From: Patescibacteria group bacterium
Lineage (GTDB): Bacteria > Bacteroidota > Ignavibacteria > Kapaibacteriales > DASPKH01
Direction: 5' to 3'
NCBI GenBank assembly: GCA_035628175.1
Contig: DASPKH010000206.1
Coordinates: 1 to 43,044 of the forward strand
DNA: 43,044 nucleotides
The translations under genes were made by a program, and so were the position numbers. Below the pieces are notes generated by a model. The model saw only the letters and a list, made by a program, of their open reading frames with translations. It searched no databases and was not told the DNA's origin. Positions 1-43,044 of the stretch are shown here, piece after piece (position 1 is the first letter of the stretch; each line of letters opens with the position of its first letter).

Positions 1-146
1 AAAAAGAATATAATTTTCTTTCCATATCCGTAAAAATACTTGATTTTTTGAAAACATAATTGTAATTTACACGAATCAAGTTTAAAGCGTAAAAAATCAT
101 CTCTCAGTTGTTTCAATATTTATTCATCTTTTTTGAGGAAAAACGT

Positions 147-3100
147 ATGTTTAAACGTTTACTCAGTATGTGTGTCGCTGTAGCAGCATTGCTCATGGCC
201 GCCCCCACGCAACCTGCCAATGCGCAGACTGTTGTAACGGTGGGTAACCAGAATTACAATAGCTACATGTACCCATACTCCATGTATTACTTCTATACGA
301 AGATATACAGTGCTCAGCTTTATAATAGCACTGTCTTAACGACGGCAAATGGTGGCTCTGCTCCAATCGGCCTAATCTCAAGGCTTGAATGGAGGACAGC
401 ACAGGAAGATGTGTACTATCGTAACTGGTACGCAGATAAAGGCCAGACAGTTAAAATTTACATGGGTATTTCTCCTACAGCTCAATGGCCATCAACTACA
501 TTACCTGCATGGCCGCAGTTTATTAGTGGCCAGGGCAATACTGCTTTGCAGAATGTTCAACTGGTGTACGAGGGTAAAGGATTTACATCAACCCTTCCAT
601 ACAATTCATGGGAAGGATTTGATCTCCAGAATCGCTATTTGTATACTGGTGGCAACCTTGTTGTAGCTGTCCAGATTGACAAGCCTGAGGGTCAGTATGC
701 TTGGCCAGATTATGTATATGAGTATGGCTTCTGGAAATCTACATACCTAGCTGGCGATGCACCAAACGGTACGAACCGTACAAATGCGTACTGGTATGGA
801 TATAATGGTTGGGATCAGAGTGCGATTGCAGGGTATGACGCAAGCTATTATGGCCGTCCGGATATTCGCTTGCACGTCCTAAGTGGTATCGAAGCTTCAT
901 TCCCTGATGATGTTGATCCGCGCAGAATCCTTCGTGCAGGCTATATTTATGATGGAAGCAGCTCTTCGTTCCCACGTCCGTCTCTGACTTTCCGCACAAG
1001 CCCAGGTGAGGTGGAGCTTACGTATAGAATTCAAAGTGTAGCTACCGGTCAAACAATCTATACTGCGACTGATAATGGTAATCCAAATGATACTATTATC
1101 AATCTTACCTATACTACTTCGGGACTTGTAACGCACAACTTTACCACAGCTAAGGGTATTGCTGTAGGCACTAATGGTGCTCTTGATCTTACAAATATCA
1201 ATGGTGGAGCTTACAGACTCATTGCATCGTATAGAACTCCATCTTCAGGCTATAACCAGCAGTGGATGAAGGAATTCAATATTGCATTTGAGCGTGATCT
1301 TTCTATCCGTCAGATCACTGCTCCGTATCCAAGCACTGACGCACGTCAGTTTAAGTACCCACGTGGAACCCCTATTCCAGTCCAGGCACGTTTCCAAAAC
1401 GTAGGGCTTGACAATATCACTTCATTCCGTGCTGTTGCCCGTGTTTATAATCAGCAAAATGTAATGGTATATGTGGATACGGTAAACTTTAGCGGCAGCC
1501 TTGCTACCGGTGATGTTGCTACAATTGACTTTGCAAATTTTGCTACGTTGAATGTTGGCGACTACCGTATTTCTATCTGTGGTTACCTACTGAGTGGACA
1601 GGACCAACAATTTGGTAATGATTGTATGCCGACTGCTGGTAATACATATACATTTACCGTACAGTATGGTGTAGAGGCTGAAGCAACATCAATCATCCGT
1701 CCAAATTCAACTGATAATACTACGTATTATGCCGGCCGTCCGATTGTACCTTTTGCAGTATTTACGAACAAAGGTATTGAGGATCTATCTGATATCCCTG
1801 CAACAATGACTATTACCCGTAGTGGTACGACTGTCTATACCAGCAATATTATAGTTTCTGATATAGCGCGTAATGCCTCTGCTAATGGTACATTTGAGAG
1901 CTTTACCCCACCAGGACCTGGATCATATCAGGCATGTGTATCTATTAATCATGAAGATGATGCAATCTCGACGAATAATAGCGTTTGTGCATCATTTAAT
2001 GTTTCCGGAGCTTTGGAAGGTACGTACACGATTGGTTCTCAAAATAGTGGTAGTCAGCGTAACTTTGCAACATTCCAGGATGCGGCTAATGCACTTTATA
2101 GTGCAGGTGTTACCGGGCCTGTGGTTTTTGAATTAACTGATGCTAACTATGTAGTAGGTAATTCATCGGTAAATGGTTATGCACTTGATCTTCGTTCAAC
2201 TATTATTGGTGTGAATGCGACGAATACTATTACATTCAGACCATCACAGGCTCGCTCTGCTTCCCGAGCAAGTGTAACAGTACAATTAAGATCTGGAAAT
2301 GGTATTGGTATAGCACTTGGCGAGTCATACTTCCCGTCAAACCTTAATGCAGTTTATAACCAAGCTAAGTCTCACTCCTACGCTAACGCAACAGGTTATA
2401 TCACATTTGATGGTGGCACGCAGAAATCACTGCGCTTTACTCTTGAGAGCAATGCAGCACAGCGTGCAGTATTCTACCTGGGCAATGAATCAAACAACAC
2501 AATGATCCGCAACGTGATCATCGAGAACTCACCGAACTCAACAGCAAGCTACAACAGCTCACTGCCGAGAGTGATCTTCTCCCAGAGCGATCTTACGTTT
2601 ACCTATGAAGGAGATGTGCGCACACCATCGAGCGGCCCTGTGCAAACGTACAGTGCAGCTATCGTGATCCGCAATATTCCAACCCTGCGTAGTAATCTTC
2701 AGACAATTTCTGTAGGCGTGGCAGACACGAACACATCGGATAACAACCGGGTAGTAGGCAACGAGATCAGCGGATTTGGTTTTGGTGTAGTAGGTATCGG
2801 CATAGGCCCGCTATACAAGCCAACCCAAGGACGCTTTGACCGTTACTACATGAAAGGTCTTGAGATCCGTGACAACCTGATCCAGAACATCTCACGCGCA
2901 GGAATTTTTGTAGCCAACACAGAAGGTGCAGAAATTACGGGTAACCGTATAGCAGGCGTAGGTGTAGCGTCGACCGGGGTAGCCGGCGAAGCATCCGGTA
3001 TCCGTACAGGAGGCGAAGCATCATACAATAACATGAACATGCGCATCGGACGCAACGAGATCAGCGGAATAACAAGCGCAAGCTTCGCACGCGGGATTGC

Positions 3101-5777
3101 AGTTGAGCAGGTAGAGCAGGAGTTTCTCACAGGAACCAACGCTGTATACCGCTTTCCGGATGCAGGTGGCCGCAACAAAACAACAGGCAATATCGTCTGG
3201 GGTGTAAACCGTACAGCAGGAGCCGGCTATGCAGCAGGTATCCACTACTTTACACAGCGTTCAGCAGCACAGACAGGCATCAACCAGATGGTGACGCCAC
3301 AGAGAGTTCGCTTCTTTACAACGCAGGACACGATCGCCGGCAACACGGTTATCATGCAAAATGACAGCCAGACAGGTACAGGCATTGTAGCCGGTATCGG
3401 AGTACAGCAGGCACGCGCAGCAGTTGTCATGAACAACGCGATTGCAGTACTGGGTGGCTCAACCACAGCAACAACAGCAAACACAGCATTACTGATTCAG
3501 GGCATGGCAAACCAGAAGATCCGCACAGGAGCACAGGCAGGCCAAATGACCCAGAATGCTGTAATGAGCGACCGCAATGCATTCTGGACACCAAATGCGA
3601 CGATTGCACGCTTTATCCAGGTAGATGACCAGAGCCGCATGGTAAGCATGGGTACATACGATGAGTATACAACCCTTACGCAGTGGCGCCAGGGAGCAAG
3701 CCAGGACTTAAGCTCAGTCTATGGCGACTGGACATCAGACTATGAATACCGTGGTACAGCTCCACTACAGATGCTGAGAGTAAAAGCAAATCCGGCTCCA
3801 ATCGGCTCGATCCTCAATAACCGTGGTGAGCGTATGGCAAACCTTGGTATGGACATCGATAACGAAGTGCGCGGAGCAGCAGGCCAGCGTCCTGATATCG
3901 GAGGTGATGAATTTAATGGCCGTCTGTATGTCAACGACATAGAGTCAGTAGAAATCATCCGTCCGGGCTCGTACCGCTCTCAGACAGGCAACTTCCGTGA
4001 TGCAGAGTATATCATGACACAGGCTCCTGTGAGTGTGACAGTGCGTCTGCGCAACGGTGGAAGCATTGCTCAGGCAGATGCGCCGGTAACACTGCGTATC
4101 TATGCTGAAACAGCAGGAAGCGCTCAGATGAACCCAATCCCGCAGGAAGCTACCTATAGCCAGTCGCCGGTACTGACGCAGACACTGCGCACAAACATGC
4201 CGGCTGGTGAGTCTGTAGACGTAGAGTTCTCAAATCTGAACTTCACACCACAGACATATGCACAGATGGGAATGGCCTCAACTATTCCTGCGCAGTTTGC
4301 AACAATGGCACAGAACGTAACGCCACGCTACCGTATTGAGATCGAGACAATATCAGACGAAAACAACTCGAACAACATTACAGGCAAAGACGTACGCTTC
4401 TATCTAGTAAAATCGCCGATCCGTATGCTTGCAAGTGTTACCGGATCAACCGTCAGCCTGACATCATCTACATCGCAGAATGACATTGCAGGCCGCCTGA
4501 ACACAGATACGCTCCGTATGGCTCTTCGTGCATTAGGCTGGGACAACAATGGTACAAATGTGGGTGTCTATGACCTGTTTGACCGCGGAAGCTGGGAACC
4601 ACGGGCAGTAGACTACACGCCATACCGCACACTTGTATGGGCAGATGATACAACACGCCTTACAATGACCGAGCGTATGGACCTAAGCAACTATGTGTAC
4701 TCAGGTTCTATTACCAATAAGAAAAACCTTGCAATGTCCACTCAGGAAGTTGCACGCAAACACGTAGGCTTTGAACCGGTAAACGATGAAGGCTTCGTGC
4801 GCAATGTTCTTCGTGCACAGTATGTATCTCCTGGCACGCCGTTTAATCCGAACTACGACGGACGCCGCGTAATCGGTATGGCAATTGCTGAAGCTACAGC
4901 TGACTTTGTACGCTCAACCGGCGTAACAGGTGATGCAGCTCCTGTACCGGCTCTTCTTCGTGTATACTCTGATGCAACGACCGAAGGTCTAGCACGTGCA
5001 GCATACAAATACGAAACACGCTCAACCGGAGTCCTTGACTCGATCATGGGTGTTGCCTCAACAGCTACATATGCAAACGTTGTTTACCTTGGAGTAGACT
5101 GGAGACACTATGCACGTACACAAAACTCAAGCCGCTCAGGCGCTGAACGTGTACTTCGTGGTGTTATGGACTTCTTTGAGAAAAATGGCGGAACGGTTGT
5201 TCCTGTTGAGCTCGCCGGAGGATTACAGGGCGAAGCACGCCGCAGCGACAACCAGTGGACAGTAGACCTCTGGTGGAAAGTAGCAAGCGAAGTAAACGTT
5301 GCTGACTACTCGGTAGAGCGCGCTGAGCTTACCGCCCGCGGCCTTGGTGAGTTTACTTCTGTTACCAGCAAAGCTCCTGGTATGGTTGACTACCTTGTGA
5401 CAGACAGAACAGTAGAAGCAGGACGCACATATGTGTACCGCCTGCGCTCAACTGACCTTGATGGAACAAGCAGCCTTAGCAACATCGTTGAAGTTTCCAC
5501 AGGTGATCAGCAAGCAGCTCAGACAATGACGCTTGCTCCGATGCCGGTAATGAACGCTTCAACTCTGGAGTATGCACTTTCTACAGAAGGCGCAGTAGAG
5601 TTCATTATCTTTGATGCTCAGGGCGCTGAAGTTATGAGATTTACTGAAGGTAATCGCCAGGCAGGTACCCATACTGCTCAGCTGAATGCTTCGGCTCTTG
5701 CCAGCGGTGCTTATACCGTTCAGTTGAACATCAATGGTACTTCTGCTGCTACTCTTAAATTCTCTGTCCTTAAGTAA
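147..5777 (+). CDS. Very large secreted surface protein: signal peptide, CARDB-like Ig modules, right-handed beta-helix (PbH1-like) repeats, Fn3-like module, C-terminal T9SS (Por) sorting domain
   Basis: The track ORF is 108-5777 (TTG). I prefer the ATG at 147 (GAGGA at 135-139), which gives the signal peptide MFKRLLSMCVAVAALLMAAPTQPANAQ. CARDB-like modules end in N-rich motifs (QFGNDCMP, DAISTNNSVCASF, SDENNSNNITG). Beta-helix repeats are NRVVGNEISG, IRDNLIQNISRAGI, ITGNRIAGVG and RIGRNEISG. There is an Fn3-like module (YVYRLRSTDLDGTSS). The last ~80 aa, ending YTVQLNINGTSAATLKFSVLK, look like a T9SS type-A CTD. Confidence 0.85.
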   Translation: MFKRLLSMCVAVAALLMAAPTQPANAQTVVTVGNQNYNSYMYPYSMYYFYTKIYSAQLYNSTVLTTANGGSAPIGLISRLEWRTAQEDVYYRNWYADKGQTVKIYMGISPTAQWPSTTLPAWPQFISGQGNTALQNVQLVYEGKGFTSTLPYNSWEGFDLQNRYLYTGGNLVVAVQIDKPEGQYAWPDYVYEYGFWKSTYLAGDAPNGTNRTNAYWYGYNGWDQSAIAGYDASYYGRPDIRLHVLSGIEASFPDDVDPRRILRAGYIYDGSSSSFPRPSLTFRTSPGEVELTYRIQSVATGQTIYTATDNGNPNDTIINLTYTTSGLVTHNFTTAKGIAVGTNGALDLTNINGGAYRLIASYRTPSSGYNQQWMKEFNIAFERDLSIRQITAPYPSTDARQFKYPRGTPIPVQARFQNVGLDNITSFRAVARVYNQQNVMVYVDTVNFSGSLATGDVATIDFANFATLNVGDYRISICGYLLSGQDQQFGNDCMPTAGNTYTFTVQYGVEAEATSIIRPNSTDNTTYYAGRPIVPFAVFTNKGIEDLSDIPATMTITRSGTTVYTSNIIVSDIARNASANGTFESFTPPGPGSYQACVSINHEDDAISTNNSVCASFNVSGALEGTYTIGSQNSGSQRNFATFQDAANALYSAGVTGPVVFELTDANYVVGNSSVNGYALDLRSTIIGVNATNTITFRPSQARSASRASVTVQLRSGNGIGIALGESYFPSNLNAVYNQAKSHSYANATGYITFDGGTQKSLRFTLESNAAQRAVFYLGNESNNTMIRNVIIENSPNSTASYNSSLPRVIFSQSDLTFTYEGDVRTPSSGPVQTYSAAIVIRNIPTLRSNLQTISVGVADTNTSDNNRVVGNEISGFGFGVVGIGIGPLYKPTQGRFDRYYMKGLEIRDNLIQNISRAGIFVANTEGAEITGNRIAGVGVASTGVAGEASGIRTGGEASYNNMNMRIGRNEISGITSASFARGIAVEQVEQEFLTGTNAVYRFPDAGGRNKTTGNIVWGVNRTAGAGYAAGIHYFTQRSAAQTGINQMVTPQRVRFFTTQDTIAGNTVIMQNDSQTGTGIVAGIGVQQARAAVVMNNAIAVLGGSTTATTANTALLIQGMANQKIRTGAQAGQMTQNAVMSDRNAFWTPNATIARFIQVDDQSRMVSMGTYDEYTTLTQWRQGASQDLSSVYGDWTSDYEYRGTAPLQMLRVKANPAPIGSILNNRGERMANLGMDIDNEVRGAAGQRPDIGGDEFNGRLYVNDIESVEIIRPGSYRSQTGNFRDAEYIMTQAPVSVTVRLRNGGSIAQADAPVTLRIYAETAGSAQMNPIPQEATYSQSPVLTQTLRTNMPAGESVDVEFSNLNFTPQTYAQMGMASTIPAQFATMAQNVTPRYRIEIETISDENNSNNITGKDVRFYLVKSPIRMLASVTGSTVSLTSSTSQNDIAGRLNTDTLRMALRALGWDNNGTNVGVYDLFDRGSWEPRAVDYTPYRTLVWADDTTRLTMTERMDLSNYVYSGSITNKKNLAMSTQEVARKHVGFEPVNDEGFVRNVLRAQYVSPGTPFNPNYDGRRVIGMAIAEATADFVRSTGVTGDAAPVPALLRVYSDATTEGLARAAYKYETRSTGVLDSIMGVASTATYANVVYLGVDWRHYARTQNSSRSGAERVLRGVMDFFEKNGGTVVPVELAGGLQGEARRSDNQWTVDLWWKVASEVNVADYSVERAELTARGLGEFTSVTSKAPGMVDYLVTDRTVEAGRTYVYRLRSTDLDGTSSLSNIVEVSTGDQQAAQTMTLAPMPVMNASTLEYALSTEGAVEFIIFDAQGAEVMRFTEGNRQAGTHTAQLNASALASGAYTVQLNINGTSAATLKFSVLK

Positions 5778-5791
5778 AAATTGGTAAATAA

Positions 5792-5826
5792 AGGGATAGA
5801 GGGTGAAAGCTCTATCCCTCTTTTGA
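5792..5826 (+). terminator. Intrinsic terminator after the giant gene
   Basis: 10-bp stem AGGGATAGAG (5792-5801) / CTCTATCCCT (5810-5819), followed by CTTTTG. Confidence 0.6.
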
Positions 5827-5840
5827 CTGGATTATTTACA

Positions 5841-5882
5841 ACATAAAAGCCCCTTTCTAAATACAGAAAGGGGCTTTTATGT
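5841..5882. terminator. Bidirectional hairpin between convergent genes
   Basis: Perfect 18-bp stem ACATAAAAGCCCCTTTCT / AGAAAGGGGCTTTTATGT with a 6-nt loop. A/T runs inside both arms allow termination from either side. Confidence 0.65.
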
Positions 5883-5899
5883 TGTTATAAGGGTAAAGT

Positions 5900-6121
5900 T
5901 TACTGCGTCGCGAAATTGATTAGTTCTAAAACACCAATGCTAATAAGTGCAAGGATGATAATAAAAATCACCCAATTGATAATTGATTTGCGTTTCAAAG
6001 TTTTTTGAATCTCTTCAGGGGTCTGTAGTTCTGGTGTTTTATTTCCAAACATGAGGTATACAAGAGTTAATAGAAATTGGAGATACCAAACATATTGAAT
6101 ATGAATCCATGGATTTGACAA
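5900..6121 (-). CDS. Small hypothetical membrane protein
   Basis: The ORF has a TTG start at 6121 and an alternative ATG at 6052. It has one or two hydrophobic segments (INWVIFIIILALISIGVL). No family recognised. Confidence 0.3.
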   Translation of the reverse strand: MSNPWIHIQYVWYLQFLLTLVYLMFGNKTPELQTPEEIQKTLKRKSIINWVIFIIILALISIGVLELINFATQ

Positions 6122-6209
6122 AGTTTTAGAAGAAAAATTGTACGAAATTGTGGAACTTCACGTAATTTTGGCTATTATACATAGTTCTACTTCTATGATT
6201 GTCAGTTAG

Positions 6210-7874
6210 ATGTCAGTAAAAAAAATATATCTGCTTGCACTACTGTCCGGGATTCTCCTTGGACTTACATATCCACCATTTCCGCTTGGTATTCTTGCAT
6301 TTTTTGGTTTTGTACCTCTTTTAAAAGCCCTGGAAGAAAAACGTACGATTGGCCAGACCCTTAGTCTCCTCTATCTGTGTTTCTTTGTCTATCATGGTAT
6401 AGCAAACTGGTGGGTGGGAAGCTGGCAGCCTGAAGCTGATCCCTACCTGCTTGCTTCAGGTATAGCGCTCTGGCTTGGCCATCCATTCTTTTTTATGGTG
6501 CCTGTAGCCGGCTATTTGTTTTTAAAAAAAACTATGGGTCGCGAGAGGGCGCTATGGTGTTTCCCGCTTTTATGGACAGCATTTGAGTGGCTGCATGGTC
6601 TTGGAGAATTTTCATATCCGTGGGTATCGTTGGGCTATTCACAGATCTATCATACATACTGGGTACAGATTGCCGATATTGGCGGCATATGGTGCATTAC
6701 GTTTGTTATAGTGCTCGTTAATTCGCTTATTTCGCAAATATATTTCTCATTTAAGGAAAATGCTGCAAATGAGGCACGTAGCGGATTTTTTAAAACTCCT
6801 TTTGCATTCAAGAGGATACTTGCTATTGCTTGTTGTATAATCGCACCGATTATATATAGTCAGATAAAACTTGTAGAATACTCTCATAATAACCTTTTAA
6901 AAAACTCTCCGCGGAAGATTTCGGTCGGGATAATACAGCCGAATATCAATCCGTGGAGAAAGTGGGGTGATGATCCAAACGCCCGCATTGAGCAATTATA
7001 TATGCATCAGCGCATTCAGGATTCACTCCGTTATTCTGCGGGTGGCCGGCTCGACATGACAGTGTGGAGCGAAACCTCGATTCCGATGTATATTCTTACA
7101 CCGCAGGAATATTTCTACTTTCATCCTTTAAAAAACTGGATTGATACATCAGAGACAGCTCTCTTAAGCGGCTTTCCAGACCTCTTCTTTTATGAAGATT
7201 CTTTTAAAGCACCCCCGTCGTCCAAACAAATGAACGACGGGTCGGGTCAGCGCTATGATACCTATAATGCTGCATTCCTTTTAAACCCTTATGCTTCTGA
7301 ACCCCAGACATACCGCAAGATGAAGCTCACGCCCTTTGCAGAACGAGTACCCTATGCAGATGAATTTTCCTTTGCTCTTTCACTGTTTGAGTGGGGAGTG
7401 GGAATTTCCGGTTATGGAAAAGGCCCGAAACAGGAAACGATGATTTTAAAAACAAAAAACGGCAATGTTGAGCTAGGCAGTATTATTTGTATCGAATCAA
7501 TTTACCCTGATTTTGTGCGGAATTTTGTAGTACAGGGCGCTGAATTACTCACAATTATCACCAATGACGCTTGGTTTGACCACACACCGGGGCCTGAACA
7601 GCATTATCAGATTGGAGCAATGAGAGCGATTGAAAACCGGCGCTATATTGCGCGCTGTGGTAATACTGGCGTCTCAGGTTTTATCACGCCCACAGGCAAT
7701 TCTTTAAAGCGGGCCCCACAATACACTGCTGTCGGTATCGCCGAAACACTTCCACTTTTGAAAGACCGCTCAATCTATACACGCTTTGGCGACTGGCTCC
7801 CCCAGCTCTGTACAGGTGTTTCGGTGCTTACTCTGCTTGCAGGCGTGTTTTTAAAAAGAAAAAAGGCTTTTTAA
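6210..7874 (+). CDS. lnt: Apolipoprotein N-acyltransferase
   Basis: Multi-TM N-terminal half followed by a CN-hydrolase domain. The E-K-C triad contexts are VWSETS, RKMKLTPFAE and ICIESIYP. Length is 554 aa. Confidence 0.9.
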   Translation: MSVKKIYLLALLSGILLGLTYPPFPLGILAFFGFVPLLKALEEKRTIGQTLSLLYLCFFVYHGIANWWVGSWQPEADPYLLASGIALWLGHPFFFMVPVAGYLFLKKTMGRERALWCFPLLWTAFEWLHGLGEFSYPWVSLGYSQIYHTYWVQIADIGGIWCITFVIVLVNSLISQIYFSFKENAANEARSGFFKTPFAFKRILAIACCIIAPIIYSQIKLVEYSHNNLLKNSPRKISVGIIQPNINPWRKWGDDPNARIEQLYMHQRIQDSLRYSAGGRLDMTVWSETSIPMYILTPQEYFYFHPLKNWIDTSETALLSGFPDLFFYEDSFKAPPSSKQMNDGSGQRYDTYNAAFLLNPYASEPQTYRKMKLTPFAERVPYADEFSFALSLFEWGVGISGYGKGPKQETMILKTKNGNVELGSIICIESIYPDFVRNFVVQGAELLTIITNDAWFDHTPGPEQHYQIGAMRAIENRRYIARCGNTGVSGFITPTGNSLKRAPQYTAVGIAETLPLLKDRSIYTRFGDWLPQLCTGVSVLTLLAGVFLKRKKAF

Positions 7875-7988
7875 AGTTTGATAAAAAACTTTTTAAAACT
7901 TCTTTTCAAAAACTTCGTAAAACATTATAAATTCGTTTCTTAAAAAGATAATTTATCATTGTTGATCTACTTTTAAAGGATTTTTTCT

Positions 7989-9332
7989 ATGAAAATTCCG
8001 GGAATTTTGCGTTTGCAAAACCTTGCTGTAGCTATCGCAGCATTTGCCGTTTTTTACGTGCCGGCTAAGGCGCAGTTTAAGCCAATTACTTTTTCTGAAT
8101 ACACACTGCCAAATGGCCTGCATGTGATCCTGCACCGTGATGAATCAGCACCCGTTGTTTCTACAGTGGTGCATTACCGCGTGGGTGCGCGTGATGAAGA
8201 TCCTACACGATCAGGCTTTGCGCACTTTTTCGAGCACCTGATGTTTGAAGGTACAAGCAATATCGAGCGCGCCGCGATGAGCGGTTACGTGCAGGAAGCA
8301 GGCGGCACGCTTAATGCGTACACTTCCTTTGATGAAACAGTGTACCAATTTACGCTTCCATCAAATGAATTAAAGCTTGCGCTTTGGATCGAATCTCAGC
8401 GTATGCGTAGTCTGCTTGTGGATGAAATTGGCGTTCAAACACAGCGAGGTGTAGTAAAGGAAGAGCGCAAAAACCGCTATGACAATGCACCGTACGGCAC
8501 ATGGATGGAATCTATTTTTAAAAATCTTTTTGGTACGGGAACATACTCGTGGACGCCGATTGGTTCAGCACAGCATATCGATTCAGCAAAAATTGATGAA
8601 TTCCGCTCGTTTTATAATCAGTTTTATCAGCCGAATAATGCTACACTCGTGATCGCAGGCGACTTTAATATGACGGAAGCGCGCGAGTGGGTAGATCAAT
8701 ATTTCGGTGGGTTTAAAAATGCTGGTGATATAAAGCGCAACCAGATGAATGTAACTCAGATACAAAACGAAGTACGTCAGACAGTTGAAGATCCAAAGGC
8801 GCAGCTTCCCGCTGTGTTTATTGGTTTTACCGGCCCGAAAAAAGGCAGCTCGGATATCTACGCAATGGAAATGCTGACTGATATTCTTTCTAATGGAGAA
8901 AGCTCACGTATGTACCGCCGCCTGGTAGACCAAGACCAGATCGCTGTGGCAGCGCAATCATTTGCCTTTGACCTGCAATACGGTGGCGCGCTGATTGCTC
9001 TTGGCGTTGCAGCTCCCGGCAAAGATATTTCCATTGTTGAAAAAACAATTTATGATGAGATTAACCGCATTGTTCGCGAAGGTGTCACTGATAAAGAATT
9101 TGAGAAAGCGCGTAATATTATTGAGGCCAAATTCGTACAGGGAAAAAAAGGAACGCTTGAAAAGGCGATCGCTTTGGCGCAATACCATACATATTTTGGA
9201 AGTGCATCGGTTATCAACAATGAAATTGACCGCTACATGAAAGTAACAAAGGCCGACCTACAGCGTGTGGCTCAGCAGTATCTCAATAGCGACAAGCGTG
9301 TAGTGCTTACCTACTTGCCAAAAGGCCAATAA
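7989..9332 (+). CDS. M16 (pitrilysin/insulinase) family zinc peptidase, catalytic subunit
   Basis: Signal peptide, then the inverted zinc motif HxxEH in GFAHFFEHLMFEGT. The length (447 aa) is typical. Confidence 0.9.
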   Translation: MKIPGILRLQNLAVAIAAFAVFYVPAKAQFKPITFSEYTLPNGLHVILHRDESAPVVSTVVHYRVGARDEDPTRSGFAHFFEHLMFEGTSNIERAAMSGYVQEAGGTLNAYTSFDETVYQFTLPSNELKLALWIESQRMRSLLVDEIGVQTQRGVVKEERKNRYDNAPYGTWMESIFKNLFGTGTYSWTPIGSAQHIDSAKIDEFRSFYNQFYQPNNATLVIAGDFNMTEAREWVDQYFGGFKNAGDIKRNQMNVTQIQNEVRQTVEDPKAQLPAVFIGFTGPKKGSSDIYAMEMLTDILSNGESSRMYRRLVDQDQIAVAAQSFAFDLQYGGALIALGVAAPGKDISIVEKTIYDEINRIVREGVTDKEFEKARNIIEAKFVQGKKGTLEKAIALAQYHTYFGSASVINNEIDRYMKVTKADLQRVAQQYLNSDKRVVLTYLPKGQ

Positions 9333-9410
9333 TCTGCTTAAACCCAATGTTAAAAAGATTAGGACCTTGAAAAATTTTTAAAAGAAATTCCATATAAAAT
9401 TTAAAACCAT

Positions 9411-11489
9411 ATGAAACAATTCCGCAATATTATTGCCCTTTTTGTGCTGGCAGCGACAGTTGCAACAGCGCAAACGGATATTACAAAACGTCCGGAAACA
9501 ATTCCAGGCAAAAAATTCGCTTTCCCGAAATACACGGAAACCAAGCTGAAAAACGGTTTAAAAGTATTTATTATCGAAGACCACGAGCAGCCGACCATGA
9601 TGCTTCGCCTTCAGGTACACGCAGGCGAAACACAAGATAGAAAACTGGGAACCGCCTATATGACCGGTTTGCTCCTGACAAAAGGCGCTGACGGCCGTTC
9701 AGCACTTGAAATTGCTGAAGCAGTGGATGGCGTAGGCGCGAGCATTAGCGCATCTGCATCGGGCGATATTACGTCAGTTTCTGCTTCTTTTTTAAAAAAG
9801 CACATGAATCTCATGATGGATATTTTCTCGGATGTCATTGTGCGCCCGGAATTTCCATCAGATGAAAAAGACAAACTGATGCCCCAGGTAATTGGTGAGA
9901 TCAAAAGCCAGAAATCGAATGCAAGCGAAGTTGCCCAGGCAATGGCACGCAAAGTGGTATATGGTGAAAAACATCCGTACGCTTTGAAAAAGACTGAAGA
10001 ATCGGTGAACTCCATTGAAATGAGTGATATCCGCGACTTTTACAGAAATTATTTTCTTCCAAATAATGCGTCACTTGCTGTTGTCGGCGACGTAACGGCA
10101 AAAGAAATTCTTCCTGTACTTGAAAAAGCATTTGCTAATTGGAAAGCTGGAAGTGTGCCGCCGACAACCGTACCTAAGCCGACCCCAATGCCACGCGGCG
10201 TGTACTTTGTAAAACGCCCGGGAGCCGTGCAGTCGGCAACCATCGTTACGGCCCTTGGCGTGCCATACGGCCACCAGGATTATGAAGCAATGCGCCTTCT
10301 CGGCAGCTACTATGGCTCAGGCTTCGGCGGTCGCCTTTTTAAAACGCTCCGCGAAACCCATTCTTATACATATACGCCATTTGGCTTTATTACCAGCGCA
10401 AAGCACATGAACCGCTTTGTAGCGGGCGCCGAAGTGCGCAATGCCGTGACGGATTCTGCAATCAATGTGGTTTTAAAAGAATTCTCCGCTGTTACCAATG
10501 CTGAGCCTCCGGTAAAAGACCTCGAACTTATTAAGAAGTCCGAAATCGGAGAATACCTGCTTTCATTCGAGCAGCCGGAAGTCCTTGCAATGCTACTTCA
10601 AAGTGCCGATTTTAATGGCATTCCGGTTGAACGTTTAAAATCATATCCGAACCGTCTTGCCGCTATGAATGGCTCAGACATGCGCCGTATAGCTCAGCAG
10701 TATTTAAAACCCGAGCAGCTATCCTACATCGTCGTTGGAAATCCAGACGTAATGGAATCGCTCCGTCAGTTTGGGCCTGTGTATGAGTACAACCTTGACC
10801 TCGTGTCAGCAAGCGGTGCGGGTCTGGAAAAAGTCAATATGAACGCTTCAGAAATATTTGACCGCTATGTACAGGCGATTGGCGGGAAATCTAAACTCAA
10901 TAGTGTAAGGTCAATGGTAAATAATGCGGCTGTGGAATTTTCTTTCGGACCTCAGACAATGAAGGGAACTTCCGTGAAAAAGCAAACTTCTGACGGCAAA
11001 ATGGTAATGAGGCTGGATGCGCAGATGGTAAAGCAAAGTATGTGGATGAGCGGTGGCCGTGGGTGGATATCACAGCAGGGATCACCGGCAATGGAGCAGC
11101 AGGGAGAAGAGCTTGACAAGCTAAAAGAAGAGGCTACTTTGTTTGCTGAAGCACGTATCCTTGAGCTTGGCTCCACAGGAGAAACGTTAGGAAAGAAGAA
11201 CGGTGAGATCCATGTGAAAGTGGTTTCTGCATCAAAAGAAGAGAAAACCTACGTTTTTGACGAGGGCTCTTTCCTTTTAAAAAGAATTGAAGGAACGCAG
11301 GATATGGGGCAGGGCCCAGCGCCAATGACCCAAAAATTCGAAGGCTATATAACAATTGACGGAATCCAACTTCCAAAAACAACAATTGTTGAAACGCCGA
11401 TGTTTACGGTGAAAATGGATAATTCATATCAGCTAAATGCAACAATACCTGATGATGAATTTAATCCACCACCATCTGCAGGCAAATAA
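9411..11489 (+). CDS. M16 family peptidase-like protein lacking HxxEH (non-catalytic partner) with a ~235-aa C-terminal extension
   Basis: Signal peptide MKQFRNIIALFVLAATVATAQ. M16 N and C domains align with the upstream gene but there is no HxxEH. The extra C-terminal domain begins near EIFDRYVQAIGGKSKLNSVRSM. Confidence 0.85.
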   Translation: MKQFRNIIALFVLAATVATAQTDITKRPETIPGKKFAFPKYTETKLKNGLKVFIIEDHEQPTMMLRLQVHAGETQDRKLGTAYMTGLLLTKGADGRSALEIAEAVDGVGASISASASGDITSVSASFLKKHMNLMMDIFSDVIVRPEFPSDEKDKLMPQVIGEIKSQKSNASEVAQAMARKVVYGEKHPYALKKTEESVNSIEMSDIRDFYRNYFLPNNASLAVVGDVTAKEILPVLEKAFANWKAGSVPPTTVPKPTPMPRGVYFVKRPGAVQSATIVTALGVPYGHQDYEAMRLLGSYYGSGFGGRLFKTLRETHSYTYTPFGFITSAKHMNRFVAGAEVRNAVTDSAINVVLKEFSAVTNAEPPVKDLELIKKSEIGEYLLSFEQPEVLAMLLQSADFNGIPVERLKSYPNRLAAMNGSDMRRIAQQYLKPEQLSYIVVGNPDVMESLRQFGPVYEYNLDLVSASGAGLEKVNMNASEIFDRYVQAIGGKSKLNSVRSMVNNAAVEFSFGPQTMKGTSVKKQTSDGKMVMRLDAQMVKQSMWMSGGRGWISQQGSPAMEQQGEELDKLKEEATLFAEARILELGSTGETLGKKNGEIHVKVVSASKEEKTYVFDEGSFLLKRIEGTQDMGQGPAPMTQKFEGYITIDGIQLPKTTIVETPMFTVKMDNSYQLNATIPDDEFNPPPSAGK

Positions 11490-11508
11490 TCGTTGCAAAC
11501 TCTTTTAA

Positions 11509-11546
11509 AACTCTGAATGTCTTTGATGATGTTCAGAGTTTTTTGT
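11509..11546 (+). terminator. Intrinsic terminator after the M16 pair
   Basis: Stem AACTCTGAA / TTCAGAGTT followed by TTTTTTG. Confidence 0.5.
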
Positions 11547-11575
11547 TTTTAAAAACAACTGTCTTTTAAAAAATG

Positions 11576-11583
11576 TATTTTTG
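11576..11583 (+). promoter_or_regulatory. Candidate Bacteroidetes-type -7 box (TAnnTTTG)
   Basis: TATTTTTG followed by CA, about 40 nt upstream of the 11623 ORF. The same TTTGCA core recurs at 12426, 19820 and 34671. Confidence 0.3.
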
Positions 11584-11622
11584 CATAGAAATACTTTTTA
11601 AAAACTACTCTTGTAAAAAACA

Positions 11623-12381
11623 TTGATAGACGATCAGGCAGCCCCGATACAAAGCGAGAACAAAACATGGCTTCTTGCATTTAAAGATATATTTTTCGCA
11701 CCACGGAATATCCCGTCACGCGCTCCATTTCCAATTGGCAAAGTTGCTGCAGTTGCAGTTGTAATGTACATTATCAGTGCAATCGGCGCGGCTTATATCA
11801 ACGATTCTCATTCTGGGCTGCGCTATGAACATTTCCGTCTGCGTGCGCTTCCGATTGAAATTGGTCAAAAAAAAGGGGATATTCCACCTATTAAAGCTGC
11901 TGATCTTTTAAAAGATCTGGAAAAAAACTATAGGTTTGAGCTGACAACTGCCCTTACAGCAACGCTTCCACTCGCGGTTTTGTGGCTGCTTTTTTCAACG
12001 TTGATCATATGGATTTTCCAGAGCATTCTTTTTGAAAACTCGCTGACATTTTCTTACACACTTGCATTCGTGAGTTTCGGCAATGCTATTGACGCAGTGG
12101 GAAATCTTTTAAAAACAGTGCTTCACGCAGTCGCCGGGACGCTTCGTGCAGATCCAAGTTTTGGCGCTTTTGTAAATATGTATGATGATCCTATCATGTT
12201 TGCTTTCTTAAGTCGGGTTGATATTTTTACTATTTGGCAATACATCTCAATCGCTCTTGCAATCGCTGCATATCTTGGAGCAGACCGTAGGAAAGCGTAT
12301 ATCCTGGCAGTGCTCGTGATCATGGTAGTCATTTTTTATTTCGGCGCGGGAGCATTTTTAGGCTCAATGCTTGTTGCATAA
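11623..12381 (+). CDS. Yip1-like multi-pass membrane protein (hypothetical)
   Basis: The 252-aa ORF has a TTG start, so the start is uncertain. It has 4-5 predicted TM helices after a soluble N-terminus, a layout resembling the Yip1/DUF1282 family. Confidence 0.55.
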   Translation: MIDDQAAPIQSENKTWLLAFKDIFFAPRNIPSRAPFPIGKVAAVAVVMYIISAIGAAYINDSHSGLRYEHFRLRALPIEIGQKKGDIPPIKAADLLKDLEKNYRFELTTALTATLPLAVLWLLFSTLIIWIFQSILFENSLTFSYTLAFVSFGNAIDAVGNLLKTVLHAVAGTLRADPSFGAFVNMYDDPIMFAFLSRVDIFTIWQYISIALAIAAYLGADRRKAYILAVLVIMVVIFYFGAGAFLGSMLVA

Positions 12382-12425
12382 GTGATGTTTCCATTTTTAA
12401 AAATGAGAAAATATTAATTTTTGTG

Positions 12426-12433
12426 TACATTTG
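12426..12433 (+). promoter_or_regulatory. Candidate -7 box (TAnnTTTG)
   Basis: TACATTTG followed by CAGGAA, 32 nt upstream of the ATG at 12465. The context ATTTGCAGGAA is shared with 19820. Confidence 0.3.
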
Positions 12434-12464
12434 CAGGAAAGATGTACCTTTTTAAAAGAAGCGT

Positions 12465-13529
12465 ATGAAACAACGTCGAAAAATACTTTTCATCTGTGGT
12501 TCTCTGAACCAAACAACGATGATGCACCAGATCGCGAAGCATCTGCCAGAGTGCGAAGTGTTTTATACGCCGTATTATGCTGACGGTTTTTTGCAATTTA
12601 TGGCAGAGCACGGGTTTGCAGATTTCACCGTTCTCGGCGGCCCACAGCGCAGAAATACAGAGCGCTATCTTTCTGAAAATAATCTGCCGGTGGATTTTAA
12701 AGGCCAGAATGATGACTACGACCTCGTGGTGACATGCAGCGATCTCATCGTTCCGAAAAATATCCGCGACAAAAAAGTGGTGCTCGTGCAAGAAGGCATG
12801 ACCGACCCAAGGAACATGTTTTACTACCTCGCGAAATATTGCGGGCTGCCTCGTTACCTTGCCAGCACATCCACAACCGGTCTATCCGACGCGTATAACG
12901 TTTTCTGTGTAGCCTCGGAAGGCTACCGCGACCATTTCATCCGCAGCGGCGTTCGCCCGGAGAAAATTGCTGTGACGGGTATCCCGAATTTTGACAATTG
13001 CGCTGAGTATTTAAAAAATGATTTTCCGCACAAAGGCTATGTTCTTGTGGCGACAAGCGATGCGCGGGAAACCTTTAAATATGAGAACCGCAAAGCATTT
13101 ATATTAAAAGCTGTGGAAATCGCTAACGGACGCCAGCTAATTTTTAAACTGCATCCAAACGAGAATGTTGAGCGCGCGACTCGTGAAATTAATAAATGGG
13201 CGCCCGGCGCTCTGGTCTATTCCACCGCCAATACAAATCATCTTATCGCCAACTGCGAAACGCTCATCACGCGCTTTTCAAGCGTTGTGTACGTGGGAAT
13301 TGCCCTTGGCAAGGAAGTGTATTCGGAATTTGATATAGAAGAATTGCGCCGCTTGACGCCCATTCAGAACGGCTGCCGCTCGGCGGAAAATATCGCTCGC
13401 ATCTGCCGTAGCGTGATGAACGGTGACTTCTACAACGGCTCGGCTATGATGAAAAATCCTGTCCGTAAATTAGAAAAAAGCTACAAGGGGAAACTTGTTC
13501 CGGCGATGGCCAAAGGGAAAAAGAAGTGA
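12465..13529 (+). CDS. GT-B-fold glycosyl/glycerophospho-transferase-like enzyme (SpsG/PseG- or TagF/KpsS-like)
   Basis: Rossmann-like N-terminus KILFICGSLNQT. The second domain carries FKLHPNEN (a K-x-H-P motif) and ITRFSSVVYVGIALGKEV. The family assignment is tentative. Confidence 0.55.
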   Translation: MKQRRKILFICGSLNQTTMMHQIAKHLPECEVFYTPYYADGFLQFMAEHGFADFTVLGGPQRRNTERYLSENNLPVDFKGQNDDYDLVVTCSDLIVPKNIRDKKVVLVQEGMTDPRNMFYYLAKYCGLPRYLASTSTTGLSDAYNVFCVASEGYRDHFIRSGVRPEKIAVTGIPNFDNCAEYLKNDFPHKGYVLVATSDARETFKYENRKAFILKAVEIANGRQLIFKLHPNENVERATREINKWAPGALVYSTANTNHLIANCETLITRFSSVVYVGIALGKEVYSEFDIEELRRLTPIQNGCRSAENIARICRSVMNGDFYNGSAMMKNPVRKLEKSYKGKLVPAMAKGKKK

Positions 13530-13617
13530 TTTGTGATGAGTTCTTTAAAGACTCACAATTCGACATTGTAAAAATCCTGCAATTATAAAATCCTAAAAAT
13601 CTTAGTTTAGACAATAC

Positions 13618-14436
13618 GTGCAATCCGAAGCCGCTCCCCAAAAAATTCTCATCGTTGTTCAGGCGCGAACAGGCTCCACACGCCTTCCCGGAAAAGTCCT
13701 CATGGACGTTTGCGGCAAGACGTTGCTCGAACGCCAAATGGAGCGCGTGATGGCCTCAAAACTTGCTTTTAAAAGCGTTGTTGCCACAACGACGGACGCG
13801 AGCGATGATGCGGTCGAACAATTATGCCGGAAAGCAGGAATCGAATGTTTCCGCGGCCATCCGACGGATTTGCTCGACAGGCATTATGCGGTGGGCGTAG
13901 CTTTTGGCGCGGATGCTGTGGTGAAAATTCCGTCTGACTGCCCGCTGATTGACCCGCGCATTATTGACAAAGTTTTGCAGGTTTTTAAAGAGGTCTGGGG
14001 CAAGGTTGACTTTGTGAGTAATCTGCATCCGCCGACATATCCTGATGGGAATGATGTGGAAGTGATGCCGATGTCTGTGCTTAAAACTGCATGGGAAGAG
14101 GCAAAAGGGGAGCACGAGCGCGAGCACACAACGCCGTTCATCTGGGATAATCCGCAGCGTTTTACAATCAAAAATGTCGAGTGGGAAAGCAGGCTGGACT
14201 ACTCCATGAGCCACCGCTGGACGATTGATTACCCCGAAGATTACGATTTTATAAAAGCTGTGTACGAGGAGTTGCTGCCGAAGAATCCGCTTTTTTCGCT
14301 GGAAGATATTTTAGAGCTTTTAAAAAAGCGTCCAGATATTTGCGCGATAAACGAGCATTATTGCGGTGTGAACTGGTATCGTAATCATCTTGATGTTTTA
14401 AAAACAGTTGGTGTGGAGAATACGAAGATTATTTAG
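13618..14436 (+). CDS. Cytidylyltransferase-domain protein (SpsF / acylneuraminate cytidylyltransferase family)
   Basis: GTG start. The N-terminal motif ILIVVQARTGSTRLPGKVL is typical of CTP_transf_3 enzymes. Length is 272 aa. Confidence 0.8.
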   Translation: MQSEAAPQKILIVVQARTGSTRLPGKVLMDVCGKTLLERQMERVMASKLAFKSVVATTTDASDDAVEQLCRKAGIECFRGHPTDLLDRHYAVGVAFGADAVVKIPSDCPLIDPRIIDKVLQVFKEVWGKVDFVSNLHPPTYPDGNDVEVMPMSVLKTAWEEAKGEHEREHTTPFIWDNPQRFTIKNVEWESRLDYSMSHRWTIDYPEDYDFIKAVYEELLPKNPLFSLEDILELLKKRPDICAINEHYCGVNWYRNHLDVLKTVGVENTKII

Positions 14437-14464
14437 GTTCTTATTCATCAAGCTTTTAAATATT

Positions 14465-14992
14465 ATGCTTAAAAGAATATTTGTCTTAATGGCGATTGTG
14501 CTGCTCGCAAGTTGTGATGACGGGGAAGAGCTGCATCCTTTAAAAATGAACAGAATTCCTTATGAGGGAAATGAGTTGAGAACTGATGGATATTATTATT
14601 CTGAAGCATTCTCAGAAAATGATATAAAGATACTTGTGTTGTATAGGAATGGAGTTTGTTTATTTGAAGTTACGGACTTTAAAGGCCAAGATACTTTAGG
14701 CTATATTGAAAACAACTTTTTACTTAACCCTCGCATCGCTCATTATTGGACCAGACCTTCTGACATTGGAGTATTCCAGATAAACAATAAGTCTCTTACA
14801 ATTGAAGTTTGGGACCCAGGATATGATAATATTGGTACGTACACATATAATTCTGAGATACTTAACGACACAACTTTTCGAGTAACAAAGCAAACTAATA
14901 ATCAGAGCGGCAATTCATATCCATACATACGCACATTTCGCTTTAAACAGTTTAGCCCAAAGCCGGATAGCACTAATAGATTTATAAAATAA
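14465..14992 (+). CDS. Hypothetical lipoprotein (AT-rich ORF)
   Basis: ATG at 14465 (the track ORF starts at 14408). Lipobox in MLKRIFVLMAIVLLASCDDGEE. Sampled 60-nt lines are ~27-35% GC, versus ~55-58% in flanking genes. Confidence 0.7.
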   Translation: MLKRIFVLMAIVLLASCDDGEELHPLKMNRIPYEGNELRTDGYYYSEAFSENDIKILVLYRNGVCLFEVTDFKGQDTLGYIENNFLLNPRIAHYWTRPSDIGVFQINNKSLTIEVWDPGYDNIGTYTYNSEILNDTTFRVTKQTNNQSGNSYPYIRTFRFKQFSPKPDSTNRFIK

Positions 14993-15048
14993 GATTTCAA
15001 ACTTTATAAAAACGACCTTTTAAAAATCAACGAACAACACAAAAAAAT

Positions 15049-15897
15049 ATGAATGTCCCTGAATTACAAAAAATGTCTTTAAAAGTGCGTGAGCATATTT
15101 TAAAAATGTCGACCGATGGCGGATGCTTTACGGGTGCGTCGCTGTCGTGCGCGGATTTGCTCGTGTATCTGTATACGAATTACCTGAATATTTCGCCGAA
15201 TAATTTTAAAAATCCTGAGCGCGATTATCTCTTTTTGTCAAAAGGGCATGACGTGCCGGCGCTGTACGGGACGTTTGTGGAGTTGGGCTGGATGGAGGCG
15301 GAGCGTCTGCAAAATCATTTAAAAACGAATGACTCGGTGTACTGGCATCCGAACCGGAATGTGCCGGGTATTGAGTTCCATTCGGGTTCGCTCGGGCACC
15401 TGCTGAGCGTGGCGATTGGCGTGGCGTACGACTGCAAAATGCGCGGCACGGACAATAAAATTCTCGTGGTGCTCGGCGACGGCGAACTGAACGAGGGTTC
15501 GGTGTGGGAAGCGTGCCTGACGGCACAGGCGTACAAGCTGGATAATCTCATCGCCGTGGTAGACCGCAATCATTTCCAGGCGAATATCCGAACGGAAGAG
15601 CTGATACCGCTGGAGCCGATTACGAATAAATTTGAGGCGTTCGGCTGGAATGCTGTTGGCGTGGACGGCCACGATTTCGACGCAATGGACGCCGCTTTTA
15701 AAAGCCTCGCTCTCGGGCAGGGAAAACCGTGCGCCGTAGTCGCCGATACCCTGCGCGGAAAAGGCGTGAAAAGTATCCAGGAGCGCGCCGACCGCTGGTT
15801 CTGCAACTTCCCGAAAGACGAAGTGGAAATGCTCCTGCGCGAGCTGCATGGCGAAACGATTGATGAGCTGAAAAGCGAAGTGCTGATTGTGCGGTAG
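15049..15897 (+). CDS. Transketolase, N-terminal (TPP-binding) subunit
   Basis: Motifs GHDVPALY, GSLGHLLSVAIGVA and the GDGELNEGSVWEA TPP-binding motif. The 282-aa length is typical of split transketolases. Confidence 0.9.
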   Translation: MNVPELQKMSLKVREHILKMSTDGGCFTGASLSCADLLVYLYTNYLNISPNNFKNPERDYLFLSKGHDVPALYGTFVELGWMEAERLQNHLKTNDSVYWHPNRNVPGIEFHSGSLGHLLSVAIGVAYDCKMRGTDNKILVVLGDGELNEGSVWEACLTAQAYKLDNLIAVVDRNHFQANIRTEELIPLEPITNKFEAFGWNAVGVDGHDFDAMDAAFKSLALGQGKPCAVVADTLRGKGVKSIQERADRWFCNFPKDEVEMLLRELHGETIDELKSEVLIVR

Positions 15898-15947
15898 AAT
15901 CCTTTTAAAAACTCTGAATTCTTTAAAAACTGAAATAAATTTTAAAA

Positions 15948-16856
15948 ATGACATACGAAAACGTTTTAGAAAATCTGGTGCAGTCGGACGACAGGTTTAT
16001 CGTGATGACTGCGGAAAACCGTGCAGCTATCCGCAATCTGCCGTCGAAAATCGGTAAACATTTTTTTGATGTGGGAATCGCCGAGCAGACGATGATTGGC
16101 GCGGCGGCGGGGCTGGCGTTGCGCGGGCGAATACCGGTGACTCATGCGCTGGCGGCCTTCCTGACGATGCGCGCGTATGAATTTATCCGGACGGACGTGG
16201 GCATTTCAGGGCTTCCGGTGAAGCTTGTGGGCGGCGTGCCGGGATTTCTCTCGGACGCGAACGGCCCGACGCACCAGGCGATAGAGGACGTGGCAATAAT
16301 GCGCGGCATCCCGAATATGTGCGTGTTTTGCCCGGCGGACGAGGAGGATATGCTCATCGGGCTGGAAACGGTTTTAAAAAGCGACAAGCCGTTTTACATT
16401 CGCTATAATAATTTAAAACCGGCGGTTTCGCACTCAAAGGATTTTGAAATCGGGAAGGCGGAGACAATTTCTGAAGGCGACGATATTACGATTTTGACCT
16501 ACGGAATGCTGCTGAAACAAGCTGTCGAAGCGGCGGAAATTCTCGGCGGCAAAGGCATGTCGGTACGCGTGGTGAATATGCGAACGCTGAAGCCAATTGA
16601 CACCGACGCGATTTTAAAAGCTGCTGCCGAAACAAAACTTGTCGTGACGCTCGAAGATCATTTTAAAACGGGCGGCCTCTACAGTATCGTTGCCGAAACG
16701 CTCCTTGACAATCAGCAAACCGCTAATGTACTGCCGATAGCGCTCGATAATAAGTGGTTCAAACCCGCGCTGCTGCCGGCTGTGCTGGAGTATGAGGGTT
16801 TTACCGGGCCGCAGATTGCGGAGAAGATTGAGAATAGGTTTTTGGTGGTGAGATAA
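15948..16856 (+). CDS. Transketolase, C-terminal (pyrimidine-binding) subunit
   Basis: Motifs FFDVGIAEQTMIGAAAGLAL, NGPTHQAIEDVAIMRGIPNM and a C-terminal transketolase_C domain. Length is 302 aa. Confidence 0.9.
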   Translation: MTYENVLENLVQSDDRFIVMTAENRAAIRNLPSKIGKHFFDVGIAEQTMIGAAAGLALRGRIPVTHALAAFLTMRAYEFIRTDVGISGLPVKLVGGVPGFLSDANGPTHQAIEDVAIMRGIPNMCVFCPADEEDMLIGLETVLKSDKPFYIRYNNLKPAVSHSKDFEIGKAETISEGDDITILTYGMLLKQAVEAAEILGGKGMSVRVVNMRTLKPIDTDAILKAAAETKLVVTLEDHFKTGGLYSIVAETLLDNQQTANVLPIALDNKWFKPALLPAVLEYEGFTGPQIAEKIENRFLVVR

Positions 16857-16900
16857 GCGGTTAGCAGTCAGCTTTCAGTTTGAAAAATAAGTTCTGAAAT

Positions 16901-16993
16901 TGTCATTGCGAGCGTAGCGTGGCAATCGCGAATACTTTGGACGCGTCATGCTGTATTTGCGATTGCCGCGTCGGAAGACCTCCTCGCAATGAC
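16901..16993. repeat. Long imperfect palindromic (REP/MITE-like) intergenic element
   Basis: Outer arms are GTCATTGCGAG (16902-16912) / CTCGCAATGAC (16983-16993). Inner arms are GGCAATCGCGAATAC (16921-16935) / GTATTTGCGATTGCC (16953-16967), with 1 mismatch. The loop contains ACGCGT. The 73-aa minus-strand ORF (16903-17124) is probably an artefact of this element. Confidence 0.6.
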
Positions 16994-17037
16994 GAACGTA
17001 CATTGTGAGTTTTAAAAGCCAAAAAATACCTAGCCTT

Positions 17038-17628
17038 ATGGCAACATTGCGCACATACGTTTTTGCTTTTTCGATGATTTTCTTTTCGGCGGGGAATGCT
17101 TTTGCGCAAAATCAATCCGAGCAAAATGAAGTAGTTTGCGATACTATTTATAAAAACTACAAAATAAGGTTAATTAAGATTGCTGAAGATGAGTACAATG
17201 AAGATGTTCCGAACACAATATTTTCCTTCCAAAAATTGATTAATGGGAAATATGTTGAAGTCTTTAAAGATTCTATTTACAGCAAATCCCAGTATGTGAT
17301 GTTTGAAGATTTTAATAAAGACAATGTTAAAGATATTCTTGTAAGTCATACTTCTGATACTCGAAGCAATGAGATGTACTATCTGTATTTACTGGACGTT
17401 AAGAATAACAGTTTAAAAAAAGTAAAAAGATTTACAGAGATTAAAAATCCCAGATTCATTCGTAAGTATGGCATCATAGAAAGCTATGTAGTATCTGGAA
17501 CAAATTGGTTGACATTTTACAAACTTGAAAAAGACACAATTAGAGAGTTTGAGGTTATCGTAACAGACAAGCAAGATAGCCCAAATTCATTTGATAAAGT
17601 TACAAGAAAGCGATTCAAAAAGTATTAA
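17038..17628 (+). CDS. Hypothetical secreted protein (AT-rich ORF)
   Basis: ATG at 17038 gives the signal peptide MATLRTYVFAFSMIFFSAGNAFAQ. A sampled line is ~30% GC. There is an FG-GAP-like DFNKDNVKDILV stretch. Confidence 0.65.
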   Translation: MATLRTYVFAFSMIFFSAGNAFAQNQSEQNEVVCDTIYKNYKIRLIKIAEDEYNEDVPNTIFSFQKLINGKYVEVFKDSIYSKSQYVMFEDFNKDNVKDILVSHTSDTRSNEMYYLYLLDVKNNSLKKVKRFTEIKNPRFIRKYGIIESYVVSGTNWLTFYKLEKDTIREFEVIVTDKQDSPNSFDKVTRKRFKKY

Positions 17629-17664
17629 AGAAAAATAAATAACTCAATTTTTAAAAAGAAAAAT

Positions 17665-19020
17665 ATGCCAAATAAACCCGATTTGAAAAACGATTTCCCC
17701 CAAATTAAAAAGTCGCAGGAATTGTACGAACGCGCACTTGAGTCAATTCCATGTGTGACGCAAACGCTGGCGAAAGGGCCGGGACAGCACACGAAAGGCG
17801 TTGCGCCGATTTATGCGACGAAGGGTAAGGGCGCGCACGTGTGGGATGCGGACGGCAATGAGTATATTGACTACACGATGGCGGTTGGGCCGTTGTCGCT
17901 GGGCTATTGCTATGAGGCGGTGGATGCGGCGATTCGCGAGCAGCTGAAGGACGGCATTACGTTTTCGCTGATGCACCCACTGGAGGTGGAAGTGGCGGAG
18001 CTGGTGAAGGGGCTCATCCCTAATGCGGAGTCTGTGCGCTTTAGCAAAACGGGCTGCGATGTAACGACTGCGGCGGTTCGCCTGGCGCGCGCGTTCACGG
18101 GCAAAAACACGGTTTTGTGCTGCGGCTATCACGGCTGGCACGACTGGTATATCGGCGTTACCGACCGCAGCGCCGGGATTCCGCAGGAAACGAAGGATTT
18201 GACGTACACTTTTAGTTACAATGATTTTGACTCGGTGCTGGCGGCGGTGGATGATGATACAGCAGCGATAATTCTTGAGCCGATTGTTTTTGAAGCGCCG
18301 AAGGATAATTTCCTTCACAAGCTGCGCGAACTCTGCGACGAGCGCGGAATTGTGCTGATTTTTGATGAAATGTGGACGGGATTTCGCCTCGCTTTAGGCG
18401 GCGCGCAGGAATATTTCGGTGTGAAAGCTGACCTCGCGTGCTACTCAAAAGCTGTTGCCAACGGAATGCCGATTTCGATTCTCGCCGGACGCCGCGACAT
18501 CATGCAGCTTTTGGAAAAAGACGTATTCTTCTTCACGACGTTTGGCGGCGAGGCGCTTTCGCTTGCGGCTGCAAAGGCGACGATAGAGGAATTGCGCGAC
18601 AAAAACGTGCCGCAATATCTCGACAAGCAGGGCGAAAAACTGAAGAACGGTTATAACGAAATCGCGACAGATCTCGGCATCAACAATTACACAAAATGCG
18701 CCGGATTTAACTGCCGGACAATCATGAGCTTCGACGCGAGCGCGGGAAATCCGCTGGAGCTGAAAACGCTTGTGCAGCAGGAAATGATTAAGCGCGGCGT
18801 GCTGTGGGGCGGCTTCCACAACATGAGTTTTTCGCATACGGATGCGGATATTGAGTTCACGTTAAGCGCATATCGCGAAGTGCTGCCAATTTTAAAAGAA
18901 GCGGTGGAATCGGGCAATGTGAAAAGCTTTTTAAAAGGCGAGCCGGTGGAAGCTGTTTTCCGCAAGACGGGAAATTTCAACATGAAACCGAAACGCGCGG
19001 CTGAGGTGAATGGGGCGTAA
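17665..19020 (+). CDS. Class-III (PLP) aminotransferase, glutamate-1-semialdehyde aminomutase-like
   Basis: Motifs YIDYTMAVGPLSLGY, CGYHGWHDW, FDEMWTGFR and the PLP-lysine context CYSKAVANGMP. Length is 451 aa. Confidence 0.9.
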   Translation: MPNKPDLKNDFPQIKKSQELYERALESIPCVTQTLAKGPGQHTKGVAPIYATKGKGAHVWDADGNEYIDYTMAVGPLSLGYCYEAVDAAIREQLKDGITFSLMHPLEVEVAELVKGLIPNAESVRFSKTGCDVTTAAVRLARAFTGKNTVLCCGYHGWHDWYIGVTDRSAGIPQETKDLTYTFSYNDFDSVLAAVDDDTAAIILEPIVFEAPKDNFLHKLRELCDERGIVLIFDEMWTGFRLALGGAQEYFGVKADLACYSKAVANGMPISILAGRRDIMQLLEKDVFFFTTFGGEALSLAAAKATIEELRDKNVPQYLDKQGEKLKNGYNEIATDLGINNYTKCAGFNCRTIMSFDASAGNPLELKTLVQQEMIKRGVLWGGFHNMSFSHTDADIEFTLSAYREVLPILKEAVESGNVKSFLKGEPVEAVFRKTGNFNMKPKRAAEVNGA

Positions 19021-19094
19021 GTTTTTAAAAACGGTTTAAAAATTGTAGATTAGCTTTTAAAAGGAAATTCTTTTTAAAAGCTAATTTTGTTTTT
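18957..19094 (+). repeat. Direct repeat copy A (3' end of the aminotransferase gene plus terminator region)
   Basis: Aligns with 19667-19803. The first ~71 nt differ at 6 positions. Both copies are followed by a TTTTAAAA-centred hairpin. Confidence 0.8.
19051..19083 (+). terminator. Hairpin terminator built from two TTTTAAAA copies
   Basis: 12-bp stem TAGCTTTTAAAA (19051-19062) / TTTTAAAAGCTA (19072-19083), followed by ATTTTGTTTTT. Confidence 0.6.
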
Positions 19095-19655
19095 ATGCAA
19101 AATCTTTTCAAAACAGTAGTTGTCGTTGGGCTTTTGATTTTACCAATGGATATTGTAGCTCAGGGTCGTAATGTAACAATATTTTTAAAAAATAGCACAC
19201 AGAGACGTGGAGAACTTCTGCTTGTTCGGGATTCTATCGTCGCGGTCCTGACAAGTAATGTTGAAAATACGAATGAAATTGTGCTATACCCGGAACGAAT
19301 AGAATTTGCTGCGCTATCTGATATTCAAAGAATACGAATACATGAAACTAATGTAGAGGGCGCAATACCGGGTTCATTAATCGGGGGCGGAGCGGGCGCT
19401 CTGTTTGGGCTGGGTACTTCCGGGCTTACAACAAAAAATACTGTTCCGTATATTTTTGAAAATTTCGCCATAGGAGCTATCTCGGGGCTAATCATCGGGT
19501 GGGTAGTGGCAACTTCAAAATCCGATGAGGAAAAGACTTTCTGGCCATCAGAAAAAAATCCACTCATAAAAATTAAATATTACGCACGTTTCGATAGTGT
19601 AGAACCCAGATTTATCGGGGATTTTATTGATGAACTTTTAAAAATAAGTAAGTAA
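19095..19655 (+). CDS. Secreted glycine-zipper protein, paralog 1
   Basis: Signal peptide, then GRNVTIFLKNSTQRRGELLLVRDSIVAVL, the Gly-zipper GSLIGGGAGALFGLG...AIGAISGLIIGW and the C-terminal YARFDSVEPRFIGDFIDELLK. Homologous to the next two ORFs. Confidence 0.75.
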   Translation: MQNLFKTVVVVGLLILPMDIVAQGRNVTIFLKNSTQRRGELLLVRDSIVAVLTSNVENTNEIVLYPERIEFAALSDIQRIRIHETNVEGAIPGSLIGGGAGALFGLGTSGLTTKNTVPYIFENFAIGAISGLIIGWVVATSKSDEEKTFWPSEKNPLIKIKYYARFDSVEPRFIGDFIDELLKISK

Positions 19656-19666
19656 TTTTTAAGGTT

Positions 19667-19803
19667 GTTCCCGCAAAACGGGAAATTTCAATATGAAACC
19701 GAAACGCGCGGCTGAGGTAAATCAAGCGTAAGTTTTTAAAAATTAGTTTTAAAATTCAATAGCTTTTAAAAGATTATTTCTTTTAAAAGCTATTGCTGTT
19801 TAT
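19667..19803 (+). repeat. Direct repeat copy B: relic of the aminotransferase 3' end (19 codons plus stop) and a duplicated hairpin
   Basis: Reads RKTGNFNMKPKRAAEVNQA* versus RKTGNFNMKPKRAAEVNGA* in the real gene. Truncated upstream by TAA. The 14-bp hairpin is ATAGCTTTTAAAAG (19759-19772) / CTTTTAAAAGCTAT (19780-19793). Confidence 0.8.
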
Positions 19804-19819
19804 ATAGGCTCGTAAAAAA

Positions 19820-19827
19820 TAAATTTG
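19820..19827 (+). promoter_or_regulatory. Candidate -7 box (TAnnTTTG)
   Basis: TAAATTTG followed by CAGGAA, 75 nt upstream of the ATG at 19902. Confidence 0.3.
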
Positions 19828-19901
19828 CAGGAATCAGATTAATATAGTAAGTTATAATAAAAGAATGTTATCATGTAAACTTTAAACAGGTAAACACCTT
19901 T

Positions 19902-20492
19902 ATGAAAAGCCTTTTAAAAACAATTCTTCTCACGTGTAGTATCTTTTTAGCCTTATCTATTCATACATTTGCGCAGGGTCGCGAGGTCACAATTTATTTG
20001 AAAGATGGCAAGCAGAAAATGGGCGAGCTACTATCAGTACGGGATTCACTGGTCTCTATCCTGAAAAAACATATTGAATACGATGAGGATATTGCCAGCT
20101 ACCCCCAGCATGTGGAAATTGCTTTGATCCGTGATATTGAACGTGTACGGCTGGAGGAATATGATGTTTCGGGTGCGGGCAAAGGAGCTGCCATTGGAGC
20201 CGGGATCGGTGGAGCGATTGGGATGATAGCCGTTTCGGATAATTCTTATGCCGGTCACAGGCCGGAAACAGGCGAATATATAGGGGCCGCGGCTGGCGGG
20301 GCTATAGCTGGTGCTTTCTACGGGTTTATTATTGGCTGGGCTACAGCGATGATCATGTCTGAAGATGAGGAGATGGTGTTGCCATCAGCAACAAAGGGGT
20401 TACTGCGTATTCAGGAGTATGCCCGCTTTGACGAACGTGAGCCACGGTATGTGCGTGATATTATCAACAATCTTTTAAAAGAGCAGAAATGA
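19902..20492 (+). CDS. Secreted glycine-zipper protein, paralog 2
   Basis: GREVTIYLKDGKQKMGELLSVRDSLVSIL, GAAIGAGIGGAIGMIA...AAGGAIAGAFYGFIIGW and YARFDEREPRYVRDIINNLLK. Confidence 0.8.
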   Translation: MKSLLKTILLTCSIFLALSIHTFAQGREVTIYLKDGKQKMGELLSVRDSLVSILKKHIEYDEDIASYPQHVEIALIRDIERVRLEEYDVSGAGKGAAIGAGIGGAIGMIAVSDNSYAGHRPETGEYIGAAAGGAIAGAFYGFIIGWATAMIMSEDEEMVLPSATKGLLRIQEYARFDEREPRYVRDIINNLLKEQK

Positions 20493-21130
20493 AAGATCTC
20501 TTAAAAATATTGTGCTTCATAGCAATGTTCTCTTTCGGCTTTTTAACAACTGAGGCAAAAGGGCGTGAAGTAACGATTTTTTTAAAGGATTCTACCGAAG
20601 TAAAAGGCGAGCTGCTTTCGGTGCGGGATTCTCTCCTGGCAGTGGCTGTAGAGCGGATTTCACTGGATGAAGATATTGCGGCATATCCAGAGCGAGTAAG
20701 GGTCCTGGCTTTTAAAAATATAGAAAATATTACAATCGAAACAAATAATTATGTGATCCAAGGTGGACTTACCGGATTGGGGCTAGGAGCCGGATCAGCA
20801 ATCCTGGTAAATCAGGGCGGAGGTTTTTTTAGGAAAGGTGGCGTTACAGAAAGTGGCTGGGTAAATAGTGTTCAGTTCTTATTACAAACAACGCTTATAG
20901 GGATGGGAATTGGTAGTTTATTGTCTGATAATGAGGAAACTTTCCTATTTTCTCCTGCAACACATGACAGCACAGAAGTACACCATGGAAAAGATGGCTA
21001 TATGTTTTTCATTTCCTGCCATGAAGCGAAGATGCTTTTAAAGCAGCACGCCAGATTTGAATTCTCCGAGCCCCATCATCTCCGCGATATCATCAATGAA
21101 CAGTACCGAAATCCGACTCAGTCGGAATAA
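20489..21130 (+). CDS. Secreted glycine-zipper protein, paralog 3 (divergent C-terminal half)
   Basis: ATGA overlap with paralog 2. GREVTIFLKDSTEVKGELLSVRDSLLAVAV, GGLTGLGLGAGSAIL and HARFEFSEPHHLRDIINE. Confidence 0.75.
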   Translation: MKDLLKILCFIAMFSFGFLTTEAKGREVTIFLKDSTEVKGELLSVRDSLLAVAVERISLDEDIAAYPERVRVLAFKNIENITIETNNYVIQGGLTGLGLGAGSAILVNQGGGFFRKGGVTESGWVNSVQFLLQTTLIGMGIGSLLSDNEETFLFSPATHDSTEVHHGKDGYMFFISCHEAKMLLKQHARFEFSEPHHLRDIINEQYRNPTQSE

Positions 21131-21795
21131 TGATAAAAGATTCCTGTATCAAACGGCGTCCACAGGCTTGCTTTCTGCCCGCTAATTTTTAACCCTGAAT
21201 TCGCCCATGTATTGCATGTATGGAAGAGGCTGTAACGGCCCTTCGCTTCGTAAAAAGCATCGTCTTTTCCGTAATTTACGGTTGTCTTGATAAATATGGC
21301 CCTGCCGCCGGAGTCCATTGCAAAACTATCACGGACGTACTGCACGAGCCGCGCGTATTGTGACCTGCTGAGCATGACCTTTCTGCATACTTCCCCTTCC
21401 TGCATTTCTTTGTAAAACGTTGCGTGGATAGCCGAAGTGCTCAGACCAAATGCTGCCTTAAAAGCGGTTGTAAATTTTAGGTCAGCCCACGTTGGCGTTT
21501 CAAGATAAAATCCCTTGTTACCCCAACCAAATGCTACAAACTCCGCCGTCGTATCTTTTGAAATGGTATTTTCAAAGCGAATGTGTTCACTCCAGTCGGC
21601 CTGCTCATTTTTTAAAGGCAGCACGAGGTCGGTGTGGACGCCATTGGTAAGAATATAAATTGCAACTTCAGTACTTTCAGTAGCCTCGCGCTCTGTACCA
21701 ATGCGCGAGAGCACATAGGCCAGCCCGAGGTAAAGGCAGGGAATAAAAATTATTATCCCCAGCATGATCGCCGCGATCTTTACAATTCGTTTCAC
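21118..21795 (-). CDS. DUF2459 / TIGR02117-family conserved hypothetical protein
   Basis: N-terminal TM, then IYILTNGVHTDLVLPL, FGWGNKGFY and the LFHTCNTWANSGL motifs I recall for this family. The 3' end overlaps convergent paralog 3 by 13 nt. Confidence 0.75.
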   Translation of the reverse strand: MKRIVKIAAIMLGIIIFIPCLYLGLAYVLSRIGTEREATESTEVAIYILTNGVHTDLVLPLKNEQADWSEHIRFENTISKDTTAEFVAFGWGNKGFYLETPTWADLKFTTAFKAAFGLSTSAIHATFYKEMQEGEVCRKVMLSRSQYARLVQYVRDSFAMDSGGRAIFIKTTVNYGKDDAFYEAKGRYSLFHTCNTWANSGLKISGQKASLWTPFDTGIFYHYSD

Positions 21796-21851
21796 AATAT
21801 TGGTAGAAGGGGGTATAAAAGTATAATGAAACTATCGAATAAACAGGTGGT

Positions 21852-22067
21852 CTAAAAGCAAAAAGCTACGATAATTTTCGGATCCTTTACAATGAGAGAG
21901 TTTTTTTTAACCCATCTGCGCATCACCACGAAAACCGCGTAGCCGATATACACAGCAATAAATGTCCAGCCCTGCCAGCGTTGGATGGTATGTTTCTCCC
22001 CAATAAAAATAAAACCAAAAAGCAGTGCACTCGCCACAATTGCCATCCTACTATCTGCATTAGCCAT
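21852..22067 (-). pseudogene. Possible relic of the C-terminal two helices of an EamA/DMT-type transporter
   Basis: MAIVASALLFGFIFIGEKHTIQRWQGWTFIAVYIGYAVFVV resembles the last TM pair of EamA proteins. Only ~100 nt lie upstream before the next gene, and the frame closes with a stop at 22119-22121, so the rest of a transporter is absent. Confidence 0.3.
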
Positions 22068-22168
22068 CGGCTGGAACGGCAGCGGATGATGATTAAGCTC
22101 AGGCTCGGCATCAAAATGTTAAAAATTTTGAGCCGATATCATTCAGTCGCAATTTCTGTGTTCTTTCT

Positions 22169-22693
22169 TTAAAGTTGCTGTAATAGACGTAGCCGGCTTA
22201 TATTGAAAAAGTCGCAATTTCGATCGCGCCTTTCTGCTACAATATTTAAAAATCCGATTGAATTTTTTTCAACAAGAAAACCTTCCTTACGCAGAGTCAC
22301 CGTGTACAATTCTTCATAACCCTCATCATAGACCGGGATTTGTAGTCTTTTTAGAGTGCTGCGAATGCCTACGACGGGAATATTTTCCTTACCCGGACGG
22401 AGCGAATTCCGGCGCAAAGCATCTTCTATTTCAGCATGAAAATAGTATCCGATGACTGCAAATTTATGCGCTTTCGCTACAGCAATATATTTTTCGCGGT
22501 CTGCTCGGGTTGGATTTGTATTATCAACCACGAATTTTTGCTTTGTATGAAGGCACAGGTTTAAAAACTTCGTTTCCCGGTTACGCGTTTTTAAAAGATC
22601 GTATGAGATCCGCACATGCGTCGCGAAAAAGTGCTCTTTAAAAAATGTCGTTTTTCCTGCTGCCTGTACACCGCAAAAAATGATCGCTTCCAT
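22169..22693 (-). CDS. Stand-alone P-loop kinase resembling the polynucleotide 5'-kinase (PNKP / AAA_33) domain
   Basis: ATG at 22693 (the track uses TTG at 22714). Walker A is CGVQAAGKTTF. VVDNTNPTRADREKY and ALRRNSLRPGKENIP parallel the DNTNP...R.RY...RHNNRFR...IP motifs of the PNKP kinase domain. Confidence 0.7.
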   Translation of the reverse strand: MEAIIFCGVQAAGKTTFFKEHFFATHVRISYDLLKTRNRETKFLNLCLHTKQKFVVDNTNPTRADREKYIAVAKAHKFAVIGYYFHAEIEDALRRNSLRPGKENIPVVGIRSTLKRLQIPVYDEGYEELYTVTLRKEGFLVEKNSIGFLNIVAERRDRNCDFFNISRLRLLQQL

Positions 22694-22744
22694 TGAAATT
22701 TCTTTTAAAAACAAACTTTAAAAGGGAATAATGACTGCCATGTT

Positions 22745-23524
22745 TTAAAAATCCTCCGGCTGTGGCAGATTCATTACATCGGGAAAACTGAATTGAAACT
22801 GAAGGCGTTCCTTCAGCTTTGCATTGCTCACAGCTTTAAAACCTCCATTACTTTTGTCCGCAAATTGTGGTGGCTCCAGCCCAAGTGATATCGCACAATG
22901 TGTGTAGAATTCCCGCTTCGTCGGATGGGTATCCGCGCAACAGTTAAATGTTTCGCCCCATACATTGTTCGCGATCACTGCTTCAATGATCCTGATGCAG
23001 TCTGTGCGATGGATAAAATTCACCGGAGCATCCGGCTCTAACACGATTTTGTTTGTAAAAAAACTGCCCGGATGGCGCGTACCGCCAAGCAATCCGCCAA
23101 AGCGCAAAATTGTCGTCTGAAAAGATGTACTGTTTTTAAAAAGCGCCTCGATCTCAGCAAGTGACCCACTGACAGGGGATTCTTCCGTTACAACTTTCGC
23201 AGAATCTCCATACACTGAAGTAGAACTGAAGAATATTACCTTCTGTACAGGCGAATTTCCGATTTTTAAAAGCAGGTTTTTAAAAGCGTCAGTATTTTTC
23301 GAGGTAATGGAAATGATGAGAATATCGGCTTTTAAAAACTCATCAATTCTGCTTATCGAATTCTCAATATTGATAAGGAATGGCTCGATCCCGGCATTTT
23401 TTAAAACTTCAACTTTATCAGGCGAGGTTGTCGAACCTGACACGCGAAAGCCGTTTTTTAAAAGCGATTGAGCCAGCGGGAGGCCAAGCCAGCCGCAGCC
23501 GAGGATGGAGATGGTTTTGGGCAT
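22745..23524 (-). CDS. NAD(P)-binding SDR-family protein, YeeZ-like
   Basis: ILGCGWLGLPLAQSL, FFSSTSVYGD, LRFGGLLGGTRHPGSFF and LGLEPPQF are collinear with E. coli YeeZ as I recall it. Confidence 0.8.
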   Translation of the reverse strand: MPKTISILGCGWLGLPLAQSLLKNGFRVSGSTTSPDKVEVLKNAGIEPFLINIENSISRIDEFLKADILIISITSKNTDAFKNLLLKIGNSPVQKVIFFSSTSVYGDSAKVVTEESPVSGSLAEIEALFKNSTSFQTTILRFGGLLGGTRHPGSFFTNKIVLEPDAPVNFIHRTDCIRIIEAVIANNVWGETFNCCADTHPTKREFYTHCAISLGLEPPQFADKSNGGFKAVSNAKLKERLQFQFSFPDVMNLPQPEDF

Positions 23525-23527
23525 GAG

Positions 23528-24025
23528 CTACAGGACAGCTGCTGCCATCATATTCATATAGAGATTTGTACTATAGCCGCAGACGACAAGGAGCTTCTCT
23601 AGTTCGATGACGGAGAGAGTTTCGTCGTAAACCTCGATAGTGTAGTCATAGTACATCTTAGTCCATTTGATTTCCGGTCTCATTCGCAGCACTTCTCGTT
23701 CTTCATCGTCAATAAGTACAAAGCTGAAATTCCAAAAGCCCGTAGTTTTTAAAATATATGTTTTCTCTGCTTTCTTTGTTTTTATCGGTATAATGATATG
23801 GCCACGCCAGTTCATGGTAATATCGCCGATATCCGCACCACTGTCGATAATGTCAAAGCTGCTGTGCCACATGTTTTTTGGTCTGATCTCAAAATTCCCG
23901 CTTTTTAAAACCGCCGAACCGTGGCTTGAAAACCAGTTTTCATATTCGAACGATGTCACATTCCGCCCGTCTTTTAAAAGATCAAATGCGCCTTTTGCAT
24001 TTTTTGAAGTGATTTTGAATTGCAT
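23528..24025 (-). CDS. Hypothetical protein (beta-rich with a C-terminal hydrophobic helix)
   Basis: ATG at 24025 (the track uses an upstream start at 24061). Lies 3 nt upstream of the SDR gene, so probably co-transcribed. No family recognised. Confidence 0.55.
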   Translation of the reverse strand: MQFKITSKNAKGAFDLLKDGRNVTSFEYENWFSSHGSAVLKSGNFEIRPKNMWHSSFDIIDSGADIGDITMNWRGHIIIPIKTKKAEKTYILKTTGFWNFSFVLIDDEEREVLRMRPEIKWTKMYYDYTIEVYDETLSVIELEKLLVVCGYSTNLYMNMMAAAVL

Positions 24026-24140
24026 GGTTTTAAAAAAATTATGATAGAAATTCTGTAACAAAGTTAAGATAGAAATTGAGGTCTTAAAAGAAATTGTTGT
24101 AATTTACCAAGTCCTATTTTAAAACTGATGCCAGAATTCT

Positions 24141-24867
24141 ATGAAAAAAGTAGTTTTAAAAACTATTTGTTTGCTACTTGTCATTTCTGCTACTTCATGC
24201 GATGATAATACAACAGATATTGCTCCGGAAAAACCAGCTTTAGAGCAAGCACACATCATGACCGATTGGATTAAGGCAAAGACGAGTTATGAACAGCGTT
24301 TTTACAATAGCGAAGGCATACTTATTGGATCAAAGGATACTACTTTTTTTAAATTGTTCAGTTTATAGTTCGAATTCATTTGGAAAGAGTAAATCTTCTA
24401 TTAGGATTCCTGTCCAGGAAACAAAAGGTGATACCTTTCTTCTCAGTTGGAGTAAAGGCGACACTTCTGTATTAGAATCAAAATTCTTCAGGTATGACTA
24501 TCAGGATCATCGTATAGCTGTTGTTTTGGATAAAGTTACTCGCACAGTTAAACATCTGGATTATTCTTATTTTTCAATGCTCAGATCCTGCGCTGGCGGT
24601 TCTATTGAAAATGTAACCTCTGCAACAGCATTTTCTATAAATGACAAGTCATATTCCCATATATCGCCGGATGAAATAATCATCAATTGCCAGGCTTCGG
24701 ATCTAAAAGATTTGACGGATGAATTTATCAATGCTATTGAAGCCTGGACTAGCTCAGATCAAATCGTACCGCATCAATCTTACAGATTAGCTTTTCTTGA
24801 ATTTTCAGCAAACCAAAGATCACAGCCTTTCTTTATAAAGTTGAAATTCAATAGAGAGAATTTTTGA
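24141..24867 (+). pseudogene. Lipoprotein gene interrupted by a frameshift at a T7 run
   Basis: ORF 24141-24368 (lipobox LLLVISATSCDD) and ORF 24289-24867 lie in adjacent frames. One extra T in T7 (24344-24350) fuses them into ...KDTTFFLNCSVYSSNSFGK..., about 242 aa. Confidence 0.6.
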
Positions 24868-24876
24868 AAAGAAAAA

Positions 24877-24897
24877 GCCCCATTTTAAAAATGGAGC
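24877..24897. terminator. Hairpin between the convergent lipoprotein gene and serS, centred on TTTTAAAA
   Basis: GCCCCAT / ATGGAGC arms (1 mismatch) around TTTAAAA. Flanked by an A-run upstream and TTTTAAAATT downstream. Confidence 0.45.
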
Positions 24898-24917
24898 TTT
24901 TAAAATTAAAAAAAAAC

Positions 24918-26204
24918 TTACCGCGACCACGCTTTTTCCCGCGTAATCCGCTCGACGCCCGCCATGTACGGTTTTAAAACTTCCGGCACAAGTACGCTGC
25001 CGTCTGCCTGCTGGTAATTTTCCAGGATAGCGATAATCGCGCGTGGCACTGCGACAGCCGTTCCGTTCAGCGTGTGAACGAACTGAAGATTATTTTCATC
25101 ATCGCGATAACGGATGTTCAGGCGGCGGCTCTGGAATTCCGTGCAGTTGCTCGTGCTTGTCACTTCGCCAAAATCCCCGCGCGACGGCATCCACGCTTCA
25201 AGGTCGTATTTGCGGTAGGCTGGTGCACCGAGGTCACCCGTCGGAATATCAATCACGCGGAAGCAAAGCCCCAGGTCTTTAAAAATTTCGATCTCGATGT
25301 CGCGCATTTCTTCGTGCACACGCTCGCTATCCTCCGGCGCGGTGAAGGCAAACATCTCTACTTTTGAAAACTGGTGAACGCGGTACAGGCCGCGTGACTC
25401 CTTGCCATACGCACCGGATTCTGTGCGAAAACAGTGTGAGAATCCTCCCATTTTTACCGGTAGTTCTTTTTTTTGCAAAATTTTATCTTTTAAAAATCCC
25501 CCAAGCGTGATTTCAGCTGTTCCGACGAGGCACAAATCCGAATCCGCAACGCTGTAGACTTGGGTTTCCTCACCACGCGGGTTGAAACCGATTGCTTCCA
25601 GGATATTTATGCGCGCAAGGTCAGGCGTCAGGTATGGCGTAAAACCTCTTTTTAAAAGTTTCGCCATTGCGTAATTTATCAAAGCAAGTTCGAGCAGTGC
25701 GCCTTCATTTTTTAAATAATAGAACTTCTGGCCACTCACCTGTGCCGCATTTTCAAAATCTAAAAGGTCAAGTTCCTGTCCAAGCGTAACGTGGTCTTTC
25801 GGCTCAAAGTCGAATTTTGGCGGATCACCAACAGTTTTTAAAAGTGTGAACTCGCCTTCCATTCCAACGGGAACATCAGGATGTGTCATATTCGGGATGT
25901 TTTTAAAAGCCGTGTTGAATTCCGCGTCCAGCATTTCAATTTGCGCCTCAAGCGTCGCGAGCGATTCCTTTATTTCCTTACCGCGAAGGATAAGACCATT
26001 GCGCTCTTCCGGTTCAAGCTTCGACTTCATTTTCTGCGACGACACGTTACGCTCGGCCCGCAGCGACTCCACTTCCTGCAGAATTGCTACGCGATCGCTA
26101 TATAGTTTTAAGACTTTTTCGGGATCAGCATTTTTAATGCCGCGATTCTGAATATTAGTTTTGACAGCGTCAAGGTTTTCACGGATAAATTTAATATCAA
26201 GCAT
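24918..26204 (-). CDS. serS: Seryl-tRNA synthetase
   Basis: ATG at 26204 gives MLDIKFIRENLDAVK. N-terminal coiled-coil arm, plus class-II motifs GFSHCFRTE, RVHQFSKVE and LNGTAVAVPRAI. The track start at 26315 adds an implausible hydrophobic leader. Confidence 0.95.
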   Translation of the reverse strand: MLDIKFIRENLDAVKTNIQNRGIKNADPEKVLKLYSDRVAILQEVESLRAERNVSSQKMKSKLEPEERNGLILRGKEIKESLATLEAQIEMLDAEFNTAFKNIPNMTHPDVPVGMEGEFTLLKTVGDPPKFDFEPKDHVTLGQELDLLDFENAAQVSGQKFYYLKNEGALLELALINYAMAKLLKRGFTPYLTPDLARINILEAIGFNPRGEETQVYSVADSDLCLVGTAEITLGGFLKDKILQKKELPVKMGGFSHCFRTESGAYGKESRGLYRVHQFSKVEMFAFTAPEDSERVHEEMRDIEIEIFKDLGLCFRVIDIPTGDLGAPAYRKYDLEAWMPSRGDFGEVTSTSNCTEFQSRRLNIRYRDDENNLQFVHTLNGTAVAVPRAIIAILENYQQADGSVLVPEVLKPYMAGVERITREKAWSR

Positions 26205-26285
26205 TTTTAAGAGGAAAAAAGTAAAAGTAAAAGTTGCAATGGGTAAATGTATTTTTAAAAGCTCAAAGCTCACCGCGCAATAAAA

Positions 26286-26293
26286 CAAAAATA
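26286..26293 (-). promoter_or_regulatory. Candidate -7 box (TAnnTTTG) for serS
   Basis: The plus strand reads CAAAAATA, which is TATTTTTG on the minus strand. It lies ~85 nt upstream of the serS ATG. Confidence 0.25.
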
Positions 26294-26342
26294 CGATGAA
26301 GCCGCAAAACTTCACCGTATGAAAAATAAAACTTTTTAGAAA

Positions 26343-27105
26343 CTATGGACGATCACGGTGCAACGCCGCGCGGACTTCCTCACGAAGCAACGCAATTTCA
26401 TCCCGCAGTTCATTGAGCGAAACCTTACCCTCTTCTTTGTCAATTTCCTTGTCGCGCCCGACAAAAAATGAAGCCAGCGTTGCTGTCACATAGCCAAAAA
26501 CCGTAAAAGCATACAGCGCCAGAACAATACAAAGAATGCGGCCTTCCGGCGTTTCTGGCCAGTATGCCGAGCCCATCGTCGTCATGATCATCGCCGTCCA
26601 CCATAGCGCCGTACCGTAATTCTCAATACCGCGGCTGTGATTTTCAAAAGCCAGCATTCCGGCCGCTCCGGCGAATGTCACAATTGCGGTCAGCGCTATC
26701 ACGTACACGAATCCACGTCGCTGCATTGTCCTTCCAAGTGAACCCATGCTGCGGTTTACGGACGTCACCACGCGTACAAGCCGTACGCCGCGTAGCACTT
26801 GCGCTATCCTGATAATAAGCAGGGCGGGAAGAATGAGCGCCAGTATTGTCAGCCAGTTGCGTTTAATATAGCTCAGCTTTTGGGGGCGAGGAAAAATTTT
26901 AAAAGAAAATCAAGGATAAAAGTTCCCCAAATCGCCAGTCCAAGCCATTCTAAAAATGGTGAAAGCCCCCAGATAACTTCAGCGATCAGCAGCCCGAGCC
27001 ATACAAAACTCAGCACCAGCATCGGTGCTTCAAGCCAGTCTTCTAGCTTCGTGAGTATCTCATAGTGCTCCCTTTCAATCTTTCTTTCTCCGGGAGTGGA
27101 TTCAT
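26343..27105 (-). pseudogene. Voltage-gated-type (6TM-like) cation channel gene with a frameshift in a C5A4 run
   Basis: The downstream frame gives ...KLSYIKRNWLTILALILPALLIIRIAQVLRGVRLVRVV (S4-like), a pore TALWWTAMIMTTMGSAYWPETPEGR and a C-terminal coiled coil. The upstream frame gives HYEILTKLEDWLEAPMLVLSFVWLGLLIAEVIWGLSPFLEWLGLAIWGTFILDFLLKFFLAPKS*. The frames join if 1 nt is added at 26877-26886 (plus-strand CTTTTGGGGG). The start is ambiguous: the ATG at 27105 is in yet another frame. Confidence 0.6.
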
Positions 27106-27137
27106 AAGCCCTCTCTCTTTGAGAAACTTTTTAAAAC

Positions 27138-27866
27138 CTATGGAGCTTTCGTTGTATCTTTTTTCAACTGCTCTGGCGGTTTATTGCATGGATTAGCTAT
27201 GATCGCACGGCCACGTTCCACAAATGCTTTGCGCGCTGGAATATCTTCAATGTTCTCCAATACCTGTAACCCAACTTCATCCAGCTTTTTAATCCGAACA
27301 CTTACCAGCTCAAGTTGCTTTTTATTTTCTTCCTCACGGTCTTTTTTATATTTTTCCAGCAATTGCTGCGCCTTTTCCAGTGGGATAAGGATCGCCGCAA
27401 TATTCTGCTTCCGCCGTGCCTCCTGCTCAAAAACCTCGATCCGCGCTTTAAAAGCATCTATCTTTGGTTTATTCGCCGCAAGCTTCTCATCGCGGAATTT
27501 TCTGTAGGCGTCCATGTATTTCGTCGTATCGCCGTTGTGTTTCTTATCCAGTGTGCGCCGGAAATTTGAGATTTGTGTATTCACTGCGCCCTCTGAATTC
27601 TTAATCCGGCTTTTTAAATAATTTGTTTGCACATCATACCATGCGCGCTCCTTCGCCAGCTTTGGCGTAAGGTCTTTAATAATGCTATCCTGCGTATTGA
27701 TGCGTTTTGCAAACCGCGCATACACTTTTTCCGTCACCTGCGACGAATCGCACATTGCTGCCTGGAAATCCTTCATCCACTCATCGGGCGTTGGCATCGG
27801 ATTTCTAAAATAATAAAACGCGCCGATGGCAGCTGCCAGAAGCGCTATGATCAAAAATCGTTTCAT
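27138..27866 (-). CDS. Membrane-anchored coiled-coil protein (hypothetical)
   Basis: ATG at 27866 gives MKRFLIIALLAAAIGAFYYF. The remainder is Lys/Glu-rich and predicted helical. Ends ~30 nt upstream of the channel gene. Confidence 0.6.
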   Translation of the reverse strand: MKRFLIIALLAAAIGAFYYFRNPMPTPDEWMKDFQAAMCDSSQVTEKVYARFAKRINTQDSIIKDLTPKLAKERAWYDVQTNYLKSRIKNSEGAVNTQISNFRRTLDKKHNGDTTKYMDAYRKFRDEKLAANKPKIDAFKARIEVFEQEARRKQNIAAILIPLEKAQQLLEKYKKDREEENKKQLELVSVRIKKLDEVGLQVLENIEDIPARKAFVERGRAIIANPCNKPPEQLKKDTTKAP

Positions 27867-28076
27867 GAGCTCGTATGTTCGGTTGGACAATCACGCGAAA
27901 ATAACACACTTTTAAACGAAATGGTTTTAAAAACGAATTTTTTACAAGAAAAAGAACGTTGGTGCTTTTTTAAAAACGTTTTAGGTGCGATCGTATATCA
28001 TTCCGGCAGCAGTTGGCGGCCACCCGTCGCCCCGGGTGACCATTTTAAAGAACCGATCAACAACCATAGTCTGCTC

Positions 28077-29555
28077 CTACTTCAGCCGTGCAATTTCCCG
28101 CTTCACCTGCCGCTGCAAATACGCCTCATTTTCAAAATCTTTAAAAGAAAGTGCCTTTTGAAAACTCTGCCGCGCAGCAGCAGCATCACCGTCTTTGGCC
28201 TGTGCAAGACCCATGTGGTAGTACGCAAATGGCGTCACCCATTCATCGCCTTCCGCCTTTAAAAGTACTGCTTTTAAAAACCGTGATTCAGCAGCAGTAT
28301 AATTTCCCTTTTCGAAAAATGCGCGCCCGGCTGTATACTCCAATTGCGCTTTCGCACTTTCAGGCAGCGCGTTTTTTAAAAACTCTGACGCAGTAGCATA
28401 TGCCTCATCATACAGGCCAGCTTTAAAAAGATTTTCCGCCTTCAACACTGCCATATCGCCGGTCGTCATTGCTGTTCTTAAAAGCTTCATTGCTTCATCG
28501 CTTCCGGTTGCATTACGGTAATACGGGATCGCCGCCGCACGATTTCCTGAAAGCTCCTCGATCATGCCGAGGTGCAGATTCGCTTCGCGAACCGTCACAG
28601 CATTAAAATTTCCTGCCACTGCTTTTTTAAAAAGATCTTCTGCCGTTGCAAAATCATTGTGAAAAAAGCTCGCTGCTCCAAGAATATAGTTTGCTTCGGC
28701 CATGATTTTCGCGCGTTCGGCAGGGGGGATTTCAGCAATATTCAGCAGAATCAGCTTTGCGTGCATGATGGCATCGTTGCTTTTCCGCATGTTGTTTAGC
28801 AGGAGTTGTGCCAGCTGCAATCGAAACCACCCGTTCTTTGGGTACAACGTTGTCAACATATTTAGGTGAATATGAGCCCGCTGGAAATTTTCCTCACTTT
28901 GATAGAATGATGCCAACCAGGCACGCGCTTCTGCCTTGCTATACACAGCACTTTGAACAGCCGCTTCAAGATTTCTAAAACCTTCTGCGCGATTACCAGA
29001 AAGCCCTGCAAGGCTCAACGCCGGTTTTAAAAACGCGGGCGACTGCGCAATAAGATACTGGAAAAGTCCAAGCCCCATGCGCGCATCAGCATTATTGCTA
29101 TCGGCCTCGAGCGACTGCTCCAGATAGCTAAATGCCTTTTTGCTATCTGAAACAGCGTCCAGATGCTTTTCTGCCTTGTAATGTAAAAGGCTGCGATACC
29201 CAAGCATCCCACCCATATAAAAAAGTGCGCGGGAATCCCTCGGATTATTTTTTAAGAGCCGTGTGCATACCTGCTCCACCTGCTGCGAAAATTTTAAAAA
29301 CTGCGTATAATCTGCTGCATCGCCACCATTGCTAAAGCGTGTGTAATACAGCATCGTTTTATAATAATAACCGCGCGGATCACCAGGTGCAAGCTTTATC
29401 ACTGTGTTGCAGCCTGTTTCAGCTTCAGCGTAGCGCAGGTTATATAGATCCTCAATTGCCGCCGATGTTGCTGTGTGAACCTTAGCCCAGTCGCTATTCT
29501 GTGCAGGCGCCGGGACTTGTAAAAAGAGAGATATGACGAGAAGGATGAATTTCAT
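28077..29555 (-). CDS. Secreted TPR-repeat protein, paralog A
   Basis: Signal peptide MKFILLVISLFLQVPAPAQ and multiple TPR-like A/Y/F-rich helical repeats. Collinear with 30945-32429 (DWAKVHT...LYN.R..EAET.CN..IK.APGDPRG). Confidence 0.8.
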   Translation of the reverse strand: MKFILLVISLFLQVPAPAQNSDWAKVHTATSAAIEDLYNLRYAEAETGCNTVIKLAPGDPRGYYYKTMLYYTRFSNGGDAADYTQFLKFSQQVEQVCTRLLKNNPRDSRALFYMGGMLGYRSLLHYKAEKHLDAVSDSKKAFSYLEQSLEADSNNADARMGLGLFQYLIAQSPAFLKPALSLAGLSGNRAEGFRNLEAAVQSAVYSKAEARAWLASFYQSEENFQRAHIHLNMLTTLYPKNGWFRLQLAQLLLNNMRKSNDAIMHAKLILLNIAEIPPAERAKIMAEANYILGAASFFHNDFATAEDLFKKAVAGNFNAVTVREANLHLGMIEELSGNRAAAIPYYRNATGSDEAMKLLRTAMTTGDMAVLKAENLFKAGLYDEAYATASEFLKNALPESAKAQLEYTAGRAFFEKGNYTAAESRFLKAVLLKAEGDEWVTPFAYYHMGLAQAKDGDAAAARQSFQKALSFKDFENEAYLQRQVKREIARLK

Positions 29556-29717
29556 ATATTATCCAAAACGATGATCAACAGAGCCAACAAGATACAACGT
29601 AACTCTTTTAAAAACAAACATTGTGGTTTTATTATACAGGAAAAGACTAAACTTTTTGGACGGACAACGGGTTTCGATTGTTTGTAGAAGTAACGAACAT
29701 GAATAAAAGAATGAATT

Positions 29718-30893
29718 ATGATAAAGCTCACTCAACTTTTTAAAGAATTCTTTGAAAGCGAAAAGTCCGGCGGTATGACGCTTATTGTCTGCGCAGCGCT
29801 TTCGCTTATTTTGGCAAATACTCCACTTAGCGATTCATATATCGGGCTCTGGAATACCTATATCGGGGGATACAGCCTCGCGCACTGGATCAATGATGGT
29901 TTGATGGCGATATTCTTCCTGCTTGTGGGGCTGGAATTGGAGCGCGAAGTGTACGTGGGCGAAATGTCTAATTTCCGTGACGCATCGCTGCCCCTGTTTT
30001 CAGCATTGGGAGGCATGATGATGCCTGCAGGGATTTTCCTGCTGTTCAATTACGGACTGGTAACACAGGATGGAGTGGGGATTCCTACAGCTACAGATAT
30101 TGCATTTGCCATAGGGATTCTCTCACTTCTTGGCAACCGAGTTCCAGCATCTTTAAAAGTTTTGCTTACTGCAATGGCAGTAATTGATGACCTTGGTGCA
30201 ATCATCGTTATAGCGCTTTTTTACACAACATCACTGAGTATGGTGAATCTTGGTATTGCGCTTGGGATTTTCGCCCTGCTGCTGGTGCTCAATCGCATGA
30301 AAGTGCATTCGCTGATCCCATATCTGCTGGGCGGCGCGGCAATGTGGTATTTTATGCTGAATTCTGGCGTTCATGCCACAATCACCGGCGTACTTCTAGC
30401 GTTTGCCATTCCATTCGGCAATGGCGATAAGAACTCGCCTTCATATGGACTTCAACACAATCTCCACATTCCTGTTGCGTTTGGAATTTTACCGATATTC
30501 GCGTTGGCAAATACGGCAATTCCTATCGCGGGCGACTGGTACACAAGCCTTACACAAAGCAACAGTCTTGGAATTATGCTCGGCTTACTCATTGGTAAAC
30601 CCATTGGCGCAACGCTCTTCAGCTTTATTGCCGTCATGATTGGCGTTGCTACTCTGCCGAAAACTATCAACTGGAAGCACGTTATTGGCGTCGGATTTCT
30701 TGCGGGCATTGGTTTTACAATGGCCATTTTTATTACGGTGCTTGCCTACGACGATGCGGAACTGGTGAATAATTCCAAAATAGCAGTTCTCGTTGGCTCG
30801 CTCATTGCTGCTACAATAGGATACGTCTGGCTTAGAATGACGCTCCCATCACCCATTCCGGAAGAAGTGGTGATTGAAATGCATAGTTGTTAA
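29718..30893 (+). CDS. nhaA: Na+/H+ antiporter NhaA
   Basis: Twelve-TM profile. HWINDGLMAIFFLLVGLELEREV and the AVIDDLGAIIVIALFY Asp-Asp motif are characteristic of NhaA. Confidence 0.95.
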   Translation: MIKLTQLFKEFFESEKSGGMTLIVCAALSLILANTPLSDSYIGLWNTYIGGYSLAHWINDGLMAIFFLLVGLELEREVYVGEMSNFRDASLPLFSALGGMMMPAGIFLLFNYGLVTQDGVGIPTATDIAFAIGILSLLGNRVPASLKVLLTAMAVIDDLGAIIVIALFYTTSLSMVNLGIALGIFALLLVLNRMKVHSLIPYLLGGAAMWYFMLNSGVHATITGVLLAFAIPFGNGDKNSPSYGLQHNLHIPVAFGILPIFALANTAIPIAGDWYTSLTQSNSLGIMLGLLIGKPIGATLFSFIAVMIGVATLPKTINWKHVIGVGFLAGIGFTMAIFITVLAYDDAELVNNSKIAVLVGSLIAATIGYVWLRMTLPSPIPEEVVIEMHSC

Positions 30894-30903
30894 AGATTCA
30901 ACT

Positions 30904-30937
30904 AAAAAAAACGGAGTTTTAAAAGACTCCGGTTTTT
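30904..30937. terminator. Bidirectional hairpin between nhaA and TPR paralog B
   Basis: A8 run, CGGAGT (30912-30917) / ACTCCG (30926-30931) around a TTTAAAAG loop, then GTTTTT. Confidence 0.55.
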
Positions 30938-30944
30938 CATTATA

Positions 30945-32429
30945 CTATAGCTTAATCCTTTTCAGCTCGCTATTTATTTCGTTTCGCAGATATTCTTCCT
31001 GCTCAAAATCTTTAAATGTCAGAGCTTTTTCAAAATTTTGCTTTGCTTCAGCTTTCTTTCCGGCTTTTACCTGCGCCAGCCCCATGCGGTAGTACGAAAA
31101 AGGCGTTATCCAAATGTGCTCCTGGGGTTTGAAAGAAACTGCTCTTAAAAATCGCTGTTCGGCCTCGCCATAGTTTCCCTGTTCAAAATACGCACGTGCG
31201 GCAATATATTCCAGTCGCGCCTTACTGTCCTCATTCAATACGGTTTTTAAAGCTTCATTCGCTCCCGCAATTGCCTGTGCGTAATAGCCACCACGAACAA
31301 AACTTTCTATTTTTACAATAGTGATCTCAGCTGCTGACATCGGTTTTTGAAGAAGCTTTTTGACATCTTCGCGCGAGGAGTTTGCTTTTTTATAATATTC
31401 TACAGCAGTGCTTCTGTTGCCGGAAATTTCATGGATCAGGCCAAGCTGCAAATTGGCTTCATGGACGAAATTCTGCTGGGAATTATCCACAACTATTTTT
31501 TGAAAATAGGGAATTGCATCAGTGAAATTATTTTTAAAAACACTTCTCAGCCCCAAACCTAGATTTGCCACATTTTTAAAAATCGGGCGAAATTCCTTTG
31601 GCGCAGTTTCTACAGAAATCAGCAGCTTTTCAGCGTGTATGGCGGCTTCATCCGCCCGATTCATCGAGAAGAGCAGGAGCTGTCCGATGCGAACACGAAA
31701 CCATCCATTCTGCGGATACTGGTTCACAAGCGTGTTGAGGTGCGAGTATGCGCGTGTGTTAGCATCTTCCGATGCGTAAAATCCTGCAAGCCATGTGCGC
31801 GCCTCCGCCTGCGTGTAAATACCATTTTTTGCGGCATATTCCATTTGCTTCAGCCCTTGAGATTTGCTGCCGCCAAGCCCCGCAAGTTTTAAAGCGGGCT
31901 GCGCAAATGATGGTGCTTGCGAAATAAGATAGTTGAAAAGCCCGAGTCCGAACTGCACATCCCGGTTTGTGGAATCCGCTTTGTAGGCGTCTTCCAGCAG
32001 GCCAACAGCTTTTTTGCCATCCCACACAGCATCCATCAGTTGTTCGTTTTTAAACTTGGCCAAGCCGCGATAACCTAAGATCCCGCCGAGATAAAACATC
32101 GCTTTATCATCTTTAGGATTGTTTTTTAAAAGCCGCTCACAGACCTTTTCAATATTGTAGGTCACCTGCAAAAACCTGTCATAATCAACCTTATTATTCG
32201 AATAATTATACTTTGAATAGTGGATCATCGCTTTAAAAAAGTGTCCGCGCGGATCACCTGGTGCCATTTTAATAATTTCATTACATGTAGTTTCCGCTTC
32301 ATCAAAACGAATATTGTAGAGATGGTCAATCGCCGACATCGTCATCGTATGTACTTTTGCCCAGTCAGTTGTTTGAGCTTGAGCGGAAATTGTTAAAAGA
32401 AAGAATATGGCGGCTACAAGTGATTTCAT
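30945..32429 (-). CDS. Secreted TPR-repeat protein, paralog B
   Basis: Signal peptide MKSLVAAIFFLLTISAQAQ. Collinear homology to 28077-29555 along its full length. Confidence 0.8.
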   Translation of the reverse strand: MKSLVAAIFFLLTISAQAQTTDWAKVHTMTMSAIDHLYNIRFDEAETTCNEIIKMAPGDPRGHFFKAMIHYSKYNYSNNKVDYDRFLQVTYNIEKVCERLLKNNPKDDKAMFYLGGILGYRGLAKFKNEQLMDAVWDGKKAVGLLEDAYKADSTNRDVQFGLGLFNYLISQAPSFAQPALKLAGLGGSKSQGLKQMEYAAKNGIYTQAEARTWLAGFYASEDANTRAYSHLNTLVNQYPQNGWFRVRIGQLLLFSMNRADEAAIHAEKLLISVETAPKEFRPIFKNVANLGLGLRSVFKNNFTDAIPYFQKIVVDNSQQNFVHEANLQLGLIHEISGNRSTAVEYYKKANSSREDVKKLLQKPMSAAEITIVKIESFVRGGYYAQAIAGANEALKTVLNEDSKARLEYIAARAYFEQGNYGEAEQRFLRAVSFKPQEHIWITPFSYYRMGLAQVKAGKKAEAKQNFEKALTFKDFEQEEYLRNEINSELKRIKL

Positions 32430-32944
32430 TAGTTTAAATAAGTTATTACAGCTTGCTGATTGATAGCAGCTTCATTATAAAATGATTTTAGATTGATAGC
32501 ATATTCCAATAAAAATTCTAAAATCTTTGGGTCTTTATCCCAAATTGCAGGATAAACACCTTCATCCATCATTACTTGAGAATTGAAGTTTTGTTTCAAA
32601 TCTTCGACTGAAATATTTTCAAGTATTTTGTTCAGTTCGATTACTTGTTCAGGCATAAGATAAAATGCTGGCCCACATCCAAAATCCAGTTCCTTTATTG
32701 GTTTCCCAGATAAGAAAATCCATGAGAGTGGAGGTAATATATCATCAGCGTCTGAAAATGAATGTTTAGTAAATAGAAAGCAAACTCCTCCCCACATCTT
32801 ATCTAATTCTAAAAGGTTTGGATGATTGCTTTCTGAAAGATGATCACTTTCTGGAAAGAGCACCTCTACAAGTAATCTGCTATCTTGAATGTAGTTTTGC
32901 AGCTCTGTTAAGTTAACGCGGAGTAAACTACCTACCATTCCCAT
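32429..32944 (-). CDS. YfbM-like (DUF1877) protein
   Basis: ATG at 32944 gives MGMVGSLLRVNLTELQ. LDKMWGGVCFLF and the overall length parallel E. coli YfbM (MGMIGYF...DKRWDFLHF). The stop overlaps the start of TPR paralog B (TAATG). AT-rich: a sampled line is ~37% GC. Confidence 0.65.
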   Translation of the reverse strand: MGMVGSLLRVNLTELQNYIQDSRLLVEVLFPESDHLSESNHPNLLELDKMWGGVCFLFTKHSFSDADDILPPLSWIFLSGKPIKELDFGCGPAFYLMPEQVIELNKILENISVEDLKQNFNSQVMMDEGVYPAIWDKDPKILEFLLEYAINLKSFYNEAAINQQAVITYLN

Positions 32945-32989
32945 ATAAATTCTCTTTTCTGTAAAAAAGAAATTTACAATAGAACTTTC

Positions 32990-33028
32990 TAAAAACAAAA
33001 AAAAGCCGAAGTTTTAAAAACTCCGGCT
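32990..33028 (-). terminator. Intrinsic terminator after ald
   Basis: The plus strand reads AGCCGAAG TTTTAAAAA CTCCGGCT (2 mismatches). On the minus strand the hairpin is followed by TTTTTTTTGTTTTT. Confidence 0.6.
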
Positions 33029-33058
33029 TTAAAAATCTGAAAGCTCACTGCCCAAAGC

Positions 33059-34174
33059 TTAGTTCAGAGAAGGCTCAGTTTCTTTGTATGGCATATCAAA
33101 TGCTTCAGCAACTGCTTTGTACACGATATCGCCGCCAACAACATTCAGGCCATAATACAATTCTTTATTATCGCGAGTTGCAGCTTCCCAGCCTTTGTTC
33201 GCTAGTTGAAGGGCATATGGAAGAGTTGCGTTTGTAAGCGCGATAGTCGAAGTGTACGGTACTGCGCCCGGCATATTCGCTACGCAGTAGTGAACCACGT
33301 CGTCCACAACGTATGTTGGGTTTTCGTGCGTGGTCGGCTTGCAGGTTTCGATGCAACCGCCCTGGTCAACAGATACGTCTACCACAACGCTGCCTTTTTT
33401 CATATCGCCGAGCATTTCGCGCGTTACGAGATACGGAGCTTTCGCGCCAGGGATCAAAACCGCGCCAATGACAAGATCTGCATCTTTTAAAGCTGCGCGG
33501 ATGTTTGCCGGAGTGGACATGATCGTGTTCACATTTTTCGGCATTACATCATCGAGGTAGCGCAGGCGATACAGGTTATTGTCAAAGATTGAAACATTTG
33601 CTCCAAAGCCCGCCGCGATTTTCGCAGCATTCGTGCCAACGATACCGCCGCCCAGCACCATGACGTTCGCCGGCTGCGTTCCCGGAACGCCACCAAGCAG
33701 TACGCCGCGTCCGCCCATTGTGCGCTCAAGATATTTCGCGCCTTCCTGCGGAGCCATACGTCCGGCCACTTCGCTCATCGGGATCAGGAGCGGAAGCGAA
33801 CCGTCTGTGCGCATTACTGTTTCATACGCAATCGCAATACATTTTGAAGCTACCATCGCTTCTGTCAAAGGGCGAGAAGCAGCAAAGTGGAAGTATGTAA
33901 AGAGTATCTGCCCTTCACGAATCAGGTTATATTCCGGCTCAATCGGCTCTTTCACTTTCATGATCATTTCCGCTTGAGCGAAAACTTCTGCAGCACTTTT
34001 TACAATTTCCGCACCAACAGCACGATAATCATCATCTTCATAGCCCGAGCCGACGCCCGCATGTGTTTCCACCAAAACTGTATGTCCATTCTGACGAAGA
34101 AGGTCAGCGCCGCCCGGCGTAAGGGCTACGCGGTTCTCGTTTGTTTTAATCTCGCGAGGAACTCCGATAATCAT
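33059..34174 (-). CDS. ald: Alanine dehydrogenase
   Basis: MIIGVPREIKTNENRVALTPGG, the NAD-binding VLGGGIVGTNAAKIA and a length of 371 aa. Confidence 0.95.
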   Translation of the reverse strand: MIIGVPREIKTNENRVALTPGGADLLRQNGHTVLVETHAGVGSGYEDDDYRAVGAEIVKSAAEVFAQAEMIMKVKEPIEPEYNLIREGQILFTYFHFAASRPLTEAMVASKCIAIAYETVMRTDGSLPLLIPMSEVAGRMAPQEGAKYLERTMGGRGVLLGGVPGTQPANVMVLGGGIVGTNAAKIAAGFGANVSIFDNNLYRLRYLDDVMPKNVNTIMSTPANIRAALKDADLVIGAVLIPGAKAPYLVTREMLGDMKKGSVVVDVSVDQGGCIETCKPTTHENPTYVVDDVVHYCVANMPGAVPYTSTIALTNATLPYALQLANKGWEAATRDNKELYYGLNVVGGDIVYKAVAEAFDMPYKETEPSLN

Positions 34175-34226
34175 TGGTATTTCCTTTTAAAAATTGGTTT
34201 TTAAAAACATTTGAAATTCAGAAGTC

Positions 34227-34234
34227 CAAAAATA
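34227..34234 (-). promoter_or_regulatory. Candidate -7 box (TAnnTTTG) for ald
   Basis: The plus strand reads CAAAAATA, which is TATTTTTG on the minus strand. It lies ~55 nt upstream of the ald ATG. Confidence 0.25.
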
Positions 34235-34305
34235 CAAAATGTTTTTAAAAGCCGCTTTTAAAAAACGTGCTGGCTTTTAAAAGTTCTGGCTATTTTGCAA
34301 CTATC

Positions 34306-34455
34306 ATGAAGGAAAATTGCGCACAGGTAGGATTACGCGTACACTCCATTTACAGCGATGCAGATAATCCAGACAAAGTAACCATTATCGCTCATGCGCC
34401 AAGTGCTGAGCAGGCAAAGAGTTTTCTTTCAAATTCAAACCTGAAGCAGCGATGA
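34306..34455 (+). CDS. Small ORF, possibly a decayed fragment of a ~100-aa alpha/beta protein
   Basis: MKENCAQVGLRVHSIYSDADNPDKVTIIAHAPSAEQAKSFLSNSNLKQR. A plausible continuation (AMKKIEGAI) lies in another frame after the stop. Weak call. Confidence 0.25.
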   Translation: MKENCAQVGLRVHSIYSDADNPDKVTIIAHAPSAEQAKSFLSNSNLKQR

Positions 34456-34670
34456 AGAAAATAGAGGGGGCAATCTGAGCTTCAGCATTCTGGAAAAAGC
34501 AGAATTGTTTTTAAAGGCTTCGCAGTACACTTCATTTTGTTTTTATAATAACTTCTGTTCTGCTCCATTTCATCTCCCATTACTACCGCTGCCAATTCCA
34601 TCACTTAAAATTCCTCTACTGCAAAAACTATGAGTATTTTTTGAGTAAGGTGGAAGATGCCCTTTAAAAA

Positions 34671-34678
34671 TACTTTTG
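34671..34678 (+). promoter_or_regulatory. Candidate -7 box (TAnnTTTG)
   Basis: TACTTTTG followed by CA, 56 nt upstream of the ATG at 34734. Confidence 0.3.
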
Positions 34679-34733
34679 CACAAGACACAGTGTGCAATCT
34701 GTTAATTTTTTAACCTTTCTAAATGAGGGCAAG

Positions 34734-36284
34734 ATGAAAAGAAAATTTTTTAAAAGCGCATTGACCATGATGTTTTTGTGCTGTATGCATGGGGTAGCAG
34801 AGGCAAATACAGTTGAATTCGCCCATGTATTCGTGCCAGATAAAGCTAGCGGCGCGCAGTATGACCGCACGCGTTATGAACAGCCGTTGGGAAATGCGCG
34901 TGTTACCTATCCAAGCAGCCTCCCCGGTTATGGAATAGATAAAAAGATTACGAACGGGCGGATTGAATATAACGGCAACCGCTACCGTATGCCATTTTTA
35001 AATGGATATGATCACGTAGTGGGAATTGCCGGACATCTGACGGATATGCTCGACAGGGTGGAAATTGTGGTGAATGGAAATGTTGTAAAAACAATCCGAA
35101 AATCAGCACTTATCTACGCAGGCGCCACAACACGCGATAATCCCGACAGCCGCAATCCCGAACGCAAAGGTTTGGTAGTTTTTAAAGTGAATAGGGGCGA
35201 TTTACCAGGTTTGCATGAAGATTTCCAGATACGGATTCGGTTTGCCGTTGAGGTAGCGGGATTTGACAAATTAGACTGTAAGGTGGTTCACGGAAGCGGT
35301 CAGATAAAAAGCATTGAGTGGACGACCAATAACGGAGCTGAGCTGCCTGATATTATCGAGACACCAAGCGGACGTCGCGTTTTCAAAACCCAATGCGGTG
35401 GGAGACGCATATACAATTTACGGCTGATTACTTTTAAGGCTCCACAGACTGTACAGATTAGCGACGGTCTGAATAAGGAAATCCTCAGGCGTGATGTTCT
35501 GCGCCTTACCAAAACCGAAGGAAGAATAATGACCGACACGATAGACATTTCCTTTGATGAAGAATATATTTCTACGCCTAATGCTGAATTTGGAGAAAAA
35601 CCAGAGAAATTTATACGCTTATGTGATTCCGAAGCTGGCAATGTCCCGGGCGGATGGGGAACATATATTTATATGGGCTTTGCCGATAATTTGCCTGGCG
35701 CCAGTAACACAAAGCCTTACCAGACGAATTTAAAAGATCTCAGTTTGTGTGGCGGTTCAGGAGGGAACGTTAGTGGGCAGCTGATCAATCCAGGTATTGG
35801 GGTATCCAATCCCGCTCCAGCCGGACAGCCCGATATTACTGTTACAATTGAAAGCGCATTTACCAGCGGCGCAACCTTCAGCGCAACAGACGCAGCGCGC
35901 TATAGTTTTTGTGAAAATCTTCCAGACGAGCAGCAAACACGCCAGACGCCAATTCTCCCACTTACAATTAGAATTCAGAACATAGGTACAGCTAATATTA
36001 CGACACCATTTACTGTAGCCATCAACGGTGGGGGAAACCAGAATTTCTTTGATGATAGAGTAGAGACAATCCGCTCACTCCAGGCAGGCGAAATATATCA
36101 GATCATTGTGCAAAGAAGGCAGAGCGTCGTTTGTGCACGGAAATCTGGCAATACCTGTGTTCGGTGTCCGGACAATTTTGGCGGCGTCCGCCAGTGGAAT
36201 GACCGCGGAATGCGTGTGACAGTTGACAATGGCGGCGCAATTACCGAAAGCAATGAAACGAACAATACTGCTAATGTACCATAA
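34734..36284 (+). CDS. Secreted protein with a C-terminal CARDB-like domain
   Basis: ATG at 34734 gives the signal peptide MKRKFFKSALTMMFLCCMHGVAEA. The C-terminal module is PDITVTIES...LTIRIQNIGTANIT...VTVDNGGAITESNETNNTANVP (the CARDB E-x-N-E-x-N-N ending). No T9SS CTD. Confidence 0.75.
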   Translation: MKRKFFKSALTMMFLCCMHGVAEANTVEFAHVFVPDKASGAQYDRTRYEQPLGNARVTYPSSLPGYGIDKKITNGRIEYNGNRYRMPFLNGYDHVVGIAGHLTDMLDRVEIVVNGNVVKTIRKSALIYAGATTRDNPDSRNPERKGLVVFKVNRGDLPGLHEDFQIRIRFAVEVAGFDKLDCKVVHGSGQIKSIEWTTNNGAELPDIIETPSGRRVFKTQCGGRRIYNLRLITFKAPQTVQISDGLNKEILRRDVLRLTKTEGRIMTDTIDISFDEEYISTPNAEFGEKPEKFIRLCDSEAGNVPGGWGTYIYMGFADNLPGASNTKPYQTNLKDLSLCGGSGGNVSGQLINPGIGVSNPAPAGQPDITVTIESAFTSGATFSATDAARYSFCENLPDEQQTRQTPILPLTIRIQNIGTANITTPFTVAINGGGNQNFFDDRVETIRSLQAGEIYQIIVQRRQSVVCARKSGNTCVRCPDNFGGVRQWNDRGMRVTVDNGGAITESNETNNTANVP

Positions 36285-36344
36285 AAAATCTAAAATTTTA
36301 AATCTTCCAAGACAACTTTTTTGAGCTAAGATTTTAAAAATTTT

Positions 36345-39014
36345 ATGAATAGAAAAAACCGATTCAGCGCCGTTATATTTTTAAAAACAACCCTTTTAAA
36401 AGTAATGCTGCTCACGATGATCCTTGCTAACGAAGCATCAGCACAATCCGACGCGCTCTCGCCGATCCTCATCGGGCCATACGACGGCTCGGATATCGTG
36501 GAGCAGCAGGTAATCTGGACATGGTTCATGCAGTCGAAAGCGGGTGGAGGCGCAGATATTTTCTGTGACCTCATAGTGGCGGAGATTTTAAGCGGGCAAA
36601 CACCGGAGGAGGCGTTGCGGCAAAATCCTCCGGTGATTCTCCGGGAGAATCTCACTACATCAGCGTGGCAAACGGGTTTTAATGCCCGCGAGCTGCGTGA
36701 CGGTGGCCGCTACGCATGGCAGGTGATCGCGAAGGTAAAACGTGATGGTGCTAAAACGGCCGAGCGCGCCATCAGCCGCAGCGAAATCTGGACGTTCATC
36801 TATGAGGCTCCAAAAGAAGTGGCTGAAGAAATACCTGCCGTAAGTGAACCCTTTTTAAAAGATACGGCACTGCCGCCGTCATCGCCTGCGGGTGAGGAAT
36901 CGCACCCAGATGCGCTCAGCATTATTCCGTCAGACAGCAGTGAAGGTTTTAAAAGTGGGGAAATTCCGGTTCCGGTTACCCCGGTTCCGGCTACCTTTTC
37001 GTTCAATGGAAAAGCACAGATGACGATTGAGCATTCTAATCAACGTCCGCTTTTGGCGTCACGCCCGCCGAACTACACGCGATTGCAGATTGACCCGACT
37101 ATCTCTATTTTTGGTGCGCCACTGCGGCTAAATTTCCTGCTTTCGACGGAATCACTGGTCGGTGCGGTGCCTGATCAACGCGACCTGCTGAGCCGCGGTG
37201 CGATTGGTAGCCAGAACTTGCGACGTAACATCAATGCTGCACTACAGCAACGTGTGAGCGATGAGATTGTAGAGCTGGAAGCACAGCGCGATTCACTTTC
37301 GATTGATTCGTTGCGTACGTTTTTAAAAGCAGACTCGCTCGAAATTTCGTTGCGGCTTGAGGAATTATACCGACTTCAGGAAACTGATCTGAGCCGGAAC
37401 ATGGACGCGCTGCAGCAGTTCGGCATAGCAACCGATGAGCAGCGTTTTCTTGCACAATTTCCCGCTTTTGGCTTTGGAAATGTCGCGCCCCGTTTCGGCA
37501 AAATGCTTTTAAATGACGTAACGATAAACGGTGGGTTTGTAGAATATAATCCCGGAATATTGTACACAGCTGTGTCTGTTGGGAAGATCCAGCGATTCGC
37601 CGACATTAGTAACGTGTCGCAGGACGTGATTGACCAGGACTCTGTTCTTTTTAAAAACGCGTCGCTGTCGCAATTCGAACTTTTTAAAAACCTCTATTCC
37701 GTTCGCTTAGGCATCGGCAAAACCATGGGCAATCACGTGATAATTACCGGGCTCTATGCCGAAGACGATGAGCAAAGCGTGGCGATCCAGAATAGCATCA
37801 ATCGCATCCGCGTGGATACCACTATTGCAGTTCTCGACATTCTCGGTAATGAAGTGGATTTTAAAGATTCAAGTTTTTTTAAAAACAGCACAATTGTTTC
37901 ACAGCAGCGTAATTATGGCATTGGAGCTGTCGCGCATTACGAGCCGTCGATTGGAAATTTAAAGCTTGATGGCGAAGTGAACCTCATGTATTTCGAGGAT
38001 AAAGGGAATTTCAGCGCTTTAAAAAATATCGAACCCGTCAAAAATCTGCCCGATTTTCTTCGCAAAGGCACGGAGGACAGTACAATCGCCGATTATGCTT
38101 TTGCCATAAAAGCGGTCTATACGCCGTTTGCAAATACTGCAAATTTTTCAACGGGAATACGCTATGTCGGTGGCGGCTACCGATCGGTGGGAACGGCGGG
38201 TTTGCGCACCGACGCGCTGCGGTGGGACGGGTTGTACACGCAGACATTGTTTAAAAAGCAACTGCGCTTCTCGCTGAATTCCTCAATAGACAAATCGGGC
38301 TACAAAGACCGTGTTCATTCGTCCGACATTTTTTCGGCAGGCGCGGGACTTGACGTGAGAATCCCGAAACTTCCTGTTCTGCATTTCGGCTATCAGCGCC
38401 ATGCACAAGCACTCGAGACAAATAAAAATCAGCCGGAATTACGTAATTCAATAGGCAATACAATTAACAATTTTCTTGCGACAGCCGCATATTTCTATAA
38501 CGGCGGAATCGGCCGTATGTCCACCTTTGCGTCGTATAATTTGCAGAATGGTGAGTCAGCTTCGACAGACACTAAAAGCCGCCCGGATTCAGTTGGTGTA
38601 TTTTCCGCCCAGGCAGCGGTGGTAAGCCATCAGGTAAGCTTCAGCCCCGTGCTGAGTGTGAATCTCACAGGCAATTACAGCAAAACGCGCTCATTTCCTT
38701 TAAAAGAATTTACCGTTGTCAATCCTGATGATTCGCTGGATTTAAAAAGCGAAGTCAGGCCTGTGGCTGAGGTTGCGGAAGTCTCGGGCTTTGGCCTATC
38801 AATTATCACCACGCCATCTGACTGGTTTGAAACAACAGCCGGCGTGACGTATTTTGACCTGGGGAAAAACAGTTCGTTCGCTTTTCACAGCACAACGTCG
38901 CTACGGTTTTTTAAAAATATGGAAACAAATCTGCAGCTTTCGTTCCGTCGTTTGCCAAATGCGGCAATTCCCGAGGAAATTGTAGCAAGATTAGTGAATA
39001 ATTTTTCGTGGTAG
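36345..39014 (+). CDS. Large predicted outer-membrane protein: N-terminal soluble domain, Pro/Ser linker, coiled-coil insert, beta-barrel-like C-terminal ~600 aa
   Basis: Signal peptide ...LTMILANEASAQ. Linker PAVSEPFLKDTALPPSSPAGEESHP...PVPVTPVPA. Alternating-polarity beta-strand-like sequence runs to the C-terminal residues NNFSW, an aromatic terminus typical of OMPs. Confidence 0.7.
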   Translation: MNRKNRFSAVIFLKTTLLKVMLLTMILANEASAQSDALSPILIGPYDGSDIVEQQVIWTWFMQSKAGGGADIFCDLIVAEILSGQTPEEALRQNPPVILRENLTTSAWQTGFNARELRDGGRYAWQVIAKVKRDGAKTAERAISRSEIWTFIYEAPKEVAEEIPAVSEPFLKDTALPPSSPAGEESHPDALSIIPSDSSEGFKSGEIPVPVTPVPATFSFNGKAQMTIEHSNQRPLLASRPPNYTRLQIDPTISIFGAPLRLNFLLSTESLVGAVPDQRDLLSRGAIGSQNLRRNINAALQQRVSDEIVELEAQRDSLSIDSLRTFLKADSLEISLRLEELYRLQETDLSRNMDALQQFGIATDEQRFLAQFPAFGFGNVAPRFGKMLLNDVTINGGFVEYNPGILYTAVSVGKIQRFADISNVSQDVIDQDSVLFKNASLSQFELFKNLYSVRLGIGKTMGNHVIITGLYAEDDEQSVAIQNSINRIRVDTTIAVLDILGNEVDFKDSSFFKNSTIVSQQRNYGIGAVAHYEPSIGNLKLDGEVNLMYFEDKGNFSALKNIEPVKNLPDFLRKGTEDSTIADYAFAIKAVYTPFANTANFSTGIRYVGGGYRSVGTAGLRTDALRWDGLYTQTLFKKQLRFSLNSSIDKSGYKDRVHSSDIFSAGAGLDVRIPKLPVLHFGYQRHAQALETNKNQPELRNSIGNTINNFLATAAYFYNGGIGRMSTFASYNLQNGESASTDTKSRPDSVGVFSAQAAVVSHQVSFSPVLSVNLTGNYSKTRSFPLKEFTVVNPDDSLDLKSEVRPVAEVAEVSGFGLSIITTPSDWFETTAGVTYFDLGKNSSFAFHSTTSLRFFKNMETNLQLSFRRLPNAAIPEEIVARLVNNFSW

Positions 39015-39072
39015 AATTGTATTTTTAAAGAAATTTTTCAAATCTTCTAAAAGACTGATCTTTTTAAAAAAC

Positions 39073-40986
39073 ATGCCGGAAATTTCTTTAAAAACCAAAA
39101 TCAAACGGCTCGAGCAGCAAATTGCCAAGGCAAAAACTGCTTTTAAAAAAGTAGATGCGATGCTGGATCTGGCCGAATTGCTGAAGCAAAGCGATTCCAG
39201 ACATGCTTTCTCGCTTTTGGACGATGCGCTGACAATTTCGCGGCAGAATTCCTACGATCACGGAATGGCATACGCGCTGCTTCTTCTGGCGCAATTTCAC
39301 GATGTGCTGACCGGCGACCATAAAAAGGCGCTGCCACTTGCAGAGGAGTCACTCGCGATTTTTACAAAGATCAATTCACACGTTTTTAAAAGCCGGGTGA
39401 TCCGCGCCATCGGGAAGATTTATATTGGCCTGGGCGAGCATCAGCGGGCAGAAGAGTTTTTAAAAAAGGGTAAGGAACTCGCTGAAGAGCTCTATGATCG
39501 GGAAGGAATTGCATCAGCCGAGCTTGCCATCGCGTGCCTGCTCGACGACATGAACCGATATGATGAAGCAATTGAGCGGTACAAGTCAGCTTTAAAACTC
39601 AAACGTGAGCTGGGCGACGCCACCGGACAGTCTATTATTTTGAATAATCTCGGCGGTGTATACACTTCGATCGGGAATTTTTCAAAAGGGCTCGAATGCC
39701 ACAACCAGAGCTTGCATCTCAAAGATCAGTTGAACGACCGGCACGGAATCGCTGCATCGCTAAATAATATCGCGGGAATTTACCTTGCTTATGGCGATTA
39801 TGAAACAGGTCTGTCGAATCTTTTTAAAAGCTTGGAAATAAAACGTGAGCAGGGCAATACACAGGGCATCGCAAATACACTTTCCAATATCGGCATGGTC
39901 CAGACGGAAATTGGTGATTTGCATTCGGCGTTACAGTCGTTTACCGAGGCGCTGCAGTTGTATTCAAAGCTGGGCCAGAGACGATTTATCGCGCTGGCGA
40001 TGAACCACATCGGCGTTGCAAAGGTGCGGCTTGGAGCTTACACGCAGGGCATGGCGTGGCTGAAAAAAGCTTTAAAAATCCGCATTGAGTTGCAGGATGA
40101 TTATGGACTTGCCTCATCCTATTGCAATCTTGGCGAGGCACACCGTTTAAAAGGTGATTTTCCTCAGGCAATTCACTTTGGGCAACTCGGTGCCGATATC
40201 AGCAGGTCGCTTGGAGACAAAGAACGGTTGGCGCATCATTACACATGCCTTGCAGAAAATTATGCTGCAAATTCCTCCTATGCCGAAGCATTTGAAACTG
40301 CATATCAGGCGCTGGCCTTAGCGCGCGAGATTAACGACGCAAAGCAACAGGCCGCAGCTTTAAAACTACTGGCGGACACCTCTGAAAAAAAAGGCGACCT
40401 GCAGCAATCCATAAACTATTACCGACAATTTATTGAAGCCAGGCAGTTACTTCAGGAGCAACAAGTAAGGAATAAAGTCCAGACGCTTCTCATCGAATTT
40501 GATGTGGAGCGCATCAGGCACGAAGCCGAGATCAACAAACTGAAATCCGAACAATTTGAACGCGAGATCGCATTGAAAAATAAAGAATTGACAGCCCTTG
40601 CGCTCCATCTCGTCAATAAAAACGAGTTTTTAAAAACCATTGGCGAGCAGATCAGCGAGGATGTGACAAATACGAGCGAAGTGATTAAAAACCTTTCAAA
40701 AATCGTGCAGGATGGCGCGGGTTCCGAAACGGAATGGAAGCTTTTTGAAAAGCAGTTTTTACAGGTAAATCCTGATTTTACCACGCGCCTGGAAGAATCA
40801 TCCGGCGGCTCACTGTCGGCGACGGAGCTGAAAATCTGTTCGCTTCTACGTACCGGGCTCAATTCGCAGGAAGTGGCCAATGTGCTTTTCCTTTCAAAGC
40901 GCACGGTGGAAAATCACCGCTATAACATTCACCGCAAGCTCAAACTCGGCGAGCAAAAACTCGTCCCGTACTTGATGAAAGTGTAA
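39073..40986 (+). CDS. TPR-repeat transcriptional regulator with a C-terminal LuxR-type HTH
   Basis: About 9 TPR-like units (GIASAELAIACL, GQSIILNNLGGVY, GIAASLNNIAGIY, GIANTLSNIGMVQ...), a coiled coil and LSATELKICSLLRTGLNSQEVANVLFLSKRTVENHRYNIHRKLKL. Confidence 0.85.
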   Translation: MPEISLKTKIKRLEQQIAKAKTAFKKVDAMLDLAELLKQSDSRHAFSLLDDALTISRQNSYDHGMAYALLLLAQFHDVLTGDHKKALPLAEESLAIFTKINSHVFKSRVIRAIGKIYIGLGEHQRAEEFLKKGKELAEELYDREGIASAELAIACLLDDMNRYDEAIERYKSALKLKRELGDATGQSIILNNLGGVYTSIGNFSKGLECHNQSLHLKDQLNDRHGIAASLNNIAGIYLAYGDYETGLSNLFKSLEIKREQGNTQGIANTLSNIGMVQTEIGDLHSALQSFTEALQLYSKLGQRRFIALAMNHIGVAKVRLGAYTQGMAWLKKALKIRIELQDDYGLASSYCNLGEAHRLKGDFPQAIHFGQLGADISRSLGDKERLAHHYTCLAENYAANSSYAEAFETAYQALALAREINDAKQQAAALKLLADTSEKKGDLQQSINYYRQFIEARQLLQEQQVRNKVQTLLIEFDVERIRHEAEINKLKSEQFEREIALKNKELTALALHLVNKNEFLKTIGEQISEDVTNTSEVIKNLSKIVQDGAGSETEWKLFEKQFLQVNPDFTTRLEESSGGSLSATELKICSLLRTGLNSQEVANVLFLSKRTVENHRYNIHRKLKLGEQKLVPYLMKV

Positions 40987-40999
40987 TTTTAAAAAAATT

Positions 41000-41659
41000 T
41001 TAAAAATTATTCTTAATATCCTTTTCGTCCGTTTTTACAAAAATCGTTTTTAAAACGTCGCCCGTTTCATCCAGTTGTAAAGCCGTTAGCCCCGCACCAT
41101 ACACAGCAGCAGTGTCAATATTCCATGATTGTGAGGCTTCGTTGAATTTGGGCGTTCCGTCCAGCTGTGGAGTGTGCCCGTGAATCTGAAGCTTTCCGAT
41201 ATTTTTTAAAAGCGAGCGCGTCCAGATAATATTTTCAGAATGATTTTCTTTAAAAGGATCATCTGTCAGTGAACTAATCCCCGCGTGACTGATAAACACG
41301 CACTCATTTTCCCAAAAAAGCGGCAGCATTTCAAACCAGTGCAGGTCGCTTTCAACATCCCTTTTTAAAGACTCATATTGTGCAACTGTCTGCGCGCCAC
41401 CCTGCATAAGCCAGCCGGGGATTTCCCGTTTGCGAAAATGCTCCAGCATCAGTGCTTCGTGGTTTCCTTTTAAAAAAACTGCTTGATGCTCTTCCTGTAA
41501 TTCACGCGCATACCCCACCGTTTCCGGCGCGAAATTTCCGCGGTCAATCAGATCACCAACCTGCACGAGCAAATCCTCGCCCGGCTGAAAATTCTCATCA
41601 ACCAGCTTTTTAAAAGTATAATAGCATCCGTGGACGTCGCCAACGACAAGAATACTCAT
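41000..41659 (-). CDS. Metallophosphoesterase (PPP-family Ser/Thr phosphatase / ApaH-like)
   Basis: The motif series is GDVHG, GDLIDRG, GNHE and HGHTP. Confidence 0.85.
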   Translation of the reverse strand: MSILVVGDVHGCYYTFKKLVDENFQPGEDLLVQVGDLIDRGNFAPETVGYARELQEEHQAVFLKGNHEALMLEHFRKREIPGWLMQGGAQTVAQYESLKRDVESDLHWFEMLPLFWENECVFISHAGISSLTDDPFKENHSENIIWTRSLLKNIGKLQIHGHTPQLDGTPKFNEASQSWNIDTAAVYGAGLTALQLDETGDVLKTIFVKTDEKDIKNNF

Positions 41660-41685
41660 GATGTGGTAAGAATTCAGTTTTAAAA

Positions 41686-42246
41686 CTATTTCACATATTT
41701 TTCAATAGCAATCAAAAACGGCGGAAAGTTCTTGTTAATCGCGCGATATTCTATCACGGCAAATTGCTGATTCGGCAGATTCTGCGCAAATTGCCGTACA
41801 GCATCCGCTTCAATACTGCCTTCGGCATGGCCAAGATAACAAATGACCGTGATCAGCCCACCAGGTTTTAGAAGATTGATTGCTGCCTCAATTGCGCGAA
41901 CTGTCGTTTCCGGTTCCGTGATAATCGACTTGTCGCCATGCGGCAAATACCCCAAATTGAACATCACCGCCGTAACATCACCTTTTAAAAACTCCTCCAT
42001 GCGCTCATGCCCGGCGTGAATAATCTCCGCACGATTATCAAAACCACTTTTTAAAAGCACTTCCCGCGTTTTTAAAACCGCCTGCTCCTGAATATCGAAG
42101 CCGTATACTTTTCCTGTTTCACTCACTAATTCTGCAAGGAGAAGCGTGTCGTGTCCGTTGCCGACAGTTGCGTCAATGGCGATGTCGCCAGGTTGGATGT
42201 GGGCGGCTATGAGTTTTTTTGCGAAGATGAGTGCGTTGTCGAGCAT
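41686..42246 (-). CDS. Class I SAM-dependent methyltransferase, YtqB/MnmM-like
   Basis: The DATVGNGHDTLLLAE motif, FNLGYLPHGDK and the 186-aa length match the YtqB-type putative RNA methylase family. Confidence 0.75.
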   Translation of the reverse strand: MLDNALIFAKKLIAAHIQPGDIAIDATVGNGHDTLLLAELVSETGKVYGFDIQEQAVLKTREVLLKSGFDNRAEIIHAGHERMEEFLKGDVTAVMFNLGYLPHGDKSIITEPETTVRAIEAAINLLKPGGLITVICYLGHAEGSIEADAVRQFAQNLPNQQFAVIEYRAINKNFPPFLIAIEKYVK

Positions 42247-42311
42247 TAACTTGAAGTAAAAAGTAAAAAGGTAAAAGGAAAAATTTTAAGAAATAATTGT
42301 GAACAACATAC

Positions 42312-42764
42312 TTAGCGGCACTCTACAACAATATCAACTGGATTCTTTATTTTAATTTTCCATACACAGCCATTTGTGCTGGTTGCATAAATTTCATCAT
42401 CTAGAACAGATAACTTATCGAACGGATTTGATTCATTAAAAAAAGCAATCCAAATTAGATTTTTGGATGACAAATCAAAAACACTTACAAACCCATCACT
42501 ACCGTAGCTTGCTTCACCTCCCCATATTTCAATAGATTGCTGTGTATCAATCATACTAACCAATACAGCACAACTAGTCCAGTATAATTCTCCTTCACCT
42601 TTAAGCCCATCTACGGTTGTTTTTGCTCCTTTTTTTACAGAGTAATTAGCTGGACGGCCCCAATCGATACTAATATTCAAAAGAAAAATTGAGCCATCTG
42701 GATATACAATTCCGTCTACTGATGGACATTCTTGATGGTCGAAAAATCGCAATAAGTCCTGCAT
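42312..42764 (-). CDS. Hypothetical protein (AT-rich ORF, beta-rich)
   Basis: 150-aa ORF with no signal peptide and no recognised family. A sampled line is ~37% GC. No TTTTAAAA. Confidence 0.5.
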   Translation of the reverse strand: MQDLLRFFDHQECPSVDGIVYPDGSIFLLNISIDWGRPANYSVKKGAKTTVDGLKGEGELYWTSCAVLVSMIDTQQSIEIWGGEASYGSDGFVSVFDLSSKNLIWIAFFNESNPFDKLSVLDDEIYATSTNGCVWKIKIKNPVDIVVECR

Positions 42765-42861
42765 TGTATAATTAGTTTAAGTTCAATAATTCTTTTTAAA
42801 AATCAAAAATACCGCAATTACGTATTTTTACAATCCTTTTAAAAAAACACGACTTTTAAAA

Positions 42862-43044
42862 AATGAACATATTCCGCCTCGTCAATCTCCGCCACATGGC
42901 TTCCGAACCCGGCAAATTTCTCCTCAGCGTGCTCGGGGTGGCACTTGGCGTGGCGGTCTTTACGGCGATTCGCATTGCAAATTTCACCGCGCTCAGCTCT
43001 TTTGAAGCGAGCATTGACGTTGTTTCAGGCAAAGCAAATCTGCA
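42862..43044 (+). CDS. FtsX-like ABC transporter permease (LolE/MacB-type), 5' partial
   Basis: The ATG at 42862 stays open to the window edge. MNIFRLVNLRHMASEPGKFLLSVLGVALGVAVFTAIRIANFTALSSFEASIDVVSGKANL matches the N-terminal TM1 plus start of the periplasmic domain of FtsX-family permeases. Confidence 0.6.

Follow-up and report, generated by a model that had tools for sequence, protein, structure and literature searches.

Why does the AT-only 8-base palindrome TTTTAAAA recur about once per 300 bp in the DNA of an uncultured Kapabacteria-like bacterium, and does it behave like HIP1 of cyanobacteria or like a DNA-uptake sequence, as the initial annotation proposed? We addressed this in a window of 43,044 nucleotides (GCA_035628175.1, contig DASPKH010000206.1) and in related assemblies. 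An exact recount confirms the observation, giving 122 copies in the window against 1.46 expected from base composition (A = 0.281, T = 0.272), all within 6319-42861, with none in positions 1-6200. The copies start at 6319, 6520, 6788, 6895, 7444, 7849, 7891, 8516, 9376, 9790, 10337, 10471, 11275, 11503, 11547, 11564, 11596, 11906, 12107, 12395, 12450, 13767, 14318, 14396, 15018, 15098, 15204, 15696, 15903, 15940, 16372, 16612, 16661, 17010, 17649, 18890, 18929, 19023, 19055, 19072, 19183, 19636, 19734, 19747, 19764, 19781, 19912, 20473, 20710, 22589, 22703, 22743, 23134, 23264, 23278, 23330, 23399, 23456, 23747, 23903, 23972, 24028, 24117, 24154, 24883, 24898, 24972, 25488, 25650, 25836, 25901, 26253, 26897, 27129, 27925, 27968, 28272, 28374, 28625, 29025, 29292, 29606, 30917, 31532, 31574, 32124, 33012, 34185, 34199, 34243, 34256, 34275, 34748, 36332, 36379, 36394, 36853, 36947, 37321, 37649, 37682, 37877, 38909, 39062, 39141, 39384, 39458, 39822, 40628, 40987, 40998, 41048, 41204, 41468, 41608, 41678, 41983, 42049, 42070, 42794, 42837, and 42854. 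It is the most common 8-mer in the window, followed by its own one-base register shifts.

The motif-free beginning of the window is largely occupied by a single gene (108-5777, plus strand) encoding a 1,889-aa T9SS-sorted surface protein, with 0 copies in 5.7 kb. This protein contains 1.6% Lys and only two Leu-Lys and two Phe-Lys dipeptides, and full-length homologues at 38-44% identity occur in Ignavibacteria, Chlorobiota, and Kapaibacterium. It is therefore an inherited, Lys-poor gene rather than a foreign one. Contig DNA upstream of it carries 6 copies in 3.7 kb.

Two observations establish that the signal acts at the level of DNA rather than of protein or codon preference. First, 77 copies lie wholly inside coding sequences (CDS) and 45 in or across spacers, and a shuffle of synonymous codons that keeps every protein sequence, and hence every dipeptide, yields only 9.5±2.5 copies in CDS (maximum, 17) against the 77 observed. 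Second, the density is 14.9 per kb in intergenic DNA and 2.7 per kb in CDS, with about 1 copy per 65-87 bp of intergenic DNA, and 52 of 62 spacers carry at least one copy. The initial annotation also suggested that an observed/expected ratio near 1 under a high-order Markov model would refute the excess. The maximal-order ratio is in fact near 1 (122 observed, 119 expected), yet this test is uninformative here, since the 7-mers and 6-mers on which it conditions consist mostly of the motif itself. Expectations for orders 0 to 5 are 1.5, 4.8, 6.8, 16, 70, and 113.

Within CDS, the copies are read as nTT-TTA-AAA (52 copies) or nnT-TTT-AAA (25 copies), on genes of both strands. The third frame, held to be unusable in the initial annotation because it contains TAA, is used only where this TAA is the real stop codon, at genes 22745-23524 (copy at 22743-22750, minus strand) and 41000-41659. 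Codon choice depends on context, with Leu encoded by TTA in 75% of cases before AAA but in 8% elsewhere. Leu-Lys and Phe-Lys dipeptides are enriched in the clade described below (observed/expected, 1.94 and 1.64) but not in GC-matched outgroups (1.03 and 0.72), and TTA-AAA encodes 69% of Leu-Lys pairs in the clade against 10% in those outgroups. The Lnt gene (6210-7874, plus strand) contains six copies, read as LLK, FLK, FFK, LLK, ILK, and FLK, which confirms all six peptides listed in the initial annotation. The SerS gene (24918-26204, minus strand) contains five copies at positions where relatives outside the clade carry other residues (AAR to AFK, LVA to LLK, VLR to VLK). The word thus overrides synonymous codon choice and has changed amino acids.

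The unit is not a sharp octamer but a graded word, R-Y-TTTT-AAAA-R-Y, around a TTTAAA core (204 observed, 19 expected) that is extended independently by T (74%) and A (79%). The run-length table peaks at T4-5A4-5, while the AnTm control decays monotonically. The word is specific for the T-to-A orientation, with 297 copies of T4A4 pooled over three lineages (2.6 expected) against 15 of A4T4. One-base variants total 77 and 60 at positions 1 and 8 but only 14 and 15 at positions 2 and 7. The claim that many copies extend to 10-12-nt palindromes is only partly true, since CTTTTAAAAG occurs 11 times and GCTTTTAAAAGC twice. The flank preferences (Y at -1, R at +1, R at -2, Y at +2) are symmetric in both CDS and spacers but combine independently.

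Some spacer copies form short arrays. At 11503-11603, four copies, two of which start 17 bp apart, surround a canonical terminator hairpin (11507-11542) and a Bacteroidetes-type -7 box, TATTTTTG, an arrangement conserved in the two other lineages carrying the motif, L083 (4698-4833) and L168 (5755-5901). Of three copies at 19023-19087, two form the arms of a 19-bp hairpin (19047-19087) followed by a T run, a hairpin conserved in L083 (12985-13060) and L168 (13978-14052). Four copies at 19734-19795 are spaced 13, 17, and 17 bp apart, the last two forming a 17-bp hairpin (19757-19795). Five copies are located in a divergent intergenic region at 34185-34282. Between convergent genes, one of two copies at 24883-24905 sits at the apex of a terminator-like hairpin and the other supplies the T run, whereas two copies at 40987-41005 fill a 13-bp convergent spacer, the second containing the TAA stop codon of gene 41000-41659. 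Some intergenic copies have probably been co-opted locally, as arms or T runs of terminator hairpins and as elements near promoters.

The excess is present in independent assemblies of the window's own lineage (ENA ERZ27257313, Logan SRR7003765) and of two other, syntenic lineages, L083/L084 (JGI 3300043546, Logan SRR35182696) and L168 (NCBI GCA_040384025.1). Copy number differs between the three lineages, at 3.3, 4.6, and 5.0 per kb. In contrast, about 2.2 Mb of controls show no excess, comprising roughly 1.0 Mb from 80 more distant relatives of the same group at 45-64% identity, including GC-matched ones, and 1.15 Mb from unrelated Spirochaetota, Planctomycetota, and others. On this sampling, the property is confined to one small clade.

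Existing copies are retained over divergences at which synonymous sites are saturated. In the segment with 71-76% nucleotide identity, where four-fold degenerate sites are near saturation (0.35-0.53 identity), 17 of 19 window copies are kept in L083 and 14 of 19 (74%) in both other lineages, while AT-only control octamers score 25% and 11%. Codons are likewise better conserved inside the motif than outside (AAA, 0.90 against 0.62; TTA, 0.87 against 0.48). Gains and losses also occur, and new copies arise by single-base changes at near-motifs. Presence patterns for window/L083/L168 are 111 = 14, 011 = 7, 010 = 9, 001 = 6, 110 = 3, 101 = 2, and 100 = 0, and many absences are one-base near-motifs. 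In addition, a gene cluster at 13642-19093 (plus strand; CMP-sugar transferase, split transketolase, class-III aminotransferase) is 90-95% identical in all three lineages and still carries the motif at 1.5-4 per kb. Identity at its four-fold degenerate sites is 0.69-0.86, against 0.35-0.53 in the neighboring genes, which points toward gene flow inside the clade.

In every statistical test that we could run, the word matches HIP1 (GCGATCGC) and the alternate HIPs of cyanobacteria (Robinson 1995; Elhai 2015, PMC4390886; Xu, Lawrence and Durand 2018, PMC5861425), and the HIP1- or uptake-sequence-like behavior proposed in the initial annotation is supported. Both are octameric palindromes, found in CDS in every possible frame and in spacers, at 3300-5000 per Mb here against 300-2700 per Mb for HIP1 and with observed/expected ratios of about 80-170 against 15-300. 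In both, sites and their codons are conserved above control motifs, the tests applied to HIP1 by Xu et al., and one-base deviations concentrate at the two outer positions around a 6-bp core, as Elhai reported around the CGATCG methylase site. Like HIP1, the word is lineage-specific, with no equivalent word in the relatives examined. It differs in being AT-only rather than 75% GC, in occurring in the FCB group, in having one frame closed by TAA, and in being five times denser in spacers, and it has no sequence relationship to HIP1. The word also resembles the USS of Pasteurellaceae and DUS of Neisseriaceae in being a short, genome-wide overrepresented word shared by related lineages and absent from outgroups, tolerated in CDS at the price of particular peptides, with enriched one-off variants, some spacer copies paired as hairpins or terminators, and signs of recent exchange between motif-bearing lineages. 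However, USS and DUS are nonpalindromic, moderately GC-rich 9-12-mers occurring about once per kb. The density of one per 200-300 bp is similar to that probably reached by palindromic orphan methyltransferase sites such as Dam GATC in Escherichia coli and would suit strand discrimination or sequestration, although GATC reaches this density by chance as a 4-mer, whereas here a 6-8-mer had to be enriched about 100-fold. The core TTTAAA also corresponds to a type II restriction-modification site (DraI/AhaIII type), but such targets appear usually to be avoided rather than enriched in the host genome.

By analogy with HIP1 and with uptake sequences, we infer with moderate confidence that the word is the recognition site of a clade-specific, symmetric DNA-recognizing protein. 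The most likely candidates are an orphan N6-adenine methyltransferase for the 6-bp TTTAAA core, or a factor of DNA uptake, recombination, or repair that uses such a mark. HIP1 itself raises natural transformation in a methylation-dependent way (bioRxiv 10.1101/2024.09.10.611283) and has been proposed as an uptake watermark (bioRxiv 10.64898/2026.06.24.733823). No DNA methyltransferase, restriction enzyme, Vsr- or MutH-like nickase, or competence gene was seen in the roughly 85 kb of clade DNA examined, but this is only about 2% of a genome and says little either way. In addition, N6-adenine methylation offers no deamination route of the kind that makes cytosine-methylase-linked repair a plausible drive, high conservation cannot separate selection from drive, and spacing is not more regular than random once intergenic clusters are merged, which argues against a need for one site every N bp.

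A possible but less likely alternative is that an abundant nucleoid-associated or global transcription protein binds as a dimer to the flexible TpA hinge of T4A4, with copies selected mainly in spacers, where they help shape promoters and terminators, and CDS copies being lower-affinity spill-over or needed for chromosome compaction. The higher intergenic density (84% of spacers carry a copy), the short arrays with 10-13 and 17 bp spacing, the spacer arrangements conserved across the three lineages, and the graded, position-weight-like degeneracy of the word agree with this. Motif starts also cluster at -27 to -33, -10 to -12, and +20 to +24 relative to candidate TAnnTTTG -7 boxes, although these offsets rest on about 14 independent, unvalidated boxes. 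The intergenic density and these offsets fit a transcription or chromatin role at least as well as the recognition-site reading. However, 59-63% of copies lie in CDS, where they cost amino acid changes and create T_TTA_AAA slippery heptamers, no candidate protein is known, spacing is not regular, and Xu et al. found no promoter relation for the analogous HIP1 (PMC5861425).

It is more doubtful that the word is a functionless by-product of a lineage-specific mutation or repair bias, for example, a repair or polymerase activity that converts near-motifs into T4A4 and restores damaged copies. Many lineage-specific copies do sit opposite one-base near-motifs, one-off variants are themselves 2-20 times overrepresented, copy number differs between lineages, and conservation could equally result from continual restoration. 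Yet such a bias would have to be specific for an 8-10 bp symmetric word with a sharp length mode, for which no AT-only precedent is known, and strong enough to fix amino acid replacements. Any such repair system would itself need a protein that recognizes the word, which merges this reading with the one we favor.

An RNA-level word appears improbable. Because of the palindrome, transcripts from either strand contain UUUUAAAA, a potential site for an RNA-binding protein or RNase, or a translational signal, and most spacers in these tandem gene arrays are probably transcribed, 24 of 115 spacer copies lie within 6 nt of a stop codon or overlap it, and the commoner coding frame is a -1 slippery heptamer. 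Nevertheless, copies occur in divergent promoter regions and between convergent genes, the dyad-symmetric flanks are expected for duplex recognition, and Xu et al. found no RNA-level signal for HIP1 (PMC5861425). Finally, despite the maximal-order Markov ratio of about 1 and the preference for AAA and TTT as Lys and Phe codons (72% each), an ordinary effect of base composition, codon usage, or Lys-rich proteins, or a dispersed repeat element (REP or MITE), is refuted by the protein-preserving shuffle and by GC-matched relatives, which have 0-2 copies per 13-21 kb and lack the dipeptide enrichment. TTA is also a minor Leu codon except before AAA, a codon-driven excess of GATC and CGATCG in GC-rich relatives is only 1.3-1.4 times over the shuffle, and no sequence is conserved beyond ±2 nt, so the word is not a repeat element.

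Taken together, a small clade of uncultured Kapabacteria-like bacteria carries TTTTAAAA about once every 200-300 bases, kept there by a DNA-level force strong enough to rewrite codon choice and protein sequence, which makes it an independent, AT-only counterpart, outside cyanobacteria, of the unexplained HIP1 word. Under the inferred recognition-site reading, the word labels DNA as own-kind, and its abundance would then be built and kept by a mix of molecular drive, through preferential uptake, recombination, or repair of motif-bearing DNA, and selection.

The window (43,044 bp, 44.7% G+C) contains 122 exact copies of TTTTAAAA, all between positions 6319 and 42854, where base composition predicts 1.46. 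Pooled over three lineages, of which only 16-43 kb per genome could be read, we observe 297 copies against 2.6 expected. The word is the commonest 8-mer of the window, followed by its own register shifts. Expectations under Markov orders 0 to 6 are 1.5, 4.8, 6.8, 16, 70, 113, and 119, and thus the criterion proposed in the initial annotation for rejecting the excess, a ratio near 1 at order 6, is formally fulfilled. However, this test is uninformative for a word that dominates its own sub-words, as the sub-words used for the expectation are themselves mostly motif copies: TTTAAA occurs 204 times (19 expected) and is extended by T in 74% and by A in 79% of cases, independently of each other. 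The second criterion of the initial annotation is decisive. Shuffling synonymous codons within each gene, which keeps all protein sequences and so all dipeptides, yields 9.5±2.5 copies (maximum, 17) in coding sequences (CDSs), against 77 observed.

Of the 122 copies, 77 lie in CDSs and 45 lie in or across spacers, which make up 3.9 kb of the 37 kb that bear the motif. Pooled over the three lineages, we observe a density of 2.7 copies per kb in CDSs and 14.9 copies per kb in spacers, with 52 of 62 spacers carrying at least one copy. The CDS frames are nTT-TTA-AAA (52 copies) and nnT-TTT-AAA (25 copies), while the third frame appears only where its TAA is the real stop codon. In the commoner frame, at 52 sites such as 6319, 6520, and 6895, the word reads T_TTA_AAA, which has the X_XXY_YYZ form of a -1 ribosomal slippery heptamer, occurs about 1.5 times per gene, and is tolerated by the genome. 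The flanks are dyad-symmetric and are the same in CDSs and in spacers: R at -2, Y (T>C) at -1, R (A>G) at +1, and Y at +2. The run-length table peaks at T4A4, T4A5, T5A4, and T5A5 (70, 74, 56, and 47 copies, respectively) and collapses at runs of 6, whereas the AnTm control decays monotonically, and A4T4 is about 20 times rarer than T4A4. One-base variants are commonest at the outer positions 1 and 8 (77 and 60) and rarest at positions 2 and 7 (14 and 15). The unit is therefore a graded 8-10-bp palindrome around a TTTAAA core, and it is neither a product of run slippage nor a REP/MITE-type repeat element, since nothing is conserved beyond ±2 nt.

The word also leaves its mark on codon choice and on protein sequence. 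Leu is encoded by TTA in 85 of 113 cases before AAA, but in 75 of 892 cases before codons that do not start with AA. In the clade, the observed/expected ratio is 1.94 for Leu-Lys and 1.64 for Phe-Lys, and TTA-AAA encodes 69% of Leu-Lys pairs, compared with 1.03, 0.72, and 10% in GC-matched outgroups and 1.05, 0.91, and 35% in low-GC outgroups. At the five SerS copies, relatives outside the clade carry other residues, for example AAR against AFK, LVA against LLK, and VLR against VLK. The six Lnt peptides that the initial annotation listed as examples of a DNA word imposed on protein sequence are all present. The one long motif-free stretch is ORF1 (108-5777), a Lys-poor (1.6%) T9SS-sorted protein with only four Leu-Lys or Phe-Lys dipeptides. 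We considered ORF1 as foreign DNA and rejected this reading, as it has full-length homologues across Ignavibacteria and Kapabacteria; its lack of copies reflects composition.

The contig (NCBI HYF02956.1 and others) belongs to a MAG labeled "Patescibacteria group bacterium", yet its genes point to Kapabacteria. It encodes Lnt and a T9SS C-terminal sorting domain, candidate Bacteroidetes-type -7 boxes lie upstream of genes, and the best named SerS hits are Kapabacteria or Chlorobi at about 70% identity. The taxonomic label or the binning is probably wrong. Two further lineages are syntenic with window 6.2-19 kb and carry the same excess: L083, identical to L084, from JGI 3300043546 and Logan SRR35182696 (97 copies in 20.9 kb), and L168, from NCBI GCA_040384025.1 (78 copies in 15.8 kb). 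The excess appears in five independent assemblies, which shows that the property is real, and it is confined to one narrow clade. It was not found in GC-rich Kapabacteria, nor in 80 loci from relatives at 45-64% M16-peptidase identity, several of which have 40-45% G+C and hold only 0-2 copies, nor in 1.15 Mb of unrelated genomes, which hold 87 copies in total.

In two GC-rich Kapabacteria (L085 and L087; 62-63% G+C), GATC, CGATCG, and GCGATCGC are 4, 6.7, and 6-11 times above the base-composition expectation but only 1.2-1.7 times above a synonymous-codon shuffle, so this excess is mostly codon-driven and not HIP-like. A scan of viral contigs for triple arrays found only local 12-bp arrays in AT-rich and giant-virus contigs. 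Among the IMG/VR contigs, local arrays of TTTTAAAA with a 12-13 bp period (L273 14-1503, L209 573-725, and L169 2800-2831) resemble iterons or origins. None of the viral contigs showed a genome-wide excess, and no phage of this clade was identified. The contig L088 starts (1-206) with a 9-bp tandem repeat (CCATTAGT plus one base, 21 copies), which is probably an array at a contig end and is unrelated to the finding.

In the segment with 71-76% nucleotide identity among the lineages, identity at 4-fold degenerate sites is 0.35-0.53, which is near saturation. Nevertheless, 17 of 19 window copies (89%) are present in L083 and 14 of 19 (74%) in both other lineages, whereas AT-only control octamers score 25% and 11%, and other octamers 3-4% three-way. 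Codons are likewise more conserved inside the motif than outside (AAA, 0.90 against 0.62; TTA, 0.87 against 0.48). Presence patterns for window/L083/L168 are 111 = 14, 011 = 7, 010 = 9, 001 = 6, 110 = 3, 101 = 2, and 100 = 0, and many absences are one-base near-motifs. Copies are therefore retained for a long time, while gains and losses continue. The window lineage is the poorest of the three, with 3.3 copies per kb and, in the aligned segment, no private gains, while the other two have 4.6-5 copies per kb. In addition, a 5.5-kb cluster of CMP-sugar cytidylyltransferase, split transketolase (N and C), and class-III aminotransferase (window 13642-19093; L083 6996-13058; L168 7857-14053) is 90-95% identical in all three lineages, with 4-fold-site identity of 0.69-0.86 and a GC3 of 0.54-0.65 against about 0.4 in neighboring genes. 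This cluster also bears the motif and looks like a surface-sugar biosynthesis cassette recently exchanged horizontally within the clade.

Spacers contain canonical terminator hairpins and TAnnTTTG boxes, with motif copies around them. Two 17-19-bp hairpins are built from motif pairs (19047-19087 and 19757-19795) and are conserved in the other lineages. The candidate Bacteroidetes-type -7 boxes (window 11576-11583, 19082-19089, and other spacers, as well as the L083 and L168 orthologues) lie 4-125 nt upstream of start codons. Motif starts cluster about 27-33 and 10-12 nt upstream of the box start and 20-24 nt downstream of it, although this rests on about 14 independent, unvalidated sites. Of 115 distances from a stop codon, 24 are 6 nt or less. 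Spacing is clustered (CV, 1.22) but about random once spacer clusters are merged, and neither regular spacing nor helical phasing is supported. The upstream region, including a motif-pair hairpin, is duplicated (18990-19090 and 19700-19800) in a set of three tandem paralogous small secreted proteins (19095-19655, 19902-20492, and 20489-21130; 186-213 amino acids), which have no Pfam match and share the motif GR[NE]VTI[FY]LK. Rfam and tRNA scans were both empty.

The tests that we could apply from the HIP1 literature, namely over-representation, presence in the usable frames and in noncoding DNA, site and codon conservation above controls, and tolerance at the outer positions around a 6-bp core (PMC5861425, PMC4390886), support HIP-like behavior within the DNA that could be read. 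The word is not a member of HIP1, because both the sequence (TTTTAAAA rather than GCGATCGC or a one-step derivative) and the phylum differ. With uptake sequences it shares clade specificity, enriched one-off variants, an imprint on peptides, and some hairpin pairs. However, it is not a classical USS or DUS, because it is palindromic, at 8-10 bp rather than an asymmetric 9-12-mer, and occurs at 3.3-5 per kb, which is three to five times denser. Recent work links HIP1 itself to methylation-dependent natural transformation. We found no description of a TTTTAAAA excess in prokaryotes in the literature searched.

We therefore read TTTTAAAA as a new, AT-only highly iterated palindrome, most likely the recognition word of a clade-specific, symmetric DNA-recognizing protein, maintained by drive and/or selection. 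The partner and the process are inferred: no methyltransferase, nuclease, or competence gene lies in the window, L001, L083, or L168, although these represent only the roughly 85 kb of clade DNA that could be reached. The only predicted DNA-binding protein in the window is a TPR-rich protein with a C-terminal LuxR/GerE helix-turn-helix domain (39073-40986), and nothing links it to the motif. A role as a binding word for a nucleoid or transcription protein is a serious rival, because of the spacer bias. A pure mutation bias and an RNA-level role are less likely, and composition, codon usage, and repeat elements are excluded.

The function of HIP1 has been debated for 30 years and is hard to resolve, partly because there is essentially one example, confined to one phylum. 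Here, the same statistical syndrome appears with an unrelated, AT-only word, at even higher density, in a young and narrow clade of a different phylum whose sister lineages lack it, a contrast that allows a sharp comparative test. In practical terms, the word is a strong genomic signature for binning these organisms, and it distorts codon-pair and dipeptide statistics, which annotation and expression tools should take into account. It is possible, though we hold this only tentatively, that TTTTAAAA is an independently evolved, functional genome watermark of the HIP type in Bacteroidota-related bacteria, read by a clade-specific protein such as a methyltransferase or an uptake, recombination, or repair factor to tell own-kind DNA from foreign DNA. 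Hyper-abundant palindromes would then be a convergent, general solution rather than a cyanobacterial oddity, and the AT-only word, with its flexible TpA hinge, would give a second, orthogonal system in which to solve what HIP1 does.
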